Shown here: positions 1-64,000 of the stretch, piece after piece
Numbering within the stretch: the first letter of the stretch is position 1
Layout of the letters: each line of letters starts with the position of its first letter
Source: an uncultured Saprospiraceae bacterium
GTDB lineage: Bacteria; Bacteroidota; Bacteroidia; Chitinophagales; Saprospiraceae
Length of the DNA: 64,000 nucleotides
Assembly (NCBI GenBank): GCA_964508085.1
Contig: CAZDTI010000001.1
Location: 74-64,073 of the forward strand
Direction of reading: 5' to 3'
Notes under the pieces: model-generated
The model's input: only the letters and a program-made list of their open reading frames with translations
Databases searched by the model: none
Told to the model about the DNA's origin: nothing
Position numbers and translations under genes: made by a program

Positions 1-375
1 TTTCCGAAAGCCCAAAGCCAAATCCTCCTTCCCTTCCTCAAATAAAGTTTTCAACAAAGCACCAAAGTTCGACTTGATCGAGGATTTATTAACGTCAAAA
101 TCTCGAAGGCTAGCCATCAAGGTCTCCGCCCCTTCTGAATCTTTCTTATGATATTCATCTGGCAGGTAGTGGTCAATGTCTATCAACTTCCCATCCATGT
201 CATAAAAACTCAGATTGGGGGAACGCTTGTACATTACTAACAATATACTTTCCTGAGGATTTTCGCCCATCAGCATTTGGAGGCGTTCTATTTCTAGGCC
301 TTGGACGCCGAGGTGGGTGTCGGTTTCGTAGTAGTCGGTGATAAGTTCGTGCTCGAATTGGTCTTTTATGGTCAT
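1..375 (-). CDS. hypothetical protein; its C-terminus runs off the window edge
   Basis: Not in the ORF track. Reverse-strand reading from ATG (375-373) gives MTIKDQFEHELITDYYETDTHLGVQGLEIERLQMLMGENPQ... and stays open to position 1. No domain recognised. Confidence 0.35.
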   Translation of the reverse strand, partial: MTIKDQFEHELITDYYETDTHLGVQGLEIERLQMLMGENPQESILLVMYKRSPNLSFYDMDGKLIDIDHYLPDEYHKKDSEGAETLMASLRDFDVNKSSIKSNFGALLKTLFEEGKEDLALGFRK

Positions 376-430
376 GTTTTGGTTTGCTTGGTGTCTTGTT
401 GCTTAATAAATGTATTGTTAAGACTAGTTT

Positions 431-772
431 TTATTGTTGTCCAGTATTTCCATCTCGTGTTATCTGTTTTAATTCTTCTATTCTAAATGATATAGCCGAA
501 TCTTCGAATATTTGTAAGTCATATATTCTCCAATTTTTATTTCTTATCTTAAAATTATATGATTCTATCTTAGTTGCTATCTCATCTAGTAAAGAGAAAA
601 CTTGTTCATTAGCAAGTTCTTCAAATTCTTGAAATGTCTTCTTTTGATTATCTGTGAAATTACTAGATATAAGCCTGCCTTGAAGCAAATTTTTAGTTTG
701 AGATTGTACATTTATTTCTCCACATAATTTTCCAGTTGAATCTTCTAATTCTAATACCATATTTGAATTCAA
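431..772 (-). CDS. hypothetical small protein (113 aa)
   Basis: ORF track entry. Same strand as and closely spaced with its neighbours. No recognisable motif. Confidence 0.35.
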   Translation of the reverse strand: MNSNMVLELEDSTGKLCGEINVQSQTKNLLQGRLISSNFTDNQKKTFQEFEELANEQVFSLLDEIATKIESYNFKIRNKNWRIYDLQIFEDSAISFRIEELKQITRDGNTGQQ

Positions 773-808
773 GTTTTTATTCTCATTTTTTATTAATCTC
801 CGCTTTTG

Positions 809-1306
809 TTATTTTTCAAACTTCTTTTCATTCGTCTCCCTTATCGGTATCCATATTTCTTCTTCTGAATTCGAGTCATTGTTCTTATACTTCTCCCCCA
901 ACACTTCAAAGTGAGGCCGATCATCTATTTGATAAGGAGAATTGGGTAACCATTCCCAAAATATATATTGATAAATAGAATGATCAGCACTTGAACCTTT
1001 ATAATCAAAAACGGCATAGAGTCCTTCTTTTAAAGTAAATGATTCCATCCCTGTTGGAACTTCATTGAAATCTTTCACTTCTACCGTTGCCCATTTTTCA
1101 AACTCCTTGTCAGGGCTGAAATTCTGATAATAGGTGGGGGCATAAATTTGCATGGAGATTTTGTCTTCCGTGACTCTGTTTTTGACTTCCTTGATTCTTG
1201 GTCCGAATCGTCCCCAGAGTTGACCTGTTTTGTTATTGGTCAAACTCATTTTTAGGTTGAAGCCGATTAGCTTTTTTTGTGTTAGGGTTTTTATTTTTGG
1301 ATTCAA
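809..1306 (-). CDS. GyrI-like / AraC-effector-binding-domain small-molecule binding protein
   Basis: 165 aa. The pattern ...LIGFNLKMS...QLWGRF...ISMQIY...WATVEV...GLYAVFDYKG...I..W...PHFEVLGEKY is typical of the GyrI-like (SOUL/effector-binding) fold. Confidence 0.55.
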   Translation of the reverse strand: MNPKIKTLTQKKLIGFNLKMSLTNNKTGQLWGRFGPRIKEVKNRVTEDKISMQIYAPTYYQNFSPDKEFEKWATVEVKDFNEVPTGMESFTLKEGLYAVFDYKGSSADHSIYQYIFWEWLPNSPYQIDDRPHFEVLGEKYKNNDSNSEEEIWIPIRETNEKKFEK

Positions 1307-1642
1307 TTTGGGTTGTTTTTGTACTATTCCTTATTTTTCGTTTTATTTACGCATAAGTCTGAAACTCACACCGTGCTCTGATGATCGCATTAGAGTGGCT
1401 AATTAAAGAACGACCAGACACCAACGTGAAATTATTGTTATATATAGAATCATTTACAAGTTTTATCCTGTACTATTTCTGCATCTAGATAATTTAACTT
1501 CACAGCTGTTTCTATATCAGAACATCCTCTCTTAATTGCTTTTAATTGGAGATAGAGCGTTCCTCTATGATACCAATATAACCCACTTGTTGAATCAATT
1601 GAAATTGCTTTGGAATAATCATCAATAGCTTTCTCAAATTCG

Positions 1643-2248
1643 TTATATCTTTCCCAAGTTAAACGCTTGATGGTATTCAGCCTCTAATTCAATAGCTTTA
1701 TTCAAGTCTTGTAAAGATTCATCGTATAATTTAAGCATTCTATTTGTAGCCCCTCTCTCTTTATATGCTCCTGAATCCATCGAATCTAATGCAATAGCAT
1801 TATCTAAGTTCCATTTAGCTTTTGTCCAATTTCCAACTTTATTATAACTTTCTCCTACCAATGAATAAATATGGCTAGTCTTAAACTTGCTTAAGTAAGG
1901 TTCTCCTAGTTGTATAACTTTTGAAAAGTTATTCTTCTCAAAATAGAAAACTATTTTATTCCTCAATGCGAATTTATAGCTCGGTTTTATATCAAGAGAA
2001 GTATTTAAACCTTTTAAAGTCAAAAGGCTATCATAGCCTAACTTAAAAGAAGCCCAACCTCTATTATTCAAAGCTTTATAATTCGAATCATCTAGTTTGA
2101 TCGCTTTATCATTAAGCTCATATATTAGTTCCCAATTATTTTCATTCTCTTTTTTTGTACTTTCAATTGATAACTTCATTGATTCTGGATCAATGCCTGA
2201 ATCACAAGCAATTGTAATTAACAATAAGATAATAAGATAATTTTTCAT
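1643..2248 (-). CDS. TPR-repeat lipoprotein (possibly truncated by a frameshift, see findings)
   Basis: Lipoprotein signal MKNYLIILLLITIAC. Repeated TPR-like A..N.G..y..lg.y..A..dl..AI.l blocks. Confidence 0.65.
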   Translation of the reverse strand: MKNYLIILLLITIACDSGIDPESMKLSIESTKKENENNWELIYELNDKAIKLDDSNYKALNNRGWASFKLGYDSLLTLKGLNTSLDIKPSYKFALRNKIVFYFEKNNFSKVIQLGEPYLSKFKTSHIYSLVGESYNKVGNWTKAKWNLDNAIALDSMDSGAYKERGATNRMLKLYDESLQDLNKAIELEAEYHQAFNLGKI

Positions 2249-2360
2249 GCTAACTCTTGTACTTAACGGCTTCTATATACACCGTTTCTCATATCTTGTC
2301 CCCCTCTCCCACTTGCAAATATAAATTAATATCCGTTTATTACAACACTAAACAAAACCA

Positions 2361-4901
2361 GTGCAAGAAGAACTCCTCTCCCCCATCATCCCCATCGAGC
2401 GTCGCCGCTATTGGAACGACTTCCAAAAGGAAAACCACCGCAGCGGCTGCACCCTCATTGAATTCTTGCCCAATACTAACAATAATCCTTCCTGGCATTC
2501 CTTTATAGATCGTTCTGCCTATAAAACACTCATCACCGGCAAAATTGCAAAGAACCTAAAAGTCATCGATTACAATGAAAATGATTTTGCGGGAAACCGC
2601 GACTTGAAATACCTTTTTGATACCATATTTATAGGGTCAAATAATTTTTGGAATGTCCTTCGAAAGTCGATTGAGCTAAAAGGCTTCTTTGTTCCGCTTT
2701 CAGAAATCGTGGAATTACCAAATTCGCAATTGTCAACTACCGTAAATTTACTCCGACTCAAAGCCCGGCATTTTCCCATTATTGACTGGCTGCGACAGGT
2801 GAAAGAAGAGACTTTAAGAAATGAGTACAATAAGGTTCCTGTTCCAGTAATCGGTGGCTGGTTCCACTTTCAATATTATGTCAGCTTTATCAAAAAAGTA
2901 GCAGAAGAATCACCAGTCCTTTTTCAGCAGGTAAAACCTTTATTGGTAAGCAAGACTTTATCAAAAGACTTCCATCAACAGCTTCCTTCTGCCCAATTGC
3001 TTTGTTTGATGATGGGCGCTTGCGAAAGTTATCACTTGAACCGAAAAGAGACTCCATTTTTAGAACGCTTCCTCGCCCAGGCTCATGAATCCGTAAAAGT
3101 GCATTGGGAAAGTTGCGGCGCTTCCTATCTATATTTTATATACCATGGTTTTGGTGGGCTCGCTTTGCCAAAAGATATTTTGACCGCTCAAAGGCTAAAA
3201 GAGCAGTTCTATGATTTTTTCAAAAACGACCTTCCTATTATTCAAATGCAAACCATTTTGAATAGTGAAGCCGATTCTGATTTTTGGAAACAGCTGCCCG
3301 TAGACATTCAGCAACAGTTTGGTGCCAACCGAAAGGTGTCACTGACAAAGCGAATGAAAAATCTCATTGGGAATGTCTCCATTCTTGATCGCATTCAAAG
3401 TTTCTCTGAGGAAGTCGTGGCTTTGCAAGAGCCAGCTCTGATTCCTCCATCCTCGCCTTGGATAAAAGAAGCCAGTTTAAAATGGTTTGAATTGACCAAA
3501 GAGGAAGAGTCTCTTTTCCTAGCTATGATCGACGGACATTTTAAAGCTACAGTTTTAACGGACTTAAATGTTATTGCTAAAGAAATACAACAACAATCTT
3601 ACATAGATTTACTTAATGGTTACACCGCACCATTCTTCAATTGGCAAAATTCAGAACATGGCATCATTCCTCAATGGACCGTCCTGCCTTCCGAGCAATC
3701 CGAAGAAGCAATCCAGTTATTTTTGCAAAAAAGAAGAGCAGAAAAAGAAGCCGAGGATCGATTGCGACGACAACTCATCGAACTCGGAAACATTAAAAAC
3801 GTACATGCCTTAGCAAAATTTCATGCGCGAACCAGCGGACAAGAGTTTGCATTCACCCACCTCCAGGAACAATGGATTACTGCTCTCGCCCAACACAAAA
3901 CAGTCCTCAACAACACCCGCAGCTACCGCATCCGCCGAATGAAGGAATTTGGTTTGCTGGACAAAGAAGAAAAGCCAACCGCCACCACCGAATCATTGCT
4001 AGACGAAATGCTTCAAATCGAAAAGGAGGTGACACCATATATATCATTCGTGAAAAACGCTTTCAAGTCGGCCTTGCCCATGCGTAAAACCACCGACTTC
4101 AATCCTTATCGTCATAGTCATGATGGCATCGAATTCGATCCAACCACCATCCAGGATCAAAACAAATGGTTAAGCGGCGAAGTGATGAAAACCTTGGAAG
4201 TCAAAATCAAAAAAGGAGATGCGGTCCAAATTAATGCTTTTGCACTGGATGCTTCCGGTTCTATGGATCACGGACGCATGCGAAACCTCTTCAAAATATT
4301 GTATCTGTTAATCCTCGGCCTAGAGGATCGAAAGACCTATGATGCCATTCACTTTTTCAGTACTGACTTCATGGAAGCAGCTAACTTTACAGATCATTTC
4401 ACCAGTAGAAAAGTATTATATAATGTACTGAAAAGTATTTCCTTTGTGAGCAGAGATAAAGGGGTTGTCTATGGTGGCTTCGGTGGTACCAACATCAGCG
4501 CTGGCCTCCGTGAATGCCACAAACAAGTAACAGAACTTTCTGAAAAGCTAAAGAAAGAACAACCCAATATGCTTCATCTCAGATCCATCTTCATCATAAC
4601 GGATGGCCGCCCGTCCCTTGGCATCACCAACTATGAAGAACTAGGAGAATTCGTCCAAACTAAAAGAGAGGAGGGCAATGTAGCCATCAAAGGCATCTAC
4701 CTAAAACCACCGGAGGATCAATCACAAGTTAACCTGAATATTTACAAACACCCTGGGGAATCCGGCTGGGGTTTCATGGAGACTATTTTTGGGAAAGACA
4801 ACTTTGTGGAGACGGACGATTTTGGGGAGGCGGTTCGGAAGTTTGTTTATGTGATGACATTGACCTTTCGGCGGCAGCGGATGGAGGCGGCGGGGAAGTA
4901 G
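2361..4901 (+). CDS. large cytoplasmic protein with C-terminal von Willebrand factor A (vWA) domain
   Basis: 846 aa. The only in-frame start after the upstream stop is GTG at 2361. MIDAS-type DxSxS motif in INAFALDASGSMDH, followed by ...GGTNISAGL... and ...IFIITDGRPS. The N-terminal ~600 aa are unrecognised. Confidence 0.7.
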   Translation: MQEELLSPIIPIERRRYWNDFQKENHRSGCTLIEFLPNTNNNPSWHSFIDRSAYKTLITGKIAKNLKVIDYNENDFAGNRDLKYLFDTIFIGSNNFWNVLRKSIELKGFFVPLSEIVELPNSQLSTTVNLLRLKARHFPIIDWLRQVKEETLRNEYNKVPVPVIGGWFHFQYYVSFIKKVAEESPVLFQQVKPLLVSKTLSKDFHQQLPSAQLLCLMMGACESYHLNRKETPFLERFLAQAHESVKVHWESCGASYLYFIYHGFGGLALPKDILTAQRLKEQFYDFFKNDLPIIQMQTILNSEADSDFWKQLPVDIQQQFGANRKVSLTKRMKNLIGNVSILDRIQSFSEEVVALQEPALIPPSSPWIKEASLKWFELTKEEESLFLAMIDGHFKATVLTDLNVIAKEIQQQSYIDLLNGYTAPFFNWQNSEHGIIPQWTVLPSEQSEEAIQLFLQKRRAEKEAEDRLRRQLIELGNIKNVHALAKFHARTSGQEFAFTHLQEQWITALAQHKTVLNNTRSYRIRRMKEFGLLDKEEKPTATTESLLDEMLQIEKEVTPYISFVKNAFKSALPMRKTTDFNPYRHSHDGIEFDPTTIQDQNKWLSGEVMKTLEVKIKKGDAVQINAFALDASGSMDHGRMRNLFKILYLLILGLEDRKTYDAIHFFSTDFMEAANFTDHFTSRKVLYNVLKSISFVSRDKGVVYGGFGGTNISAGLRECHKQVTELSEKLKKEQPNMLHLRSIFIITDGRPSLGITNYEELGEFVQTKREEGNVAIKGIYLKPPEDQSQVNLNIYKHPGESGWGFMETIFGKDNFVETDDFGEAVRKFVYVMTLTFRRQRMEAAGK

Positions 4902-4948
4902 GCTATGAATAAAAGTTATGGTTATTGACAAATCTTGTGAAGTCAACA

Positions 4949-5141
4949 ATTTTGCCAGCACTACCCCCAGCCCCTAAAGGGGAGCTTCAGCGCGCCAAAC
5001 GCACAGAACGTAAATAGAGAATCAAGTTTTATCTTATTGGTCAGTAATATTTTTGAGGTATTAGTGGGAAGCGGGTGGATGCTCCCCCTTCGGCAAGCTC
5101 AGGGCGGGCTCTTTAGGGGCTGGGGGCTGCGCTGGCAAAAT
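4949..5141. repeat. MITE-like GC-rich element with ~33-bp imperfect terminal inverted repeats
   Basis: ATTTTGCCAGC (4949-4959) and CCCCCAGCCCCTAAAG (4964-4979) are mirrored by CTTTAGGGGCTGGGGG (5111-5126) and GCTGGCAAAAT (5131-5141). It is a GC-rich island in an AT-rich intergenic region. Confidence 0.5.
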
Positions 5142-5248
5142 ATAAAATTGAATTTCAATCGAAATTGTATTGTTACAAATATTGAATATTCCTCTCTACG
5201 TTTTCGAAAAACAAATTGCTACCTTTAAGCACAAAAAACAAAACCAAA

Positions 5249-8200
5249 ATGCGTCAACTCCTCATTCTACTATTTGCCCAATTCCTAGTCCTCCAATTCA
5301 CCTTCGCCCAACCCTCCAATGACGATTGTCCCCAAGCCATTGACCTCGGCGAAGCCCCCTCCTGCCCTACTGACATTTATAACAATATAAACGCAACGCC
5401 CTCTACCATAGCGACTAACCTCGCCGACAACATTCCTTCTTGCTGGTTTACCAATGAGAACAATGATGTCTGGTTTTCTTTTATGACACCAGCCAATGGA
5501 AGTATTCTTGATTTTTCCATTACCGTAGGTGGCGCGCCGGGTGGGCCTAACAATCAACCATTGGTTCAACCACAAATTGCATTATACCGAGGCGACTGTA
5601 ACATTGATGAACTATCCGAATTGGCCTGTGGTAGTTTTGTTTTTGGACAAAGTATTATAAATCTGGAAGTCTTAGGCTTAGATCCGGCTACCACATATTA
5701 TCTTCGAGTCAATGATTTCTCTTCGACAGCTACTCCCAATTGGGGAGACTTTATGGTCTGTGTAGATTCTATTTCTAATGCGGTCAATGTGCAGGCCACC
5801 GCTTCATCGGAAGCAATTTGTAGTGGTACTGTTACGCAATTAAACGCAACGGGTGTAGACGATGTCGATTTTTTCGTCTGGGAACCTGGAGCTTCACTTT
5901 CCGATCCAAATAGTCCCACACCAACAGCTTCGCCCACCACTACAACAACCTATACCCTTTCTGCGATTAACCTTGGAGACAACTTGGTTAACAATGGAGA
6001 TTTTGAAATGGGGGATACTGGTTTTATAACTGACTATGTAAATGGCTTCGATTCTTTGCCGCAACAAGTTTGGGGCCCGCTTGGCTATGCAGGGACCTAT
6101 GTCGTCTCGGATGATCCTGTGGCTTCACATAGCAATTTTGCTCCCTGCGGAGACCATACTTCAGGATCTGGAAATATGATGATTTCCAATGGTTCAGGCG
6201 TGGCGGGGGAATCCATTTGGTGCCAAACTGTTTCCACAGAACCCAACACAGACTACCTTTTTTCCGCTTGGGTAGCCACTATGGTTTCTCAGAATCCAGC
6301 CAACCTACAGTTTTCTGTAAACGGTTTTTTGATTGGTACTCCTTTCGCAGCTCCCTTTTTCACTTGTGACTGGCAACAATTTTCCAGCACCTGGAACTCC
6401 GGTGTTTCTGTTAGTGCTGAACTTTGTATCTCTAATCAAAATACGGTTTTGAGTGGCAATGATTTTGCGCTAGATGACATTAACTTTTCTATTTTTTCAG
6501 AGGGCGAATCTTCTGTCGCCGTAAATGTATCTGATCCTCAAATAACCGTAGTTAATCAAATGGATGCCACTTGTACAGGCGTTTGCGATGGCATGATAGA
6601 AATTACGGTTGCTGGTAGTTTACCGAATTTGAACATTAGTTATCTATGGAGTGATGGGCAGACATCTGCTCTTGCCAGTAATTTGTGTGCAGGTTCTTAT
6701 ACCGTCACTATTACGGATGATTTGGGCTGTAGCCAAACAGAAACCATAATTATAGACGAATCGGTTTTTTCCTTTTCGGTAAATGAATTAGCAACTCCTG
6801 CTTGCGAAACTCAACAAGATGCAGACGTGAGCCTTATTTTCGGTAACGGAACTGCTCCATATACCATTAACTGGAGTTCTGGTGGCATGGGAATAACAGA
6901 AGAAGGCTTAACTAATGGCCAATACTCCGTGACCGTTGAAGATGCAAACGGTTGTAACGCCAGCCAGGATTTCAGCATCAGCTTGTTTCCAGGTTTACTT
7001 CCTGTTGAAATTGCTATCCAAGGAGGAGATACCATCTGTGCTGGTGAATTCGTAACCTTAACCGCAAGTGGCGCAAACACAGGTATCTTTGAATGGAGCA
7101 ATGGCTTTCCAACTAGCGTTATAACCGTTAGTCCAATGGAAGAAACAAACTATATTGTTAGCTCCTCTGCCCCAGGTCAAGAGCTAATCGTTAATGGTGA
7201 TTTTGAACAAGGGAACATTGGTTTCACCAGCGATCACGATTTCCACCAATTGCCAAGTAATGGAATGTGCCAGTCTTGTTATGGTGTTGCTCCTTCACCT
7301 CCAGATGCCTGGACCCAATGTGGTGACCATACTTCCGGAGGAGGAAACCAAATGGTATTCAATGCCGCAACGACTCCTGGACTCAGCAGTTGGTGCCAAA
7401 CCATTTCTGTAACACCTAATACTGATTACAACTTTTCTTTTTGGGCGCAAACCATTAACAGCGGATCTCCGGCAGACCTTTCTGTTTCTTTTAATAATAC
7501 AGCTATTCCCGGATCCCTACCATTAGGTGCTACTAGCTGTGACTGGCAACAGTTCACCAATATCTGGAATTCGGGAGCACAGACTTCTGTTCTTATTTGC
7601 ATCAATAATTTAGAACTCAATGGAGGCGGGAACGACTGGGCTTTGGATGACATCAGTTTTCAGGCGATCTGTTCCTCTACTGCAGAAGAAACAATCTATG
7701 TCTCTAATTTAGAAGCTTCTATTATTAGTCAAACAGATATTAATTGTGATAACTTATCGGGAGTAGCTTCTGTTTCTGCAACTGGAGGATTTTCTCCTTA
7801 TAATTTTCTTTGGGATGATGGCAATAGTGGCTCCATTAACAATGAACTTACAGTTGGTATGCATACGGTCACGGTTTCTGATATGGGGAATTATTGTGAG
7901 GAGATATTGAGTTTAGAAATTTCAACTGAACCCATTCCCGAGATTCTTGCACTAGAAATCATTCGAGGGGATTGCGACCCAGAAAACAACAATGAAGAAT
8001 TTCCAAATGCCATCCAAGTCAAAATGACGGGAGGCGTACCTCCTTACATCTTTAGTATTGATGGTGGTATAACAACACAAACCGACTCTTTATTTGAAAA
8101 CTTAATTGGCCTTTCCAGTATTAGTGGTCAGACCATAATTGCTACAGATGCTAATGGATGTGAGGCTGTAGCTAGCACTCCATTAACAGAAGGTGGCCCT

Positions 8201-8680
8201 ATAACCGTTTCTATAAATAGTAGTGAAACTGTTCTCTGCGATTCAGAAATAACACTTAACTTTAATTCTAATGCAAGCATGATAGACAGTATTCTTTGGT
8301 CAACTGGCGAGGACAATACCGATAACATTACTATTACAGAAATTGGTATTTATGACGTTCACATTTGGAATAGCAGAAATTGCCTAGCAAAAGACTCGAT
8401 TCTAATAGAAGAATGCGGTATCTATGCCATACCAAATGCGTTCACTCCCGATGGCGATGGCGTCAATGATCACTTTGGTATCATCTCACAAGGTGATGTG
8501 GAAGTTTTGGAGTTTGCCATTTATAACCGCTGGGGTAAAGAAGTTTACAATGGCACTGGTTCTTGGGATGGTGTTCATGCTGGCGCGCCACATCCGATGG
8601 ATGTATTGATTTATCGGATGGTGGTGGTGGCCCAGGGAGTAGAGGAGGTGCTGAAAGGAGAAGTAACTTTGATAAGGTAA
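5249..8680 (+). CDS. secreted multi-domain adhesin-like protein with gliding-motility C-terminal (T9SS type B) sorting domain
   Basis: Signal peptide MRQLLILLFAQFLVLQFTFAQ starts at ATG 5249. SprB-type Cys-rich repeats (ATCTGVCDGMIEITVAG). Two CBM-like modules. C-terminus IPNAFTPDGDGVNDHF...NRWGKEVY...KGEVTLIR. Confidence 0.85.
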   Translation: MRQLLILLFAQFLVLQFTFAQPSNDDCPQAIDLGEAPSCPTDIYNNINATPSTIATNLADNIPSCWFTNENNDVWFSFMTPANGSILDFSITVGGAPGGPNNQPLVQPQIALYRGDCNIDELSELACGSFVFGQSIINLEVLGLDPATTYYLRVNDFSSTATPNWGDFMVCVDSISNAVNVQATASSEAICSGTVTQLNATGVDDVDFFVWEPGASLSDPNSPTPTASPTTTTTYTLSAINLGDNLVNNGDFEMGDTGFITDYVNGFDSLPQQVWGPLGYAGTYVVSDDPVASHSNFAPCGDHTSGSGNMMISNGSGVAGESIWCQTVSTEPNTDYLFSAWVATMVSQNPANLQFSVNGFLIGTPFAAPFFTCDWQQFSSTWNSGVSVSAELCISNQNTVLSGNDFALDDINFSIFSEGESSVAVNVSDPQITVVNQMDATCTGVCDGMIEITVAGSLPNLNISYLWSDGQTSALASNLCAGSYTVTITDDLGCSQTETIIIDESVFSFSVNELATPACETQQDADVSLIFGNGTAPYTINWSSGGMGITEEGLTNGQYSVTVEDANGCNASQDFSISLFPGLLPVEIAIQGGDTICAGEFVTLTASGANTGIFEWSNGFPTSVITVSPMEETNYIVSSSAPGQELIVNGDFEQGNIGFTSDHDFHQLPSNGMCQSCYGVAPSPPDAWTQCGDHTSGGGNQMVFNAATTPGLSSWCQTISVTPNTDYNFSFWAQTINSGSPADLSVSFNNTAIPGSLPLGATSCDWQQFTNIWNSGAQTSVLICINNLELNGGGNDWALDDISFQAICSSTAEETIYVSNLEASIISQTDINCDNLSGVASVSATGGFSPYNFLWDDGNSGSINNELTVGMHTVTVSDMGNYCEEILSLEISTEPIPEILALEIIRGDCDPENNNEEFPNAIQVKMTGGVPPYIFSIDGGITTQTDSLFENLIGLSSISGQTIIATDANGCEAVASTPLTEGGPITVSINSSETVLCDSEITLNFNSNASMIDSILWSTGEDNTDNITITEIGIYDVHIWNSRNCLAKDSILIEECGIYAIPNAFTPDGDGVNDHFGIISQGDVEVLEFAIYNRWGKEVYNGTGSWDGVHAGAPHPMDVLIYRMVVVAQGVEEVLKGEVTLIR

Positions 8681-8782
8681 TTCCTCGACGCACTCGTGCC
8701 TCGCTTGCTCGGAATGACAGTTAGTTCCAAAAGGATTAGCTATATTACAAAATATAAGACACAAAGAAAACAACAAAAATTG

Positions 8783-10648
8783 ATGAATCAATCGACTCCT
8801 TCCAACCCTATCCCCCGCAACTGGATCGACCATTACGTAGAACCACATCACAATCAAATCTATGGCAAAGACAGACGAGGCAACTGGTTCGACAAGGAAG
8901 GACGTAAGTTAGAATCTCCTGTTTTTCTCCAAAACGATGTACTGGTTTCTCTTCCAGGAAAAAGATCGAAGCAATCGCTTTCTTTTCGGGGGCAAGCTTT
9001 ATGTGTAAGTCCAAGTTGTACTTTGATACAAGTGGGTAAAGTTGTTTATGACGTACAGTTGAATATGGTCTCTTATTATGGTCAAAAGATAACAGGCTTA
9101 GGTCCGAACAACATTACATTGGCAAAGAGTTCTTTCATTCAAGAGGTTTATCTGGGCTTGGATAAAAAGGCCTATTTGACTGAGCATGATCTACAACCTT
9201 TTCTTATTTTAGGAGAACTAGTTACCCAACATTTACGAACGGTCAAAAAAGGAAAAGATCAATATGAAATTTTCAAAACGGCACAAAATACTTATGTCCT
9301 CAATGCCATCAGCAGTGAAGTGCTTTGTTGCGATGAAGAGCCGGTCTATATTAATTTTTCCACTTACGTAAAACTGGGGAAACAAGAATTGGCACTTTGC
9401 ACGGGCTCCAAAGGCAATCGCTATATGAATATCGCCACGCAGCAATCATTCTACATCGACCAAATCAATGAGGAACCAATCACTCATATTGACCTGGAAC
9501 CGATGACCTTCAACGAGGCCCAACTTCGAAATATGAAAACCGCCAGCCAAACTTTTGTTTACAACGAAACCACGAAAGAGATTTTCACACTGAATGAGGG
9601 CGCCGTCACACCGGAGAGTATTCGAGAGGATCAGCATTACCCAAACCACTATGGCGTGGCCATGATTTTGGGGACAGAGAAATTATTTTACAAAAAGAAA
9701 AATGAGGTTGTTCGAGTTCCCAATACCAATTTGGAAGTAGCAAAATTAATAAGTCGGCCTAACCAAAAATTACTAAACGCAGTCACAACAACTAACGAAC
9801 GTATTGTGCTGGATGCTCGAAAAGGGTATGAACAATTGCAACAAGCCTTCTCAGGCGAACGAGCCGTAGTAGAGGTCTTTGGCGAGTCTCATAAACTCGG
9901 ACATACCATTGTCCAAAATGTTTTGCTCGAAACACTAGGTGGCTCGGAAAATCGAGTGATTAACCTGAATAAAGAAAAATTGGACGTCTATACCTTACCA
10001 GATGATTTATTTACTTCATCGGAAAATAACAATTATTCTACGTTTAGAACAAACCCCTTGGTCAAATTGGATTTTGAAAGAATCACAACCATCGAAGAAG
10101 AAACATTTGTGTATGGGGAGTTTGTTCCTTACCATGAATCTCCCCTACCCCTTCTAATTCAAGTCAGTAATGGTAGACCTTTACATTTGGAAGGTGGTGG
10201 TTTTAGGAATGAATTGGTCTATGGTTTCAATCAAAGTACGCTGAATGAAAAATATCACCTTGGTCCGCATCGGATGATTGGTGCTTTGACTTATACCGAG
10301 GACCTAAAAGAGCGGGAGATCTTATTTTCTTTTTTGACTCGACGAAGCTGGCTCATGATGGATGATTCCTTTTTGCCCATTTTCCGAAAGGTGGTCAAAC
10401 ACCAATCGCAAAAGAGCTGGGACTATTTACTTTTCGAATTGCGTAGAATTGCATCAACGAAAGAATACATCGTAGTGGAGAAAAAAGAGCCACATCGAAT
10501 CCTGGTCGTTGTAGAAAATGATATTGAGGTCCCTAAAATTGTTTCTGATTTGCAGAAAACTTTAAAGATTCCGAAGAAGTTGAATGCTTTGAAGAAGTTG
10601 TTTAGTGGGGATCCGGGATATTTGAAGGAGGTTGGATTAGCCGAATGA
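8783..10648 (+). CDS. hypothetical protein (621 aa, no signal peptide)
   Basis: Long ORF. I place the start at ATG 8783 (MNQSTPSNP...), because the 8696 extension runs through a GC-rich intergenic repeat. No domain recognised. Confidence 0.55.
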   Translation: MNQSTPSNPIPRNWIDHYVEPHHNQIYGKDRRGNWFDKEGRKLESPVFLQNDVLVSLPGKRSKQSLSFRGQALCVSPSCTLIQVGKVVYDVQLNMVSYYGQKITGLGPNNITLAKSSFIQEVYLGLDKKAYLTEHDLQPFLILGELVTQHLRTVKKGKDQYEIFKTAQNTYVLNAISSEVLCCDEEPVYINFSTYVKLGKQELALCTGSKGNRYMNIATQQSFYIDQINEEPITHIDLEPMTFNEAQLRNMKTASQTFVYNETTKEIFTLNEGAVTPESIREDQHYPNHYGVAMILGTEKLFYKKKNEVVRVPNTNLEVAKLISRPNQKLLNAVTTTNERIVLDARKGYEQLQQAFSGERAVVEVFGESHKLGHTIVQNVLLETLGGSENRVINLNKEKLDVYTLPDDLFTSSENNNYSTFRTNPLVKLDFERITTIEEETFVYGEFVPYHESPLPLLIQVSNGRPLHLEGGGFRNELVYGFNQSTLNEKYHLGPHRMIGALTYTEDLKEREILFSFLTRRSWLMMDDSFLPIFRKVVKHQSQKSWDYLLFELRRIASTKEYIVVEKKEPHRILVVVENDIEVPKIVSDLQKTLKIPKKLNALKKLFSGDPGYLKEVGLAE

Positions 10649-10649
10649 A

Positions 10650-12284
10650 TCAAATCTTCCTAAAACTCCCAGCGGTAATAAGCTTCCCATTTGATAAAAC
10701 CGAATAGAAGTACAAACCGGCCTGTTCCAACTCCGGCAGTTCTACAAAAAACCGATCTATTGATTGCCGAGGAACCGATAAAGAAGCAACCACTTGACCT
10801 AAAGAATTGTAGATGAACAATTCATAGAAAAAATTGGCTGTTCCATCAAATTCTAAAATAGCAGTAGAGGTATATGGGTTTGGATAAACTAAATTTGTCC
10901 CCTCCTCTCCTATCGGGCTATAAGGCCGAAAATCCTCCATCGCCCCATCCATCCAATCTACCCGATCCATCAGCCAGGTTTTTAAATACTCAATTTCCTG
11001 AGCGTAAGTTTCCCCAATGAAAGCGTTTGGCCAAACGTAGTTACCTAAGATATCCCATCGCTGAAAATTACGTTGCTGTGCTTCTGTCAAGGAAGTACTC
11101 TTTTCTTCAATCATTCCGCAGAGCAGTTCTTTTGTCCAGATGCTTTCACGCAAACTCTTCCAACGATCCTGTAAAGCCAAGGCAAAACGCTCATCTGTTC
11201 TTAACTTATTCCAATAGAAAGGGGTCAGCCAGAAATCATCTGGACATATATTGTTATAATCTAAAACCCAACCAGTGGGCTCCGGACCTGCACAAAAGTC
11301 AACATTTCCAAAGCCAAGGTTAAAATCCCAAACCGGCCCAGCCTTCAAACGAGAATCATTGGAACCATCTCGATCTTTATAGAGGTAAGTGCTCAATCGA
11401 TAGGCATCTACATTTTTACAAAGCTCATTCACTAGAATATAATCAATGAAAGTGGCCGGATCAATATATTTTTGATACCCTTCCAGGCTGTCATTAAATA
11501 TTGGGTCAGGTTCGCGCATCAAACGCTCCCATTTTCGAACATAGTTCTCAATGTAATAAATTTGATTGACTGTAATGTCATCTGCCTTTGGATAATGAAA
11601 CTGGTAATAGGTTTGCTGATAGCCTCCATCAACTGGTCGATAAGGTGAGTTCCAGCCATCATTATTCAATCCCGTTTCCTTGTCTAGCTTTATAATGTAA
11701 CCACCTGTCACAGCAGCACCATTATTATCTTCAGGGCTAAGTTTCGCTATGTCAACTCTGTTCTTATCTCGTTTTATTTTTTCTAATAATAAAAATACGC
11801 CTTGATAATTGTCATTTATGACTACTTCACAAAAACGATATCGGGGAGCATATTCCATAATTTGCCCTGCTAAATCGTAAGCCATCGCATTTCGAATAAG
11901 TGATTTATCTCCGTAAGGACCATAAAGAATCCAATCGTTTTCTTTTGGTAAACCTAACAACGGAACATTGTTATTACTACCGTCCTCATTCCTCGTTTCA
12001 AAAGCATAGGACTTTTTATCATAGGCACTTTGGGAGGAAGAGCCCCTTTTTTCTATACCAATTTTACCATCATAGCCTATTGGTAAATCTGTGAGGTAAT
12101 TCCGCTCTCCATCTCCATTATCTATAACTTGCAATTCTGCGGTAGACTTCGGCTCATCCGGAATGAGGATACCATCTATTGTATTTATTATGAAAATAGG
12201 AAGGTTAGAAGATTCAAACCCAACTTGACTATTGAGGGACAAGGAAATAAAAAGACAATAACAGAGGCAAAATAATCGGAACAT
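10650..12284 (-). CDS. CotH-family protein with T9SS type A C-terminal sorting domain
   Basis: Signal peptide MFRLFCLCYCLFISLSLNSQ. CotH-like blocks (KKSYAFETR, LYGPYGDKSLIRNAMAYDL, FCEVVINDNYQGVFLLLEKIKRD). C-terminus LVYPNPYTSTAILEF...YFYSVLSNGKLITAGSFRKI. Confidence 0.75.
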   Translation of the reverse strand: MFRLFCLCYCLFISLSLNSQVGFESSNLPIFIINTIDGILIPDEPKSTAELQVIDNGDGERNYLTDLPIGYDGKIGIEKRGSSSQSAYDKKSYAFETRNEDGSNNNVPLLGLPKENDWILYGPYGDKSLIRNAMAYDLAGQIMEYAPRYRFCEVVINDNYQGVFLLLEKIKRDKNRVDIAKLSPEDNNGAAVTGGYIIKLDKETGLNNDGWNSPYRPVDGGYQQTYYQFHYPKADDITVNQIYYIENYVRKWERLMREPDPIFNDSLEGYQKYIDPATFIDYILVNELCKNVDAYRLSTYLYKDRDGSNDSRLKAGPVWDFNLGFGNVDFCAGPEPTGWVLDYNNICPDDFWLTPFYWNKLRTDERFALALQDRWKSLRESIWTKELLCGMIEEKSTSLTEAQQRNFQRWDILGNYVWPNAFIGETYAQEIEYLKTWLMDRVDWMDGAMEDFRPYSPIGEEGTNLVYPNPYTSTAILEFDGTANFFYELFIYNSLGQVVASLSVPRQSIDRFFVELPELEQAGLYFYSVLSNGKLITAGSFRKI

Positions 12285-12583
12285 AACTTATTTTCTGCTT
12301 TTTAAAATATTATTAGGGCTTAATCAGTTTCAGAAGTCTGCTTAGAAGAAACTCTAATCTACCGGATTAAAATTGGTACAAAAAATTAAGTGCTAAAAAA
12401 TCAGAAATATTAAAAATAGTTTGAGTAACTTTCCATAGCAAAAATTTATTCTTTGACAAATGAAGCGATTCTTCAACAGTTTTTTCGCAAATGGTTTAAG
12501 TGAAATCGCTTAGGCGATGAAAACGCTCGTTGAGTGACTATATAGTAGCGAATTCGTCAAAGAAACATAAAAATAGTATAATA

Positions 12584-13066
12584 ATGGCAACACCAAAAAA
12601 TAACAAACCTCTTCGCTATTCTGATAAAGAATTAGCAGAATTCAAAGAACTCGTAGACCAAAAAATCGCTGATGCTCAAGAACAGGTTCGGCAGCTACAA
12701 GAGCAGGTTCTCGAACTCAATGAAAGCTTGCAAACAAGCGGTGCCGACTTAGGGGACAACTCTGCATACACTGATGTTGAATTTATAAATAACTTGATTT
12801 TCAGACAAAAGAAGAACATTCAGGATCTGGAAAATGCGCTTCTTCGCATCAAGAACAAAGTTTATGGTATTTGTACCCTTTCGGGAGATTTGATTGATAA
12901 AAAGCGCTTGATGATTGTGCCTACCACCATGAGGAATCTTGTGGCCAAAACAGAGGCAGAGAAAAAGGCAGCTGCTAGATCTAATCCAAGGCGAACTTTA
13001 TTATCTGATCGAAAACCAATTCCACAATTTGGTAAAAATAATACAAATAAAAAACCAAAAGAGTAA
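12584..13066 (+). CDS. DksA/TraR-like protein (Bacteroidota type, degenerate zinc finger)
   Basis: Start at ATG 12584 (MATPKNNKPLRYSDKELAEFKEL...). Coiled-coil N-terminus, then NKVYGICTLSGDLIDKKRLMIVPTT, which retains only one Cys of the C4 finger. Confidence 0.55.
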   Translation: MATPKNNKPLRYSDKELAEFKELVDQKIADAQEQVRQLQEQVLELNESLQTSGADLGDNSAYTDVEFINNLIFRQKKNIQDLENALLRIKNKVYGICTLSGDLIDKKRLMIVPTTMRNLVAKTEAEKKAAARSNPRRTLLSDRKPIPQFGKNNTNKKPKE

Positions 13067-13079
13067 CTACGAATGCCCA

Positions 13080-13122
13080 CCTCGTTCTAGCAAAAATAAA
13101 TACGATTTTCGCTAGAACGAGG
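13080..13122 (+). terminator. perfect 12-bp stem hairpin downstream of the DksA-like gene
   Basis: CCTCGTTCTAGC (13080-13091) pairs with GCTAGAACGAGG (13111-13122). The loop is 19 nt and A/T-rich. Confidence 0.5.
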
Positions 13123-13144
13123 CAGAATTTAATGACGACGACCT

Positions 13145-13768
13145 ATGAGCTTCTACCCTTCCCTCCAAAACTATATTACTGAACTTCTTACTGAGCTTGA
13201 TCAAATACCAGAAGCCCGCCGTGAACTGCTTAGGCCGCTTGGTCAGTACTGCAAAAAGCAAGTAGATATAGGTAAGCCCCTAAATCTTGTTGTCATTTGT
13301 ACCCATAACTCACGACGTAGTCATATGGGACAACTTTGGCTAAGAGCCGCCGCTCATTACTACAAAATCCCAAATGTAGAAACCTATTCTGGCGGAACAG
13401 AAGGCACTGCATTTAATCCCAGGGCCGTAAAAGCCATGAAAGAAGCTGGTTTTAAGATTTCCAAGAAGACAGATGGAAGTAACCCCCGTTATCTTGCCAC
13501 TATACACGCCGAAGACGACGGCCAACTCCTATTCTCGAAATGCTATGATGACGCTCCAAATCCAACAAAGGATTTTGCACCTATTCTGGTTTGTACAGAA
13601 GCAGATAAAGGTTGTCCGATTATTTTGGGAGCTGATGAACGTTTTCCCATTCCTTACAATGACCCTAAAGCATTTGACGATACTGACTCTGAAGAAAAAG
13701 CTTATTCAGAGCGTTGTCGGGATATTGCACGAGAGATGTTCTTTGCTTTGGAGATGGTAATGGATTAA
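13145..13768 (+). CDS. low-molecular-weight phosphotyrosine phosphatase / ArsC-type arsenate reductase family protein
   Basis: CX5R(S/T) P-loop in VVICTHNSRRSHMGQLW. Size of 207 aa fits the LMWPc family. Confidence 0.75.
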   Translation: MSFYPSLQNYITELLTELDQIPEARRELLRPLGQYCKKQVDIGKPLNLVVICTHNSRRSHMGQLWLRAAAHYYKIPNVETYSGGTEGTAFNPRAVKAMKEAGFKISKKTDGSNPRYLATIHAEDDGQLLFSKCYDDAPNPTKDFAPILVCTEADKGCPIILGADERFPIPYNDPKAFDDTDSEEKAYSERCRDIAREMFFALEMVMD

Positions 13769-13790
13769 TTCATTTATAATTAAAAACAGA

Positions 13791-13827
13791 TTGCTGTAAA
13801 AACAGATTGAAGTATTGCTGTAAAAAA
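13791..13827 (-). repeat. two reverse-orientation TTGCTGTAAAAA copies at the outer edge of the repeat tract
   Basis: 13791-13802 and 13815-13827. The second copy overlaps a 9-bp hairpin (AAGTATTGC / GCAATACTT) that may also terminate the phosphatase gene. Confidence 0.5.
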
Positions 13828-14082
13828 GGCAATACTTGTTTACTGTTTTATTAACTCCCTTTCTAGTTGTATTCCATTAAATTCGTTTTACCACTAGTTG
13901 CTATTAAGGACTAGTAGGCGATGATCTTAACTAAACCGGTTCAACATACTTTTTGTAATACCTTTTTTAAGCTAAATGAAATTAGCAATCTCTAAAAAGG
14001 TATTAGATGTAACTCTACGCTTTTGTTATCACCTCCTCTCCCCTACTCTATTTCTTATTGGTCGTTTCATTAACCACAGCAT

Positions 14083-15990
14083 TACAGATTTACAGCAATA
14101 TGTTTTGCTGGTTTCCTTGTTTTATAGGTAAAGTTAGGAATAAGGCGTTAGCGCCCACTGCGTCTATTCCTAAATAAGTCAAATAGGCTGCTCCTTTAAC
14201 GTGAAAGTACAACTTGAAAAATCCATAAAACGACGCACCTATAATTCCTACAGATCGTTCAACTTAGACCTGCATAGAAAGGCTAGCCCAAATTTATCAA
14301 AGTAGACCACTTCAGGAAAGGCAATGTTATGGCTAAAAGCTAAATTAGAAATTCTATCTTCCGCTTTGTATTTATTTTACAGCATTCATTTTTTACAGCT
14401 ATACAGCATAATTTGTTTTCGCTAGCTTTAGGTTTCCTTTTATGCTTAAGAAATGAGTATTCATAAATCAGCCTTACTGCCTTTTATCCGGAGTCATACT
14501 CTCCTTCCATTCGATCTAACCCTATTGGTGATGCAGCAATTAATTGTACCTTTTGAAAGGTCAACTTCACTTTAAGAACCATTTAATAATTACTGCAATA
14601 CAGCATTCTGTTTTTACAGTAAAAAATAGATAATAACATTTCTAAGCCAATTAATTCTCTTTTCAACATTATTGAACGTTTTTTATAATAAAGCTACTCT
14701 GAATCAATTTAAAAGGCTTTCCTTGGAAACACAGACTTAAATTAATTTAGGAGAGAAAGCTGAAGGGACTTGGTAAAGTTGAATTCTATTCTATTTTCAG
14801 AATATGCTATAAATATGTTTTTACAGCAATACAGATTTAATGCAAAAGTATCCTTATGAAAATGGAATTAAAGACTTTAAATATCTATTTAAAATTTTTA
14901 CCGGGATTGCTCTACCAAGTGTATCAATCCTCTAGCAGCCCCAAATCCATTAAGGGAAATCTGCCCGCTGAAACATTATGGCACAGTCTCCTTTTTTATC
15001 CGCAATTGAATCTATTGTTCAAAATTTTCAATGAATCACTAGTTGAAACGAGAGTGGTACTTTATAAGTAATTGCTTTGGCTTTAACTTCAAAAAGTATA
15101 TACAGATTCACTTTTTACAGCAATACAGCATGCTTGATGGCTTTTCGAATTCTAAACTCAGCTAAATGAGGAAACAGCATTTTTAGATCCAAACTATATA
15201 ATCAAAGTCATCATTGAAAACCCTGACTGAAAGGCCAGTCAAGGACTTCGCATATTTTAGAGAGCCAAGCCGATCAAACCTTTTTGTTAAAATTGTAACG
15301 AATCAGATTTTTGATTTTGACTCGATCAAACAACTTGTAAAGATCTAATCTAAAAAATCTAGACGTAGGGATTAGTCTGACACTAATTTCATTTTATTGC
15401 GTAAATAAAGCGATACAGCATGCTTGTTTTACGGCAATAATGAACGGCTTCAAAATTCTCTTTCTAAGAGCATCAGTGGCGTTTTCGACGTACTATTCGT
15501 TTTTAACAAAAAAACCGCTCTGAGGCAATTTAAAGACTACTGGTTAAAGAATAGGCTTTGATTCTTTTAATGGAGAAACAAGATTGGTATGGATGCCCTT
15601 GAACTTTCATTTTCAGAGGTCGCAGTAAAACTACTTTTCTGGTTTTACAGCAATACAGGTTTACAGCGTTCATTCTTAGAACAATAGAGAAATTTCGTCT
15701 CTAAAAATAAGGCTTGAACGGAGACAAAGCTCTCTTACAAAAAACGTGAAGGTTTAGTAATCGTCAAATAAGAGGATAATCGTAATGTGAGGACTATTCA
15801 GATGGAATTGTGGTTAGCGGGGCTGGCCTACTTGTAGGATAGGAGGCAGGGAGGCGCAAAGACAGACTTTATTCAAAACCTCTTTATTAGCTTATATTGA
15901 GATTTACTCGAATTCTAGGCATAAGTAAGGTGCTAAATTAAAATAGAATCTGTATTTACAGCAAAACATATATCTGTATTTACAGCACAG
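14083..15990 (+). repeat. eight dispersed clusters of 8-bp-phased TACAGCA(A/T) units; candidate partition centromere or operator array
   Basis: Clusters at 14083-14100, 14378-14409, 14591-14620, 14822-14837, 15101-15131, 15414-15437, 15646-15669 and 15948-15988. TTTTACAGCAATACAG is exact at 14819, 15113 and 15643. Confidence 0.7.
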
Positions 15991-16023
15991 CGTTCGTTAA
16001 CCCTGTGTAATTCTACCAAAAAT

Positions 16024-16323
16024 TTAATCCTCAAGGTTCAAATCTTTCCGAACCAATTCCACAATGTATTTCTTCAAAGTCACCCGTTTTTCAAAAGAGG
16101 CATACTTCAAAGCGGTATAAACACTCACTGGGAAATCAATAGTGACTCGCTGAACAGCTTCTTTTTCTCTAATTGGTTTTGCTACTGGAGTAGGGGAGGG
16201 GCTAACCTCTTCGGTATGCACCTGCTTAATGATACGTTCCGAACTTTGCACATCTGGGGCTGCCTTTTTCAATACTTTCTTTTGTGTAAGGCTTTGCTTA
16301 AATAAATCTTTTTTATTAGCCAT
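16024..16323 (-). CDS. small ribbon-helix-helix (ParG/CopG-like) partition or centromere-binding protein
   Basis: 99 aa, immediately downstream of parA. The C-terminal RVTIDFPVSVYTALKYASFEKRVTLKKYIVELVRKDL has a beta-alpha-alpha RHH pattern. The N-terminal tail is basic and flexible. Confidence 0.6.
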   Translation of the reverse strand: MANKKDLFKQSLTQKKVLKKAAPDVQSSERIIKQVHTEEVSPSPTPVAKPIREKEAVQRVTIDFPVSVYTALKYASFEKRVTLKKYIVELVRKDLNLED

Positions 16324-16410
16324 GGTTGAATTATCTTTTGATTCCTTGATTATGATTCATCTCTTCCGATCAATTATCAAAGAAACTTTATTTTTAAAAT
16401 AGAACGGATC

Positions 16411-17061
16411 TTAGGAAACCAAATTAATGATTTCATTACAAAGATTAATAACTTCTTGTTTTGCCTGCGGGTTGGTGTATTCATAGACGCCCATTCCCTG
16501 CAGGTTAGCTTCACCATAGGCAGAGCGATCTACTAGCTTGCTTTGCATGGTATCTACTCCGTAGGTTTCCTTAAACTCAGATAGTGCTTCTAGATAAGCT
16601 TGATGCATCTTCACATTCGCTCTAAAGCGATTGACAACGAAAGCGGCAGGAATAGCAGAGCCTTTTTGGTCCCGAATCAGATCGTAATGCTCCAGTAATT
16701 GCTCCGTTGTCCAGATATCAGACCCACCTGTAGGCGTAATTGGAATTAACAAAAGGTGACTGGCAAGGATGATCTTACTGGCAATTTTAGATAGAGCCGG
16801 AGGGCTATCAATGATAATAACCTCATAATCATCGTACAAAGCTTTAATATTTTGCATGATGGCCTGAGGATCGGTATTGCCATAAACAGGAATGTTGGGT
16901 AGTTCACTGCTTCGACGCCCCAACCAACTCTGACTGTTTTGAGAGGTATCCGCATCGAGAATACATACTTTGTAACCGGTATGCGCCAAACAGACAGCTA
17001 CGTTTTGAGCTACTGTAGTCTTGCCAACTCCTCCTTTATAACTTAGGGAAGATAGAATCAT
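16411..17061 (-). CDS. parA: ParA-family partition ATPase (small, type Ib-like)
   Basis: Deviant Walker A SYKGGVGKTTVAQN. 216 aa with no N-terminal HTH. Also ILDADTSQNS and IIIDSPP motifs. Confidence 0.9.
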   Translation of the reverse strand: MILSSLSYKGGVGKTTVAQNVAVCLAHTGYKVCILDADTSQNSQSWLGRRSSELPNIPVYGNTDPQAIMQNIKALYDDYEVIIIDSPPALSKIASKIILASHLLLIPITPTGGSDIWTTEQLLEHYDLIRDQKGSAIPAAFVVNRFRANVKMHQAYLEALSEFKETYGVDTMQSKLVDRSAYGEANLQGMGVYEYTNPQAKQEVINLCNEIINLVS

Positions 17062-17129
17062 AGTGTTTCGTTTTTACTAAATGGATAAAGTCCATTTGTA
17101 ATCGCAAATATAGTTTTTCATTCTAATAT

Positions 17130-17186
17130 TTGCTGTAAAAACATAAATAATGTTTTGTATAATTACTTTTTGCTGTATTGCTGTAA
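17130..17186 (-). promoter_or_regulatory. TACAGCAA-type repeats in the parA upstream region (candidate operator or second centromere site)
   Basis: TTGCTGTAAAAA at 17130-17141 and TTGCTGTATTGCTGTAA at 17170-17186. These lie 70-125 bp upstream of the parA start, oriented co-directionally with parA. Confidence 0.5.
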
Positions 17187-17252
17187 TAAAAAATCCCAAC
17201 ACATACCATTATGACTGTGTTGGGATTTCTTGTTTTTTATACTAAAGCTCTA

Positions 17253-18071
17253 TTAGAAAGGATTATAAATCCCTGGCCCACCAGCCATTTCCATCAAACC
17301 TGCGATATTAATCATAAAGGTTACACCACCAAACCAATACACGTCTTTTCTGTTTGGGTTTCCTCTTTGCCTTCCAACAGGGTTAGGTAATTTATCATCT
17401 CCTAAGTATTCAGGTGTTCGATAAGCCAAACCTGCGGCTATACTATTCGTTTCAGTCAAGGCATCTATATCCGTATAATTCCCACTTACATCATCTAAAT
17501 AATCAGTAAACGTTTTTCTTAAGCCTCCCTCCATTCCAATAGAAATGGCATCGGTCAGATATACTTGAGCTCCAAATCCTCCTGGTATGGATATTTGGTA
17601 TAGCCCATATACGCTATTTTGCCCCTCTGTACGAAGAGGTTGTAGATCATACCATTGATTCTGGTAAACCGCCTTAGGGTTATGGTGAAAACCCGCAACT
17701 CCACCAAATACAAATGGAGAGAAAATTGGACGATCTCCCGTCATGAAAGACAAAAAGTGGAATTCTGCCAAGGCGTTCAGCTCCTTAATCTGAGATTTAA
17801 ATGATAGATTTCTGGAAGCATTTCGCCCTCGATCTTCTCCAGATATAGTCGATTTTGTAAAACTGATCCTAGCATCTAGGAATTCATTGATTCTGTATTT
17901 TCCAATGACACCAGTCGCAAGACTGATTTCTGCTTTTTCTAGATGAGTGGATTGAACATCCCCCATATAGCCAGACGAACCGACGAAGAAGCCGACTTCC
18001 ACGCCTTGAGCATTCATGATGAAAATAGTAGCAAATAGTAGGTAACAGGTAGAGATAACATTCTTACACAT
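17253..18071 (-). CDS. outer-membrane beta-barrel protein (porin-like, unknown function)
   Basis: Signal peptide ...LLFATIFIMNAQG. Alternating hydrophobic beta-strand pattern. C-terminal aromatic residue (…IYNPF). Confidence 0.55.
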   Translation of the reverse strand: MCKNVISTCYLLFATIFIMNAQGVEVGFFVGSSGYMGDVQSTHLEKAEISLATGVIGKYRINEFLDARISFTKSTISGEDRGRNASRNLSFKSQIKELNALAEFHFLSFMTGDRPIFSPFVFGGVAGFHHNPKAVYQNQWYDLQPLRTEGQNSVYGLYQISIPGGFGAQVYLTDAISIGMEGGLRKTFTDYLDDVSGNYTDIDALTETNSIAAGLAYRTPEYLGDDKLPNPVGRQRGNPNRKDVYWFGGVTFMINIAGLMEMAGGPGIYNPF

Positions 18072-18385
18072 AACAATTCCTTTTTAGTAATGAAAACATT
18101 TAAATAGACTAAAAGGGGAGTATTCTGATAAGGGGGATCAGTTCTTAATTAATTATTGCTACTTAAACTACTATCCAGCCATTCTGGATTTTAGCAAAAA
18201 GCAAATCATTTAAAAGGGGGAGATATCACTGGCTAAAATTGAGGGGAAGTTAACTTGACTTAGCCAGAATACAATCTCACTTAGACAAAGAGCATACCAT
18301 TTGACAAAAAACTCGATACGGGAAGCTTTATTATTCTGATCTGAGGCAAGTTATTATCTATAAAATAGAATAGAGGTAAGCAATT

Positions 18386-18424
18386 GAAAAAGCGCAGATT
18401 TCATAGGAAAACCCGCGCTTTTTC
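18386..18424 (-). terminator. hairpin downstream of rep
   Basis: GAAAAAGCGC (18386-18395) pairs with GCGCTTTTTC (18415-18424). A/T runs on both sides. Confidence 0.35.
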
Positions 18425-18482
18425 TGTTATTAAGACTTATAGCTTGAACGACATACCCAAATAGAAGTGAAATAAATAATAG

Positions 18483-19835
18483 TTAATTCAACTTCTCATA
18501 CCAATTTCTACACTTATGGTACACCTGGGTTTCAATTACCTGACGAAATTTCAAAGGGTTAAACTGCTGGCCAGCGCTATTTATCTGTTCCTTAAAGTTT
18601 GTATTTACTTCAGTTAGGAAAGAACGGTACTGATCTGGATATTCTTCTTTAAAATACTCCAAGTTAAATGGTTGTAGTTTATTCGCAAATTGATGTACCT
18701 CTACGCTTTTTAGATGAACCTTTGCTTTTACAGTGGCCATTGTTCCTTTTTTATTGTCTTCCCGCTGCATTAATTCTTCTTCATTCATCGCTTTCTTACG
18801 GTTTAGAATATGTTCCATCATACGGGCATGAAGCTGATTTTCTGTCAACCGACCTTTTTTCCACCAACTTACAAAAGCACCCGCTGGCTTATCCGCATTG
18901 GTTTTATCCATAAAAAACTTCCAAATGGCTTTCATATATAGGTCCTCATAGCCACGCAATGGCTCATAAGTTAGTTTTTCGTGCCCTAATACTTGATCAA
19001 CGATGAATCGTTTGTTCACTCCTTTTTCAGAAAGGAACCGATAAGCGTGATATTGAGCCCAACTCAGCTGCTCTTTAAGATCTCCTCCCGAAGCAGACTT
19101 TAAGAATGATTTTTTCTTATTGTAGGTATTATCCACCTGTGACAATATTTTGATTCGATCGGGAGAGTGCTTTGGCTCGTTTTCATAAATATAAAATTTT
19201 AAGCTCAAAATACGTTTCCCCGCCTTCTTAGCAGGCACAAAATCGAAGCGAATATCTGTGAATTTCTTGATTTCTCTTTGCGAAGGAATCAAGACCCAAC
19301 GTTTAAATTCGTAATACTTAGGGTATCGTTCTTCTATTCCAAGGTAGAATTTGAGTTTATCCACCGTAATTTCACATTCTCCCTTGAATTGATAGCGTTT
19401 CAAAACCTCATATAATCGAACCGCATTAGCATTGAGATAGACAATATTGCTAATATTGTACTTTGTAAAATGCTCTTTGAGTTGGAGTAAATATTCTCGC
19501 AACCGCTGAGAGAGACTAAAGGTAAATATATCAGTGTCTGTGTCGTGTTCCATATGTTGGAGCCAAACCGATTTTCCAATGATACTCCCTTTTTCATAAA
19601 TGATGGGTTCTGAATTTAGCTTATCCATTAGAGAGAAGACCTCTGATTTATTGGCAATACGCCGTTTCCCATCAAAGTTGATGATCTTTTCTATTTCAGA
19701 ATAATGCATCTTGTGCTCTTGAAGATCTTTATGATTTTGAGAAATCTCAGAAATGAGGTGGAGTACAAAGAATTGCTCACGTGCACTCAGTTTATAACTG
19801 GTTTCAATGAGCTTATTATGTTTGATTATAGCCAT
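18483..19835 (-). CDS. plasmid replication initiator protein (Rep_3/RepB-like)
   Basis: N-terminus MAIIKHNKLIETSYKLSAREQFFVLHLISEI... is typical of iteron-binding initiators. It sits directly beside the iteron array. Confidence 0.8.
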   Translation of the reverse strand: MAIIKHNKLIETSYKLSAREQFFVLHLISEISQNHKDLQEHKMHYSEIEKIINFDGKRRIANKSEVFSLMDKLNSEPIIYEKGSIIGKSVWLQHMEHDTDTDIFTFSLSQRLREYLLQLKEHFTKYNISNIVYLNANAVRLYEVLKRYQFKGECEITVDKLKFYLGIEERYPKYYEFKRWVLIPSQREIKKFTDIRFDFVPAKKAGKRILSLKFYIYENEPKHSPDRIKILSQVDNTYNKKKSFLKSASGGDLKEQLSWAQYHAYRFLSEKGVNKRFIVDQVLGHEKLTYEPLRGYEDLYMKAIWKFFMDKTNADKPAGAFVSWWKKGRLTENQLHARMMEHILNRKKAMNEEELMQREDNKKGTMATVKAKVHLKSVEVHQFANKLQPFNLEYFKEEYPDQYRSFLTEVNTNFKEQINSAGQQFNPLKFRQVIETQVYHKCRNWYEKLN

Positions 19836-19910
19836 AACTCAGACTTTAGTGTTTCTTCCTATATGTAGGACTTAGACAAAATTTGAACTATTAACTACGC
19901 TCTATCTTAT

Positions 19911-19968
19911 AAAAGCGTAGTAACTGTTGCAATAATACAAACTTATGCAAAAAGCGTAGAGAGTCTAT
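19911..19968. promoter_or_regulatory. reverse-oriented partial iterons in the rep promoter region (candidate autorepression operator)
   Basis: AAAAGCGTAGTAACTG (19911-19926) and AAAAGCGTAGAGAGTCTAT (19950-19968) are reverse complements of the CTACGCTTTT half of the iteron. They lie 75-135 bp upstream of the rep ATG. Confidence 0.45.
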
Positions 19969-20020
19969 GTTTATAATAACGCTTTTACTAACAAGTAACT
20001 CACAGTTTTCCGCTTTTTCC

Positions 20021-20409
20021 GATGTAACTCTACGCTTTAAAGAGTGTGATCGAAGAATAATATGATGTATTCCTACGCTTATTGATGTATTTCTACGCTT
20101 TTCATAACTTGAAAATATAGAATCCTTTGATTTATATGGGTATTCAGCTCTTAAAGGATGTAGATCTACGTTTATTGATGTATTTCTACGCTTTAAGATG
20201 TTGCTCTACGTTATTCGATGTAAACCTACGCTTTTAGTATGCTCTTGATGTAACTCTACGTCGATTGATGCTATACTACGTCTTTTGATGAAACTCTACG
20301 CTTATATAATGTAGTCCTACGCTTTATTGATGTAGTTCTACTTTTTAGGGAAATGTGGTTCTACTCTTTATTGCAGTATCTCTACGCTTTTATGAAGTAG
20401 AACTACGCC
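20021..20409 (+). repeat. oriV iteron array: about 15 direct repeats, consensus (T)GATGTAnnTCTACGCTTT
   Basis: Copies start near 20021, 20064, 20084, 20157, 20177, 20197, 20217, 20247, 20267, 20287, 20308, 20329, 20352, 20372 and 20393. Most are spaced 20-23 bp apart. Confidence 0.85.
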
Positions 20410-20610
20410 TTAATAGTTGTAATAGGTTGATTATTAGTACTTTAATAGCTCCCTAAATGTATAAATGTTAAAGAACTTAGGTATAAATTAAAAAACCTAG
20501 GAAAGAAAAAGGTGTTTTTTAATACCAAGTATTTGTTGATTTAGGTCATTTTTTGGAAAGAAAAAAGTTGCGACAAAAAAGAAAAGAGAAATAAAGGTAG
20601 CTTTGAGACC
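20410..20610. other. A/T-rich tract next to the iterons (candidate DNA-unwinding element)
   Basis: Runs such as GGAAAGAAAAAGG, GGAAAGAAAAAAG and CAAAAAAGAAAAGAGAAATAAAGG. No ORF. Confidence 0.4.
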
Positions 20611-20617
20611 GACAATT

Positions 20618-20730
20618 GATGTAACTCTACGTAGAAGAAAATGCTTTAGGCCATAGTCGAAATTTAAACTTGATGTAACTCTACGCTTTAAAAGAGATGA
20701 AGTGCGTACTTATAGCGTAGAGTTACATCA
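20618..20730. repeat. three additional iterons, including an inverted pair
   Basis: GATGTAACTCTACGTAG at 20618. GATGTAACTCTACGCTTT at 20672-20689 faces AGCGTAGAGTTACATCA at 20714-20730. Confidence 0.6.
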
Positions 20731-20833
20731 ACAGGACGCTTTAACGACGTCAACTTCTTGTTTACTTAGTTTTTATTAAAAGTGCAAGAGTAGGAAATTA
20801 ATAGCTAGAAAGTAATAGTTACAATCTTAGAAT

Positions 20834-21238
20834 ATGCAAAACTTTATAAAAGCAATATTTACGATACTACTGATTTACATTATTGCAATAATCATAAATC
20901 CAAGTCTTGCTCCAGATTTTATCCCTGAAATAGATAGTAGATATGAGGTAGACGGTTGGATTTTTTTCAGTGAAGATAAAGTCGGTCATTTCTTTTTAAT
21001 TGGTTTAGCTGCATTAATGCTAAACTTCCTGCTTCAAGCAAAGCGAGTAAAGATTTTTAATGTTCCTTTCTTATTAGGGTCCATTATAGTGGCTGTTCTT
21101 GTAACCCTCGAAGAATTCCGACAGGTTCCATTAACCAATAGAAGCTTTGAAATGTTAGACATCTTTTACAACTTTGCAGGCATTTTCGTATTTGGAAGAG
21201 TTGGAGCTTGGTTAGCTCTTAGGTTTGACTCCAACTAA
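20834..21238 (+). CDS. small integral membrane protein, VanZ-like
   Basis: 134 aa with four predicted TM segments. DKVGHFFLIGLAALML and DIFYNFAGIFVFG resemble VanZ family motifs. Confidence 0.4.
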   Translation: MQNFIKAIFTILLIYIIAIIINPSLAPDFIPEIDSRYEVDGWIFFSEDKVGHFFLIGLAALMLNFLLQAKRVKIFNVPFLLGSIIVAVLVTLEEFRQVPLTNRSFEMLDIFYNFAGIFVFGRVGAWLALRFDSN

Positions 21239-21360
21239 CGGACTTTAATTTGAGGTCGGCGCTCGGTCTTTGGCAAACTGTATCTTTTTTTATGAAATTA
21301 AGTCTAATGACAAGAAGCTAGACAAATACCATTTCAAAACCCAGAGGCACTTTAGAAATC

Positions 21361-23151
21361 ATGACGAATAGATTTATCCTAGTTTTCTTTTTTTTGACAT
21401 TCCCCATCTTCCTTTTTTCGCAAGGAGTTGGTGTACCACTACAATCAGATAGTTACCATATAATAGATCGCTTAGAAATAAAAACTGGACTGCTCAACCC
21501 GAGTTATAGTTCTATCAAGCCCTATCGAAGAGGGGATATAACCAAATATGCAATGGATATAGATAGTAGTGTCTTAGCTATAAGTTCTAAAGATCAAAAT
21601 GACCTCTATTATATTTTTAAAGACAATAATGATTTTGTACCAGATGTCCCCGAAGATAAGAAGATAGGGGAGGAGTTAAATAAAGTCTATGTAGACAGCT
21701 CTAAGACTTTCTATACGTTACAAAAAAATGCAGAAAAGCATAGTCGTGGTTATTACTTTGAAACGGAAAAGCCAATTCTAAAATATTTCTATCGAACTCC
21801 AGGTAATGCTTTTGAGTTTAATAAAAAAGCATTCTATTTTAAAGTGAACCCCTTATTAAGAGGAACAGTTGGTTTTGACCAAAATGAAGAAGATTTTTTA
21901 TTTGATAATGTACGAGGGGTTGCTGTACGAGGGGGAGTTGATAAAAAAGTTTTTTTCTATACGGAGGTTCAGGAAAGTCAATCTCGATTTCTGACTTATG
22001 TCAATCAACGAATAGAAAGAGATGCAGCGGTTCCTGGTGCAAGTTTGTATAAAGTTTATGACAGTTCTGTCATTGACTCAAAAGGAGCTTATGATTATTT
22101 GAATGCTCAAGGATATTTCGGCTTTAATATCTCCAAACATGTTGGAGTTCAATTAGGACATGGCGCAAACTTTATAGGAAATGGGTATCGATCTTTATTC
22201 CTTTCCGATTTTGCTGCCAATTATTTTTACCTAAAATTAAACACTCGAGTTTGGCGATTCCATTTGCAGAATATCTTTGCAGAATTAAATGCAGCGAGTG
22301 GCCGCGATGGTCAAGGGGATAATCTGATTCCTAAAAAGTATTTTGCTGCTCATTACCTGAATGCTCGAATTACCAAAAATCTCCAAATCGGATTATTTGA
22401 GTCAGTTGTCTTCAGTCGGCAAAATCACTTTGAACTTCAATATCTTAATCCTGTTATACTTTATCGAAGTGTAGAACATTTGATTGGCAGTCCCGATAAT
22501 GTCTTAATTGGAATGGACTTTAAATGGAATATATTTAATCGATTCCAATTATATGGTCAGATGGTTTTTGATGAATTCAAATTTGATGAATTGATTTTAG
22601 AACGGAATGGATGGTGGGCTAATAAATATGGTATTCAGGCAGGACTAAAATACATCGACGTTTTCGGAATTGATCACTTAGATGGGCAATTGGAATACAA
22701 TACGGTAAGGCCATATACATACACTCACAGGGATAGCCTAGCAAATTATAGTCATTATAATCAGCCATTGGCGCATCCTTTAGGCGCTAATTTTCGAGAA
22801 GTGATTGCTAAGCTTCGATATCAAGTGACTAAGAAATTGATGGTGGAAGGCCGACTAATTAATATGCAATACGGTATTGATACAGATTCGACTAACTGGG
22901 GAAGTAACATATTATTAAACAACAATAGTCGCGAACAGGAATATGATAATAAAACAACCCAAGGAATAAAAACCACAACTCAAATTATTGGTCTTGATAT
23001 TAGTTATCAAGTTTTTCATAATATGTATATTGATTTAAATTACTTTTACAGAAATCAAAATAGCGAAGACGATCGTTTTGATTTGAAGAACAACTATATT
23101 GGCGGCGGAATTCGGGTTAACTTGAATAGGAGCAGGAAAGGAGAATTTTAA
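21361..23151 (+). CDS. outer-membrane beta-barrel protein (Wzi/RemB-like, tentative)
   Basis: Signal peptide MTNRFILVFFFLTFPIFLFSQ. N-terminal SYHIIDRLEIKTG motif. Long alternating-strand C-terminal region. Confidence 0.45.
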   Translation: MTNRFILVFFFLTFPIFLFSQGVGVPLQSDSYHIIDRLEIKTGLLNPSYSSIKPYRRGDITKYAMDIDSSVLAISSKDQNDLYYIFKDNNDFVPDVPEDKKIGEELNKVYVDSSKTFYTLQKNAEKHSRGYYFETEKPILKYFYRTPGNAFEFNKKAFYFKVNPLLRGTVGFDQNEEDFLFDNVRGVAVRGGVDKKVFFYTEVQESQSRFLTYVNQRIERDAAVPGASLYKVYDSSVIDSKGAYDYLNAQGYFGFNISKHVGVQLGHGANFIGNGYRSLFLSDFAANYFYLKLNTRVWRFHLQNIFAELNAASGRDGQGDNLIPKKYFAAHYLNARITKNLQIGLFESVVFSRQNHFELQYLNPVILYRSVEHLIGSPDNVLIGMDFKWNIFNRFQLYGQMVFDEFKFDELILERNGWWANKYGIQAGLKYIDVFGIDHLDGQLEYNTVRPYTYTHRDSLANYSHYNQPLAHPLGANFREVIAKLRYQVTKKLMVEGRLINMQYGIDTDSTNWGSNILLNNNSREQEYDNKTTQGIKTTTQIIGLDISYQVFHNMYIDLNYFYRNQNSEDDRFDLKNNYIGGGIRVNLNRSRKGEF

Positions 23152-23246
23152 AAGCGTAGAGATACATCAGGTGTAACTACCAAGGATAAAATATTTTTTT
23201 GCTGTTGCGTGACAGTCAGCATCAGAACTAAAATAAATGATTAAGA

Positions 23247-26200
23247 ATGACAACTACAAAAGATTTAGCAGCAATATTACATGAGGTAATAAAGGATCGA
23301 ATTCTTGTACTCGATGGGGCAATGGGAACGATGATTCAAGAATACGGTCTCCAAGAAAAAGACTTCCGGTCTGAACGATTTGCAGACCACCCCTGCGACG
23401 TACAAGGAAATAATGATCTGCTATCAATCACTCAACCACATGTCATCGAAGCAATCCACAAAGCTTACCTTGATGCAGGGGCTGATATTATAGAAACCAA
23501 TACTTTTAGTTCAACTTCAATCGCGCAGGCCGATTATCAGATGGAGTACCTGGCCTATGAAATGAATAAGGCCTCCGCTGAAGTCGCCAAAAAAGCGGCA
23601 TTAGAATACACAGAGAAAACCCCAGACAAACCTCGATTCGTAGCTGGAGCTCTTGGACCAACCAACAGAACGGCCTCCCTATCTCCTGATGTAAATGACC
23701 CCGGTTATCGAGCGGTAACCTTTGACGAATTGGTTGATGCCTATTATGAGCAAACTAAAGGACTGGTAGATGGTGGTTCCGACATATTATTGGTTGAGAC
23801 CATTTTCGATACCCTTAATTGTAAGGCTGCACTTTTTGCCATTGACAAACTCTTTGATGAATATCAAATGAAGTTACCCATTATGATTTCCGGAACGATC
23901 ACGGATGCTTCTGGCCGAACCTTGTCAGGACAAACGGTAGAAGCTTTTTGGATTTCGGTAAGTCATATGAATCTGTTTTCTGTTGGCTTGAATTGCGCTT
24001 TAGGTGCTAAAGAAATGAGACCACACATTGTGGCTTTGTCAAAAATATCTGATTGTTATATCAGTGCTTATCCAAATGCCGGATTGCCAAATGAGTTCGG
24101 AGAATATGATCAGACACCGGAGGAGATGCAAGAATTTATCCGTGATTTTGCTAGTAATGGTTTTGTAAATATCATTGGAGGTTGTTGCGGAACGACACCT
24201 GACCATATTAATGCAATGGCAGTTGGTGTGAGAGACGTAGCTCCAAGAAAAATTCCGGAGCAGGAAATGCTGAGTCAGTTCTCTGGATTGGAGCCATTGA
24301 TTATGAGAAAAGATCTGAACTTCATAAATATTGGCGAGCGAACGAATGTAACCGGTTCAAAGAAATTTGCCCGACTCATTAAAAATGGTGATTTAGCGGA
24401 AGCCCTTTCTGTTGCCCAACAACAGGTAGATGGTGGCGCTCAAATTATTGACGTCAACATGGATGAAGGTTTGCTCGATTCGGAAAAGGCCATGGTTGAT
24501 TTTCTGAATTTGGTAATGGCAGAACCAGACATTGCCAAACTACCGATCATGATTGATTCTTCTAAGTTCAATGTCATCGAAGCGGGACTTAAATGTGTGC
24601 AAGGTAAATGTATTGTTAACTCCATTTCCATGAAAGAAGGAGTGGAGGAATTTAAACGTCAGGCGAAAATAGTCAGACGTTATGGTGCTGCTGCGGTCGT
24701 AATGGCCTTTGATGAAGTAGGCCAAGCGGATACCATTTCCAGAAAGGTAGAAATCTGTGAACGTGCGTATAAGATTCTAGTAGAGGAAGTAGGTTTCAAG
24801 CCTACCGACATCATTTTTGATCCTAATATTTTTGCAGTAGCTACCGGTATCGAAGAGCACAATGAATACGCAATTAATTTCATTGAAGCCACTCGACAAA
24901 TAAAGGAGAAATGTCCTGGAGCAAAAGTGAGTGGGGGAGTAAGTAACATCTCTTTCTCTTTCCGTGGTAATAATAATGTCCGCGAAGCCATGCATTCCGC
25001 CTTCCTCTATCACGCTATCAAAGCGGGAATGGATATGGGAATTGTGAATGCAGGAATGATGGAGATTTACGAAAATATACCAAAAGAGCTTTTAGTGTTG
25101 GTTGAAGATGTATTGTTTAATAGAACAAAAAATGCGACTGAAGCCTTGACGGATTATGCGCAACGCGTAAAAGATGGTGGACGTGTTTTGGTAAAAGATA
25201 TGTCTTGGAGAGAAGGAACGGTAGAAGAGCGTTTGTCTCATGCTTTGGTAAAAGGAATAACGGAATTCATCGATATAGATACTGAGGAGGCACGACTGAA
25301 ATATCCACGACCTTTACACGTAATCGAAGGCCCTTTGATGGATGGGATGAACATTGTAGGCGACTTGTTTGGAGAAGGAAAAATGTTCTTACCACAGGTA
25401 GTAAAATCTGCCCGTGTAATGAAAAAGTCCGTTGCCATTCTAACACCATATATAGAAGCAGAAAAGAAGAAAGGAGGAGATACTTCTACTAAAGGAAAAA
25501 TATTGATGGCTACCGTAAAAGGAGATGTACACGATATTGGTAAAAATATAGTTGGAGTAGTGCTCGGTTGTAATAATTATGATATTGTAGACATTGGGGT
25601 GATGGTACCTTGTAGCCAGATTTTGAAAGTAGCCCGACAAGAAAAAGTAGATGTAATTGGATTAAGTGGCTTAATTACGCCTTCACTCGATGAAATGGTT
25701 TATGTAGCCAAAGAGATGGAAAGAGAAGGGTTTAATATTCCATTATTAATTGGAGGAGCGACGACTTCTAAAACTCACACTGCTGTGAAAATTGAGCAGC
25801 AGTATTCCGGTCCGGTGGTTCATGTATTGGATGCCTCTAAATCGGTAGCCGTTGTAAGTACATTGTTAAGCAAGGAAGAAGGTGTTAAGGATACATTTGT
25901 AAAAAGCTTGGATGAAGAGTATGATCGGGTACGGGTCTTGCGTGGAAATAGAAAATCGTCTAAGAAGTATTTGACAATTGAAAAGGCCCGGGAAAACAAA
26001 CTGAAATTAGACTGGGCAAATTATGAGCCAGTCAAGCCAAAATTTGTAGGAACAAAAAGCTTTTTCGATTATGACTTAGAAGAGCTGAGTGATTACATTG
26101 ACTGGACACCATTTTTTGCTACCTGGCAGCTCCGAGGAAAATATCCAGCGATTCTCGAGGACGAAGTAGTAGGGGAGGAGTGTAAAAAATTGTTCCATGA

Positions 26201-26945
26201 TGCACAAAGTATGCTTCGGCAAATCATAGATGAAAAGTGGCTAACGGCCAAAGGCGTCTTTGGAATCTTCCCAGCAAACAGTGTTATGGATGATGACATC
26301 GAAGTTTATACCGACGAATCTCGCGAGGGCGTTGATGTCGTTCTACGCAATTTGCGACAGCAACGAAAGAAAGCACCTGGCCAACCGAATTATTCACTGA
26401 CTGATTTCATAGCGCCGAAAGAAAGTGGTGTACAAGATTATGTTGGTGGCTTCGCAGTTACTACAGGTCTTGGAATTGAGAAACATGTCAAAAGGTTCGA
26501 GGAAGATAACGACGATTACAATGCTATTTTACTCAAGGCTTTAGCGGATCGTTTAGCAGAAGCTTTTGCAGAAAGGATGCATGAAAGAGTGCGAAAAGAA
26601 TTCTGGGGCTATGCTTCTGAAGAAAACTTGGATAATGAAGGTATGATTGCAGAAAAGTATAAGGGCATTCGTCCTGCACCGGGTTATCCAGCTTGTCCAG
26701 AACATACGGAAAAGGAGTCCTTGTTTAAACTATTGGATGCAGAGGCTTTGACGGATATTACCTTGACGGAGAGTTATGCGATGTATCCGGCGGCGGCTGT
26801 TAGTGGTTGGTATTTTGCGCATCCGGAGTCTAAGTACTTTGGATTGGGGAATATTAATAAGGACCAGTTGGAGAGTTATGCGGAACGGAAGGGGATGTCG
26901 GTGGAGGATGCGGAACGGTGGTTGCAATCGGTATTGAATGAGTAA
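23247..26945 (+). CDS. metH: cobalamin-dependent methionine synthase
   Basis: 1232 aa with all modules. Hcy-binding domain (GGCCGT). Pterin-binding domain. B12-binding DxHxxG in [14 protein letters not shown]-terminal AdoMet reactivation domain ([12 protein letters not shown]). Confidence 0.95.
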
Positions 26946-27012
26946 TAAAATTAGCCATTTTATATAGCTGGTAATAAATATCGAAAGGTGTATTTTCGGT
27001 AAGAAACTTTAT

Positions 27013-30000
27013 TCATGTTTCAAGCAGGTTTAAAATTTTCTCTTCTACATATTGAGCGAGAGTAGATACCGTAGGAGATTTAAAAACTTGGCTTAAAGGG
27101 ATTTCCATCTCAAATGTTTCGCTGATTCTGGTAGTAATTTGAATAGCCATTAGTGATTCCCCTCCTAGATCAAAGAAGTTGTCATGGATTCCAATTTTAG
27201 AGATGTTAAAAATAGTTTGCCAAATTTCAACTATTAATTCTTCAATTTCTGTTTGAGGAGGAGTATATTCTATTTTCGTTTCAATTGGAAAGGCATGTAA
27301 GGCGCTTAGCGCCTTTCTATTTACTTTTCCGTTTGGAGATAAAGGAAGTTGCTCTAAGTGTCTAAAAAGGGATGGGATCATGTATCTGGGCAATTTTGAA
27401 GCTAAATAAGCTTGTAGCTTCGAAAGAAGTATAACGGAGGGAGAGGTAAAAAAGGCAACTAGGTTCTTAGAACCTAAATTATTGTCTACAGCGAGAACTA
27501 CACAGCTTGTGATGGAAGTGAAGGATACAACGTGCGTTTCAATCTCCCCCAGCTCAATTCGATGCCCGTTTATTTTTACCTGAAAATCAATCCGACCCAA
27601 AAATTCAGTAATCCCTTCTTCATTAATCCTAGCTAAGTCGCCGGTTCTATACATCTTAGTATTTGCCTCAAATGGGTTTGGAATAAATTTTTGATCCGTT
27701 AAATCTGGTTTATTCCAGTAGCCAGCAGCTAAACCAATACCACTTAAATAAAGCTCTCCAATGACTCCTTGAGGAACAGGGATTTGGTGGTCATTTAAGA
27801 TATAGGCATTCATATTATGGATAGGTAGCCCAATAGGAACTGTAGGCGTTTTGATAGTTGGTGTGAACTGATGATAAAGACAGCCTATAGTTGCTTCAGA
27901 AGGGCCGTATTCATCAAACATTAAGAGTTTCCCATTAAAAGCATTATAAACCTCTTGAGCTAAATCTGTATTCAATTCGTCTCCTGTAACAGACATTACT
28001 TTAATTTGGCTTTCCTCAAATGTTTTTCCTTTTAAAAAAATCAAATGAGCGGGAGTCAATTTTACGAAATCAACTTTATTATCTTCTATGACTTCTAATA
28101 TAGATATATCTATTGCCTGATCGACTTCTTGATAGACATGGATAGCTCCCCCCATGATTAAAGGAAGAAAAACAGCATTAGCCGTAATATCGAATCCAAT
28201 TGTTGTAAACAAAGGAATGGCTGGATCTGGACTAGTTATATAAGCCTGCTTTGTCCATTTAATATAACTTGACAATGCTTTATTCGTAATCATAACTCCT
28301 TTTGGATTTCCTGTAGAACCAGAGGTATATATGAGAAAAGCAATAGCGTTTAATGGAATAGACTTCGAGAGGTTTTCAGTAGGATAGTTGCTTAGGGTAG
28401 TTTGGGCTGTATCAATATGTAAAGTATTAATAGGAGACAATTCCATACAATCGGTAAGGCTACTATGGCTAATTAGTAGTTTTGCCTGGCTGTCTTTTAA
28501 TAGGTAGTAAACTCTTTCATTTGGGTAATTACTAGGAATCGGGATGTAAGTAGCTCCGGTTTTTAGAACGGCTAATACACTAATGATGTATTCTGGAGAA
28601 CGTTTTAAACAAATGGCCACTTGTGAACCAAGCCCTATCTCTTTTTCAGATAGATAGTGCGCCAACTGATTGGCCAGTTTGTTTAATTCTTGATAACTTA
28701 TGGATTTTTCTTTGAAAACGATACTAGTCTTCTTTGGGGTCTTTTGAACCTGTGTTTCGATCAGCTCTATTATACTACTTTCCTCTTCAGCAGTATTGTA
28801 TCGGTTCTTATTAAAATCGATAATCGTTTTTTGGAATTCTTGTGGCGTAATTATAGGAATAGCATTAATTGCTGCCTCTTTATCTTCTATGAAAGCATCT
28901 AATAAGGCTAAGAAATGTTTAGGAGCCGCTAACTGTTTTTCTTGGTCAAATACGCCGGTGTTTAAATCAAAGTATAACTGAATATCTCCAGAACGATCAA
29001 AATCATGAACTTGTAAACGCAAGTGGTGTGATGGATCGCAGTGCTCTGGGTGAATCCACTTAGAAGACATTGGAATTCCGTTGAAAGAGGAATAGTCCGC
29101 ATTTATATAATTGAAAAAAACATTAAAGCTACGGCTTAGTTCAGGAGAGGAAGTTCCAGGCTGGGCAAACCTTAAAAAACCATTACTTTCGATTTGGACT
29201 CTTTTTAAAAGAGATAGAAAACTTTCCCCTTGTTCAATTTGTGCAAATAAAGGAAATGTTTCAATGAATAATCCAATGGTCTTTTTGAAATCGTTACTTG
29301 GCCTATTGTGAGCTGGAGAACCCATGACTAAGCTCTCCTGATCACAAATTCTATACAAATACGCAAAAAGTGTAGTTGCAAAAATATTATATAAGGAAAG
29401 GTGTTGAGTCCAAGATCGAATGCCTTTTTCATTGGAGAGTTGACGAAGCTTATCGGATCGTTCTTTCCCTAGTTGTATCGTTATTCGTTTGGAGGCTGTT
29501 GTAGAAGTCTTAAGTTTTTTATTGTAGAGCAGTGGCATTGGAGGGCAGTCTGCCAGTTTATTCTTCCAGTAAGCTTCTGCCTTATTATTTTGAACAGTGT
29601 GCTCAAATAGTATGTAATCTCGGAAAGAGGGTAGAGGAGGTGCGAGGTTTATTTGGTCTTCAATGGAGAGCTTATAAAGTAAGGCTAATTCTTTATAAAT
29701 AACAGAAGTACTCCAGGCATCTGTTGTAAGGTGGTGTTGATTAAAGTACCAGATAAAATCTGTTTCTGATAATCGAATTAGAATACTATCGAATAAACAT
29801 TTTGAAAGGTCAAACATAATTTTTGTTTGATCTTTTACCCAGGATTCGTAGGCAGCCATTGGGGCTACTTCTTTCGAAAAATCTAAAAGAGCAGTTTCAT
29901 ATTCGAGGTTTTCCAATACTTTTTGAATAGGACTTCCATCTCGTACCTCAAATACGGTCCGCAAGGCATCGCTGCGTTCTACTAGTTTTTGAAAAGCATT

Positions 30001-30144
30001 ACGAAAATGATCAACATGAATTTCACCCTGAATATGAAATGTTAAAGCCATGTTATACATAGGGCTACTAACATCCATTTGCTGACCAATCCAAAGAAGT
30101 AACTGGCTTTGTGTTAATTTATGATGTGGATACAAAGTCTTCAT
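27013..30144 (-). CDS. non-ribosomal peptide synthetase, C-A-T module (NRPS-1)
   Basis: C domain: LTQSQLLLWIGQQMDVSSPMYN N-terminus and HHLTTDAWS (nt 29716-29742). A domain: LIYTSGSTGNPKGV, FDEYGPSEA, YRTGDLARI, GRIDFQVKINGHRIELGEIE, PNGKVNRKAL. T domain: FFDLGGESLMAIQ. A 4-bp overlap with the upstream carrier gene suggests translational coupling. Confidence 0.95.
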   Translation of the reverse strand: MKTLYPHHKLTQSQLLLWIGQQMDVSSPMYNMALTFHIQGEIHVDHFRNAFQKLVERSDALRTVFEVRDGSPIQKVLENLEYETALLDFSKEVAPMAAYESWVKDQTKIMFDLSKCLFDSILIRLSETDFIWYFNQHHLTTDAWSTSVIYKELALLYKLSIEDQINLAPPLPSFRDYILFEHTVQNNKAEAYWKNKLADCPPMPLLYNKKLKTSTTASKRITIQLGKERSDKLRQLSNEKGIRSWTQHLSLYNIFATTLFAYLYRICDQESLVMGSPAHNRPSNDFKKTIGLFIETFPLFAQIEQGESFLSLLKRVQIESNGFLRFAQPGTSSPELSRSFNVFFNYINADYSSFNGIPMSSKWIHPEHCDPSHHLRLQVHDFDRSGDIQLYFDLNTGVFDQEKQLAAPKHFLALLDAFIEDKEAAINAIPIITPQEFQKTIIDFNKNRYNTAEEESSIIELIETQVQKTPKKTSIVFKEKSISYQELNKLANQLAHYLSEKEIGLGSQVAICLKRSPEYIISVLAVLKTGATYIPIPSNYPNERVYYLLKDSQAKLLISHSSLTDCMELSPINTLHIDTAQTTLSNYPTENLSKSIPLNAIAFLIYTSGSTGNPKGVMITNKALSSYIKWTKQAYITSPDPAIPLFTTIGFDITANAVFLPLIMGGAIHVYQEVDQAIDISILEVIEDNKVDFVKLTPAHLIFLKGKTFEESQIKVMSVTGDELNTDLAQEVYNAFNGKLLMFDEYGPSEATIGCLYHQFTPTIKTPTVPIGLPIHNMNAYILNDHQIPVPQGVIGELYLSGIGLAAGYWNKPDLTDQKFIPNPFEANTKMYRTGDLARINEEGITEFLGRIDFQVKINGHRIELGEIETHVVSFTSITSCVVLAVDNNLGSKNLVAFFTSPSVILLSKLQAYLASKLPRYMIPSLFRHLEQLPLSPNGKVNRKALSALHAFPIETKIEYTPPQTEIEELIVEIWQTIFNISKIGIHDNFFDLGGESLMAIQITTRISETFEMEIPLSQVFKSPTVSTLAQYVEEKILNLLET

Positions 30145-30386
30145 GCGTTTAATTTACGTCTTTCAAGGTACTCTTGAATATGGCCTATAGTCATAAAATT
30201 TTCTATAGTCATATCTTGTGGGGGAATTAATAGTTCAAACTTATCTTCTATGAAAGTGATTAGTTTCATCATACTCATAGAGTCGACTAAACCACTTCCT
30301 AGTAGGTCATCTTCAGGAGAAAGCGCTATCTCGGTATCACCTCCTAATATTTGTTGTTGTATAAATTCAATAAGAAGATTACTCAT
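30141..30386 (-). CDS. stand-alone acyl/peptidyl carrier protein
   Basis: 81 aa. Phosphopantetheine attachment motif in LGSGLVDSMSMMKLI. Confidence 0.85.
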   Translation of the reverse strand: MSNLLIEFIQQQILGGDTEIALSPEDDLLGSGLVDSMSMMKLITFIEDKFELLIPPQDMTIENFMTIGHIQEYLERRKLNA

Positions 30387-30395
30387 AATTAAAAA

Positions 30396-31958
30396 TTAAT
30401 GGGCTTTTGCTATTAAGGCGTTATGATTTATTTTGCCAGCTGTTGTTCTTGGAATGGTATCGGTGAAAATAATTTTAGAGGGAATATTATACCAGGGTAA
30501 ATGGGTTTTAATATAGTTCTGTAGTGCTTTTTCAGGACTTTCTATCTCTGTTTTAAGTATGACAACAGCTTCAATTAATTTTCCAAAGTCGTCATCCTCC
30601 ACTCCATATGCTGCAACTTCTTTTACAGCTGAATGGCTCGTTATTATGTTTTCAATTTCATCCAATTCAACACGGTATCCTCTGGTTTTTATCTGTCGAT
30701 CTTTACGACCTAGAAATAAGAGTTGGCCCGCCGAATTAAGTTTTACAATGTCCCCGGTCCTATAAAATGTTTTCTCAAAGCCAGCGTCTTTATTTTGAAT
30801 GTAAAAACCTCGCTTAGTCAATTCAGGTTTACCCCAATATCCAGCCATCATGGTAGCTGTACATATTAATAATTCTCCAATGTCCCCTGCATTTACAAGC
30901 TGGTCAGCCTCGTCTACAATCATCATCTCCGTATTTTCCCAAACGACTCCAATAGGAATCGATTCCTCTATATTAGGAAGATCTTTTAAGTGATAGTAAG
31001 TGCATTGATTAACTTCGGCAGGGCCATAAACATTACTAAACGAACTATTAGGCCATGCTTCCATTAATTGACGAAGATGTTTGGTTGGAAAAGGTTCGCC
31101 GCCATATAATACCCACCGAAGGGAGCTTAAATTTCGCTCTTCTAACACCCCTAGTTGAAGTAATTGAGTTAAAGCTAAAGGTACGGAATACCAGACAGTT
31201 AGCTTCTCTTTTTCCATTAAAAGTGATAAGCTGGCGGGCATTTTAGTATAAGCCTCAGGTATGATAATAGTCGTGGCAGCTGCTAATGGAGCTGAAAAAT
31301 AACCGAAGGTAGAAATATCAAAATGGATGGGAGAATGATTTGCGATACGATCATGCTCCGTAATATTGTATAACTCTTTGGAAAGCATTGCATAGCTCAA
31401 TCCACTTCGATGCGTGTGCATAATACCTTTTGGGACTCCGGTAGTACCGGAGGTATAGATAATATAGGCTAAGTCTTTTTCTAAAATAGGACTTGACAAA
31501 AGGGGAGCTGTGTCGGGGTAGTTTTTAACAGCTTTCCAAGAAATTGTTTTTATAGGCAGTTCTTTTTCTACTCCGATAATAGAAAGGAGAGAAAGTGGTT
31601 CAGAGAGCAGATTGGCTAATTTTTTTTTTGATCTTGAGTTGGAGATAAGATGCTTTATTCCAGCTTCTTTTATTAGCTGTTGGTTTCTGGAACTTGGGGC
31701 TTTTACATCAAGGGGAACATAGGCAGCGCCAGCTCTTAAAATACCATGAATGGCTACAGCAGTTTCCAGCGATCTATCGAGGAAAATACCGATTCTATCT
31801 CCCTTCTCAACAGAAAGACCTCGCAATACATTTGCGAGTTGGTTGACTTGCTTATTTAGTGCAAGATAGGTGATTGACTGATCTAAAAATCGAAAAGCTT
31901 CTTTGTTAGGGAATAGCTTGGCGGATTCTTCAATTATATGACTTAAAAGGTAGATCAT
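30396..31958 (-). CDS. stand-alone adenylation (A) domain protein, amino-acid type
   Basis: 520 aa. Motifs IIYTSGTTGVPKGI, FDISTF (retains the alpha-amino-binding Asp), NVYGPAE, YRTGDIVKL, GRKDRQIKTRGYRVELDEIE and TAGKINHNAL. Confidence 0.85.
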   Translation of the reverse strand: MIYLLSHIIEESAKLFPNKEAFRFLDQSITYLALNKQVNQLANVLRGLSVEKGDRIGIFLDRSLETAVAIHGILRAGAAYVPLDVKAPSSRNQQLIKEAGIKHLISNSRSKKKLANLLSEPLSLLSIIGVEKELPIKTISWKAVKNYPDTAPLLSSPILEKDLAYIIYTSGTTGVPKGIMHTHRSGLSYAMLSKELYNITEHDRIANHSPIHFDISTFGYFSAPLAAATTIIIPEAYTKMPASLSLLMEKEKLTVWYSVPLALTQLLQLGVLEERNLSSLRWVLYGGEPFPTKHLRQLMEAWPNSSFSNVYGPAEVNQCTYYHLKDLPNIEESIPIGVVWENTEMMIVDEADQLVNAGDIGELLICTATMMAGYWGKPELTKRGFYIQNKDAGFEKTFYRTGDIVKLNSAGQLLFLGRKDRQIKTRGYRVELDEIENIITSHSAVKEVAAYGVEDDDFGKLIEAVVILKTEIESPEKALQNYIKTHLPWYNIPSKIIFTDTIPRTTAGKINHNALIAKAH

Positions 31959-31991
31959 TTGAGTTGAGTCTGTGAAAATTCTTTACTCTAG

Positions 31992-33143
31992 TTATAGTCC
32001 CAATAGGTTGGCTACTATATTGCGTTGTATATCGGAGGTACCTGCATAGAGTACGCCTCCTACGGCATCCCGTAAATCTCTTTCAATTCCAAGGTCAGTC
32101 AGATAACCATTTCCACCAAAACAGCGTATAGCATCCATACTGGAGTCAAGAAAACTTTCACTCAATTGAAGTTTCAAAAGTGCTGCTTCTAGCATTGCTG
32201 TTTGACCGGTTTGTTTTAGCCAAGCAACTTTGTATAATAACAACCTTGAGGTCTCCAGTCGCAATTTCATCTCTACAACTCTATTAGAAACAGATTGAAA
32301 TTTACCAATTGACTGTCCAAACTGTTTACGCTTGTTCACAAAAGAAACCGTATTTTCTAATTGACGCTCCATTGAACCCAATTGACTAGCAAGTATACTA
32401 CATCGTTCATATTCTAAGGAGTGATTTATCATACTGAAGCCAGCGCCCTCTCCCCCCAATCGATTCTCCTCAGGAACAAAGCAATTGTCAAAATTCAATT
32501 CTCCTTGGGGGATAGTTCTTAAACCCATTTTATCCCGATTAGGGCTTTGGCTAAGGCCATTCATTCCCTTTTCCACCAGAAACGCGGTAATGCCCCATTT
32601 TCCCAGCTTAGGATTTACATTTGCAAAAACAAGCGCTACATCTGCAATTGGAGCAAAAGTGACTAACCGTTTTTGACCATTTAAGATATATCCTTTGTCT
32701 GTTTTCTCGGCGGTCATCTCCATGTTAAAGACATCTGATCCGATGTTGGGCTCGGTTAAAGCATGTGCACCAATCCATTCGCCATTAACCATGGGAGGAA
32801 GGAATTTTTGTTTTTGTTCTTCTGTACCAAATTGAACAATAGGGAGCTGAACCGTCCACATTTGTGCATTCAGCCCAAAAGCTAAGGAGTTATCAAGACA
32901 ACCATAGCCCAATCCCTCTAAGGCGAGTACAGAACTTAATAAATCGACTTCGTCATGGCGTCCACCATATTTAGTGGTAGATGCCATTGCCTGAATTCCG
33001 AATTCCGCACATTTATTCCATAGATCTCTAGCGAAAATATTTTGTTTGTCTCTTGAGACTAAATCGTCATGTAACTCTTTTTTTGCGAAGGCGATAACCT
33101 TCTCTTTATATTGAATTTGTTCTGTTGACCAAGAAAAGTCCAT
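31992..33143 (-). CDS. acyl-CoA dehydrogenase-family flavoenzyme, probably acting on a carrier-bound substrate
   Basis: 383 aa. ACAD fold motifs (GAHALTEPNIGSD, FGQSIGKFQSVSNRVVEMKLRLE, GGNGY). Same operon as the A domain and carrier protein. Confidence 0.8.
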   Translation of the reverse strand: MDFSWSTEQIQYKEKVIAFAKKELHDDLVSRDKQNIFARDLWNKCAEFGIQAMASTTKYGGRHDEVDLLSSVLALEGLGYGCLDNSLAFGLNAQMWTVQLPIVQFGTEEQKQKFLPPMVNGEWIGAHALTEPNIGSDVFNMEMTAEKTDKGYILNGQKRLVTFAPIADVALVFANVNPKLGKWGITAFLVEKGMNGLSQSPNRDKMGLRTIPQGELNFDNCFVPEENRLGGEGAGFSMINHSLEYERCSILASQLGSMERQLENTVSFVNKRKQFGQSIGKFQSVSNRVVEMKLRLETSRLLLYKVAWLKQTGQTAMLEAALLKLQLSESFLDSSMDAIRCFGGNGYLTDLGIERDLRDAVGGVLYAGTSDIQRNIVANLLGL

Positions 33144-33217
33144 GTATTTATTTTTAATCCAGTTAGATCATCAAATTGTAGTTCATCAATTATGATGAAT
33201 CAAAAAGGGTGTTACTG

Positions 33218-35437
33218 CTAGAATTGGTAGGTCACATTCCCTTTTAGAAAAATGGGCGTACCAGGAGTAAAGTGGATTTCCTCTGTTGATTGAACCTCAG
33301 AACGTAGTCTTGAATTTGTGGCAAACTGAGTCTCATTCCATGAGGAATTAAATAGGTTTTCAACAGTAATTCCCAAACTGAGGTTCTTGAAAGAATAATT
33401 CATACTCATATCGGTAATGAAATATCCTTCAGCTACGATACTGTTGTCCTCGTTGGCTGGTCTATCTTTTAGGTATCTGAATTTTAAACTTCCCGAAAAT
33501 CTATCTTTTTTGTATTGAAGTCCACCAGAAGCAGAAAGAGACGGAGCAAGAGGGATAAATTGAGCATTATCAGGTTCATCGATACTTCTTACAAAAGCAT
33601 AGTTTATGTCAGCATTTATGAAGAGAGCGTCAAATACTTGATAACGGATTCCAAGGTCAATACCATTTCGTTCGGTCCGACCACTAGGTTCAACGATTCC
33701 CTCATCTCCAACATAAACAAACTCTTGTTCCAGAAAGAGATACCACAAAGCGGTGTTCAGAATTAGACGTGGAGCTGGCTTCCAGATGAGTCCAAGATCT
33801 GCCCCATAAGCTGCAGGTAATATACTTTCTACATCTTTTTCCAGAACAACTCTGGAATCATTAGAATGAAACCCAATCCCTGTTTTAAAAAAGAATTGAA
33901 TTTTTTTATTGTAATTGTAAATTAAGTTCAATTTAGGACTAACAGCTAATTTTGTTTTTGAGTCAACACTATATAAACTGTCTAGTTTGTTTTGATATTG
34001 AAATTGAAAATAATCTAGTCGGACCGCAGGGCTAAAAAGCCAAGAACCGAAGTCAAATTCCGTATTGACGTAACTGTAATAATTAGATTCATTTACATCA
34101 CCCAACTGTGAATACCTTAGAGTTGTACTTCTATTTAGGGTATGAGCGAGTTCATTATCATTGATATCATCATTTCTCATTCCGATACCAACCTGCACCA
34201 AGGTCGCGGTGTTTCCTATGAAAGAAGAGTGATTCCATTCGCTTTCTAAGCCAAATATATTTCGATTTTCTTTTTGTCTAATTTGGTCTCCATTTATAGG
34301 GTCGTTTAGGAAAAAGGTAAAGTTGGAAAAAAGCTCAAAACCATAGGAACTATAGAAAAGTTTATTTTTAATAAAGGAGTGATTATTAATGGTCTTGCTG
34401 TAGTGCAATGCGAAATTGCTTCGATCTGTATTTCCGCCTTCTGTGTCATCTATTGCTCCAAAGCGAGAGATCAGACCAGAATCTACGGCACGGACAGGAA
34501 TCTGCCCAGAAGCATCCCACTGACTGCTGAAATGGGAAGCGATCAAAGATAATTTATCCAAATTTGGGAGCGTGTAGGTATATTTACCATAAAAACTGAG
34601 GCGATTAAAGTTTTGAGAAGATTCAAAAGGACCATCAGAGGATAAATATTCCGTAGCGATATAAGCGTTATGCGCATCCGTACTAATCAGGTCAAATAAC
34701 CCTACAGCACGTAAAGTGTTGAAACGGCCGGCTTCTAATTTTATAGAAGATTTATCCAATTTTGATTTTGTATTGAAAGCCACATAACCGGCTGTTCCAA
34801 AATTGCCTATATCTGCATAATAGGGCCCTTTACCAAAATCAATCTTTTCAATGGTTTCAGGAATGACAAAGTGCAGGTCAGCATACCCCTGCCCATGGGC
34901 GTGGGAGACCATATTTACAGGCATTCCATCTACCGTTATATTTACGTCAGTCCCATGATCAATATCAAAACCACGAAGGAAAATTTGTTCCGCTTTTCCA
35001 CCACCAGCATGTTGACCTATGAATAGGCCGGGAACTTTCTGGAGAATATCTGTAGAACTATTGACGGGATCTAATTGAATGTCGATATCAGAAAAAAGTG
35101 TTAGGGACTTTATAGATTGTCCAATGACAATTTCATCAAGTTGGAAAATAGATTCATTCAATTTAATTTCTAAAGCAGAGGAGTCTTTGATAATTACTTT
35201 TTTTGCTTCAAAACCAATGTGTACGATTTCTAAAGTATCTCCTATACTGACTCCTTGAAGAGAAAATTGTCCAAGCTCATTTGTATGAGTATGCTGTTTT
35301 GAGTTAAGGTGTGCAACATCAGCACCTGGTATTGATGTTCTGAATTCGTCCATGACCTTACCCTCGACAGTTTGCCCATAAGTCAATTGAAAAAAAGAGA
35401 AAAAGAAAAAGAAAAAGAGGGGAATTGTGCGATTCAT
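33218..35437 (-). CDS. TonB-dependent outer-membrane receptor
   Basis: Signal peptide. CarboxypepD_reg-like N-terminus (GKVMDE...PGADV...TNELGQFSL). Plug motifs (DILQKVPGLFIGQ, IFLRGFD). 22-strand-like barrel ending ...GNVTYQF. Confidence 0.85.
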   Translation of the reverse strand: MNRTIPLFFFFFFSFFQLTYGQTVEGKVMDEFRTSIPGADVAHLNSKQHTHTNELGQFSLQGVSIGDTLEIVHIGFEAKKVIIKDSSALEIKLNESIFQLDEIVIGQSIKSLTLFSDIDIQLDPVNSSTDILQKVPGLFIGQHAGGGKAEQIFLRGFDIDHGTDVNITVDGMPVNMVSHAHGQGYADLHFVIPETIEKIDFGKGPYYADIGNFGTAGYVAFNTKSKLDKSSIKLEAGRFNTLRAVGLFDLISTDAHNAYIATEYLSSDGPFESSQNFNRLSFYGKYTYTLPNLDKLSLIASHFSSQWDASGQIPVRAVDSGLISRFGAIDDTEGGNTDRSNFALHYSKTINNHSFIKNKLFYSSYGFELFSNFTFFLNDPINGDQIRQKENRNIFGLESEWNHSSFIGNTATLVQVGIGMRNDDINDNELAHTLNRSTTLRYSQLGDVNESNYYSYVNTEFDFGSWLFSPAVRLDYFQFQYQNKLDSLYSVDSKTKLAVSPKLNLIYNYNKKIQFFFKTGIGFHSNDSRVVLEKDVESILPAAYGADLGLIWKPAPRLILNTALWYLFLEQEFVYVGDEGIVEPSGRTERNGIDLGIRYQVFDALFINADINYAFVRSIDEPDNAQFIPLAPSLSASGGLQYKKDRFSGSLKFRYLKDRPANEDNSIVAEGYFITDMSMNYSFKNLSLGITVENLFNSSWNETQFATNSRLRSEVQSTEEIHFTPGTPIFLKGNVTYQF

Positions 35438-35754
35438 AATAGTTAGGTGAAGTTTTCGATTTTTAAAATGGTTGAGTTGTGGTTTGTTTAATTAAAACAG
35501 CTACTAATTCACTACAAAGTAGACATAAATTAAGGCGAATTAATTAAAAACCAAATTAACATTTTATCACAGAATTGTTAGTGTTTGAGCAAAATTTTTG
35601 AGATAATGTAGTCTATGCGATACCCTGAGGTGATCTTGATTTTTTGTAACTGAAGAATACTGGCTTTAAACTCAGGTAGTCTTATTTTTTTTATAGATTT
35701 GGATTTTTTCTATTCTTGAATTCATCGTCTTTTTGGATTTTATTTTGAAAAATT

Positions 35755-37140
35755 ATGGCTAAGATTATTTGTATTACAACGGGATTGACGGGTATAACAA
35801 ACGCGAGTTTTGAACTAATCAAACGGCTATCCCTTAGTGGACATGAAGTCATTGCCGCTTCGCCAAATGATATAAGAGAAAAAGTCACCAAACAAGGAAT
35901 TAAATATGAACAATTAGTCCCATTAACCTTTAATCCAAGCCCAGCACTACCAACATTTCAAGGGAAGTTCAAAAGGGGGAGGCGACTGTTTTACATGTTA
36001 CGTAATATTTCTAAACGAAAAAAGTTAGCGGTAGAGGCAATTTATCCACATTCTTTTGTTAAACTGATAAACAGACATCAACCCGATTTATTGATCTTGG
36101 ATTTAGAGTTGCACGAGTATATTGTTAAGGCTTATGCTATGGAGGTGCCTTTTATTCTCTTTAACCAATTTTTTTCTATTTGGAAAAGAAGGGGATTACC
36201 CTCCATTCGTTCTAAGACAATACCAGGTGTTGGGTTAACAGGGACTACTATTGCAATTAAGCTTTCTTGGTTATTTACTAAAATAAAAAGGAGGTGGAAA
36301 TTTCAAAAGATAAAGATACTTACTGGTTTTACAAACCGGAGAACAGCATTGCACCAGCTGATTCATCAGGAGTGTTTTCCTAACAAATATATCGGAGGAG
36401 ATTTTTGGCCTGGATTTATTATTTATAACCAACTAACAGTCATCAGCACTACTGCCGAAGAGCTAGAATTTCCGCATATTAAGAGAGAAAATTTATTTTA
36501 TGTTGGTCCTATGGTTAACATAGACAGAAAGGAACAAAAGGCAATTACTACAAACGATTACACAATTGAAGAGGTGTTTTCAACTGCGAAGAATACTAAT
36601 AAAAAACTAATTTATTGTTCTGTTAGTACTTTGCAAAAAGGGGATACTGCTCTCTTAGAGAAAATAATTAATGCGGTTAGCGCTGAGAAGGATTGGATAT
36701 TAATAATTACGCTCGGAGGTTTGATAAAGAATTGGGAAAGAAAAATGCTACCTTCTAATGTGTTTACTTTCTCTTATCTACCTCAATTGAAAGTTTTATC
36801 AAAGGCAGATTGTTCGATAAATCATGGAGGGATTCACACGATAAATGAGTGCATTCATTTTAAAGTGCCCATGTTAATATACTCAGGGAAAAAGTCCGAT
36901 CAGAATGGTAACGCAGCTCGTATACATTTTCATGAAATTGGCTTGCGTGGAGATAAAGATAAAGTAGAAGTTTCTGAGATTAAGAAAAATCTTAGGGAAG
37001 TATTGTCAAATCCATTATATAAAAAAAACTTAGTAAACCTACAGGAAAAGTATTTAGACTACAAAAGAAAAGAGGTACTTGAAAATACAATTGACAACTT
37101 CTTGTCCAAACACAAGAAGGCAAATGACAATAGTTATTAA
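35755..37140 (+). CDS. GT1-family (MGT/UGT-like, GT-B fold) glycosyltransferase
   Basis: N-terminus ICITTGLTGITNASFELIKRLSLSGHEV. C-terminal donor-binding signature HGGIHTINECIHFKVPMLIYSGKKSDQNGNAARI. Confidence 0.75.
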   Translation: MAKIICITTGLTGITNASFELIKRLSLSGHEVIAASPNDIREKVTKQGIKYEQLVPLTFNPSPALPTFQGKFKRGRRLFYMLRNISKRKKLAVEAIYPHSFVKLINRHQPDLLILDLELHEYIVKAYAMEVPFILFNQFFSIWKRRGLPSIRSKTIPGVGLTGTTIAIKLSWLFTKIKRRWKFQKIKILTGFTNRRTALHQLIHQECFPNKYIGGDFWPGFIIYNQLTVISTTAEELEFPHIKRENLFYVGPMVNIDRKEQKAITTNDYTIEEVFSTAKNTNKKLIYCSVSTLQKGDTALLEKIINAVSAEKDWILIITLGGLIKNWERKMLPSNVFTFSYLPQLKVLSKADCSINHGGIHTINECIHFKVPMLIYSGKKSDQNGNAARIHFHEIGLRGDKDKVEVSEIKKNLREVLSNPLYKKNLVNLQEKYLDYKRKEVLENTIDNFLSKHKKANDNSY

Positions 37141-37161
37141 TACGGAGTCCTTAAGAAATCT

Positions 37162-37860
37162 TTACCTCGGTTTCAACCTGTCATACCTGTCTTGCCCTAT
37201 CAATCGTTTTACTTCTTTTTTTAGAAGAAAGATATTACTTTTAAAATACCTCGTTGTATACCATTTTGCTTGATATACGACACGATTAATGTGAGCGAGC
37301 CATAAAGTTTCTCCTTCATATACAGGCGCACTTTTATTAACATGTTTAGGCGTTAGGGTCGTATTTGATATGCCTAAAAAAGTCAACAGCTTATCCGGAT
37401 CATCTCCATTTTCCCAACAAAGAACCAGCAGTTTGTTGGGCCGATCTTTGAAATACTCTTTGACTTCTTTGTTATGTTTGTTATAGAAATTAATATGATC
37501 TTCTTTCTTTCCATGAGGCATAGCATAGCCGTATATGTGTTTTTCAAAATCATTGAATGGCCCCATTCTTACCGCCATCTTGCATAGACTCTTGTACCAC
37601 CGTTCTGGAGATTTTCGCATGGTTAGTATGAAAAGCGCATCCTCGAACTGTTTGTCAATTTCTTTATACATGAGAGGCCAGGGCCAATCTTCAAAGCTAT
37701 CGTAGTTTTCCATAACCCCAAATAGCTTTTCTAGGTTGTTTGCACGATAGTCATTAAACATAGCTAGATCATAGCTTTGATGTCTGTATCCCAATTCCTT
37801 TAGATAACTACGTAGTGTCTTTGTACCTGTTTTATTAAGTCCAATACCTATGATTTTCAT
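37162..37860 (-). CDS. sulfotransferase-family protein (PAPS-dependent, predicted)
   Basis: N-terminal 5'-PSB-like loop IGIGLNKTGTKTL. Also DWPWPLMYKEI and FILTMRKSPERWYKS blocks. Confidence 0.65.
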   Translation of the reverse strand: MKIIGIGLNKTGTKTLRSYLKELGYRHQSYDLAMFNDYRANNLEKLFGVMENYDSFEDWPWPLMYKEIDKQFEDALFILTMRKSPERWYKSLCKMAVRMGPFNDFEKHIYGYAMPHGKKEDHINFYNKHNKEVKEYFKDRPNKLLVLCWENGDDPDKLLTFLGISNTTLTPKHVNKSAPVYEGETLWLAHINRVVYQAKWYTTRYFKSNIFLLKKEVKRLIGQDRYDRLKPR

Positions 37861-37920
37861 AAACGCTATTTGATTTAAAAAGAAATTAGGAAACGATTAA
37901 TCTCATATAATTATGAGTCG

Positions 37921-40107
37921 CTACTCATTTGGTATTAACTTGACCATCCGGATAACGGCTTGATTCCCTAAGTATACTTTTAATAAATAGCCTCCCGGAG
38001 AAAGTAGCTTTTGTAAGTTGATTTGATGTTGATTCGAATTTATATTGTTATCAGTGAAAACAATAGCCCCTAATGCATCATAGATTTCTACCTTGGTAAT
38101 TGTTTTTTTTGCCTCTAATGTAAGTTGGTTTTGAGTAGGATTGGGGTAAATATAAACCTCCGATTCCTCAGGTTTTAACTCAGTTAGTTCGGTAATAAAA
38201 ATGTTTTGCTGTAAAGTATCTGAGAAACAATCATTGGAGGCAATTAAAGTGATGTTTGTTTCTCCAGATTGATTGTAAGGCGTTTCCAATATCTCATCAG
38301 AAAAGATTGTTCCGTTAGGGAGTACCCAGTGATATTGATTTGCGCTCGTTGAAGTATTAATGCCTGTTAAGATACCTTGCATCCAAGAAAGGCTAAAGCC
38401 AGCTTCAGGTAGGACATTTGGGGTCGTTTGAATGGAAACAATTGGCCCTGAGCTGTGATTAATAAAAGAACCACTCGGAGTTATTTCTTGCTTCACTGCT
38501 TTGACTAAATACTTGATTTGTGTTCCCCCTGCGATACAAGAATCCACAAAATTAGTTTCTGTGATTGGCGAGAGATGAAGTGGTTCGAAGTAGTTCATTC
38601 CCTCCGTTTTTTTATAAACCTGATATCCTTGGATATCCTCCGGACTAGAAGACCAACTCAACTCAACGTGGTTTTCATTTTGAACAGCATTCAAATTAGA
38701 AGGAGGTCGGACAATAAAAGTTTTTAAAGTGGGGTCTCCTAATAAGTTTATAGTAACGAATTTGGCTTGTACGCCAGGATAATATAAGTCTAAATTGTTT
38801 TGAGTCAATAAAGTACAAAATCCCAGATCCATACCTAAACCCATTGGATGAAAGTGCCAACTCGGAGCACCAACCCAAGCCGTGCTAAGCACCTTTCCTG
38901 AAGCCAAGACGGTTCGAAGAAAATTATTTTCATTATCAAAATCTCCATAGGTAGAGCCAAAGAAACCAGTAAAAATGACTTGATAATTGTTGTCTGCAAA
39001 AGTGTTTATATCTCCAAGGCCAAAAGCACCAAACATATATCCGGCTGATCCGAAGTATGACCAAAGGTAAGGTTCTTCGAAGCCTGCCATTATTTCATCA
39101 TATACTATACTATCATTAGATACGATCGGAACAAAACTCCTTATCGCGTTTTGTCCCAGTCCCTCAGCCCAAGGGCTTATATTCCTGAAAATTGCACGTT
39201 TTCTAACCTGATAATCTCCTGTCCGGAAAGCAATGTTTTTTTCTAGATAGTTGTCTAGGAGCTCATATTCATTAAGGTCAAAAACAGGAAGTTCAGAAAA
39301 GTCCATACGACCCACAGCTAATTCGACATTGCTGGGAATAGAATCCTGATCAAATTTTCCATCACCCGGGACATTATGAACACTTGGATAAATACTCGTA
39401 TTATTATTGACCGTTTCATCTGTCCAAACACCATCTATATCACCATAAAAAGCATCTGCCGGCCAAGCACCTTTATGATTACTGTGACCGTCAGGTGTGA
39501 TATTACCCGAATGTGGGACGGCAATATTTCCCATTAACAGAACTGCGGAGAGAGAATCACGAGTGGTATAATTTTCTAGTATCAAGGACTTGATTTCCTG
39601 AACAGAAGACTCTTCAGCAACAGGGAGCAGCCAAGGGATCCATCCTTCTGAGGTCAAAACATCCATGTAAGTACTAATGTTATCTTCAACAAAGGTAGCG
39701 GCTGTTGAGTCTATTACTATCAGTATATCTCCCTTTTTCTGTGGAGGTAAATAATTTACACCCGATAGTAAATAGCCATAGCCGACGGTATCTCCAGTTA
39801 CTTTTACAATTCGATATTCATATAAATTTCCCTCTTCAATATTGGTATCAACAAAGCTGGTATCTTGATCGCCTGTGACAATAAGAGGTGTTCCCCAGTC
39901 CGTGTCTTGTGGTAATTTTTTATAAAGACTATAGGTATTTACATCAATATCATCCCACCATTGAATCCGTAAGCTGAGAGGTTGCTCACTAGCTAAGGCA
40001 GTCATTTTTACCGTTTTTAGCGTATCAAATATAACTTGTCCCTTGCAGGTAACTTGAGACAAAAAGCTTAAAGTGATTATCCAAAATACATTTTTTAGAA
40101 TAGTCAT
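37921..40107 (-). CDS. secreted T9SS type A cargo protein with FN3-like and PKD-like modules; N-terminal catalytic-looking domain unassigned
   Basis: Signal peptide. C-terminus VYIYPNPTQNQLTLEA...GGYLLKVYLGNQAVIRMVKLI. FN3-like PSNLNAVQNENHVELSWSS. A possible C25-like peptidase region could not be confirmed. Confidence 0.55.
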   Translation of the reverse strand: MTILKNVFWIITLSFLSQVTCKGQVIFDTLKTVKMTALASEQPLSLRIQWWDDIDVNTYSLYKKLPQDTDWGTPLIVTGDQDTSFVDTNIEEGNLYEYRIVKVTGDTVGYGYLLSGVNYLPPQKKGDILIVIDSTAATFVEDNISTYMDVLTSEGWIPWLLPVAEESSVQEIKSLILENYTTRDSLSAVLLMGNIAVPHSGNITPDGHSNHKGAWPADAFYGDIDGVWTDETVNNNTSIYPSVHNVPGDGKFDQDSIPSNVELAVGRMDFSELPVFDLNEYELLDNYLEKNIAFRTGDYQVRKRAIFRNISPWAEGLGQNAIRSFVPIVSNDSIVYDEIMAGFEEPYLWSYFGSAGYMFGAFGLGDINTFADNNYQVIFTGFFGSTYGDFDNENNFLRTVLASGKVLSTAWVGAPSWHFHPMGLGMDLGFCTLLTQNNLDLYYPGVQAKFVTINLLGDPTLKTFIVRPPSNLNAVQNENHVELSWSSSPEDIQGYQVYKKTEGMNYFEPLHLSPITETNFVDSCIAGGTQIKYLVKAVKQEITPSGSFINHSSGPIVSIQTTPNVLPEAGFSLSWMQGILTGINTSTSANQYHWVLPNGTIFSDEILETPYNQSGETNITLIASNDCFSDTLQQNIFITELTELKPEESEVYIYPNPTQNQLTLEAKKTITKVEIYDALGAIVFTDNNINSNQHQINLQKLLSPGGYLLKVYLGNQAVIRMVKLIPNE

Positions 40108-40234
40108 AAGGCGGAAAGTTAAGTAGGAAACGGTTAGTGGTTTATAATTAAAAGAGTTAGCCTCTAATGGGAGCGTAAAAAAGATAACAGTGTATGGCAG
40201 AAGTTTTTAGCGATTTGTTAATCAGCATAGTAGC

Positions 40235-41341
40235 TTAGACCCTTGCTGAAATATCGATTGGTGCTTCCTTTGTAGTCGCCTTTACCTTATTCAAAAAGTT
40301 ATATGGCCCTTTAGCATCGCCAGAAATATTTTCAATGGCAATTTTTTGCCCTAAACCAAGATTTTGGGCATACTTCATAAATAGGTTTAAGACGACTTGA
40401 TCCTCTAGTGCCCAGCCAGTGGAATCAAAAACAGTACACTGTTCTTTTATGTGTTGGGATTGATCTTCGTCTTTAAGTAAATCTGTCAAATTAGCTCCTA
40501 CATCCTCAGAAGACAATTGCTGGCATTCTCCCTCTATTAATGCCTGTTCTAAAAAGTCGACACAAACGAAGCTCTTTTTCAAAAGCTCAAGGGGTAATTC
40601 TGTTTTACCGGGAAAATCAGAACCAACAGCATTTATATGTATATGTTTTTTAGATTCAATATTGGAAAATAATGGACCTTCATCAACTTCTATGGAAGTT
40701 GCCGTACATAAGATATCTGATGAGGAAACAATCTCAGCAATTGTACTCTTCACAATAGTAAGGTTCAAATCCAGACTTGAAATACGGTTTTCAAAAGAAT
40801 TTAAGATGCTTTCATCAATATCATAAATTAATACTTTTTTGATAGGAAATAGTCTTGCAATTCCATGGAGCTGTGTAATAGATTGTGCGCCACAACCAAT
40901 CAAACCAAGTACAGCGCTTTCTGGATGAGCCATTGCTTTTGTCGCAACTGCTGATGCCGCCGCTGTTCTTAGAGCCGTTGTTAAAACACCATCCATAATA
41001 ACCTCTAAGTGACCAGTAGCAGAATCATACGAAGAGATGGTAGAAATAATAGTAGGAAGGTTTTTTAAAATCGGATTATGTGGATGATAACCAACCACCT
41101 TTATAACGATTTGACCGCCATGTTGATATACAGGCATCCACTCAATTAAACCAGTTTGGGGATGCTCATAATTGAATCCAGATCTTGCAGGAATAGATAT
41201 GCTTTTAGAATCATATGCTTTTATAGCAGTGTATAGCTCCTTAATAAGTTCGTCCATTACATGGTTTATGCCATAGTGAAGGATTATGTTTTGGATATCA
41301 TCTTTGGATAAAACGAGTGTGTGGGTTTTTGATAATTTCAT
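40235..41341 (-). CDS. ornithine cyclodeaminase / mu-crystallin family enzyme
   Basis: 368 aa. Rossmann motif LGLIGCGAQSITQL. Family-typical TALRTAAASAVATK segment. Confidence 0.8.
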   Translation of the reverse strand: MKLSKTHTLVLSKDDIQNIILHYGINHVMDELIKELYTAIKAYDSKSISIPARSGFNYEHPQTGLIEWMPVYQHGGQIVIKVVGYHPHNPILKNLPTIISTISSYDSATGHLEVIMDGVLTTALRTAAASAVATKAMAHPESAVLGLIGCGAQSITQLHGIARLFPIKKVLIYDIDESILNSFENRISSLDLNLTIVKSTIAEIVSSSDILCTATSIEVDEGPLFSNIESKKHIHINAVGSDFPGKTELPLELLKKSFVCVDFLEQALIEGECQQLSSEDVGANLTDLLKDEDQSQHIKEQCTVFDSTGWALEDQVVLNLFMKYAQNLGLGQKIAIENISGDAKGPYNFLNKVKATTKEAPIDISARV

Positions 41342-41593
41342 TATATTGTATAAGTGAAAGGAATTACAATTGTATTGTTATTTATTTTTTTTTCAAACTG
41401 TTTGGAAATAAATCTAACTATTGGTGATAAATATAATACATTTGTCAACTATAGATTAACTAATTTAGCGGTTTGCTCTTATTATAAATTCCTTTTTTAA
41501 AAAAATGTTTAAGATACCATCGGAAAACTACAATTAATATTAACAAAACAAGAAAAGGAGAAACTATTATGGCTGCTAGTTGCTATAATTATA

Positions 41594-43294
41594 ATGGCAA
41601 TATTAGAAGTTGTTGGTATCGCGTCCATTCTACCTTTCATGCACTTGGCTGCTAATCCTGATATGATTACAGAAAACGAGTGGCTTTTCTGGATTTATAA
41701 TCTTTTGGGTTTCGAGTCTTATACTTCCATGCTTATTTTTACAGGTGTGGCAATGTTGGTTTTTCTTACACTTGCAAATTTATTTAGAGCTTTCACAGCT
41801 TGGCTACAATATAAAGTAGCTTGGGATACTGCTCATAACATAAGCTCGAGATTGTTTCACGCTTATCTTAAACGACCATACAGTTTTTTTTTAAACAAGA
41901 ATTCTTCTGACTTGCAAGCAAAAATCGTGATGGAAGTTGGGCAGGTCTGCACCAGTATTTTAATTCCTTTAGGAGAAATAATAGCGCGATCACTAGTCGT
42001 ACTTGTAATATTCTGTTTATTACTTTACTTCGATGCCAAAACCGCTTTAATTATTGTAGGTGTTCTTGGTTCAGGTTATACCATTGCTTTTTTATTACGG
42101 AAAGGACTGCTGGAAAAATTAGGAGAGGATCGAATTCAAGTCAATCTTGCACGTTTCCGCAGCATGGCAGAAGCATTAACTGGTATTAAAACAACAAAAG
42201 TTTATCAGGCAAAGGATTATTTCTTTGATCGTTTTGAAACGGCATCAAAAAGATATAGCGAGATCCAACCTCGTGTTCAAGTTATATCTATTATTCCCAA
42301 ATCTCTTATTGAGATAATTGCCTTCGGAGGCATCATTGGCGTAATGATTTATCTTATTGCCATTGGGAATGATTTGCAAAGTGCATTACCTATGCTCAGT
42401 TTATTTGCAGTTTCCGGTTATAGGCTATTACCTTCACTTCAAATACTTTTTATGGCCGCAACAAAAGTTCGACATACCTTGCCAGTGCTTGATTCTATTT
42501 ATGATGATTTAACGTATCAACTTTCTGAAAAGCAAAAAGAGCAAAGTGAAATTATTATTCCGGAATTTGAAAAAGCCATTACAATAGATGTTGAAGCGTT
42601 TTATTATGAAGGAAGTGATCAAATAATTCTGAAAAATCTAAACCTAGAGCTAAGAAAAGGACAAACAATTGCTTTTGTCGGATCAACAGGATCAGGGAAA
42701 TCTACTATAATCGACCTTTTAGTTGGTTTAATTGATTTGGAAAAAGGTCATGTTCTAATTGATGAAGTGCCCTTAAGTACTTCAAACGCTGACGGTTGGT
42801 TCAATCAAATTGGATATGTTCAACAAGATGTTTTCCTATTTGATGAATCCATAAAAAGAAATATTGCAATAGGAGTACCTTTAGAAGAGATAGATATGGA
42901 TCGGTTGATCTTCGCTTCTCAACAAGCTAACATCTATGATTTTATTATTTCGGAATTACCAGAAGGTTACGAAACAAGAGTAGGGGAAAGAGGCGTTCGT
43001 CTGAGTGGTGGACAGTTACAAAGAATCGGAATAGCCAGAGCCTTATACCGAAATCCTAAAGTCTTGATTTTAGATGAAGCAACAAGTGCTTTGGATGGAG
43101 TAACAGAGAGTAAAGTTATAGAATCACTAAAGGAATTATCAATAACGATGATCATTATTGCTCATCGGCTATCTACAATTAAACATGTTGATTACATCTA
43201 CCTTTTAGAGGAAGGGAAGGTTGTTGCAAAAGGTTCTTACGAAGAACTAGTAACAAACAATACCATATTCAGAGAAATGGTAGAATTTTCTTAG
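41594..43294 (+). CDS. ABC exporter, fused TMD-NBD (MsbA-like); the true start is probably upstream
   Basis: Walker A GSTGSGKST. Signature LSGGQLQR. Walker B ILILDEATSALD. Six TM helices. The frame stays open upstream to 41513 and encodes the missing half of TM1. Confidence 0.85.
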   Translation: MAILEVVGIASILPFMHLAANPDMITENEWLFWIYNLLGFESYTSMLIFTGVAMLVFLTLANLFRAFTAWLQYKVAWDTAHNISSRLFHAYLKRPYSFFLNKNSSDLQAKIVMEVGQVCTSILIPLGEIIARSLVVLVIFCLLLYFDAKTALIIVGVLGSGYTIAFLLRKGLLEKLGEDRIQVNLARFRSMAEALTGIKTTKVYQAKDYFFDRFETASKRYSEIQPRVQVISIIPKSLIEIIAFGGIIGVMIYLIAIGNDLQSALPMLSLFAVSGYRLLPSLQILFMAATKVRHTLPVLDSIYDDLTYQLSEKQKEQSEIIIPEFEKAITIDVEAFYYEGSDQIILKNLNLELRKGQTIAFVGSTGSGKSTIIDLLVGLIDLEKGHVLIDEVPLSTSNADGWFNQIGYVQQDVFLFDESIKRNIAIGVPLEEIDMDRLIFASQQANIYDFIISELPEGYETRVGERGVRLSGGQLQRIGIARALYRNPKVLILDEATSALDGVTESKVIESLKELSITMIIIAHRLSTIKHVDYIYLLEEGKVVAKGSYEELVTNNTIFREMVEFS

Positions 43295-43313
43295 AACAAA
43301 CAAACAATACTTA

Positions 43314-44597
43314 ATGAAAAAGCACACACACCTTCTTCTTATACTTTGTATAATATTTATGGCTATCCCAAAATGGTCCAATGGGCATGCACCTGATCAG
43401 AGCTACATCTTTCTGAAAGTCTTTGAAAATTCTATTAGTGGCCTCGTAGAATTAGAAGTTGATGATGTGAATAATGCATTGGGCTTAGAATTGAAAAAAG
43501 GGATTACTCCAGAAGAGTTAGAACCTTATGCTGATCAGATAAAAGGATATATTTTAGAACGACTTGCTTTTAGCACAGGAGGTAAAGACATAAGTATTAG
43601 CTTCACTGAAATTGGTTCATTGGAGTTAGAACTAGGAACTTACTGCCAATTTAGATTCGACTTGGAAGGGTTGTCTACGGTTCCGGATGATATTGATGTA
43701 AAATACAACGCAGTATTTGATAATGATCCCAAGCATCAGGGGATGCTCGTCATAGAGTACAATTGGAAAGCCGGTATTATGAATAATGAAGCTTTAGTTT
43801 CTTTAGTATTCTCTTCTTCCAATACCAAACAAAACTTAGACTTAACAGACGGCTCTCTATTAAAAGGTTTCTTAACCATGATCTGGTTGGGGATATGGCA
43901 TATTTTCATCGGAACAGATCATATTTTATTTTTGCTTGCCTTATTATTGCCAGCTGTAGTTTATCGATTTCAAAACGATGACAATGTGGAGCGGCATTAT
44001 GAATCGGTTACCTTACCAGGGTTTGGAACCTTCAATAACTGGAACCCAGTCGGAAAATTTAAGCCAGCAGTGCTATATGTTTTAGTAATTGTCAGCTTTT
44101 TTACTATTTCTCATTGCATAACGCTAACCTTAGCAGCATTCGAAATTGTTGTGCTTCCATCAAGGCTCGTGGAATCTATAATCGCAATCTCCATCGCATT
44201 GGCTGCAATTCATAATATTCGACCCCTGTTCAAAAGAGACTGGCTGATCGCTTTTGGTTTCGGTTTTTTCCACGGTTTTGGTTTTGCAAGCGTTCTGGGG
44301 GATATCGGTTTAAAAGGAGAATACATGGCCCTCTCTTTGTTGGGCTTTAATATTGGTGTTGAGCTGGGACAAATTGTCATTATTTGTATTTTCTTCCCAA
44401 TATTATACCTTTTGAAAGACTCAAAAAATTACTCAAAAATATTGGTATATGGGTCTGTTTTGCTAATCCTGATTTCCTTATACTGGTTTGTTGAAAGAGC
44501 CTTTGACTACGACATGCCAATAGATGATTTCATAAGTGATTTTATTGATAGAGTAATCAAAAAAATTAAAATGCTGATGGGAATTGAAATAAAGTAG
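43314..44597 (+). CDS. HupE/UreJ-family metal permease fused to a ~190-aa N-terminal periplasmic domain
   Basis: Signal peptide followed by GHAPDQS. HxxxGxDH signature in WHIFIGTDHILFLLALLLP. Later motif FGFFHGFGFASVLG. Confidence 0.65.
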   Translation: MKKHTHLLLILCIIFMAIPKWSNGHAPDQSYIFLKVFENSISGLVELEVDDVNNALGLELKKGITPEELEPYADQIKGYILERLAFSTGGKDISISFTEIGSLELELGTYCQFRFDLEGLSTVPDDIDVKYNAVFDNDPKHQGMLVIEYNWKAGIMNNEALVSLVFSSSNTKQNLDLTDGSLLKGFLTMIWLGIWHIFIGTDHILFLLALLLPAVVYRFQNDDNVERHYESVTLPGFGTFNNWNPVGKFKPAVLYVLVIVSFFTISHCITLTLAAFEIVVLPSRLVESIIAISIALAAIHNIRPLFKRDWLIAFGFGFFHGFGFASVLGDIGLKGEYMALSLLGFNIGVELGQIVIICIFFPILYLLKDSKNYSKILVYGSVLLILISLYWFVERAFDYDMPIDDFISDFIDRVIKKIKMLMGIEIK

Positions 44598-44653
44598 TTT
44601 GGCTAAAATACTTTAAGTGATGTCCACGTACATAAAATTAGAATTAATATAAA

Positions 44654-47600
44654 ATGTCAAAATTTGAGAAGAGCAATGACTTGCTTAAACGATGGCGCAG
44701 TCGAAATAAAAATACTGGGGTAGAGAGGAAGGAAAAAGGGATAAACATTTCTTCAAAACCAACGGAATCACCAGCCCTACTATCCTCTGGGCAACAGCGA
44801 CTGTGGTTTTTACAAGAACTATTCTCAGATAATCCTTTTTACCACTATGCCGACGTCTATACCTTAAAAGGAAAACTCAATGAAGCTATTTTAATTAAAA
44901 GCTTTGAGTTTGTTGTACAAAGACATTCGATCCTTAGAACTACCTTTCATTTTGAAGGAGAAAGCTGTACACAAAGAATCCACGAGAAAGCGGTTTTTGA
45001 TTATGGCTTCATCGATTTAAGCCAAGATTCAGAGGGCTCGAAAGAACAAAAATCAGATGCCCTCCTTAGAGAAAAAGCACAGGTTTTCTTCGACCTGACT
45101 GAGGGGCCACTCCTCCGAGTAACTCTGGTTAAAATGACGGAACTCAAACACAAGTTGGCAATCACCATGCACCATATTGTTACCGATAAATGGTCAATGA
45201 AAATTCTACGAGAAGAACTTGCTTTCGCTTACAATGAATTTTCTGATGGAAGAAAACCATCTCTGAATCCTCTTCCTTTTCAATACGAAGACTACGCGTA
45301 CTGGCAACAAGGTAAAACCATTGACCCGCTACAAATAGCTTATTGGAGGGATAAGTTAAAGGACTGTAGTCCCAACATTAAATTGTTTCATCAAAACCAA
45401 CCTAGAAAAGAAACAACTTACAAAGGAGCTTTCCTCAGCCAAAAATTCACACCGGACTTATCGGAAAAACTGAAAAATTTAAGCGCTAAAACGAATACAA
45501 CTTTATTCGTTTTACTGCTCACTATTTATAAGCTGTTACTTCACCGCTATTCCGGACAAGAGGACATCTTAGTTGGTACGCCATTTACAAATAGAAATCA
45601 AAGTGTCCTTGAAAAGCTAATTGGTTTCTTCAACGATACCTTAGTTCTTCGATCTGACTTCAGTGGAGAGCTTACCTTTACTGAATTATTAAAAGAGATT
45701 CGGCAAACTGTATTAGATGCTTTTACCAACAAAGATGTACCCTTCGAAACAATAGTCGATACTATAAAACCTGAGCGATACCTCAGCTCAAATCCATTAT
45801 TTCAAGTCATGTTCTTATTCCATAAAGTCCCAGAAAATCCCAAAATGGGACAGGGAATAGAAATCGAATACGAACCCTTTGATATTGGCATTTGTAAATT
45901 TGATCTGACCTTATATATTGCTGAAGCTAAAGATCATATTTCAGCGACTATCGAGTACTCTTTGGACTTGTTTGATGAACCCACTATCCAAAGAATGCAA
46001 GGTCATTTTCTACATTTATTGGAACAAGTCATTGAAAACCCAAATCAGAAAATATCAGAACTTCAACTGATTACAGCAGCGGAAAGAAGCCAGCAATTAA
46101 AAAATTGGAACAGTACGCGAATCGAGAAATCTGAGGTCGTAGCCATTCATCATTTCTTTGAAAAGTATGCAAAAGCAACACCTGAGGCTACAGCATTAAA
46201 ATTCTTAGATCAATCGTATTCTTACAAAGAGCTTGACGAAAAGGCCTCTTATATTGCAAAAGGATTGGTGGCTGCCGGTGTTGGCTCTAACATTCCTGTT
46301 GGGATATGTGCAGAAAGATCAATGGAAATGATTGTAGGTGTACTGGCCATATTAAAAGCTGGAGGAGTTTATTTACCAATTGACCCCGAATATCCCTCCG
46401 AAAGGATCACCTTTATGCTGGAGCAAGCAGAAGTGCCTTTTGTACTAACGCAAGTAGACCAAACAGAGAATTTTCTAGACAACAATACAGAAATTCTTAC
46501 ATTCCAAGAATTGTATGACGCGGTTTATGACGATAGTACTCTAGTAATTACTGAAGAAAATAAACCTTCAGATCTTGCATACATTATATACACTTCTGGA
46601 AGTGTTGGCAAACCAAAAGCAGTCGCTGTTAGCCATGAGAATATTGTGCATTCTACCAGCGCACGGTTTTCATATTACGATGATCAACCCAAGTCTTTTT
46701 TACTGTTATCTTCTTTTGCTTTTGATAGTTCGATGGTAGGTATTTTTTGGACACTCTGCTCTGGTGGAACTTTAGTTATTGCTGAGAAGAAAGTAGAACA
46801 GAATATGCAAGACTTGAGTAGCCTGTTTTCAAAGTATCAAACAACTCATACTTTATTACTACCTTCTCTATACGCATTGTTACTGGAGCAAGGTGTGAAA
46901 AAAGAGCTAGCAAGTTTAAACACAGTTATTGTAGCTGGAGAAGAATGCACAAGTCGGTTGTGCAGCCATCATTTTGAGCGCCTTCCAGCGGTTAAACTCT
47001 ACAATGAATATGGGCCAACAGAGGCAAGTGTCTGGTGTACTGCGCATCGAATAACTAAGGAAGATGTAGAGAGCCCCGTTCCTATAGGTCGCCCAATTCC
47101 TAATATGGAAATTTTTATCCTGGACAAAAATATGTCCTTAGTTCCCATTGGAGTTGTAGGAGAACTTTATGTAGGAGGCGTTGGTGTAACAAAAGGATAT
47201 TTAAATAGGCCAGATTTGACAGAAGAGCGCTTTTTGAACCATCCTTTTAATAATGGAAGTAAGAATAAGGTATATAAAACAGGAGATTTAGCAGTCTATC
47301 GGCCTGATGGTCTTATTGACTTTTTAGGCCGTGTAGACCATCAGGTAAAAATTAGAGGACATCGAATTGAGTTGGCAGAAATTCAAAAAACAATGCTTTT
47401 ACACCCTGCGATAGATGATGTTGTTGTAATGTTGTTAAAGCAAAAACAGGATCAAGGATATACCACAAAACGAATAGGAGCATATTATACTATAAATAAA
47501 GATTTGGAATCTAAGGAATTGAAAGGTTTCATTAAATCTCGTCTACCGGCTTACATGTTACCTGCGGCTTTTTTTCAACTTCCAAAGTTTCCGAAACTTC

Positions 47601-49342
47601 CGAATGGAAAATTAGACGTGAAAGCCCTTAATCAATTTCAAGAAAATGAAATAACAAGTGCAGATAGCTTTGTGGAAGCAAGAACTGATTTGGAACGAGA
47701 CCTAACAAATATTTGGGAAGAAGTCTTGAATGTAAAACCAATAGGGATTTATGATAATTTCTTTGAAATAGGAGGAGACTCTATTCTTAGTATTCAGATT
47801 AACGGTAGAGCGAGAAAGAAAGGGATTCATATATCCCCTAATCTATTATTTGAAAATCAAACCATTGCATCACTTTCAAGTGCAATAACACTTAATGAAG
47901 AAAATCTTCTTCAAGAAAAAAAGGAAAAAGAATACCTCAGTGCTGTACCTGTTCTGACTCCTATACAACATTGGTATTTTGAAACTCACCGTAATGCACC
48001 AGCACATTGGAACTTGGGATTACGATTTCAACCTTCAACCAGTATTTCGACAGACTTATTAAAAATTGCGATCCAGAAACTGATAGAACGACACGATGCT
48101 TTACGCATGGCTTTTAACGTCGATGAGAATGGTATTTGGAAACCAATGCTGCTAGATGTTCAAGGAGAAAATGTCTTTAGTATAATAGAAATATCTGTAA
48201 AGGGAGAAAAAGACGCCAACAATATAATTACAAGTCATATTCAAAAACAGAGTGAATCCTTTGCTCTTTCAGAAGGCAATTTATTTCAATGCGTTTATTT
48301 CAAATGTGAAAATGAATTAAAAGATCAAATATTACTTTTAGCACATCATCTTGTGTTGGATAATGTTTCTTGGAGTATAATTACACAGGATTTAGAAACA
48401 TTACTCGACCAACTATCAAAGAAAGAAAAGCCCAAATTAACTCCTTCAACTATTCCCTATAGTTTATGGAGCAATAAACTGGTAAGCATTGCGAATTCGG
48501 GTAAGTTAACAGTGGATTATAATTATTGGAAAAAGACAGCGGCCTGCTCGACGGATGAATTCCCTACTGATTTTGAAAAGTCAATGCCAGTCCTTGAAAA
48601 AAGTATTAATTATAGTACTTTTCGACTAGAAGCTGATTATACAGAACTATTGTTACAAAAGGTGCCTAAGCATAAAAGTATCCGTATTAATGAATTGTTA
48701 CTTTGTGGAATGATGATGGCTCTGAAAGATTGGAATAACATCAAGAGACTTCGTGTTGAAATGGAGGGTCATGGTAGAGAGTCACTTTTTGATGATTCTA
48801 CCTTTTTTAGCTCTGTAGGCTGGTTTACCGCTATATTTCCCGTCTTGCTGGAGTTAAACGAATCACTTGAAGTAGAGGATAATCTTAAACAGATTAAAGA
48901 GCAAGTTCGGAATGTTCCTAACAAGGGTATCACATATGGAATGCTTCGGTACCTAAGTGAATCTGAAGAAGTTCGAATGGATTTGTCTTGTACGACATCT
49001 GTTCTATTTAATTATTTAGGAGTGGAAAATGAATCAGGAAAGCGTATTTTAGGGAAGGGAAAAACAGTAGTAGAGGAGGCTCGCTCTCCATCAGGCGAAA
49101 GATACCATTGTCTTGAACTGAACATAAAAGTGCAAGATATGATTTTGGAAGTTAGTTGTGCTTACAGTAAAAGTCTATATCATCAAAATACAATTGATTC
49201 TTTCATGGATGAATATCAAAAGAATTTAATCAAATTGATTGACCATTGCATCTCTTCGGAAAAACAATCCTACACGCCTTCTGATTTTCCAGAGGCTGAT
49301 ATAAGCCAAGGTGATCTTGACGCTTTACTTGGTCAGTTATAA
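44654..49342 (+). CDS. non-ribosomal peptide synthetase, C-A-T-E module (NRPS-2)
   Basis: LCL-type C domain (LSSGQQRLWFLQEL; HHIVTDKWS at nt 45170). A domain (IIYTSGSVGKPKAV, AFDSS, NEYGPTEA, YKTGDLAVY, GRVDHQVKIRGHRIELAEIQ, PNGKLDVKAL). T domain (FFEIGGDSILSIQ). E domain (PIQHWYF, HHLVLDNVSW, EGHGRE, FNYLG). Confidence 0.95.
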   Translation: MSKFEKSNDLLKRWRSRNKNTGVERKEKGINISSKPTESPALLSSGQQRLWFLQELFSDNPFYHYADVYTLKGKLNEAILIKSFEFVVQRHSILRTTFHFEGESCTQRIHEKAVFDYGFIDLSQDSEGSKEQKSDALLREKAQVFFDLTEGPLLRVTLVKMTELKHKLAITMHHIVTDKWSMKILREELAFAYNEFSDGRKPSLNPLPFQYEDYAYWQQGKTIDPLQIAYWRDKLKDCSPNIKLFHQNQPRKETTYKGAFLSQKFTPDLSEKLKNLSAKTNTTLFVLLLTIYKLLLHRYSGQEDILVGTPFTNRNQSVLEKLIGFFNDTLVLRSDFSGELTFTELLKEIRQTVLDAFTNKDVPFETIVDTIKPERYLSSNPLFQVMFLFHKVPENPKMGQGIEIEYEPFDIGICKFDLTLYIAEAKDHISATIEYSLDLFDEPTIQRMQGHFLHLLEQVIENPNQKISELQLITAAERSQQLKNWNSTRIEKSEVVAIHHFFEKYAKATPEATALKFLDQSYSYKELDEKASYIAKGLVAAGVGSNIPVGICAERSMEMIVGVLAILKAGGVYLPIDPEYPSERITFMLEQAEVPFVLTQVDQTENFLDNNTEILTFQELYDAVYDDSTLVITEENKPSDLAYIIYTSGSVGKPKAVAVSHENIVHSTSARFSYYDDQPKSFLLLSSFAFDSSMVGIFWTLCSGGTLVIAEKKVEQNMQDLSSLFSKYQTTHTLLLPSLYALLLEQGVKKELASLNTVIVAGEECTSRLCSHHFERLPAVKLYNEYGPTEASVWCTAHRITKEDVESPVPIGRPIPNMEIFILDKNMSLVPIGVVGELYVGGVGVTKGYLNRPDLTEERFLNHPFNNGSKNKVYKTGDLAVYRPDGLIDFLGRVDHQVKIRGHRIELAEIQKTMLLHPAIDDVVVMLLKQKQDQGYTTKRIGAYYTINKDLESKELKGFIKSRLPAYMLPAAFFQLPKFPKLPNGKLDVKALNQFQENEITSADSFVEARTDLERDLTNIWEEVLNVKPIGIYDNFFEIGGDSILSIQINGRARKKGIHISPNLLFENQTIASLSSAITLNEENLLQEKKEKEYLSAVPVLTPIQHWYFETHRNAPAHWNLGLRFQPSTSISTDLLKIAIQKLIERHDALRMAFNVDENGIWKPMLLDVQGENVFSIIEISVKGEKDANNIITSHIQKQSESFALSEGNLFQCVYFKCENELKDQILLLAHHLVLDNVSWSIITQDLETLLDQLSKKEKPKLTPSTIPYSLWSNKLVSIANSGKLTVDYNYWKKTAACSTDEFPTDFEKSMPVLEKSINYSTFRLEADYTELLLQKVPKHKSIRINELLLCGMMMALKDWNNIKRLRVEMEGHGRESLFDDSTFFSSVGWFTAIFPVLLELNESLEVEDNLKQIKEQVRNVPNKGITYGMLRYLSESEEVRMDLSCTTSVLFNYLGVENESGKRILGKGKTVVEEARSPSGERYHCLELNIKVQDMILEVSCAYSKSLYHQNTIDSFMDEYQKNLIKLIDHCISSEKQSYTPSDFPEADISQGDLDALLGQL

Positions 49343-49347
49343 ATTAA

Positions 49348-51762
49348 ATGCAGATTATGAAAAGTGCAAAGATAGAAGCCATACTACCATTAAATTTTTT
49401 ACAGCGAGCTTTACTCTTCCACAGTTTATTGGGACAAAAAGATCAGGGGTTTCTCCATGTTACTTCCACATTCAAAGGAGTATTGAATAAAGATTTTTTT
49501 CAAAAGTCTTTGAATGAGATAGTTAGACGACATGAGGTTTTACGTACTTCCATTCACTGGAAAGAAATTAAGAGTCCACTTCAGGTGGTACACCCTTCCG
49601 GAACGATCAAATGTATTTTCGAAGATTGGACAGATTTGGATAGTAAGGTACAAAATCAAAAGCTAATTGAGTTCAGGGAAGCTGACGAGAAGAAGGGCTT
49701 GGATTTATCAAAAAAACCAGTAACCAGAATCGTTATTTTTCAATTGAAATCAGAAGAGTATCTAATGTTGTGGACCTGTCACCACATCTTATTAGATGGC
49801 TGGTCTGCTTCTAATATTATTAAAGACCTATTTGCATATTATGACGGATGGAGTAGGGGGGAAGCAGTAAAACTTAATCCAATACCAAAATATAAAGATT
49901 ATCTGAAAGAATTGGATGGTTTTGATTTTAGTGCAAGCCAATCTTTTTGGTCTGAAACCATGGCAGATTTTAATTCGCCCACATTAATTAACAATGAGAC
50001 TACAAATGTCTTAGATAGGAAACCTAATCTAGAAAAGGAATCTGTAATTCTTGATGCCCCTAATTTTCAAATACTAAAAAAACTCGCCCGCCAGAATCGA
50101 GTCACATTGAATTCTTTAATTCAAGGACTTTGGGCTTTATTACTCGCCAAACTCGCTCATCAACATGATGTCGTTTTTGGAACCACTGTTTCTATTCGAT
50201 CAGATAAATTGAATAATGCTGAAGAGATGGCGGGTCTTTTTGTAAATATGATTCCTGTGCGTGTCCAAGTAAAAGAGGATATACATTTATTTGAGTGGTT
50301 AAAGACAATTCAACAACAACAGCTTCAGATTCGAAATCACCATTACGTCTCTCTCGATCAAATCATTTCTTGGATGAATTGGCCTGGCTTCAAACCACTT
50401 TTTGATACCCTTCTTGTCGTCGAAAACTTCCCATGGAAAAATATTCAAAGTGGTGGGATAGAAGTAATAGACTTTGAAGGGGGAATTACCTCCACTTACC
50501 CTTTAACCATTATGGTTAAACCACTCGAGGAACTTGAATTTACACTACTTTACGATACTAATTTAGTTGGAAAGGAATCTATAGATTGGATTTTGAAGAA
50601 CATAATGGTTCAATTTACAGAAATCATAAGAAATGGAGATTTAAAAGTTTCGTCTTTATTAGAGCAAATATCTCCTCCAACCTTCACAAATAAAGAAAAA
50701 GAGCCAAAGGTTAGTATGGAAATAAATTCATTAAATTTCCGATCTGATTATTTGCCTCCGGAGAATAAACTGGAATTAGAATTAACTAAAATATGGGAAG
50801 AAATATTTGGCTTTTCCCCAATAGGAGTTAATGATAACTTCTTCGAAATAGGGGGTAAATCAATACTAGCAGTCCAATTATTTGCACAAATTGAGCGTAA
50901 ATTAGGTTATAATCTTTCTCCAATTACTTTATTACAACATACTAGTATAAAGGCTATTAGTACAATTATAAAGAGTGATAGTGCAGTGCTTCATTGGAAG
51001 TCATTGGTGCCTATCAATATTCAAGGAGAAAAGCCGCCACTCTTCTGCCTTCATGCAAAGGGCGGTCACGTATTTTTTTACAATGCTCTAGCGAAACATT
51101 TAGGAGACGATCAGCCCGTTTATGCTTTGCAACCAAAGGGATTAGATGGAGTGGAACCATTATATGAGAGTATCGAAGAAATGGCCACACATTATCTAAC
51201 CGAAATTAAAACAATTCAGCCTAATGGTCCTTATGCTTTGTTGGCTACTTGCTTTAGCAATGCAGTGGGGCTTGAAATGGCGCAACAGCTTCATAACCAA
51301 GGAGAAAAAGTATCTATTTTGGCCATGGTCGATGCTTCTCCTGGAATATTACAAGAACACATCCCTGATCCCTTACCTAAGTGGAAAAGGGTAGTACAAG
51401 TCTTAAAAAAAGATGGTCTGGAATCGACTGGTAAGAAGGTAATTCAAAAGCTGGAAAATTCTTTTAAAAAGAAGAGTGATGAGAAAAAATCGAAACAAGA
51501 ATTGGCACTTATAAAAGTGCAAGAAAAATTAGATTTCATTTTTAGAAAATATAGAAGAAAGGCATATGAAGGGAAAGTGACTTTAATTAGGAGTAGTGAG
51601 TTTGAGGAAAGGTCCGATAAAGTTTTTCATGTTGAAGAGTGGGAAGAAATCTCTACGCAGCCTTTAGAAATCATAGTTGTTCCAGGGCACCATCAAAGCC
51701 TATTTTTAGAACCAGAAGTCATAGGGCTAGCTAAAGGTTTAGCTCAATGCCTACCTAAATAA
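49348..51762 (+). CDS. non-ribosomal peptide synthetase termination module C-T-TE with no A domain (NRPS-3)
   Basis: C domain (LPLNFLQRALLFH; CHHILLDGWS). Only ~30 aa separate it from the T domain (FFEIGGKSILAVQ). TE domain (LFCLHAKGGHVFFY, GPYALLATCFSNAVGLEMA, MVDASP, VPGHHQSLF). Confidence 0.9.
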   Translation: MQIMKSAKIEAILPLNFLQRALLFHSLLGQKDQGFLHVTSTFKGVLNKDFFQKSLNEIVRRHEVLRTSIHWKEIKSPLQVVHPSGTIKCIFEDWTDLDSKVQNQKLIEFREADEKKGLDLSKKPVTRIVIFQLKSEEYLMLWTCHHILLDGWSASNIIKDLFAYYDGWSRGEAVKLNPIPKYKDYLKELDGFDFSASQSFWSETMADFNSPTLINNETTNVLDRKPNLEKESVILDAPNFQILKKLARQNRVTLNSLIQGLWALLLAKLAHQHDVVFGTTVSIRSDKLNNAEEMAGLFVNMIPVRVQVKEDIHLFEWLKTIQQQQLQIRNHHYVSLDQIISWMNWPGFKPLFDTLLVVENFPWKNIQSGGIEVIDFEGGITSTYPLTIMVKPLEELEFTLLYDTNLVGKESIDWILKNIMVQFTEIIRNGDLKVSSLLEQISPPTFTNKEKEPKVSMEINSLNFRSDYLPPENKLELELTKIWEEIFGFSPIGVNDNFFEIGGKSILAVQLFAQIERKLGYNLSPITLLQHTSIKAISTIIKSDSAVLHWKSLVPINIQGEKPPLFCLHAKGGHVFFYNALAKHLGDDQPVYALQPKGLDGVEPLYESIEEMATHYLTEIKTIQPNGPYALLATCFSNAVGLEMAQQLHNQGEKVSILAMVDASPGILQEHIPDPLPKWKRVVQVLKKDGLESTGKKVIQKLENSFKKKSDEKKSKQELALIKVQEKLDFIFRKYRRKAYEGKVTLIRSSEFEERSDKVFHVEEWEEISTQPLEIIVVPGHHQSLFLEPEVIGLAKGLAQCLPK

Positions 51763-51768
51763 GAAAAT

Positions 51769-51793
51769 GCTGAGTAATTAGGTATTACTCAGC
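51769..51793. terminator. bidirectional hairpin between the convergent NRPS-3 and dehydrogenase genes
   Basis: GCTGAGTAAT (51769-51778) pairs perfectly with ATTACTCAGC (51784-51793). The loop is 5 nt. Confidence 0.6.
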
Positions 51794-51823
51794 AGAACTA
51801 GAATTTCATTGGTATAAAATCCT

Positions 51824-53176
51824 TTATAATGAGAAGTAATCTGTTTCTTCGATTCGGCCTTTCATGACCCCTTTTATATCCATGATAAAACCATCGGCGG
51901 ACATCATTTTGCGATAATCCATTTCCTCAAGTTGGTAGAATTCTTTGTGGCCAACAGCAATGACCACTGCGTCGAAATCCTTCTGAGAAAGGTCTGATAA
52001 ATTGAAACCGTAAAGCGCTTTGGTTTCAACGGGACAAGCCAATGGGTCATGAATGAATACAGAGCCGCAGGTTTTTTGCAAATGGTTAGCGACATTCGCG
52101 GCTTTAGAATTCCTAATATCTGTTACATCCTCTTTAAAGGTGACCCCCAGAATAAGAACCTTTGATTGACTTGGATTTTTGCCTCTGGCCTTCAACTCCT
52201 GAATAATTTTTTGTGTGATTTTCACAGGCATTCCGTCATTAACGGTACGGCTTGCGGAGATTAGTATGGGATTGTGGCCCACTCGAATGGCCTTTTGAAT
52301 TAGGTAGTAAGGATCAACGCCAATGCAATGTCCGCCTACTAAGCCGGGATAGAATTTTAGAAAATTCCATTTCGTACTTGCAGCCTCCAAAACATCTAAT
52401 GTATTTACATCCAATTTTTCAAAGATCAGGGAAAGCTCATTCATTAGCGCTATGTTCATATCACGCTGTGTGTTTTCAACAATTTTTGCGGCCTCCGCCA
52501 CTTTAATGGTTGGTGCCCTGTGTATCCCTGCTTTGATAATAGAAGAATATACCTCTGCAATGGTTCGTAAAGCTTCCTCATCAGAACCCGATACAATTTT
52601 TACGATCTTATCAATCGTATTGGTTTTATCTCCTGGATTGATTCGTTCTGGTGAATACCCTACTTTGAAGTCAACGTTTAGTTTTAAACCAGAATGTTTT
52701 TCTAAAATAGGAATACATACTTCCTCTGTACATCCCGGATAAACCGTAGATTCAAAAACCACATAATCTCCTTTTTTCAATCCTTTTGCAATAGTAGAAG
52801 TAGCTGCTCTAAGGGCCGTCAAATCCGGTTGATTATAGACATCAATAGGTGTTGGAACGGCCACAATGTAAAATTGCGCTTCTGCTAGAACTTCGTGATC
52901 CCAGGTATACTTAATGTCTTTATGTTTGAACTGCCAATGCTCCATCTCTGCTGATGGATCTTCTCCTCTTTTGATCATTGCAACTCGTGCTTCATTGATG
53001 TCAAAACCAATAACAGAGAATTGACGTGCAAATTCAAGAGCCACTGGCAACCCGACATAGCCTAAGCCAACCACAGCTAAATTTGCCGTTTTGTTTTGTA
53101 AGGAATTGAATAAATCTTGATTTGCTGAAGCAAGAGAAGTGCTGTTGACTTGTTGTGTATTCGGACGCGAATTCAT
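51824..53176 (-). CDS. nucleotide-sugar dehydrogenase (UDP-GlcNAc/ManNAc/GalNAc 6-dehydrogenase class)
   Basis: NAD-binding motif LAVVGLGYVGLPVALEF. Catalytic region GGHCIGVDPYY. Confidence 0.85.
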   Translation of the reverse strand: MNSRPNTQQVNSTSLASANQDLFNSLQNKTANLAVVGLGYVGLPVALEFARQFSVIGFDINEARVAMIKRGEDPSAEMEHWQFKHKDIKYTWDHEVLAEAQFYIVAVPTPIDVYNQPDLTALRAATSTIAKGLKKGDYVVFESTVYPGCTEEVCIPILEKHSGLKLNVDFKVGYSPERINPGDKTNTIDKIVKIVSGSDEEALRTIAEVYSSIIKAGIHRAPTIKVAEAAKIVENTQRDMNIALMNELSLIFEKLDVNTLDVLEAASTKWNFLKFYPGLVGGHCIGVDPYYLIQKAIRVGHNPILISASRTVNDGMPVKITQKIIQELKARGKNPSQSKVLILGVTFKEDVTDIRNSKAANVANHLQKTCGSVFIHDPLACPVETKALYGFNLSDLSQKDFDAVVIAVGHKEFYQLEEMDYRKMMSADGFIMDIKGVMKGRIEETDYFSL

Positions 53177-53369
53177 GATAATTTCTAGTTTACGTTAATA
53201 AGGAAATCTCCATTCAGAAAGAATGAAGGACTTAGCCGAGGGGCTTGAAGGTGGGGTGATTCCTAAAGAAATATTTGTGTTTTATGAATCGGTATGGAGA
53301 GCTATTATACAGTTAGGCAAAAAGAGTTCCAGTTTTAAAAAATTGAAATAAATGCAACTCGCTGAAACG

Positions 53370-54209
53370 CTACGAAGCATTTTTCTTCTTATGAACCAAT
53401 TCAAAAACAGCAGTAAATGCATCATACTGGGACTTCACTTTAGTATCGCTTCTTCTATCAAAACTATATCTGGAGTTGAAAATAGGAATGGTGTGTAATT
53501 GGTATCCTTTTTTACGAGCTAGCAATGGTAGTAACACATCTACACCCCATTTTAATTTGTAGTTTTTAACGACCTGATACGTCAATACTTCTTCAAGAAT
53601 ATGAAGTGGGTAAAGCTGGGTACCTCCTGAGACAGGGTCATAATTTTCAAGTCCTAGCTTTTTCTTTAAATAGTTATCCGTTCGCTTCTTCCTTGCTTGT
53701 TCGTAGAAAGTCATTACTTTTTCGTTGGGAATAATTCTAATACCAACTAAAACAGTTGATTCGAAGCAGAAGTCAGGGGAGGATATGGTATCGAAAAATT
53801 TGGAAAGTACTTCTTGGTGAGAGAAATCATGATCCATATCTAGCTTTATGACCATGCTTGGTTTTTTGGAAACGGCTAGTTTGAAAAGTTTCAACATCGT
53901 TTGGGCTGTGCCAATATTCTGTTCATTTTCTATAAGATAGATTGGATACTTAATATTAAAATATAGTTTTAGGTATTTCATAATCTCCTCTGAAGTATTA
54001 TCCGTACTTCCATCGTTAACCAATAGTATTTGGCAATAATACTGGGAGTACTTTTCCAGAGTCGCTGTGATATTGGACAGAATTTCGTGAACATTGTCTT
54101 CTTCGTTAAAAACAGGAATTACAATGTTTATAGTAGCAAGGTTTTCAATAGTATGCACAGAATCTATTTGATTAGTTACAGAAAAAATACTGCATTTGCA
54201 GAAATGCAA
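53370..54209 (-). CDS. family 2 glycosyltransferase
   Basis: INIVIPVFNEEDNV and ILLVNDGSTDNT (the DxD-region pattern of GT-A/GT2). Confidence 0.7.
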   Translation of the reverse strand: MHFCKCSIFSVTNQIDSVHTIENLATINIVIPVFNEEDNVHEILSNITATLEKYSQYYCQILLVNDGSTDNTSEEIMKYLKLYFNIKYPIYLIENEQNIGTAQTMLKLFKLAVSKKPSMVIKLDMDHDFSHQEVLSKFFDTISSPDFCFESTVLVGIRIIPNEKVMTFYEQARKKRTDNYLKKKLGLENYDPVSGGTQLYPLHILEEVLTYQVVKNYKLKWGVDVLLPLLARKKGYQLHTIPIFNSRYSFDRRSDTKVKSQYDAFTAVFELVHKKKNAS

Positions 54210-54385
54210 AGTTTGTACCCTTTTGGGTCTAGGTGATATTGAACTTTAAGAGTAATAAAGCTATTCGGAGAAAGAAGGTTAAAGTTCCAGATTACATTAT
54301 GATTATCTATAATAAGTGTTAATTTTGTTGAAAAATTTGGAAAACTCAATCAATATTGAGTACATTTGTTGCTCAATATCAAACA

Positions 54386-54919
54386 ATGATAGAGACCCTT
54401 ATTTCCTCAAAAACACGTATAAAGCTGCTACTGAAGTTCTTCTTGAATAGTAACACTACTGCGTATTTGAGGTCACTGCAAGGCGAATTTGGCGAAAGTA
54501 CCAACGGAATTCGTGTAGAATTAAACAGAATGGAGAATGCTGGAATGTTGACTTCTAAACCTGTTGGGAATAAGAAAGTCTTTCAGGCGAATACCAAACA
54601 TCCATTATATAAAGAGATCAATAGTATTATTATGAAATACGTTGGTCTGGATAGTATCATTGAAAATGTGGTCGAGCGATTAGGAGCAGTTCAGCAAGTG
54701 TATCTGGCAGGAGAATTTAGTAAGGGCTTGGATAGCCAAGTCATAGATTTAATATTTGTAGGGGATGTAGATAAAACCTACTTGATTGGTTTGATAGAAA
54801 AATCAGAGAAGTTGATAAAGCGGAAAATTCGATATCTCGTTTATGCTGCGGAGGAAGGAGAATCCATTGATTGGGGACAGTTTGAACCCAAACCATTGTT
54901 ACTTTGGTCAGCGGACTAG
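54386..54919 (+). CDS. winged-helix (ArsR-like) transcriptional regulator with C-terminal nucleotidyltransferase-like domain
   Basis: Start taken at ATG 54386 (MIETLISSKTRIKLLLKFF...). wHTH region AYLRSLQGEFGESTNGIRVELNRMENAGML. Confidence 0.5.
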   Translation: MIETLISSKTRIKLLLKFFLNSNTTAYLRSLQGEFGESTNGIRVELNRMENAGMLTSKPVGNKKVFQANTKHPLYKEINSIIMKYVGLDSIIENVVERLGAVQQVYLAGEFSKGLDSQVIDLIFVGDVDKTYLIGLIEKSEKLIKRKIRYLVYAAEEGESIDWGQFEPKPLLLWSAD

Positions 54920-54982
54920 AGTTTCGGAAACGCAGGTTTCCACCACACACGGTAAACTTTGATGTTATAATAATAGGTGCAG

Positions 54983-55022
54983 GAATTGCGGGGTCTATTT
55001 CTTCGGAAGTGACCCGCAATTC
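54983..55022 (+). terminator. hairpin after the regulator gene
   Basis: GAATTGCGGGGTC pairs with GACCCGCAATTC (one bulge). A nested CTTCGGAAG sits in the loop, and TACTTTTG follows. Confidence 0.45.
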
Positions 55023-55177
55023 TACTTTTGCCTAAAGAAAAAACTACACAACAACATTTGAATAAGAAGCGACTACGCTATGCTTATTCAAAAGAAACAA
55101 TACCGTTTTTCTAATTTGTCGGAGGCCGCCATTTTAACCTATGCGGATACTCCGTTTTTTTTGAAAACACCTAACCG

Positions 55178-55738
55178 ATGTCCACGACAGATAAATACGA
55201 AAACCATCTTCATGCTACTGACCAACGTTGGTTCGCAGTATATACGAGTTATAAGCGAGAGAAGGTTGTTCGTAAAATGCTGGCATCAAAAGGCATAGAT
55301 GTTTATTTGCCGATTCAGAAAGTGACCCGACGTTATGTACGAAAGGTAAAGCATCTGGAACTGCCATTAATAAACTGCTACATTTTCGTAAAGATTACCA
55401 AAGCAGGATACATTAAGGTGTTGGAAACAGAACATGTACTCAAGTTCATTCGCTTTTCCAATAACCTGCTCTCCATCCCGGAAGCAGAGATTCAACTTAT
55501 GAAAAGGATAATAGGAGAGGAGGTCGACTTTACGGTCGAGCAGGCTACTTTTGTGCAAGGTGAAAAAGTGGAAGTTATTGGAGGTGCTTTGACGGGACTG
55601 GAAGGAACATTAATTTCAGAAGCGGGTCAACAACGGTTTTTGGTGGAGTTGACGAATATTGGGGTTCGGTTTCAGATGGAAATTGATCCGTCTTTATTAA
55701 GGTTAAAGAAAGGTGTTTTGGGGAAGGTGGAAGGGTAG
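55178..55738 (+). CDS. UpxY-family (NusG-like) transcription antiterminator
   Basis: NGN-like RWFAVYTSYKREKVV...LPLINCYIFVKI. KOW-like FVQGEKVEVIGGALTGLEGTLI. Confidence 0.8.
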   Translation: MSTTDKYENHLHATDQRWFAVYTSYKREKVVRKMLASKGIDVYLPIQKVTRRYVRKVKHLELPLINCYIFVKITKAGYIKVLETEHVLKFIRFSNNLLSIPEAEIQLMKRIIGEEVDFTVEQATFVQGEKVEVIGGALTGLEGTLISEAGQQRFLVELTNIGVRFQMEIDPSLLRLKKGVLGKVEG

Positions 55739-56203
55739 TCTTATTTGGTGTCCGGTTTTCGGTTGGACGTACCATTTTTAAGATAGGATTTGATTAGTTG
55801 TAGGATTTTCGCAGCTTATGGAATGCGATAGAAGGAAGTTAAAAGTTATTTACAGCCACTTGGCTAATATAAGACATACACCACCTCGGAGATTAAGTCG
55901 TTGCGACTTATCATCGGCGAAGCCGTAAAAAGTTGGTTGTGTTAAATGGTTATCTAGATAGATTAAGTGATGTTTTTGATATAATCATTTCGGTGAGGTC
56001 TTCGACGACCTACTTTTTCTTGGCAAAAAGTAGGCAAAAGCTAAAGCCAATCAAAGGCTGTTGCATACAGGCCGTCACCCGCTCCCTCATGATTGGCCAT
56101 TCCCAGCCTGCCTGGCTTCGCCGAACAGACAAGCGCCCTCCACTGTAACGTGGGAGTCGTAGATTGTACGCTAAGTTTTTTCAATAAAAGGTTTAATAAT
56201 TAA

Positions 56204-56794
56204 TTGAAGAACATCCATCCCATATTTGACCGCCTACTCCAGCGCGCAGATCGTGAACAACGATTGGGACAAAAGGCAAAAGTACTTTGGTTGACTGGGC
56301 TTTCCGGTTCTGGGAAGAGCACAATCGCTCAAGCCTTGGAAAGGAAGTTTTACAATGAAGGTTTTTTCGCTCAGGTTTTAGATGGAGATAACATTAGAAG
56401 TGGAATAAATAGCAACCTTGGTTTTACGGTTGAAGATCGAAAGGAGAACATTAGAAGAATTGCGGAAATTGCAAAACTGTATTTAGACTCGGGGATTATT
56501 ACCATCAATTCTTTTATTTCTCCAACAATAGAAATACGTGATTATGCAAAGTCGATAATTGGGGCGGAAGATTTTATAGAAATTTATATTAATGCACCTT
56601 TGGAAGTTTGTGAGCGGAGAGATGTGAAAGGCTTGTATGAAAAGGCGAGGAGTGGGGAGATTAAGAATTTTACGGGTATTGACTCGCCTTATGAAGCGCC
56701 TGTGAATCCAACAATAGAAATACGTACAGATGAATTGGACGTTGAAGAAGCGGTTGAGTTGATCTACGAAAGTGTAGCTATAGAAAGAGTATGA
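56204..56794 (+). CDS. cysC: adenylyl-sulfate (APS) kinase
   Basis: TTG start. P-loop LWLTGLSGSGKSTIAQ. LDGDNIR motif. FISP motif. Confidence 0.9.
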   Translation: MKNIHPIFDRLLQRADREQRLGQKAKVLWLTGLSGSGKSTIAQALERKFYNEGFFAQVLDGDNIRSGINSNLGFTVEDRKENIRRIAEIAKLYLDSGIITINSFISPTIEIRDYAKSIIGAEDFIEIYINAPLEVCERRDVKGLYEKARSGEIKNFTGIDSPYEAPVNPTIEIRTDELDVEEAVELIYESVAIERV

Positions 56795-57693
56795 AGAATC
56801 ATTTGGATCATCTTAGAGAACTGGAGTCGGAATCTATTTTCATTTTACGGGAAGTAGCGGCACAGTTTGAGAATCCAGTATTGATGTTCTCCGGTGGAAA
56901 AGACTCCATATTAATGGTACACCTTGCGCAGAAAGCTTTTTTCCCGGCAAAGATTCCCTTTCCTTTATTGCATGTGGATACCGGACATAATTTTGCAGAA
57001 GCGATTACTTTTAGAAATGAATTGGTGGAACGACTTGGAGCAAGATTGATTGTAGGTTCGGTACAAGAAGCGATTGATAAAGGAATTGTTACGGAAGAAA
57101 AAGGATTCAACGCTTCTCGGAATGCTTTGCAGACAACAGTGTTGTTAGAGGAATTAGAGAAAGGGAAATTTGATGCAGCCTTAGGTGGCGCAAGAAGGGA
57201 TGAGGAGAAAGCTAGGGCTAAGGAAAGGTTCTTTTCACACCGTGATGAATTCGGACAGTGGGATCCGAAGAACCAGCGACCTGAATTGTGGAATCTCTTT
57301 AATGGGAAAAAACATATCGGGGAACACTTTCGGGTTTTTCCTATTAGTAATTGGACGGAATTGGATGTCTGGCAATATTTGGCATTGGAGAAAGTGGCGT
57401 TGCCTAGTTTGTATTTTGCACATAAAAGAAAGGTCTTTGAACGTGACGGCATATTGTTAGCAGACTCTGAAATTATTCAAAAGAAAGCTGACGAAGAAGT
57501 GAAAGAAATGATGGTGCGTTGTCGGACAATGGGAGATATTACTTGCACTGGGGTTTGGAGATCGGAGGCTGACACGTTGGAAAAAGTGATAGAAGAAGTT
57601 GCTACAACACGGATGACAGAGCGCGGTGGTCGGTCAGATGATAAAAGATCAGAAACAAGTATGGAGGATCGGAAAAAACTTGGATATTTCTAG
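56791..57693 (+). CDS. cysD: sulfate adenylyltransferase subunit 2
   Basis: PAPS-reductase-fold SGGKDS motif (FSGGKDSILMVHL). ...FPISNWTELDVWQY... 4-bp overlap with cysC. Confidence 0.95.
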   Translation: MKNHLDHLRELESESIFILREVAAQFENPVLMFSGGKDSILMVHLAQKAFFPAKIPFPLLHVDTGHNFAEAITFRNELVERLGARLIVGSVQEAIDKGIVTEEKGFNASRNALQTTVLLEELEKGKFDAALGGARRDEEKARAKERFFSHRDEFGQWDPKNQRPELWNLFNGKKHIGEHFRVFPISNWTELDVWQYLALEKVALPSLYFAHKRKVFERDGILLADSEIIQKKADEEVKEMMVRCRTMGDITCTGVWRSEADTLEKVIEEVATTRMTERGGRSDDKRSETSMEDRKKLGYF

Positions 57694-57694
57694 C

Positions 57695-58948
57695 ATGAAT
57701 AATTCGGAACTACTTCGATTTACCACTGCAGGTTCCGTTGACGACGGGAAATCCACACTAATTGGTCGGTTACTGTATGATAGTAAGTCCATCTTCCAAG
57801 ACCAAATGGAAGCAATTGAAGCAACTAGTTTGAAAAGAGGAGAAGAGTCGGTGAATTTGGCATTGTTAACTGACGGCCTAAAATCCGAGCGCGAACAAGG
57901 TATTACCATAGACGTTGCCTACCGCTATTTCGCAACACCAAAGCGAAAATTCATTATCGCGGATACTCCAGGGCACATTCAATATACTCGGAACATGGTT
58001 ACCGGAGCTTCTACAGCAAATGTAGCCTTAGTGTTAATAGATGCACGTAAGGGTATTGTTGAGCAAACGAAGCGGCATGCAATTATCGCCTCGCTTTTGC
58101 AAATTCCACACCTTGTAGTTTGTATCAATAAAATGGATTTGGTAGACTATTCCGAAGCCATTTATGAAAATATAAAAGAGGCCTTTGAAGGCTTTGCTTC
58201 CAAGTTAGAAATCAAGGATGTACACTTTATTCCGATGTCCGCTTTGAAGGGAGATAATGTGGTCAGTCGTTCCGAAAATATGGCGTGGTATGGTGGTTCG
58301 ACCTTGATGTATTATTTGGAAAATGTTCACATTGGGTCGGATTATAACCTTATTGATTGTCGTTTTCCAGTGCAATATGTGATCCGACCTTACAATGAAG
58401 AGTACCATGATTACCGAGGGTATGCTGGCCGATTGGCGGGAGGAATTTTCAAAAAAGGAGACAAAGTAATGGTATTGCCTTCGGGGTTTACCAGTACCAT
58501 AAAAAAGATAGATACCTTTGATGGAGAGCTGGAAAAAGCACATCCGCCAATGTCTGTAACATTATTGTTGGAAGATGAGATTGATATTAGCAGGGGAGAT
58601 ATGATTGTGCGTGAAAACAATAGTCCTACGACGACTCAGGATTTGGAAATTATGCTTTGTTGGTTTGATGATAAGAAGCCGTTGCAGCTGAGAGGAAAAT
58701 ATACGATTCAGCATACGAGCCAGTCTGTGCGATGTATTGTGAAGGAGGTTCGGTATAAGTTGGATATTAATACGTTGCATCGAGATCAGGAAGATGATAC
58801 CATTAACGTGAACGATATAGGACGGGTTGTTTTGCGTACGACTAAGCCCCTTTTTGTGGATGCTTATCGGAGGAACAGGACGACGGGGTCGGTAATATTA
58901 GTGGATGAGGGGACGAATAATACGGTGGGGGCGGGGATGGTGATATGA
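57695..58948 (+). CDS. cysN: sulfate adenylyltransferase subunit 1 (GTPase)
   Basis: Start at ATG 57695 (MNNSELLRFTTAGSVDDGKSTLIGRLL). GTPase motifs G1 GSVDDGKST, G3 DTPGH, G4 NKMD. No fused APS kinase domain. Confidence 0.95.
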   Translation: MNNSELLRFTTAGSVDDGKSTLIGRLLYDSKSIFQDQMEAIEATSLKRGEESVNLALLTDGLKSEREQGITIDVAYRYFATPKRKFIIADTPGHIQYTRNMVTGASTANVALVLIDARKGIVEQTKRHAIIASLLQIPHLVVCINKMDLVDYSEAIYENIKEAFEGFASKLEIKDVHFIPMSALKGDNVVSRSENMAWYGGSTLMYYLENVHIGSDYNLIDCRFPVQYVIRPYNEEYHDYRGYAGRLAGGIFKKGDKVMVLPSGFTSTIKKIDTFDGELEKAHPPMSVTLLLEDEIDISRGDMIVRENNSPTTTQDLEIMLCWFDDKKPLQLRGKYTIQHTSQSVRCIVKEVRYKLDINTLHRDQEDDTINVNDIGRVVLRTTKPLFVDAYRRNRTTGSVILVDEGTNNTVGAGMVI

Positions 58949-59274
58949 GTCAACTGTTAGCTTCCCACTATCGCGTATTTGATAACGTGCAAATTTAGCT
59001 ACCTTATTTTCTGAGAATGATCTCTTGCAGAATCGTAGTTTTTGCGTTCTGGGAAACTAACAACCAATAACCTCGGCTATTCAGGCACAAAAATAGAATT
59101 GCTGTTATTTTTGCATATTAGTTCAAAAATTATTGATATGACCTATGTACCAGAGAAAAACCCGGCCGTTCCAGACCATCCAACAAATCATTGAAGAAGC
59201 AGAGGCAGACTTACCCAAAGAATAATTTCTCCTTTACAGCAACACATCACATCAAAAACAACATCATAACATAC

Positions 59275-62200
59275 ATGAAATTATTTACAAGTATTTTTGT
59301 AATAGCGATACTGCTATTTACAACAGTACAGTTACAGGCACAGGTTTCTCCTGCACAGGAAGCCATGATTCAGGCGGAGCTTCAGAAGCGAGGGTTGAAG
59401 GAGGAAGAAGTTCGAGTGAAGTTCGAAGAGCGAGGAATTGACATTGACAACATGTCGCCAGAGGAAGCCCTTGGTTTACAAAGCGTATTTGAGGAAATCG
59501 AAAAAGAAATTAAAGCAGGGACAGGTGCTGGACCAGTAACGGATACGAATAAAGTGACTGATGAAAAAGCCGTGTTGGAGAAGGTTGATAACGCTTTGGA
59601 CAAATTAGACGGAGTGGCGGATGAAACAACAATAGAGGCGGTAGAAGAAGCCGTAAAGGCGGAGGCCAAGGGCACAGGAATCGCAACTGCTGACGATGTT
59701 ATTGCTGAAAAGTTAGCAGAAGAAACAATCTCTGATTTACCGCCAACAACCATTTATGGGCAACAGCTTTTTAGAGATAAAACACTGGCCGTTTTTAGCC
59801 GATCTAACGAAATCATTCCTGGAGATGCTTATATCCTAGGGCCTGGTGATGATATTGCTATTTCTATTTTTGGCGTTTCTCAATTTGAAGGAGCATACAC
59901 GATTAAAGCTGGGGGATTTATACAACCTGACGGAATGTCGCGCATAAATTTAAAAGGGATTTCTTTAGGGAAAGCCAGAGAATTGTTACGCAGGCGTTTT
60001 GGACAGTTCTACCGCTTTAACTCCGGTGAAATAGCAATAACTGTTTCGAAAACCAGAGACATTACGGTTAATATTTATGGTGAAGTGTATAACCCCGGAA
60101 GTTATAACATTAGAGCTACAAATACGGCTTTTAATGCATTAGTCGCATCTGGGGGTCCTACGGATATTGGTTCTGTCCGTAGTATTCGATTGTTTAGGGG
60201 AGGGGAGAAACCGGTTTATATTGATGTGTATGAATACATGATGAATCCTGTTGCGAAAGCGAAGTATGCCTTACAAGATAATGACATCATACAAATAGAT
60301 GAAGTAGAAAAAGTGGTAAGTATAAGAGGTGCAGTAAAACGACCATTTAAGTATGAGCTATTAGATAGCGAGAATTTAATTAAACTAATAGATTATGCTG
60401 GAGGTTTTCAAAAGAACGCTTATTTGAATGCTATTCAATTAAAGCGATTTGAAAATAATGAAGAAAAACTAATAGATGTCGATTTGAAGAAATTACGATC
60501 TGGTAATTCTGATTTTAAATTATTGGATGGGGATGAAATTGTAGTGCGTACCATTGCAAGACCGATTGAAAATTATGTAGAGATAGTAGGGGCTGTTGAT
60601 TTTCCATCTAAGTATGAATATAGAAAAGGGGATAAGGTTTCGGACTTACTAACAAAAGGAATCCTTAAAGATGATGCGCGTAAAGATATTGCATACCTTA
60701 TTAGGATAAGAGAAGACAAGACTGTGAAATATGAGAAGATCAATATTGCTGAAATATTGGCTAATTCCTTGGCAGTTGAAAACATCTTGTTGCAACCATT
60801 TGACCAGATTACGATATTGTCTACAACAACTTATATTGATATCAATAACTTTAGTATTGGCGGGGCAGTGAGAAATCCACGTACAGTACAGTTTGATCCT
60901 GAGGAGTCGGTGAAGGTTGAGGACGCAGTATTATTGGCAGGTGGGCTAAAGGTAGATGCTCAAGAGGATGCTTATATTGTAAGAACGAATACCGCAAATA
61001 CAAAGGATAAGGAATACATCAAATTTAATATACGTAATGCCATGTTGAATCCTGCTTCGGATGACAACATTATATTGAAGCCCTTAGATAAAATTACGGT
61101 TTACTCGGTAGAGGGGTTCACGGATGCAGCTACCGTTTCTATTGATGGCTCAGTTCGACAACCAGGGGAATATGCTTATGACGATGGCTTACGGGTATCT
61201 GACCTTATTTATTTTTCCAGTGGTTTAACCTTATCGGCTACTGATTTTGCGATTATTCATCGGCGCGATTTGGACAATGAAAAAAAGAAGGGATACCTCA
61301 GAATAAATGTTAGAGAAGCAATGGAGAACCCTGCTTCTGAAAGCAATGTGTTGCTTCAACCAAATGATAGAATTCAGATATTTAGAAAAGAAAGCTATAC
61401 CGATGAATCTACAGTTTTGGTGCAAGGAGCTGTTCGTCAACAAGGTGAAATTACTTATGATGAAACCCTTACTTTACGAGATGCTTTAACTCTGGCAGGT
61501 GGACTAAAACCTGAAGCAGCTTCTGACAGAATAGAAATTTTTAGAGTTGTTTTCCAGAATAACCAACCGACCAAAACGACCGTGGCGGTTTTATCAATAG
61601 ACGAGAATGCTGAAGTGGAAGGAGATGATATTCAATTACAACCTTTTGATCAGGTAGTGGTTCGGACGGTTCCGGACTTCGAGATGCAGCAGATGGTGAC
61701 GGTGAAAGGGGAGGTTAAATTTCCGGGGGCCTATGCTTTGTTGGATAAGAATGAGCGCTTGTCTAGTGTGATAGCGCGCTCGGGAGGGGTTACCAAAGAA
61801 GGGTTTCCGGAGGGGACTATTTTGATACGTTCTTCGGAAGAGGGAAATATCATTACAAAATTGGATGAGGTATTGAAAAGCCCGAATAGTAATACTAATT
61901 ATATTTTGAAATCTGGAGATATAATAGATATTCCGAAGCGGAAGGACTTGGTGGGAATAAAGACGGGGAATACTAAAGCCGCTGAATTGTACCCAGATAG
62001 AGTTTTGGCTAGTGGGCAGATAAATGTACCTTATCATAAGGGTAAGCGGGCTCGGTATTATGTGAATGAGTATGCTGTTGGGATTGGGGAGAATGGACAA
62101 CGTTCGAGAATAACGGTAGAGCATCCAAATGGAGAATTTAAAAGAACAAAGCGATTTTTGTTTTTTACGATTAGCCCTAAGGTGAAGGAAGGGTCTATTG

Positions 62201-62355
62201 TTACCGTGGGAGCCAAGGCGGTCAAGCCTAAGAAGGAACGAGAAGAAAAGGAAGGGAGGAAGAGTGAAACGGATTGGGAGAAGATAGTAGGGACAACGGT
62301 GGCGCAGGTGACGGGGATACTGTCTTTGGTTTTGTTGTTGCAGCAGATAAATTAA
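59275..62355 (+). CDS. Wza-like polysaccharide export protein with multiple SLBB domains
   Basis: Start at ATG 59275 (MKLFTSIFVIAILLF). Poly_export-like YILGPGDDIAISIFG. About 6 repeats of GAV..PG.Y......L.D.I..AGG. C-terminal TM segment. Confidence 0.8.
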   Translation: MKLFTSIFVIAILLFTTVQLQAQVSPAQEAMIQAELQKRGLKEEEVRVKFEERGIDIDNMSPEEALGLQSVFEEIEKEIKAGTGAGPVTDTNKVTDEKAVLEKVDNALDKLDGVADETTIEAVEEAVKAEAKGTGIATADDVIAEKLAEETISDLPPTTIYGQQLFRDKTLAVFSRSNEIIPGDAYILGPGDDIAISIFGVSQFEGAYTIKAGGFIQPDGMSRINLKGISLGKARELLRRRFGQFYRFNSGEIAITVSKTRDITVNIYGEVYNPGSYNIRATNTAFNALVASGGPTDIGSVRSIRLFRGGEKPVYIDVYEYMMNPVAKAKYALQDNDIIQIDEVEKVVSIRGAVKRPFKYELLDSENLIKLIDYAGGFQKNAYLNAIQLKRFENNEEKLIDVDLKKLRSGNSDFKLLDGDEIVVRTIARPIENYVEIVGAVDFPSKYEYRKGDKVSDLLTKGILKDDARKDIAYLIRIREDKTVKYEKINIAEILANSLAVENILLQPFDQITILSTTTYIDINNFSIGGAVRNPRTVQFDPEESVKVEDAVLLAGGLKVDAQEDAYIVRTNTANTKDKEYIKFNIRNAMLNPASDDNIILKPLDKITVYSVEGFTDAATVSIDGSVRQPGEYAYDDGLRVSDLIYFSSGLTLSATDFAIIHRRDLDNEKKKGYLRINVREAMENPASESNVLLQPNDRIQIFRKESYTDESTVLVQGAVRQQGEITYDETLTLRDALTLAGGLKPEAASDRIEIFRVVFQNNQPTKTTVAVLSIDENAEVEGDDIQLQPFDQVVVRTVPDFEMQQMVTVKGEVKFPGAYALLDKNERLSSVIARSGGVTKEGFPEGTILIRSSEEGNIITKLDEVLKSPNSNTNYILKSGDIIDIPKRKDLVGIKTGNTKAAELYPDRVLASGQINVPYHKGKRARYYVNEYAVGIGENGQRSRITVEHPNGEFKRTKRFLFFTISPKVKEGSIVTVGAKAVKPKKEREEKEGRKSETDWEKIVGTTVAQVTGILSLVLLLQQIN

Positions 62356-62396
62356 TTCCTAAATCCATTAGTATTATTTGGAATACGTTAGATCAA

Positions 62397-63485
62397 ATGA
62401 CCGAAAAAAATACAATGATTGAACCAAGTGATGAACTCTCTTTAAAGGAGATTATTTTAAAAGGACAGGAGTATTTTAAAGAGGTTCTTCGCAATTGGAA
62501 GTTAATCAGTTTAGTCTCCGCTTTTTTTGTTTGCTACATGCTATACAAAGCATTTGTAGCAAAGCCAACATACCGAGGGACGCTAACATTCATGGTAAAC
62601 GAAGATGAAGGAGGAGGGGGAGGAGGTGTAGGAGCAATTTTGGGTAGTATTGGCTTAGGAGGAGCTTTAGGGGGAGGGGAATTTAACTTAGATAAGGTAC
62701 TAGCATTAGGGAAGTCCAGAAGAATAATACAAGAAGTATTATTTGAGAAGCGCACGATTAATGGTAAAGAGGATTATCTGGCTAACCATCTAATGCAAGT
62801 TTATAACTTACAAGAAAAATGGGGGGAAAATAGTCCTGAGCTTATTGACTTTGTTTTCAAGTCAGGAAATTTAGAAGATTTTGACTTAAAGGGAAGAAGG
62901 GTATTTAATATATTATATATACAAATTGTAGGATCAAAAAGATCGGTAGGTTTACTGACAAGTCAATATAGTAAAGAATCTGGTATCATGAGTATATCCG
63001 CTAATTCACAATCACAGGATTTGTCAATCGCTCTTACAGAAGTTACTTATGATAAATTGAGTACCTTTTATACTACGAAAACAGTTGAAAAACAGCAGAA
63101 AACATTTGACCTTATCAGTACAAAAGTAGACTCTGTAAAAAACCTCTTAAATAGTAAAGAACTTGCATTGGTTAACTTTATAGACTCTAGTAAAGGTTTT
63201 TACACGATGAAAGCCAAATTGAGAGAAGCCCAGCTGACGAGGGATGTAAAACTCCTTAATGAAGTTTACGCCAAAGCATTAGAAAATTTAGAAGTTGCGG
63301 ATTTTTCCCTAAAAAGTAAAACCCCTTTTGTTCAATTAATAGATGCTCCTTTTGCTCCGCTTCGTTCCAATTCTCCTTCCAAATTAATGGCCGTTATACT
63401 TGGTATTCTGCTTGGTAGTTTTCTAAGTATAGGATTTATTATTGTGCGGAAAATATATAGAGAAGTAATGGATGAAGAAAATTGA
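62397..63485 (+). CDS. Wzz-type chain-length determinant protein (no kinase domain)
   Basis: Start at ATG 62397. N-terminal TM (LISLVSAFFVCYMLY). Coiled-coil periplasmic region. C-terminal TM plus Pro-rich motif (APFAPLRSNSPSKLMAVILGILLG). Confidence 0.7.
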   Translation: MTEKNTMIEPSDELSLKEIILKGQEYFKEVLRNWKLISLVSAFFVCYMLYKAFVAKPTYRGTLTFMVNEDEGGGGGGVGAILGSIGLGGALGGGEFNLDKVLALGKSRRIIQEVLFEKRTINGKEDYLANHLMQVYNLQEKWGENSPELIDFVFKSGNLEDFDLKGRRVFNILYIQIVGSKRSVGLLTSQYSKESGIMSISANSQSQDLSIALTEVTYDKLSTFYTTKTVEKQQKTFDLISTKVDSVKNLLNSKELALVNFIDSSKGFYTMKAKLREAQLTRDVKLLNEVYAKALENLEVADFSLKSKTPFVQLIDAPFAPLRSNSPSKLMAVILGILLGSFLSIGFIIVRKIYREVMDEEN

Positions 63486-63652
63486 TAATAATTACACCCT
63501 GTATTTAATAGCTCAATACTTTAAAGTGAAACAAGCCGCCCTTCCTTCCGTTTCAAGTTTTTTATTCACACCAGACCCGAATACAATTAAAAGACCACAA
63601 AATCCTGATAATCAGGGGTGTACTTGTATAAAGGTCCAAAAAAATTAACATT

Positions 63653-64000
63653 ATGGAATCTACCTTAACTTCTTCAAAAAAACAAGCTAGTATGTACAAG
63701 GAAGTACAAAAAGTCGCTGTTATCGGACTTGGCTATGTCGGTTTGCCCCTAGCAGTAGAACTTGGTAAAAAATATCCAACGGTAGGTTTTGACATCAATC
63801 AGCAAAGAGTTAACGAACTTAATGCTGGTACAGACAAAACCCTGGAGGTGTCCGATGATTATTTGAGCGCCGTAGTCTCTAAAGAAAATTCGAACACTGA
63901 TCTTGGTCTTTTTGTAACAACAGATTTACAAGAACTTTCCAATTGCAATATGTTTATTGTAACGGTTCCTACCCCCACGGATAAAAACAATCGCCCCGTT
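63653..64000 (+). CDS. nucleotide-sugar dehydrogenase, N-terminal part (runs off the window)
   Basis: MESTLTSS...VAVIGLGYVGLPLAVELGKKYPTVGFDIN. Paralogous to the 51824-53176 gene. Confidence 0.8.
   Translation, partial: MESTLTSSKKQASMYKEVQKVAVIGLGYVGLPLAVELGKKYPTVGFDINQQRVNELNAGTDKTLEVSDDYLSAVVSKENSNTDLGLFVTTDLQELSNCNMFIVTVPTPTDKNNRPV

Follow-up and report, generated by a model that had tools for sequence, protein, structure and literature searches.

Clusters of TACAGCA units beside a parA-RHH-like operon: a probable dispersed centromere on a large Rep_3 replicon of Saprospiraceae

Genes and repeat clusters at the locus

The window, i.e. the whole 64-kb stretch of DNA that was analysed, belongs to a large Rep_3 replicon of Saprospiraceae and not to a small Bacteroidota plasmid, since it carries metH and the contig of one relative is 275 kb long. 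The following genes, promoter elements and replication sequences were found in and around the repeat-containing region.

14006-14023, plus strand: lone exact Rep_3 iteron GATGTAACTCTACGCTTT, located in the tract at 6 kb from the origin
16024-16323, minus strand: gene of a 99-aa candidate centromere-binding protein, beside the small ParA gene
16411-17061, minus strand: small ParA-type Walker ATPase of 216 aa, deviant Walker A KGGVGKT at residues 9-15
17105-17112, minus strand: -7 promoter box TATATTTG upstream of parA, which fits the Bacteroidota consensus TAnnTTTG
17130-17187, minus strand: operator-like sites, the pair TACAGCAA TACAGCAA (17171-17185) and one further TACAGCAA (17131-17137), both upstream of parA
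18483-19835, minus strand: Rep_3 family replication initiator, which defines the replicon that the putative centromere would serve
20021-20729, plus strand: iteron origin with eight GATGTAACTCTACGCTTT-like repeats, a word that differs from TACAGCA

The ORF scan of 13768-16024 gave nothing longer than 71 aa, and none of the stop-to-stop frames of this region was conserved as protein in the relatives, in agreement with the preliminary description, which had noticed no credible ORF here. A hidden gene in the tract was rejected, since no ORF is conserved and the tblastn matches mirror the similarity at the DNA level. The region is occupied instead by clusters of units, the positions of which, as first described, were reproduced by motif mapping.

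13791-13823, minus strand: far-edge cluster, two perfect TACAGCAA and one degenerate unit, opposite to the main array, closes the tract
14075-14098, plus strand: cluster 1, CACAGCAT TACAGATT TACAGCAA, three 8-bp-phased units
14378-14409, plus strand: cluster 2, TACAGCAT, a degenerate slot, then TACAGCTA TACAGCAT
14591-14622, plus strand: cluster 3, TACTGCAA TACAGCAT, a degenerate slot, then TACAGTAA
14822-14845, plus strand: cluster 4, TACAGCAA TACAGATT TAATGCAA
15101-15131, plus strand: cluster 5, TACAGATT and, 15 bp from its start, TACAGCAA TACAGCAT
15406-15437, plus strand: cluster 6, TAAAGCGA TACAGCAT, a degenerate slot, then TACGGCAA
15646-15669, plus strand: cluster 7, TACAGCAA TACAGGTT TACAGCGT
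15948-15988, plus strand: cluster 8, ATCTGTATTTACAGCA twice (15948 and 15972, 24 bp apart), adjoins the stop codon of the RHH gene

The word TACAGCA occurs 26 times in the whole 64-kb window, as against 5.55 +/- 2.6 in shuffled sequences, and 16 of these copies fall within the 3.4 kb between 13792 and 17185, so the motif is enriched here when it is counted over the window. The copies lie on the plus strand at 14091, 14378, 14402, 14599, 14822, 15116, 15124, 15414, 15646, 15957 and 15981, and on the minus strand at 13792, 13816, 17131, 17171 and 17179. The density of the core TACAG on the plus strand is 5.6 per kb inside the tract and 0.8 per kb elsewhere in the window. The 8-bp-phased pair TACAGNNNTACAG was found seven times in the 64 kb, with 0.06 expected, and all seven copies lie inside 14083-17185; an exact TTTACAGCAATACAG begins at 14820, 15114 and 15644. 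Each ATCTGTATTTACAGCA of cluster 8 forms an inverted CTGTA..TACAG pair. In total the locus contains about 28 units. Good units (at least 5 of 7 matches) number two or three per cluster, in three or four phased slots, which falls short of the at least four contiguous repeats per site of a pSM19035-type parS. The clusters of the main array share one orientation and their 5' flanks are T-rich.

TACAGCA as an origin or copy-control iteron of Rep_3 was rejected, since the origin iteron is a different 18-mer, GATGTAACTCTACGCTTT. The sign of the GC skew changes at the iteron origin (20021-20729). Only one copy of the Rep iteron is present within the tract, at 14006, and it has a counterpart at the equivalent relative place in the related locus L005 (8543).

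ParA and the 99-aa RHH-like protein

The ParA of the window matches the Pfam families AAA_31, CbiA, ParA, VirC1 and MipZ, and it has the features of the small Walker-type ParA of type Ib systems (about 200 aa, deviant Walker A, no N-terminal HTH domain). Its closest plasmid relatives are encoded on Runella, Spirosoma and Haliscomenobacter plasmids, with 42-48% identity. Plasmid relatives were found through ParA only, while the searches of the plasmid database with the DNA of the locus and with the 99-aa protein found nothing.

The 99-aa protein had been described as an RHH protein. This assignment stands by family membership and predicted fold and is not readable from the protein's own sequence, which has no Pfam match and belongs neither to ParG (PF09274) nor to Omega_Repress (PF07764). 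The family consists of about 130 proteins. In a Pfam scan of 55 of them, where E-values up to 1 were allowed and the curated cut-offs were not applied, RHH_5 was matched by 32 (best E-value 1.3e-6), and a few matched ParD, ParG or Omega (ParG in three of the 55 with a best E-value of 0.025, Omega_Repress in two with 0.004). The N-terminal half of the window protein is Lys-rich and was modelled with low confidence, and its C-terminal domain (residues 56-94) is of the strand-helix-helix type; residues R59 and D63 do not vary within the family, and T61 hardly does. The AlphaFold2 model based on the 55-sequence alignment reached a pLDDT of 95-97 over the extended strand and the two helices, and its best Foldseek matches in the PDB were all RHH proteins (MatP-RHH, ParG 1p94, Arc and CopG) with probabilities up to 0.98, the E-values being 0.3 or higher because the domain is only about 40 residues long. 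This model superseded an earlier one (16-sequence alignment, pLDDT 69), the Foldseek matches of which were meaningless.

Sequence comparison with proteins of known structure was less informative. In the PDB, the profile of the whole protein yielded a spurious scramblase match at the N-terminus and nothing else (E about 1), that of the C-terminal part yielded Arc, in register but at a non-significant E of 0.65, and hhalign to an approximate ParG sequence placed the RHH domain in register with a probability of only 22%. At the level of the family and of the modelled fold, the second gene of the operon appears to encode a small RHH protein, as in type Ib systems.

Conservation of the motif and of the spacers

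The same word and the same layout were seen in 12 loci of different Saprospiraceae MAGs, with a GC content from 30% to 48%: sites at the parA promoter are followed by 5-10 clusters of 2-7 units each over 2-4 kb. Across the related loci the density of the core is 7-11 per kb inside the locus and 0-1.9 per kb outside. Even at the low protein identity of clade B, about 35%, VQRVT(V/I)DFP is exactly kept together with the word and the layout. The far-edge cluster has counterparts of matching position and orientation in L005 (8654/8678) and in a further related locus, L002 (11953/11961). The DNA between the clusters is not conserved among the relatives. The genes of the window and of L005 are 77-84% identical and the rep-origin region can be aligned, but in the tract only the clusters and one 280-bp piece align. 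The alignment to relatives proposed in the preliminary description revealed a conserved dispersed motif layout with non-conserved spacers.

A decayed tandem repeat had been suggested as an alternative; on this reading the tract would be little more than junk, a long-period repeat in decay of which TACAGCA is the best-preserved remnant. Tandem Repeats Finder detected no long-period repeat in the window tract, and spacers 14623-14821 and 15438-15645 are the sole significantly similar pair (z = 7 against shuffles); the likeness noted earlier between 15139 and 15445 did not exceed that of shuffled sequences. A sopC-like long period is clear in L002, which carries a 176-bp tandem repeat of 3.2 copies at 76% identity with one cluster per unit. 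This repeat shows how such a tract grows and makes repeat duplication its likely origin; the similar spacer pair of the window and the tract length, which ranges from 1.0 to 2.5 kb in close relatives, also speak for the alternative. As an account of the motif itself, however, we give this alternative scarcely any credence. Under neutral decay the motif should be lost at the same rate as the spacers, yet the word is exact where the spacers share nothing. Copies of the word that belong to no tandem repeat are also found at the parA promoter and, in clade B, in the gap that separates parA from the RHH gene; in other lineages the word changes with the protein.

This last observation concerns distant members of the family, in which the predicted DNA-reading strand and the repeated word change together. 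In L018 the strand is YARVTVDFP and the word TACAGAA, in L015 KTRVSVDFP is accompanied by TAAGTA, and on the isolate plasmid pHALHY03 IRVSIDLP is accompanied by TATAAGTATAA. Since the comparison covers a handful of lineages in which ParA and all else differ too, the co-variation is not specific enough to identify the RHH protein as the one that binds. L015 has no rep gene within 6 kb, and 31 of its 34 TAAGTA copies flank the operon, which indicates that the motif follows the parA-RHH pair and not rep.

The sites upstream of parA are conserved in L001, L002, L005 and clade B, and the identical TATATTTG box is present downstream of the motif in L001 and L002. Counted from the sequence, the single TACAGCAA at 17131-17137 lies about 20-30 nt upstream of the -7 box. 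As in type Ib systems, repeat arrays adjoin the operon of the window and one array overlaps the par promoter, an arrangement that is kept in the relatives. It had also been proposed that each cluster is an RHH-controlled promoter for a small RNA or peptide encoded in the next spacer, i.e. that the tract is an array of regulated mini-genes. The single orientation and the T-rich 5' flanks of the clusters would suit such an array, and omega of pSM19035 does act at several promoters, its three parS sites being promoter regions (PMC5016525). In the scan of 13700-17300, however, a TAnnTTTG box was found beside a cluster at the parA promoter only, and the two further matches (14296 and 14850) are on the strand opposite to the array. 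The sigma-70-type scan gave fewer promoter-like sites than shuffles did, periodic terminators were not found, and Rfam returned no match at the gathering thresholds or at E <= 1. The spacers of the window and L005 cannot be aligned although the genes are about 80% identical. The six-frame peptides of the tract have no conserved counterparts, apart from a few short tblastn matches that fall in several frames within a DNA-alignable stretch, and for the three 76%-identical units of L002 the consensus fold was weak on either strand, the covariation term being unfavourable and many pairs broken. With the promoter, terminator, Rfam, ORF and fold tests all failing to support it, we regard the mini-gene array as very unlikely.

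Comparison with known partition systems and proposed function

As judged from sequence comparison and the modelled fold, the large Rep_3 replicon probably has a partition system similar to type Ib (ParA plus RHH), and the clusters are probably its centromere and operator. The dispersed centromere or operator sites proposed in the preliminary description are in keeping with the RHH-like fold, with a motif that is not the iteron, with the conserved layout and with the joint change of word and strand. In the mechanism that we propose, dimers of the 99-aa protein would read TACAGCA(A/T) via their paired beta-strands, with R59, T61 and D63 as the predicted base contacts, and would load side by side on 2-4 units at the 8-bp phasing. 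Binding at 17130-17187, at and upstream of the parA promoter, would lead to autorepression. The nine further mini-arrays at 13791-15988, spaced by 200-315 bp, eight pointing one way and the terminal one inverted, would jointly form a multi-site partition complex, in which the Lys-rich N-terminal tails of the bound protein may stimulate nucleoid-bound ParA, and the replicon would be positioned and segregated. The tract may have grown by tandem duplication of a unit of cluster plus spacer, selection keeping the clusters while the spacers drifted.

The ParF-ParG-parH system of the E. coli plasmid TP228 resembles the locus in its gene pair, where a small Walker ParA precedes a small RHH protein whose N-terminal tail is flexible, in the 8-bp phasing and in ParG (1p94) being among the best fold matches of the 99-aa protein. 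The ParG boxes are 4-bp ACTC words with 4-bp AT spacers between them, hence the 8-bp phasing; of the two arrays, 20 boxes in all, direct and inverted, one is the operator at the par promoter and the second is the centromere (PMC3130281). The differences are that parH packs its 12 boxes contiguously into a single array of about 100 bp that precedes its operon, whereas the window has about nine arrays of 2-4 units over 2.2 kb downstream, with non-conserved spacers of 200-315 bp; that the core word has 7 nt in the window and 4 in TP228; and that the window protein, unlike TP228 ParG, is no member of Pfam ParG.

The delta/omega-parS system of pSM19035 (type Ib, Firmicutes) likewise combines an RHH protein with a centromere split into several separate sites. 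Omega binds 7-bp words in direct or inverted orientation, and its three parS sites of 9, 7 and 10 heptads double as operators (PMC5016525). Each of these is long, contiguous and placed at a promoter, while the arrays of the window, with 2-3 good units each, occupy a gene-free tract of their own in which promoter boxes are lacking. Fewer than four contiguous heptads activate ParA poorly, and interruption of the array abolishes activation (PMC9499535). By this four-repeat rule single clusters of the window, with mostly 2-3 good units, might not be competent centromeres.

For par2 of pB171, Ebersbach and Gerdes (2001) and later work reportedly described repeat arrays that flank the parA-parB operon, the one ahead of it also serving as the operator; the window resembles par2 in the flanking arrays and the operator-like upstream one, but has about ten mini-arrays with long spacers where parC1 and parC2 are two compact arrays of about 17-18 hexamers each. 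The 176-bp one-cluster units of L002 resemble a sopC (F plasmid) of longer period; the period of sopC itself is 43 bp. In type Ia systems large HTH proteins (ParB, SopB, KorB) spread from their sites; the candidate binder of the window is a small RHH protein, and we know of no spreading mechanism for such proteins. sopC is a tandem array of longer units with one short binding site each, and in some type Ia systems (N15, the OB sites of RK2) the sites are scattered across the genome (PMC5016525).

Among Bacteroidota isolate plasmids, Haliscomenobacter hydrossis pHALHY03 (NC_015513.1) and Runella slithyformis pRUNSL03 (NC_015694.1) encode ParAs 42-48% identical to that of the window. The proteins encoded downstream of these ParAs carry no annotation beyond 'hypothetical protein' and share the C-terminal xR(V/L)S(I/L)D..-helix-helix pattern. 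These uncharacterised modules differ in the TAAGTA-type word and in shorter arrays located upstream; on pHALHY03 GTTTATAAGTATAAA copies are dispersed every 80 bp or so upstream of parA, and on pRUNSL03 the repeats are contiguous (ATACTTAT three times). A literature search on Saprospiraceae replicons or dispersed RHH centromeres yielded nothing relevant.

The RHH-bound sites could also serve mainly outside segregation, as a titration sink for par repression or as a MatP/matS-like organiser or silencer near the origin, possibly coupled to Rep via the iteron at 14006. MatP binds dispersed sites and its RHH domain is the top Foldseek match; lone Rep iterons are conserved inside the tracts of the window and L005, and clusters as short as 2-3 units should, going by pSM19035, activate ParA poorly. 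We nevertheless consider such a role improbable, since the gene of the RHH family always forms one operon with a small ParA, which is the signature of type Ib partition, since the 28 or so units are within the range of type Ib centromeres (20 in TP228; 9, 7 and 10 in pSM19035), and since the phased pairs of the window are found at one locus and not spread over a domain.

If the tract is a centromere, as is most likely, its layout is unusually spread out for this kind and common to the relatives. The dispersal may be a by-product of duplication, not functional in itself. It is possible, though we are doubtful, that it is a functional design, a 'regional' bacterial centromere in which RHH-bound clusters in mini-arrays 130-700 bp apart, none of them long enough for ParA activation by the pSM19035 standard, loop or bridge into one large multivalent complex. 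If true, this would be an RHH solution, working without CTP-driven spreading, for the segregation of very large replicons (about 275 kb, with housekeeping genes such as metH), Saprospiraceae-wide and continually renewed through unit duplication.

Type Ib (RHH) partition is understood from a few small plasmids whose centromeres are compact, and according to recent biochemistry ParA activation depends on at least 4 contiguous repeats. The present family would be a natural, evolutionarily maintained counter-design, with 5-10 tiny arrays over 2-4 kb of otherwise unconstrained DNA, on large Rep_3 replicons of a phylum that has received little study. Should the sites act in the proposed way, they would provide a test case for the size and geometry of the partition complex versus cargo size where there is no spreading protein, a predicted series of RHH recognition (RVT strand with TACAG, RVS strand with TAAGTA), and parts for stable vectors in Saprospiria and Bacteroidota. 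A function is hereby predicted for a family of about 130 proteins, which are unnamed or called 'hypothetical protein' in the sources.

The TACAGCA clusters of the window

The clusters lie in and around a gene-free tract, next to which the following genes are found:

16024-16323, minus strand: 99-aa protein, without Pfam match
16411-17061, minus strand: ParA-type ATPase of 216 aa, flanking gene
17253-18071: DUF6089 outer-membrane beta-barrel gene, between rep and parA
18483-19835: Rep_3 initiator, flanking gene

When 13000-18500 was read through and the whole 64-kb window was searched, all the coordinates of the preliminary description were borne out, and the tract was indeed found to lack a credible ORF, none longer than 71 aa being present in 13768-16024. 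The word TACAGCA occurred in 26 copies in the 64-kb window versus 5.55 ± 2.6 expected from dinucleotide shuffles; 16 of these were located inside 13792-17185, and the 10 singles outside the tract compare with roughly 5 expected. All seven copies of the phased pair TACAGNNNTACAG fell in 14083-17185 (0.06 expected), and the enrichment at the locus was confirmed within the window. The TACAG core on the plus strand reached 5.6 per kb in 13780-17190 versus 0.8 per kb elsewhere. The 15-mer TTTACAGCAATACAG was exact at 14820, 15114 and 15644, and 11 of its 16 matches at up to three mismatches were in the tract.

Each cluster consists of 3-4 slots in an 8-bp register, 2-3 of which match TACAGCA at five or more of the seven positions, while the slot directly preceding a perfect unit on its 5' side commonly reads TCTGTTTT or TATGTTTT, which forms an imperfect inverted half-site. 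The eight clusters in 14075-15988 are all oriented alike; the cluster at the far edge (13791-13823) and those sites that precede parA (17130-17187) have the opposite orientation. The distance from cluster to cluster is about 210-315 bp. An automatic count demanding two TACAG cores per cluster missed the 15414 cluster and returned one 540-bp gap.

Solitary near-consensus sites were also detected outside the locus, at 38201-38215 (minus strand), 59233-59247 and 59317-59331 (both plus strand). The first, TTTACAGCAAAACAT, has the same sequence as the 15955 site, and the other two, 84 bp apart and with two mismatches each, stand at the beginning of a polysaccharide-export ORF. These may be chance occurrences or weak secondary sites.

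Conservation among relatives

In the close relatives (loci L001, L002/L003, L004 and L005) the gene order is MetH - Wzi - small gene - Rep_3 - (DUF6089) - ParA - RHH (ribbon-helix-helix) - gene-free tract. In every one of them TACAGCA was enriched 8- to 11-fold and occupied matching places: one is upstream of parA, where a conserved TATATTTG -7 box follows the word, and another is downstream of the RHH gene, where the word forms 5-9 clusters. The terminal cluster of opposite orientation is also present in L002 and L005, and the last cluster of L001 is oriented opposite to most of its array. In L001 the clusters follow one another at about 130-220 bp, in L002 at about 175 bp and in L005 at about 190-410 bp. 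In a second clade (L007-L013), whose protein shares an overall identity of only about 35% and keeps VQRVTVDFP exactly, the same word is found in 5-9 clusters of 2-7 units across 3-4 kb, flanking the operon on either side and also lying between parA and the RHH gene, with a phasing closer to 10-11 bp and with Rep_3 past the downstream tract.

The coding DNA of the window and L005 was 77-84% identical, with an unbroken alignment through rep and the origin. Since the tract could be aligned only at the clusters and one 280-bp segment, and its six-frame peptides had no conserved counterparts in the relatives, selection acts on the clusters and not on the spacers. The preliminary description had also considered an array of promoters driving small RNAs or peptides, which found no support in the window and L002. 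A Bacteroidota -7 box adjoins a cluster only at the parA promoter, scans for sigma-70-type promoters and terminators gave no periodic pattern, no Rfam match was obtained, the spacers are unconserved, and neither strand of the three 76%-identical units of L002 gave a supported consensus structure.

The other alternative raised there, a decayed tandem repeat, stood in part. The tract does seem to have grown by duplication in tandem: L002 carries 3.2 copies of a 176-bp repeat, and in the window, where TRF reported no tandem repeat, a single pair of spacers is still similar. However, neutral decay does not account for the word being kept exactly across lineages and GC contexts, nor for its presence at the promoter.

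The 99-aa protein and the repeat word

The first search returned fifteen close homologues of the 99-aa protein (67-93% identity), and a profile search collected 129 proteins of 62-125 aa, nearly all of them unnamed. In 55 representatives no substitution occurs at R59 or D63, and T61, P65, Y69, K73, T82 and K84 are almost invariant; 32 of the 55 matched Pfam RHH_5 (best E-value 1.3e-6) and a few matched ParD, ParG or Omega_Repress. The AlphaFold2 model built on the alignment of these representatives reached a pLDDT of 95-97 in the part where residues 56-65 are extended and residues 66-79 and 83-94 form helices; confidence was low in the N-terminal half. Foldseek matches in the PDB were almost exclusively RHH proteins (MatP RHH domain, ParG 1p94, Arc, CopG, VapB, AmrZ), with probabilities up to 0.98, target TM-scores up to 0.86 and, because the domain is tiny, E-values of at least 0.3. 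Sequence-only PDB searches gave nothing significant, the Arc alignment being in register. Family membership and predicted fold therefore give good support to the RHH assignment, and the protein is outside the ParG and omega sequence families.

Predicted DNA-reading strand and repeat word in the family

Window and both clades: strand VQRVT(V/I)DFP; word TACAGCA
L018, 38.9-kb contig with Rep_3: strand YARVTVDFP; word TACAGAA
L015, rep absent within 6 kb: strand KTRVSVDFP; word TAAGTA
pHALHY03, Haliscomenobacter hydrossis isolate plasmid: strand IRVSIDLP; word GTTTATAAGTATAAA
pRUNSL03, Runella isolate plasmid: strand RLSLD; word ATACTTAT, three contiguous copies

TACAG-type words accompany RVT strands and TAAGTA-type words accompany RVS/RLS strands. 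In the distant locus L015, 31 of the 34 copies of TAAGTA are beside the operon, phased at about 10 bp in clusters 50-110 bp apart; in pHALHY03 copies of GTTTATAAGTATAAA are spaced at about 80 bp upstream of parA (L020 4351-4612 and 4957), and the pRUNSL03 repeats are at L021 843-868. Reading of the repeats by the RHH strand would be expected to give such a joint change; the comparison covers few lineages, in which other genes differ too.

The same protein family adjoins parA in pHALHY03 and pRUNSL03, and these are culturable systems in which the partition model could be tested. The closest system from an isolate is pHALHY03, which has the accession NC_015513.1. L018 and L019, two contigs of identical length (38,864 bp) from two samples/runs, encode Rep_3, KilA-N, ParA, an RHH protein and a DNA methylase, use the TACAGAA variant with some clusters within a 465-aa gene, and are likely a complete small plasmid or phage-plasmid.

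The replicon and comparison with known partition systems

Upstream of rep there is a classic iteron origin whose word is GATGTAACTCTACGCTTT, therefore TACAGCA was rejected as the Rep iteron. To the left of this region the GC skew has negative values and to the right positive ones; its sign switches at about 19-20 kb and the cumulative minimum falls at about 18-20 kb, a pattern that fits an active, bidirectional origin of a replicon with housekeeping-type genes. Lone Rep_3 iterons were found far from the origin at 14006-14023 (an exact 18-mer inside the putative centromere tract), 18692-18709 and 23151-23168, another of them falling within rep and another between the Wzi and MetH genes. Since those of the relatives (L005 8543 and 3319; L002 3188 and 7540) occupy matching relative places, conserved remote Rep-binding sites are suggested, with looping, handcuffing or regulation as conceivable roles. 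The DUF6089 gene, which most close relatives also have between rep and parA (L002 8038-8862, L004 8296-9114) and which is missing from L001, is an odd passenger within the replication-partition module.

In TP228, ParG recognizes 4-bp boxes separated by 4-bp AT spacers, eight of them in the operator and 12 in the compact parH of about 100 bp (PMC3130281); the window clusters have the same 8-bp phase. In pSM19035, parS comprises three arrays that lie apart, with 9, 7 and 10 heptads, and are located at promoters (PMC5016525), and activation of the ParA of this plasmid requires at least four contiguous heptads (PMC9499535). The unit total of the window, about 28, is comparable. Unlike in these systems, however, the units are divided among roughly ten mini-arrays of 2-4 units, with 130-700 bp of unconstrained DNA between them, in a dedicated gene-free tract, and this arrangement is kept across a bacterial family. 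Type Ib centromeres are placed upstream of the operon in the review literature (PMC5016525), and we found no paper on the dispersed layout or on the 99-aa protein family.

By analogy, the window locus would work like type Ib partition. The original interpretation of the clusters as centromere or operator sites of a dispersed type Ib system is supported by the comparative and structural-prediction evidence, and they are best described as predicted sites of a type Ib-like system. A non-partition role, as a titration sink or a MatP-like organiser, is less likely because of the obligate pairing with a small ParA.

The window also contains metH (23247-26945), NRPS genes, TonB receptors and T9SS cargo, and the relatives are all Saprospiraceae or Chitinophagales MAGs, one of them on a contig of 274,806 bp (L001, ctg318279_5x_c, the ending "_c" probably being the assembler's circular flag). 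The L001 contig suggests that in Saprospiraceae a replicon of chromid size is maintained by the Rep_3/ParA/RHH module. Thus the replicon is a large secondary replicon and not a small plasmid; PLSDB contained no similar DNA and no match to the 99-aa protein. The dispersal may be functional, for example if looping or bridging builds a partition complex big enough for a large replicon with no need of ParB-type spreading, or it may be a mere by-product of array expansion, and this is the more interesting question raised by the layout.

Follow-up and report, generated by a model that had tools for sequence, protein, structure and literature searches.

Organisation of the gene cluster

The region at positions 27013-51762 of the window (the whole 64,000-nucleotide stretch of DNA analysed here, from an uncultured Saprospiraceae bacterium) is a genuine nonribosomal peptide gene cluster of 25 kb. 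On checking the open reading frames, all 13 of its genes were found at the coordinates and in the order given by the initial annotation. The minus-strand operon starts with a TonB-dependent receptor (TBDR; 33218-35437) made up of CarboxypepD_reg, Plug and barrel domains. It is followed by an FAD-dependent protein of acyl-CoA-dehydrogenase fold and prolyl-carrier-protein dehydrogenase type (ACAD; 31992-33143), a stand-alone (type II) A enzyme (30396-31958; TIGR01733, 355 bits), a free-standing carrier protein of 81 residues (30141-30386; PP-binding, 25.7 bits) and NRPS-1 (27013-30144). Successive genes are separated by 74, 33 and 9 bp, and the stop of the carrier protein overlaps the start of NRPS-1 by 4 bp.

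The plus-strand operon encodes a fused ABC exporter with TMD and NBD (41594-43294; ABC_membrane and ABC_tran), a HupE-like permease (43314-44597; PF13795, 147 bits), NRPS-2 (44654-49342) and NRPS-3 (49348-51762). Between the two operons lie a plus-strand GT1 glycosyltransferase (35755-37140; EryCIII-like_C, 41 bits) and a minus-strand operon comprising an OCD-family cyclodeaminase (40235-41341; OCD_Mu_crystall, 202 bits), a T9SS cargo protein of 728 residues (37921-40107; Por_Secre_tail, 47 bits) and, as its last gene, a sulfotransferase (37162-37860; Sulfotransfer_4 of Pfam, 78 bits). A motif search in all frames revealed no MbtH-like gene, and the ORFs scanned include no PPTase, as had been reported before.

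Domain organisation and specificity of the NRPSs

Pfam and NCBIfam profiles (E-values 1e-12 to 1e-163) assign the organisation C-A-T to NRPS-1, C-A-T followed by a C-like domain to NRPS-2 and C-T-TE to NRPS-3. NRPS-1 has C at residues 9-438 (HHLTTDAWS at 137), A at 463-940 and T at 970-1033. The corresponding domains of NRPS-2 are at residues 41-481, 502-986 and 1016-1078 (GGDS1043). Its C-terminal C-like domain (approximately 1095-1558) is an E domain, as seen from the match to TIGR01720 (141 bits, cutoff 74) and the motifs PIQHWYF, HHLVLDNVSW, EGHGRE, VGWFT and FNYLG. NRPS-3 comprises C (11-437, HHILLDGWS at 145), T (479-539, GGKS505) and TE (563-785), the last with a Cys nucleophile (ATC635FS), Asp662 and His782, which is predicted to release the product. 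All the C, A, T, E and TE domains proposed initially are thus borne out. The proposal of three modules holds for two complete ones and fails for the third: NRPS-3 has no AMP-binding match in Pfam or NCBIfam, so either its carrier receives a residue in trans or the module contributes none.

The C domain of NRPS-2 is LCL-like, being closest to those of Txo1/2 and TycC6 (210-246 bits) as against 107-140 bits for DCL domains. That of NRPS-3 is DCL-like (McyB, BacC, SrfA-C and TycB1, 198-246 bits; next match at most 107). The LCL, E and DCL logic and the D-residue at the second extension position, both part of the earlier description, are in agreement with these matches. The C domain of NRPS-1 has no PDB match above 92 bits, and its classification as EntF/DhbF type is not demonstrable by sequence comparison.

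Alignment to the verified 1AMU (GrsA) fragment exactly reproduced the three specificity codes previously derived by hand, namely DINKSTEIGK for NRPS-1, DSVLIAEVWK for NRPS-2 and DIFYLGVQCK for the stand-alone A enzyme. Substrates had been considered unassignable from these codes, but the code of NRPS-2 matches the published His code DSALIAEVWK at 9 of 10 positions, and NRPS-2 is predicted to add L-His and epimerise it to D-His. The code of NRPS-1 has no good match among the known codes; K278, E322 and G331 are common to the Asn code DLTKIGEVGK, a weak and uncertain indication that it activates an Asn-like residue.

Conservation of the cluster in other genomes

Clusters of this kind form a large family among marine Bacteroidota, the same cassette being present in about 80 species. 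The 52 long loci (at least 15 kb) span Bacteroidota, Acidobacteriota, Cyanobacteria and Planctomycetota. In 45 of the 45 members for which the module could be read the code is that for His, invariably at position 3 with one module between it and the cap, and the module for position 2 is variable, with Asn/cyanoAla, Ser and other codes. This pattern of conservation, like the genes, domains and codes, was established directly. Relatives terminate in T-TE after the His module or in T-E and C-T-TE; a C-T-TE protein like NRPS-3 is also encoded in L051, L080, L048, L063, L073 and L081. Literature searches, to which this comparison was confined, revealed no published study of this family and no match to a characterised cluster.

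The loading cassette

The best PDB match of the ACAD is AnaB (4IRN; 431 bits, 49% identity), followed by PigA (5ZW0) with 299 bits and generic butyryl-CoA dehydrogenase with at most 280 bits. In NCBIfam it scores 399 bits with PigA (cutoff 500) and 339 bits with RedW (cutoff 650), below both equivalog cutoffs. The pocket region of the stand-alone A enzyme is nearest to two L-proline--[prolyl-carrier-protein] ligases, PltF (6O6E, 84 bits; code DLLYLALVC) and 7THN (67 bits), the next match scoring 52 bits. The carrier protein, with Ser36 in the motif VDS36MS, is found in 72 of the 80 related loci. Judged by the nearest structures, AnaB and PltF, these three proteins form a cassette of prolyl-carrier type. 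The A enzyme is predicted to load either pipecolate or proline, both cyclic imino acids, on the small carrier protein, where the ring would be oxidised by the ACAD. The aryl or acyl starter of DhbF/EntF type suggested in the initial annotation is not supported in view of the AnaB/PigA-type ACAD and the PltF/7THN-like pocket. The cap would be an oxidised cyclic imino acid, probably derived from pipecolate and otherwise from proline.

The cyclodeaminase had been described as an OCD homologue. The family assignment stands, but the protein is nearest to lysine cyclodeaminases (5GZI and 5YU0, 277 bits, against 139 bits for the OCD of P. putida) and forms part of the loading pathway. Its presence co-varies with residue 301 of the A pocket. 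Among about 70 homologues, all those with the cyclodeaminase have Gly here, and the 16 loci that lack it have Ala or Ser, as in Pro-specific PltF, a co-variation that amounts to only about three independent events. In L036 the cyclodeaminase is a remnant and the A enzyme, 65% identical to that of L057 with flanking genes 84-87% identical, has changed from G301 to Ala. The A enzyme of the window has Gly301 and Val322, which would form a roomier pocket than that of the Pro-like codes. Because of its kinship with lysine cyclodeaminases and its co-variation with residue 301, the cyclodeaminase most likely supplies L-pipecolate from L-lysine.

Lysine cyclodeaminases also convert ornithine to proline, and the two activities cannot be told apart by any rule based on sequence. 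A less probable alternative, which still deserves serious consideration, is therefore that an ornithine cyclodeaminase boosts the supply of proline and the A enzyme loads L-Pro. The flavoenzyme would then give a pyrrole-2-carboxyl-S-carrier, as in pyoluteorin and prodigiosin, or a dehydroprolyl group, as in anatoxin-a, and the product would be pyrrolyl- or dehydroprolyl-Xaa-D-His, with which metal binding could still hold. For the A enzyme and the ACAD alike, the nearest structures are those of enzymes acting on proline, a 58%-identical homologue is named L-proline ligase by JGI, and OCD is the best NCBIfam model for the cyclodeaminase (203 bits, cutoff 350). We know of no pipecolyl-carrier dehydrogenase. 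The PltF-like Ala301 and the canonical-Pro-like code DPQFLSIQC of some members also fit loading of proline, but they occur precisely where the cyclodeaminase is absent, and the window pairs Gly301/Val322 with a cyclodeaminase whose similarity to LCD is twice that to OCD. In L036, loss of the cyclodeaminase went along with a retuned A domain, for which there would be no need if the lost enzyme made only a primary metabolite; this argues for pipecolate.

Transport genes and the choice of metal

Export and possible re-import, as envisaged at the outset, are supported by the ABC exporter (orthologues in 23 of the 80 loci and, with 66% identity, in L081) and by the TBDR, orthologues of which (50-64% identity) occur in 47 of the 80 loci. 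The HupE-like protein has a signal peptide, a periplasmic beta-sandwich ('anglerase'-like) domain and a HupE/UreJ-2 channel, and is predicted to be a two-domain metal permease of the inner membrane. His25 is the predicted first mature residue and the channel carries the motif H196-x5-D202-H203 (HX5DH). Among the homologues, these residues and H267, E287, H320 and E350 either do not vary or are retained in at least 97%, the first His being invariant. The best fold match of its AF2 model (pLDDT 87) is a modest one to 9GCE (E 3.6e-5, TMt 0.60, 11% identity), the Cu-bound Ang-1 domain of a HupE/UreJ-2 protein, the fold of which the N-terminal domain of the permease appears to share; Zn-binding ZrgA and PA4063 follow. 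The Ang-1 domain binds Cu2+ with a Kd of 74 nM and Ni2+ with a Kd of 220 nM, and the Ang-type domain is destabilised by Fe in vitro (PMC12537917). The permease gene is co-located with the NRPS genes in 51 of the 52 long loci. It is the most constant NRPS partner of the family rather than an incidental neighbour, and points to Cu or Ni. A small His-rich protein is encoded in 20 of the 80 loci. A search for a metal-responsive operator or riboswitch found none.

NRPS, ABC exporter and TBDR also make up the standard layout of a siderophore cluster. The nearest NCBIfam subfamilies of the TBDR (Pfam Plug, 58 bits) are siderophore and haem/transferrin receptors, all under cutoff, and iron is on this count a possible target metal. 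An ordinary iron siderophore, which scavenges Fe(III) and is imported by the TBDR with the HupE-like protein as a generic permease, is nevertheless unlikely. The window and the scanned relatives lack genes for ligands of the hydroxamate, catecholate, alpha-hydroxy-acid or thiazoline/oxazoline types. Imidazole and ring N, the building blocks that never vary, are N-donors and favour Cu, Ni, Co or Zn, and the domain appended to the constant permease is of the type that binds Cu and Ni and is destabilised by Fe.

Putative tailoring enzymes and the secreted protein

GT1 resembles the MGT/UDPGT enzymes (TIGR01426, 89 bits, under cutoff). Its orthologues adjoin the NRPS genes in 20 of the 80 loci and in L081 (57%), and it is a probable tailoring enzyme. 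The sulfotransferase, syntenic only in L081 and L069 (66-67% identity), is a possible one. The synteny of both genes in these relatives lends support to the glycosylation and sulfation first considered possible. The T9SS protein is fn3-like with a C-terminal sorting domain; Peptidase_C25 scores 22.8 bits, slightly under cutoff, and a PDB search gave no informative match. It has a syntenic counterpart of 66% identity in L081 and none in the other 80 loci, and may be either part of the pathway or unrelated to it.

Glycosylated or sulfated short capped D-amino-acid peptides are commonly bioactive, the macrolide-glycosyltransferase family of GT1 is often self-protective and the Cys-type TE may point to release by an unusual chemistry; an antibiotic, protease inhibitor or signal unconnected with metal uptake, with transporters for export or immunity, is still improbable, as coincidence cannot account for a permease in 51 of 52 long loci of four phyla and a TBDR in 47 of 80, and a strict His at position 3, with no constraint on position 2, is more in keeping with a chelator than with a pharmacophore that binds a target.

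Proposed pathway and function

From these assignments we infer the residue selected by NRPS-1, the ring size and oxidation state of the cap, and the binding of a metal as well as its identity. The cyclodeaminase would produce a cyclic imino acid, with L-pipecolate from lysine favoured over proline from ornithine, the stand-alone A enzyme would place it on the 81-residue carrier protein and the AnaB/PigA-type flavoenzyme would oxidise the ring, giving either a cyclic imine or an aromatic N-heterocycle. This cap would pass from the free carrier protein to the C domain of NRPS-1, which would couple it to an Asn-like residue, NRPS-2 would add L-His and epimerise it, and the D-specific C domain of NRPS-3 would hand the chain to the carrier of that protein, which lacks an A domain. 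That the A domain of NRPS-2 charges this carrier in trans with another His is a guess. Release by the Cys-type thioesterase could be followed by decoration by GT1 and the sulfotransferase. The ABC pump would export the product, and the metal complex would return through the TBDR and then the permease.

The core product would be (N-heterocycle-2-carbonyl)-Xaa-D-His. Coordination of Cu(II) and Ni(II) by ATCUN sites follows an established rule, the donors being a ring N, two amide N and an imidazole N. As an Xaa-Xaa-His peptide the core product would offer the same donor set. The extra C-T-TE may add a fourth residue or cyclise the product through the Cys-TE, either of which could alter the metal site.

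The region contains an entire nonribosomal peptide pathway as well as dedicated transport genes. On balance we consider it probable that it makes an exported Xaa-Xaa-His (ATCUN-like) metallophore for Cu or Ni, which the organism would re-import through the TBDR and the permease.

Gene content and domain organisation of the NRPS proteins

All 13 genes of the initial annotation have been recovered in the ORF list, arranged as two tightly packed divergent operons with a small block of genes in the middle. Pfam and NCBIfam assignments reveal that the minus-strand operon encodes a TonB receptor with a Plug domain, a three-domain acyl-CoA dehydrogenase (ACAD), a stand-alone adenylation (A) enzyme (TIGR01733, 355 bits), an 81-residue PP-binding carrier protein and NRPS-1, which has the organisation C-A-T. 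The middle block comprises GT1, a Sulfotransfer_4 protein, a protein with a T9SS sorting tail and a member of the OCD/mu-crystallin family. The plus-strand operon opens with a fused ABC exporter and a HupE_UreJ_2 protein, followed by NRPS-2, in which C-A-T precedes a second Condensation-superfamily domain, and NRPS-3, which is C-T-TE and has no adenylation domain.

The additional domain of NRPS-2 is an epimerase, as originally described, with a TIGR01720 score of 141 bits (cutoff 74) and the motifs PIQHWYF, HHLVLDNVSW, EGHGRE, VGWFT and FNYLG. The proposed grouping of two of the C domains is also borne out: C2 of NRPS-2 falls with LCL domains, and C3 of NRPS-3 is DCL-like and groups with the C domains that follow epimerases (McyB, BacC, SrfA-C and TycB1, 198-246 bits; others at most 107). 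The assignment of C1, the C domain of NRPS-1, to the EntF/DhbF type finds no support in the PDB search, in which all matches are at or below 92 bits and EntF is not among them, and weak support in NCBIfam, where it aligns over the full length of MxcG (452 bits, cutoff 2300) and EntF (370 bits, cutoff 2400) with scores far under the cutoffs. C1 is a divergent C domain. An MbtH motif is absent from every frame of the window and no PPTase has been found in it, in line with the initial annotation; in relatives a PPTase adjoins the cluster.

Pfam, TIGR01733 and motif positions show the hallmarks of a type I NRPS. The C domains contain HHxxxD and the T domains GGxS, a TE stands at the end of the line, and the core motifs are found in the A domains, in all three of which Lys517 aligns. 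The collinearity of one A domain per elongation module is broken by NRPS-3, which has an intact C domain (HHILLDGWS), the T serine and the TE and shows no AMP-binding match. The same A-less C-T-TE organisation occurs in related loci from other genomes (L051, L080, L048, L063 and L073) and in L081, a further relative on a metagenome contig.

A predicted type II imino-acid starter cassette

Among solved structures the ACAD is most similar to AnaB, a prolyl-ACP dehydrogenase (431 bits, 49% identity), and then to PigA, a prolyl-PCP dehydrogenase (299 bits), with butyryl-CoA dehydrogenases scoring lower. The top NCBIfam models are PigA (399 bits, cutoff 500) and RedW (339 bits, cutoff 650), both matched under the equivalog cutoff. 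From these comparisons the ACAD is predicted to be other than a generic acyl-CoA dehydrogenase, a class from which it is much more distant than from AnaB and PigA. A PDB search with the pocket stretch of the stand-alone A enzyme gives two solved L-proline--[prolyl-carrier-protein] ligases, PltF and 7THN, as the best matches (84 and 67 bits; the next at 52). Its code DIFYLGVQCK is identical to DLLYLALVCK at five of ten positions and conservatively replaced at four (consensus D-L-(L/F)-Y-(L/I)-A-x-V-C-K).

Type II cassettes are known from the pathways of pyoluteorin, prodigiosin and anatoxin-a. The ACAD, stand-alone A enzyme and small carrier protein of the window are predicted to constitute such an imino-acid cassette, and their genes are neighbours, as are those for the corresponding A enzyme, carrier protein and ACAD-fold flavoenzyme in PltF/PltL/PltE (pyoluteorin), PigI/PigG/PigA (prodigiosin) and AnaC/AnaD/AnaB (anatoxin-a). 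Those cassettes feed PKS or pyrrole chemistry, whereas that of the window feeds an NRPS C domain. The pocket of the window enzyme has Gly301, Val322 and Gln330 in place of the Ala, Leu and Val of the Plt, Pig and Ana type enzymes. Unlike these systems it also has an attached lysine-cyclodeaminase-like gene, which suggests a six-membered ring. No N-acylating domain has been identified upstream of the cassette. AnaB halts at the cyclic imine, while PigA, PltE and RedW proceed to the pyrrole; the sequence of the window ACAD is compatible with either endpoint.

Proline or pipecolate as the precursor of the cap

The alternative that best survives the analysis retains the whole pathway and replaces the six-membered cap with a proline/pyrrole cap. 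The similarity of the ACAD and the stand-alone A enzyme to prolyl-specific proteins agrees with it. The protein annotated as OCD (40235-41341) scores 277 bits to two lysine cyclodeaminase (LCD) structures and 139 bits to the ornithine cyclodeaminase of Pseudomonas putida. The structural paper on LCD gives no residue rule that separates lysine from ornithine cyclodeaminases, and LCD accepts ornithine too.

A stronger argument comes from the family. In a multiple alignment of about 70 stand-alone A orthologues, every locus that has the cyclodeaminase gene shows Gly at pocket position 301, usually together with Val322, and 16 loci that do not carry the gene show Ala or Ser. Ala301 is found also in the proline-specific PltF and 7THN, and in one clade among the 16 loci the code has drifted toward the canonical proline code (DPQFLSIQC). 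Apart from one Pirellulaceae locus, Gly301 without a cyclodeaminase is confined to contigs cut off on that side. Two syntenic sister loci, L036 and L057, share an ACAD and a permease that are 84-87% identical and a stand-alone A enzyme that is only 65% identical. Of the cyclodeaminase, L036 retains a remnant of about 360 bp (9543-9904), the intact orthologue being at 8843-9913 of L057, and position 301 of its A enzyme has changed from Gly to Ala relative to the L057 orthologue.

Such retuning of the A domain upon loss of the cyclodeaminase makes sense if the cyclodeaminase supplies a non-primary substrate, which favours L-pipecolate for the window. Since the independent events are few, perhaps three, pipecolate is a substrate that we infer, and our preference for it over L-proline is a modest one. 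Dedicated cyclodeaminases are also encoded in the clusters of rapamycin (RapL), FK506 (FkbL) and pristinamycin (PipA), and these LCDs are the closest solved relatives of the window enzyme. There, an in-line A domain takes up pipecolate as such, with no oxidation, whereas the window pathway would charge it to a free carrier and oxidise it.

Substrates of the elongation modules and chain release

The A-domain codes were extracted with GrsA residues 233-526, identical to PDB 1AMU, as reference and agree with those first read by hand: DINKSTEIGK for NRPS-1, DSVLIAEVWK for NRPS-2 and DIF(Y)LGVQCK for the stand-alone enzyme. The last was taken from the multiple alignment; pairwise extraction misplaced position 278/299 in this enzyme. 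The NRPS-2 code matches the published histidine code DSALIAEVWK (PMC12283262) at nine of ten positions, and four orthologues carry the exact code. By its code, the A domain of NRPS-2 is thus predicted to be histidine-activating. The code of NRPS-1 has K278, E322 and G331 in common with the Asn code DLTKIGEVGK (five of ten positions overall), and its substrate may be Asn-like.

In most relatives (L005 12973-17157 and about 40 other loci) the A domain of module 1 has the code DLTKIGEV(C/G) and an insertion of about 345 residues with an SGGKDS PP-loop and a Pfam match to QueC. The same layout has been reported for albicidin AlbIV, in which an ATP-pyrophosphatase domain inserted in the A domain serves the conversion of Asn to beta-cyanoalanine. 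NRPS-1 of the window differs from AlbIV and from most relatives in the absence of the insertion and in its divergent code.

T3, the carrier domain of NRPS-3, is 48% identical to T2 of NRPS-2 and quite unlike the free carrier protein. In yersiniabactin synthesis a carrier is loaded in trans, and on this precedent our first guess is that T3, if loaded, would be charged by A2 with histidine. An A-less module and trans-loading are features of yersiniabactin HMWP1/2 and of SyrE, whose C-T-TE is loaded via SyrB1/SyrC. Unlike these systems, the window has no heterocyclisation domains, salicylate or shuttle acyltransferase.

The nucleophile of the thioesterase is a cysteine (xTCFS; ATC635FS), residue 635 of NRPS-3 at 51250-51252 of the window, and Asp662 and His782 align. 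The same motif is found in 12 other Bacteroidota members, and the cysteine in all Bacteroidota members of the family; the cyanobacterial orthologue in L048 has GISFGG.

Two variations in the organisation of the downstream modules have been observed. In 21 relatives (L005 1-5408, L001, L007, L008, L010 and 16 others) the His module is split over three adjacent ORFs with overlapping start and stop codons, comprising C-A(core), a 262-residue ORF with a methyltransferase-like GxGxG and no Pfam match, and A(sub)-T-E. This arrangement resembles an interrupted A domain whose parts are encoded by separate genes. Arenibacter amylolyticus (L029) encodes an ORF with the unusual order A2-T2-TE-E, in which an epimerase-like domain follows the thioesterase.

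The HupE-like protein and its resemblance to anglerase permeases

The HupE-like protein matches PF13795 with 147 bits and has an invariant H196-x5-D202-H203 (HX5DH). Among 58 locus-derived and 52 database homologues His25 is 100% conserved, and it immediately follows the predicted signal peptide, the cleavage site of which was placed by eye. In the membrane domain H196-x5-D202-H203, H267, E287, H320 and E350 are invariant or at least 97% conserved in the same homologues. The AlphaFold model (pLDDT 87) gives a significant PDB fold match to 9GCE (E 3.6e-5), followed by the zinc-binding periplasmic ZrgA and PA4063. The protein is only about 11% identical to Ang-1 in sequence, and DUF6702 is matched instead by some homologues.

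Domains of the Ang type that begin with His1 are described as appended to PF13795 permeases in the study that reports them (PMC12537917). There RbAng-1a (9GCE) has a mono-histidine brace with a Kd of 74 nM for Cu2+ and 220 nM for Ni2+, and the authors propose that the Ang-1 domain 'fishes' metal ions into the permease (PMC12537917). Ang-1 is said there to occur mainly in Pseudomonadota, and in the passages covered the neighbour genes given as most frequent include no NRPS (PMC12537917). The window protein shares with the anglerase permeases a signal peptide, an invariant His1, a periplasmic beta-sandwich and a PF13795 channel. Judged by sequence and by the model, it matches the anglerase-HupE/UreJ-2 architecture, with its His1 and its beta-sandwich being predicted features.

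Conservation of the family across genomes

Relatives were collected by a scan with the ACAD, with one genome per species, and the best 80 of 178 were taken as loci, onto which the proteins and domains of the window were mapped. The closest ACAD relatives among these 80 are from Saprospiraceae MAGs, at no more than 75% identity, and an exact look-up of the ACAD sequence gave no entry. The cassette is conserved in this sample in Saprospiraceae, Flavobacteriaceae, Cyclobacteriaceae/Cytophagales and Chitinophagales, and is found also in Acidobacteriota, Cyanobacteria (Leptolyngbya PCC 7375 and others), one Pirellulaceae and one gammaproteobacterial MAG. Gene counts were made on the 52 of these loci that are at least 15 kb long. 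The stand-alone A enzyme is present in all 52, the carrier protein and the HupE-like protein in 51 each, the C1 module in 50, the cyclodeaminase in 40 and the TonB receptor in 33, while the GT and the ABC exporter are found in 16 and 15.

The His code always occurs in the module that follows C1-A1-T1 (42 of 42 loci, and three of three with the cyanobacterial/planctomycete layout), and in 45 of 45 loci a single module lies between the cap and the His module. Module 1 itself is variable, mostly with the Asn code and the QueC-like insertion of about 345 residues, sometimes with a Ser code and sometimes of the DINK type of the window. Termination is likewise variable, with T-TE directly after His, T-E followed by C-T-TE as in the window, or T-C. 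A constant His module, a variable module 1 and a variable termination together imply that the minimal invariant product is cap-Xaa-His.

The closest relative found, L081, is a metagenome contig of 122 kb on which all these genes are found in unchanged order, the GT, the sulfotransferase and the T9SS protein among them (52-73% identity), with a PPTase after NRPS-3. Its synteny is weak evidence for a place of the T9SS protein in the pathway, because it extends to the polysaccharide genes alongside. The T9SS cargo protein gave no informative match in Pfam or in PDB sequence searches.

Two further proteins are encoded in relatives and absent from the window, both with no Pfam match. In 20 Flavobacteriaceae loci (for example L026 11205-11672) a His-rich protein of about 155 residues (HDAHTHDNPKADHDH...) adjoins the TonB receptor, and in 20 loci a multi-pass membrane protein of about 542 residues is encoded between the cyclodeaminase and the ACAD (L009 8309-9937).

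Regulation and genomic surroundings

An Rfam scan of the whole window revealed no riboswitch or other RNA. A 10-bp palindrome, TACAATTGTA, at 41365 was considered as a shared operator of the two divergent promoter regions and rejected; it has 15 near-matches against 8 ± 3 expected, which is no enrichment, and none in the other promoter. Neither Rfam nor this palindrome test thus identified a regulatory element in the window.

A plasmid-type replication module is located at 16411-20414, 7 kb from the cluster. It consists of minus-strand genes for a ParA-like ATPase (16411-17061) and a Rep_3 initiator (18483-19835), with a 20-21 bp iteron (GATGTAnnnCTACG...) repeated about 15 times at 20063-20414, just upstream of the initiator gene. 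The contig bearing the cluster is about 101 kb long, and the presence of the module on it suggests that the NRPS cluster may be plasmid-borne. A megablast of window 16-40 kb against PLSDB plasmids gave no match.

On its downstream side NRPS-3 is followed directly by a polysaccharide locus (51824-63485) with UDP-glucose dehydrogenase, GT2, a Wza-like exporter and Wzz. It includes a NusG/UpxY-like antiterminator (55178-55738) and the PAPS-synthesis genes CysC/CysD/CysN (56204-58948), which could also supply the sulfotransferase of the cluster. In L081 NusG and UDP-glucose dehydrogenase likewise follow the cluster. On the other side a complete cobalamin-dependent methionine synthase, MetH (23247-26945), is convergent with the 3' end of NRPS-1 across a gap of 67 bp. 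Its position is probably a coincidence, though it places a cobalt-cofactor enzyme next to a putative metal-uptake locus. Further upstream (2361-12284) are encoded a VWA-domain protein, a T9SS adhesin with SprB-repeat/CHU_C regions (5216-8680) and, at 10650-12284, a CotH kinase that ends in a T9SS tail. These genes fit a gliding Bacteroidota host. The T9SS genes place the host in Bacteroidota, and by its ACAD relatives it is probably Saprospiraceae-like.

A predicted copper and nickel metallophore

The amino-terminal Cu/Ni (ATCUN) motif Xaa-Xaa-His of peptides and albumins is the rule for square-planar binding of Cu(II) and Ni(II). In the predicted product the third residue is His and the N-terminal nitrogen is left unacylated. 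An invariant N-heterocyclic residue 1 with a free ring nitrogen, a free position 2 and an invariant His3 together reproduce the ATCUN rule and would provide the same 5-5-6 chelate donor set. The product would differ from ATCUN peptides in being nonribosomal, in having an oxidised cyclic imino acid as residue 1 and, in the variant of the window, D-His, with a further residue or decoration possible.

In the proposed pathway the peptide would be secreted via the exporter of the locus, its Cu/Ni complex re-imported via the outer-membrane TonB receptor, and the metal handed over in the periplasm to the Cu/Ni-type HupE/UreJ-2 permease. We infer the product and the function of the cluster wholly from sequence. 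A secreted and re-imported Cu/Ni metallophore with periplasmic hand-over appears to be the most economical reading, and we consider this picture as a whole to be narrowly probable.

An iron siderophore is the next alternative. NRPS, exporter and TonB receptor are encoded in one locus here as in NRPS metallophore loci generally, which agrees with this alternative; the predicted ligand atoms are, however, N-donors, from His and the ring nitrogen, unlike those of yersiniabactin-type metallophores. A bioactive peptide unrelated to metal is a further alternative, held to be as improbable as the iron siderophore.

Each part of the proposed Cu/Ni metallophore pathway has a precedent, namely the type II imino-acid cassette, LCD-supplied pipecolate, the E/DCL logic, A-less terminal modules and anglerase permeases. 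In the literature we have found no characterised counterpart of the gene combination and no precedent for a strict Xaa-Xaa-His design tied to a HupE/UreJ-2 permease, and a 2022 survey of Bacteroidetes BGCs does not mention the family. More tentatively, as a possibility that we hold at less than even, the loci may define an undescribed class of nonribosomal ATCUN-like metallophores, (cyclic-imine or N-heteroaryl)-Xaa-His, that pass Cu(II)/Ni(II) to an N-terminal-His anglerase domain on a HupE/UreJ-2 permease and are widespread in marine Bacteroidota, with members also in Cyanobacteria, Acidobacteriota and Planctomycetota. If so, they would be the first small-molecule partner of anglerase permeases and would contain the first pipecolate-derived oxidised cap built on a free carrier protein.

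To our knowledge, dedicated Cu and Ni metallophores are few, comprising methanobactins, diisonitriles and the opine family, and the means by which marine Bacteroidota acquire Cu and Ni are largely unknown. The family offers natural experiments, such as cyclodeaminase loss with A-domain retuning, the Asn-to-nitrile insertion domain and the Cys thioesterases, that make rules of A-domain specificity testable, and several cultured strains carry close versions of the cluster. Cultured carriers include Hyunsoonleella jejuensis DSM 21035, Dokdonia pacifica DSM 25597, Aurantibacter crassamenti, Agaribacillus aureus and Leptolyngbya PCC 7375. If the proposal is true, it would supply the recently described anglerase permeases with a physiological ligand, and the ATCUN design would have a natural example made by an NRPS. 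As a simple genetic signature, the combination of imino-acid cassette, single variable module, His module and anglerase-HupE permease would then mark Cu/Ni uptake in dozens of marine genera.

Follow-up and report, generated by a model that had tools for sequence, protein, structure and literature searches.

The window analysed (the whole stretch of 64,000 nucleotides from an uncultured Saprospiraceae bacterium) contains three A domains and four carrier domains in total. Located on its plus strand is the gene for an NRPS termination protein of 804 aa, for which the following features were identified.

49348..51762, plus strand: NRPS termination protein C-T-TE, 804 aa, without an A domain (ORF, translation, Pfam)
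49378..50658, plus strand: condensation domain C3, aa 11-437 (Pfam Condensation, E 4.5e-81)
49780-49800, plus strand: catalytic motif HHILLDG of C3
50659..50781, plus strand: C-to-T linker, aa 438-478, 41 aa (Pfam boundaries, coordinates)
50782..50964, plus strand: carrier (T/PCP) domain T3, aa 479-539 (Pfam PP-binding)
50860-50862, plus strand: phosphopantetheine site of T3, Ser505 (the GGKS serine), codon TCA
51034..51702, plus strand: type I thioesterase domain, aa 563-785 (Pfam E 9e-19, PDB alignments, conservation, model, Foldseek)
51250-51252, 51331-51333 and 51691-51693, plus strand: thioesterase triad Cys635 (TGC), Asp662 and His782

A sequence-only reading of this DNA had proposed that the termination module lacks an adenylation domain, and this was borne out by Pfam, which identified C, T and TE domains only, with no AMP-binding match and no cryptic A domain anywhere in the 804-aa ORF; a tblastn search of the whole window likewise recovered only the three A domains. 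The 41-aa linker between C3 and T3, originally put at about 30 aa, occupies the place of the usual A domain of approximately 500 aa and is much too small for one. Directly C-terminal to the PP-binding match, the TE was recognised as PF00975 at 69 bits against a cut-off of 26.4 (Pfam). The same C-T-TE architecture was seen in all homologues listed (n = 120, each about 800 aa), with H145, H146, D150 and G151 of the C3 motif (HHILLDGWS, aa 145-153) invariant among those aligned and Ser505 of T3 invariant in 40 homologues. With a C and a T domain following one another without an A domain in between, and with both the His motif and the Ppant serine intact, the module appears to conform to the plan of A-less modules that are charged in trans. 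As the module has no A domain of its own, the orphan T3 must be charged by one located elsewhere, and to this extent the earlier claim that the carrier needs loading in trans was upheld. On motif comparison, the N-terminal motif of C3 (IEAILPLNFLQRALLFH) resembles what is known of D-donor condensation domains, suggesting that C3 is of the DCL type. This DCL-type motif is kept even in loci that have no E domain, and the stereochemical logic is thus only partly explained.

The identity of the TE nucleophile was addressed through comparison with solved structures, family conservation and an AlphaFold model. In phmmer alignments against PDB sequences, Cys635 paired gaplessly with the Ser of 7crn and with the Ala of the deposited mutant 7dxo, as well as with the NocB elbow (G-W-S) and, in AB3403 (4zxh, GWCFG), with a Cys. 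Among 121 family sequences, column 635 held Cys in 110 cases and Ser in 11, and nothing else, whereas column 637 held Ser in 99, Gly in 20 and Asn in two. In the model (pLDDT 87), Cys635 and not Ser637 was found at the turn between strand 82-87 and helix 90-103, Ser637 opening the helix as its first residue. Asp662 lies directly after model strand 108-114 (beta6, position I) and aligns with the catalytic acid of 7crn and of AB3403, both of them position-I TEs; no conserved residue was seen in the family consensus in the stretch beyond the next strand after beta6. The downstream Asp (MVDASP) and His (VPGHHQSLF) pointed out previously are both present as Asp662 and His782, the latter being the second His of VPGHH, and both are invariant across homologues. 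By alignment and model, Cys635, Asp662 and His782 therefore occupy the positions expected of a nucleophile-Asp-His triad, with Cys635 at the strand-turn-helix elbow, which here reads A-T-C-F-S, with Thr-Cys-Phe around the nucleophile, within a family pattern of Tyr/Thr, then Cys, then Phe. These results confirmed Cys635 as the nucleophile, as first proposed, and Ser637 as the small Nu+2 residue. The caveat that Ser637 might itself be the nucleophile, C-F-S-N-A being formally readable as Sm-x-Ser-x-Sm, did not survive the observed variation of column 637 between Ser, Gly and Asn, and a base-call error at the TGC codon (51250-51252) was excluded by the conservation of the same Cys in more than 100 independent assemblies. 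The probability that either of these explanations is correct is considered negligible.

Within this TE lineage, Cys is, as judged from the sequences compared, the majority state. The Cys ("CFS") TE was found at 18 loci with a complete C-A-T-TE module, the A domain codes of such modules including Val, Pro, Asn-like and Lys-like ones, versus 16 loci with an A-less module. A Ser subclade also exists within the same C-T-TE family, and the one Ser-type locus with a readable context, L089, shares its cluster type and A code with Cys members. As the Cys TE is about equally found on complete modules, and as a Ser subclade exists, the Cys was considered to be a lineage trait that is unlinked to the lack of an A domain. 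The earlier statement that catalytic-Cys TEs are rare needs qualifying accordingly, given that Cys predominates in this lineage and also terminates complete modules. A link between the Cys TE and an upstream E domain was also considered and rejected, as four loci (L067, L142, L144 and L145) have the Cys but no E domain.

Upstream of the termination gene, the following genes and features were identified.

44654..49342, plus strand: NRPS protein C2-A2-T2-E2 (Pfam)
46157-47611, plus strand: A2, code DSVLIAEVWK (code extraction)
43314..44597, plus strand: HupE_UreJ_2 membrane protein (Pfam)
41594..43294, plus strand: ABC transporter, membrane and ATPase parts, first gene of the plus-strand operon (Pfam)
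40235..41341, minus strand: ornithine cyclodeaminase/mu-crystallin family (OCD) enzyme (Pfam, NCBIfam)

The A2 code is predicted to be of the His type, differing at one position from the published His signature DSALIAEVWK (PMC12283262). An A domain with the code DSVLIAEVWK was present upstream of the A-less module in all 17 of the loci in which this region was visible, the constant partner being the upstream C-A-T(-E) module with a variable E domain. In the four minimal clusters L003, L086, L087 and L088, no A domain other than the His-type one was present within 10 kb to the left or right, and in L001 no other was seen in the 10 kb upstream or in the readable part downstream. In sister loci such as L067, L101, L134 and L150, the His-type module was found fused straight onto the Cys TE (C-A-T-TE), and by comparison with these the extra C-T looks like an added His position for which no A domain was added. 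The C2-A2-T2-E2 protein ends in the tail TPSDFPEADISQGDLDALLGQL, which we take to resemble a COM docking helix.

The remaining genes belong to a wider family of clusters. The HupE_UreJ_2 protein adjoins the NRPS in 14 related loci, orthologues of the ABC transporter were found in L001, L088, L142 and L145, and the OCD enzyme is conserved in the family, with 56-58% identity to the orthologues of L001, L003, L086 and L087. The conserved set consists of the HupE_UreJ_2 protein, the OCD enzyme, the C-A-T-E and C-T-TE(Cys) proteins and a PPTase, and the family is widespread in Bacteroidota, with relatives in Actinomycetes and Acidobacteria. A contig profile search with the family alignment, in which the C and T motifs are generic, returned mostly unrelated NRPS loci; useful among the matches listed were L036, L067, L070 and L072. 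No described product or cluster of this type was found in the literature searched, including a Bacteroidetes genome-mining paper (PMC9248904).

The best explanation of these observations is that the 804-aa protein constitutes the A-less last module of an NRPS core made up of two proteins and conserved across Bacteroidota. We consider it fairly likely that the single His-type A2 charges both T2 and T3, that the peptide ends in D-His-L-His, and that its release involves neither a beta-lactam nor a beta-lactone. A2 would then charge T2 in cis and T3 (Ser505) of the C-T-TE protein in trans, E2 would epimerise the residue on T2, and the DCL-type C3 would couple the chain ending in D-His to the L-His on T3. 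The chain would subsequently be moved onto Cys635, with the assistance of His782 and Asp662, and would be freed by the TE through ordinary hydrolysis or cyclisation. The wider proposal, in which this use of one His A domain for two carriers on two proteins, giving D-His-L-His, is combined with a role for the conserved set as the core for undescribed His-rich, possibly metal-binding peptides, is put forward more tentatively, as a possibility that has somewhat less than an even chance.

A further NRPS operon lies on the minus strand of the window.

27013..33143, minus strand: accessory operon (Pfam, NCBIfam)
31992-33143, minus strand: ACAD, prolyl-carrier-protein dehydrogenase-like (Pfam, NCBIfam, PDB match)
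30396-31958, minus strand: stand-alone A domain, 520 aa (Pfam, NCBIfam, PDB match)
30141-30386, minus strand: PCP, 81 aa (Pfam, NCBIfam)
27013-30144, minus strand: C-A-T module (Pfam, NCBIfam)

In the PDB, the ACAD scores best against 4irn (430 bits), a prolyl-ACP dehydrogenase, and PltF, a prolyl ligase, is matched by the stand-alone A domain (PDB matches for the cassette: 4irn and 6o6e). The same cassette is found in L089, at 62, 58 and 49% identity, and is absent from most of the homologous loci that retain the A-less module. The operon probably provides a starter of the dehydroprolyl or pyrrolyl kind together with one residue, and the chain made here would thus probably be started by a proline-derived unit (ACAD-A-PCP) and extended by one residue at the C-A-T module. 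A role for the OCD enzyme as a supplier of proline to this cassette was rejected for lack of co-occurrence: in L089 the cassette is present and no OCD enzyme lies within 10 kb, and in the minimal loci the OCD enzyme occurs without the cassette.

It had been suggested that the stand-alone A domain (30396-31958) loads T3 in trans and that the Cys TE, like those of ObiF and SulM, forms a strained ring. The Cys nucleophile is indeed present, and the window contains both a stand-alone A domain and a sulfotransferase gene (Sulfotransfer_4, 37162-37860; Pfam). However, the A domain lies between the prolyl-ACP-dehydrogenase-like ACAD and an 81-aa PCP of its own, in the very cassette that most loci with the A-less module do without, and no counterpart of the sulfotransferase was found in the 13 related genome loci and 65 metagenome loci compared. 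What defines SulM-type TEs is a catalytic Asp in position II, behind beta7, to which SulM itself adds a Gln-Cys-Asn motif and a last A domain specific for Dap (PMC11298585). Although SulM and ObiF1 share a catalytic Cys with the TE described here, their Asp is thus placed differently from Asp662, which follows beta6 at position I, and the Gln-Cys-Asn of SulM is replaced by Thr-Cys-Phe. The last carrier of SulM holds Dap and that of ObiF a beta-hydroxy amino acid, whereas here the last module is A-less and its partner has a His-type code. SulM also involves an in-trans N-sulfonation step (PMC11298585). SulN is a sulfotransferase of the cluster that acts on the peptide while it is carrier-bound; the product of the Sulfotransfer_4 gene of the window may or may not act in this way. 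Furthermore, SulM and ObiF1 were missing from both the phmmer PDB list (E<=1) and the top 50 Foldseek matches, and Ser-type members of the family exist. The combination of trans-loading by the stand-alone A domain and strained-ring release is consequently regarded as very improbable. A sulfazecin-like monobactam cluster, prompted by the joint presence of the sulfotransferase, the SbnB-like OCD enzyme and the Cys TE, was rejected on the same findings, namely a code of the His and not the Dap type, a position-I Asp, the lack of Gln-Cys-Asn and an unconserved sulfotransferase. As both of its traits are common to a large Bacteroidota gene-cluster family in which the constant A domain is of the His type, the A-less module with a Cys TE is best read as an ordinary variant and not as a sign of strained-ring chemistry.

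Other routes for the loading of T3 were also weighed. The Cys TE could double as an aminoacyl shuttle, taking His from T2 onto Cys635 and passing it to T3 before later releasing the chain. Cys is also the nucleophile of SyrC and CmaE, and a thioester-to-thioester transfer would account for the preference for this residue. Alpha/beta-hydrolase aminoacyltransferases that serve A-less C-T modules are documented in LgnA, SyrC and CmaE, with WS9326A as a proposed further case (PMC8748450, PMC3039948). The known shuttles are, however, stand-alone enzymes, whereas the TE here is fused to C-T and a separate A-T protein is missing from the minimal clusters, so that the arrangement of the SyrC, CmaE and LgnA shuttles is not reproduced. 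The near-equal distribution of the Cys TE over complete and A-less modules and the occurrence of a Ser subclade, with L089 in the same type of cluster, also argue against a shuttle, which is considered quite unlikely. Alternatively, T3 might be charged by an A domain located elsewhere in the genome, or with another amino acid, or C3-T3 might be skipped or used iteratively. The homologous loci were inspected over about 10 kb on each side, and loading by A2 leaves over the OCD enzyme and, in the minimal clusters, a protein of about 540 aa without Pfam matches and a first C domain that has no donor. Against this, the family shows little or no variation at the HHxxxDG motif of C3, at Ser505 and at the TE triad, and such conservation speaks for a functional module; the His-type protein is the only A-domain product that is always found beside the A-less module, and neither the protein of about 540 aa nor the MT is present in this window. 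A source other than A2, or a module that is bypassed, is therefore rather unlikely.

If loading of both carriers by A2 is correct, the family provides a natural series of clusters in which one A domain serves two carriers across a protein boundary, varying in the extra C-T, the E domain and the Cys or Ser of the TE, which is of relevance to NRPS engineering. A Bacteroidota cluster family with a predicted His-His terminus would, in addition, be a target for product discovery. The results would also correct a rule of thumb, as a Cys in an NRPS TE is not on its own a predictor of beta-lactam or beta-lactone chemistry, and one needs to check where the catalytic Asp lies and which motif surrounds the nucleophile before strained-ring release is predicted.

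Among known systems, the structural neighbours of the TE identified by Foldseek were Skyxy-TE, AB3403, NocB and EntF. AB3403 (4zxh), a C-A-T-TE protein of Acinetobacter baumannii, ranked second among the PDB sequence matches (E 7e-19) and fourth in Foldseek. Its gene cluster presumably also encodes an acyl ligase, an ACAD, an ACP and a PPTase. It resembles the protein described here in its Cys nucleophile, its type I TE and its position-I Asp, having been described as a Cys TE with the Asp in this position (PMC11298585), but it has its own A domain and a G-W-C-F-G elbow, where an A domain is lacking here and the elbow is A-T-C-F-S. Skyxy-TE (7crn; E 6e-26, Foldseek rank 1) and the NocB TE (6ojc; E 1e-12, Foldseek rank 5) have the same triad layout as the TE described here but use Ser in place of Cys. 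Both are bifunctional, Skyxy-TE epimerising and cyclising (7crn entry title) and the NocB TE epimerising and hydrolysing (PMC11298585).

A-less C-T(-TE) carriers that are filled from another carrier are known from module 9 of SyrE, with SyrB1 and SyrC, and from LgnA and LgnB in legonmycin biosynthesis (PMC3039948, PMC8748450). These systems depend on an A-T protein dedicated to the task and on a free-standing aminoacyltransferase, whereas the minimal clusters of the present family encode neither. There is also a likeness to yersiniabactin, in which the Cy3-PCP3-TE portion of HMWP1 forms a terminal A-less NRPS module on a separate protein, and the A domain of HMWP2 charges PCP3 of HMWP1 in trans as well as PCP1 and PCP2 in cis (PMC9547227). 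Yersiniabactin assembly differs in its use of Cy domains, cysteine and PKS parts, where the present system has a C domain of the DCL type, an E domain, a Cys TE and a code of the His type, and trans-loading has been demonstrated for HMWP1, whereas we infer its counterpart for T3. In supplying the trans carrier with the same amino acid as the carriers in cis, the HMWP2 A domain nevertheless follows the logic that is proposed here for A2.

The open reading frame at 49348-51762 (+) encodes an 804-aa protein for which a Pfam search returned the following domains.

aa 11-437: condensation domain (C3; E 4.5e-81)
aa 479-539: PP-binding domain (T3)
aa 563-785: thioesterase domain (TE; E 9e-19)

The HHILLDGWS motif lies at aa 145-153 and the GGKS serine is Ser505. 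No AMP-binding domain was found in the 804-aa protein by the Pfam search, the stretch from C to T measures 41 aa, and tblastn with a homologous C-A protein as query located only three A domains in the 64-kb window, which contains four carrier domains. The C-T-TE anatomy lacking an A domain, as read from the sequence alone, was therefore correct, and the requirement for this module to be loaded in trans holds. All 120 database homologues were C-T-TE proteins of about 800 aa, those with a taxon name being mostly from Bacteroidota.

Cys635 (codon TGC, 51250-51252), in the motif Thr-Cys-Phe, had been put forward as the TE nucleophile, with Ser637 as the alternative. When the TE region was compared with all PDB sequences using phmmer, GPYALLATCFS matched GPYHLLGWSLGS of 7crn in a gapless alignment, the mutant deposited as 7dxo carrying Ala exactly at the position aligned to Cys635. 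The elbow also aligned to NocB GGWSFGG and to AB3403 GGWCFGG, the latter with Cys itself at that position. In an alignment of the 120 homologues and the query (n=121), column 635 was occupied only by Cys (110) or Ser (11), as expected of a nucleophile, while column 637 (Ser 99, Gly 20, Asn 2) tolerated Gly, indicating a small residue at Nu+2; Asp662 and His782 were invariant. In the TE-domain structure predicted by AlphaFold (mean pLDDT 87; strands and helices in model numbering), strand 82-87 precedes Cys635 and helix 90-103 follows it, with Ser637 as the first residue of that helix; Asp662 comes right behind strand 108-114, and strand 227-231 is followed by His782. The PDB alignments, the Cys/Ser exchange and the position in the model all support Cys635, and the Gly tolerance and helical position of residue 637 speak against Ser637. 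As Cys was seen at the elbow in more than 100 independent assemblies, a base-call error at the TGC codon was also excluded. The predicted TE lid (aa 667-735; model residues ~120-170, pLDDT 55-72; TE at 51034-51702) was strongly lysine-rich, KKDGLESTGKKVIQKLENSFKKKSDEKKSKQE.

Strained-ring chemistry of the ObiF/SulM kind had been suggested for this TE. The hallmarks of the SulM/ObiF1 type are a Cys nucleophile and a catalytic Asp shifted to the loop after β7 (position II), SulM additionally having a Gln-Cys-Asn motif, a pocket of positive charge and a last A domain specific for Dap; AB3403, the sole other solved NRPS TE with Cys, keeps its Asp after β6 (position I) (PMC11298585). By phmmer, Asp662 aligned to the Asp of AB3403 and 7crn and, lying directly after the corresponding strand of the model, is a position-I Asp; no conserved residue was present after the next strand in the family consensus. 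Neither SulM nor ObiF1 was among the phmmer PDB matches of the TE at E<=1, despite ObiF1 (6n8e) being in the searched database, where it was matched by the A-domain query. Both were likewise absent from the Foldseek top 50, which was headed by Skyxy-TE (7crn), AB3403, the NocB TE and EntF. Because of the position-I Asp, the Thr-Cys-Phe motif in place of Gln-Cys-Asn and the absence of SulM and ObiF1 among its sequence and fold neighbours, the TE belongs with the AB3403-like Cys thioesterases and not with those of the SulM/ObiF type, and the strained-ring proposal is not supported.

Canonical GxSxGG elbows were found in 11 homologues, one of them at L089, a related locus (ACAD-A-PCP-CAT divergent from HupE-C-A-T-C-T-TE-PPTase) of the same cluster type and A code as the window. 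Searching metagenomes with a DNA pattern designed to be specific to the QPxGPY..CF[ST] elbow gave 65 loci; domain annotation placed the Cys TE after an A-less C-T in 16 of these and after a complete A-T in 18, and the codes of the complete modules, besides those of His type, included Val, Pro, Asn-like and Lys-like ones. Among generic NRPS loci, a sample biased towards relatives of the query, 6/26 readable TE domains had Cys at the nucleophile column. As a Ser elbow occurs within the same cluster type, and the Cys TE on A-less and complete modules with varied codes, Cys is a state shared across the lineage of this TE clade and is not linked to A-lessness, histidine or any particular release chemistry. 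On a contig of an uncultured Actinomycetes MAG (L036, 5089-12391), the arrangement is the same: C-A (code DSACIAEVWK) and a T-containing ORF precede C-T-TE, whose Cys elbow reads GFCFGG. The system thus extends beyond Bacteroidota.

The stand-alone A domain previously proposed as the loader of T3 belongs to a four-gene operon.

31992-33143 (-): ACAD
30396-31958 (-): stand-alone A domain, 520 aa
30141-30386 (-): PCP, 81 aa
27013-30144 (-): C-A-T module

The best NCBIfam models for the ACAD were the prolyl-PCP dehydrogenases PigA and RedW, and its best PDB match was the prolyl-ACP dehydrogenase AnaB (4irn; 430 bits, E 8e-128). The A domain (code DIFPVYVQCK) had the prolyl ligase PltF (6o6e) as its best PDB match among stand-alone adenylating enzymes. 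Judged by these similarities, ACAD-A-PCP is a cassette for a starter derived from proline, complete with a carrier protein of its own, and probably provides a dehydroprolyl or pyrrolyl starter for the C-A-T module, whose code, DINKSTEIGK, matches no signature known to us. The cassette also occurs in L089 (identities 62, 58 and 49%). It is missing from L001, L003, L086, L087 and L088, all of which retain the A-less C-T-TE, as does L004, where there is only a further NRPS module upstream. Being of prolyl type, having its own PCP and being missing from these A-less loci, the cassette argues against its A domain as the T3 loader.

The constant partner directly upstream of the A-less module is C-A-T, with or without E, represented in the window by C2-A2-T2-E2 (44654-49342, +). 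Stachelhaus codes were read by alignment to the GrsA PheA reference (checked against the known PheA code). A2 of the window gave DSVLIAEVWK; at the other loci the code was DSALIAEVWK, DSAMIAEVWK or a close variant, DSALIAEVWK being a listed His-activating signature (PMC12283262). A His-type code was present in 17/17 A-less loci with a readable upstream A domain. In the minimal clusters (L003, L086, L087 and L088) no other A domain was present up to 10 kb away in either direction; nor, in L001, was another found over the upstream 10 kb and the readable downstream stretch. At the sister loci L067, L101, L134 and L150, the HupE-linked His module is fused directly to the same Cys TE with no extra C-T. 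The simplest reading, by sequence comparison and analogy, is that one His-type A domain may load both carriers: it would charge T2 and T3 alike, the extra C-T contributing another His with no additional A domain.

We take the C-terminal end of the upstream protein, TPSDFPEADISQGDLDALLGQL, to be a COM docking helix, and C3 starts with KIEAILPL...LLFH, presumably a DCL-type motif; together these are compatible with E2 passing a D-configured donor directly to C3. A DCL-type C3 was also found in loci with no E domain. The Cys TE could instead act as a shuttle moving His from T2 to T3, in the manner of SyrC, CmaE and LgnA at A-less modules (PMC8748450; PMC3039948), but this would leave unexplained why the same TE ends complete modules equally often, and we consider it improbable. 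A distant loader, for which there is room given that inspection covered about 10 kb on each side of the loci, or a non-canonical use of C3-T3 is possible.

Several neighbouring genes recur around the His-type NRPS. A HupE_UreJ_2 membrane protein (window 43314-44597), which hints at metal handling, adjoins it in 14 related loci and is usually accompanied by an OCD/mu-crystallin enzyme (window 40235-41341); no evident role can be assigned to either in an assembly line that uses only His. The His-type module, an uninterrupted single protein in the window, is split in many relatives (L003 at 4313-9995, L004, L085-L088) into three translationally coupled ORFs encoding C-Acore, a stand-alone methyltransferase (PF27704) and Asub-T-E, which amounts to an interrupted A domain spread over separate polypeptides. 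In L003, L086 and L087, the motif of the first C domain is of LCL type (GQQRLWFLQQL), no carrier or donor module was found within 10 kb upstream of this domain, and the OCD gene is preceded by a ~540-aa protein with no Pfam hit, for which the window has no equivalent. Three further genes are situated between the window's two NRPS operons.

35755-37140: macrolide-type glycosyltransferase
37162-37860 (-): Sulfotransfer_4 protein
37921-40107 (-): 728-aa protein with a T9SS sorting tail

The glycosyltransferase is also present in L067, L070, L119, L137 and L140, sometimes separating the C-T-TE gene from the C-A-T-E gene. No counterpart of the sulfotransferase was seen in the related loci compared.

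Replication genes were also observed.

16411-17061 (-): ParA-like ATPase
18483-19835 (-): Rep3-family initiator

Upstream of these, 20063-20414 is occupied by a series of short arrays in which iteron-like repeats of 20-23 bp, GATGTAnnnCTACGnTTTAT, stand in tandem, and the cumulative GC skew reaches its minimum at ~18-20 kb of the window. The region 16411-20414 resembles a replication origin of the iteron type, and the NRPS cluster may accordingly be carried on a plasmid or secondary replicon.

Of the sequence-only interpretation, the identity of the nucleophile and the need for trans-loading were retained, and the strained-ring chemistry and the proposed loader were not. The cluster family is uncharacterised, no description of it or its product having been found in the searchable literature, and it makes a testable prediction, a His-His C-terminus. 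All of its parts belong to known kinds: AB3403 is likewise a Cys TE with a position-I Asp, and A-less terminal modules are already known from HMWP1 and SyrE. In yersiniabactin biosynthesis, the HMWP2 A domain charges PCP1 and PCP2 in cis and HMWP1 PCP3 in trans (PMC9547227), an experimentally shown trans-loading logic that is the same as that proposed here for the NRPS of the window.
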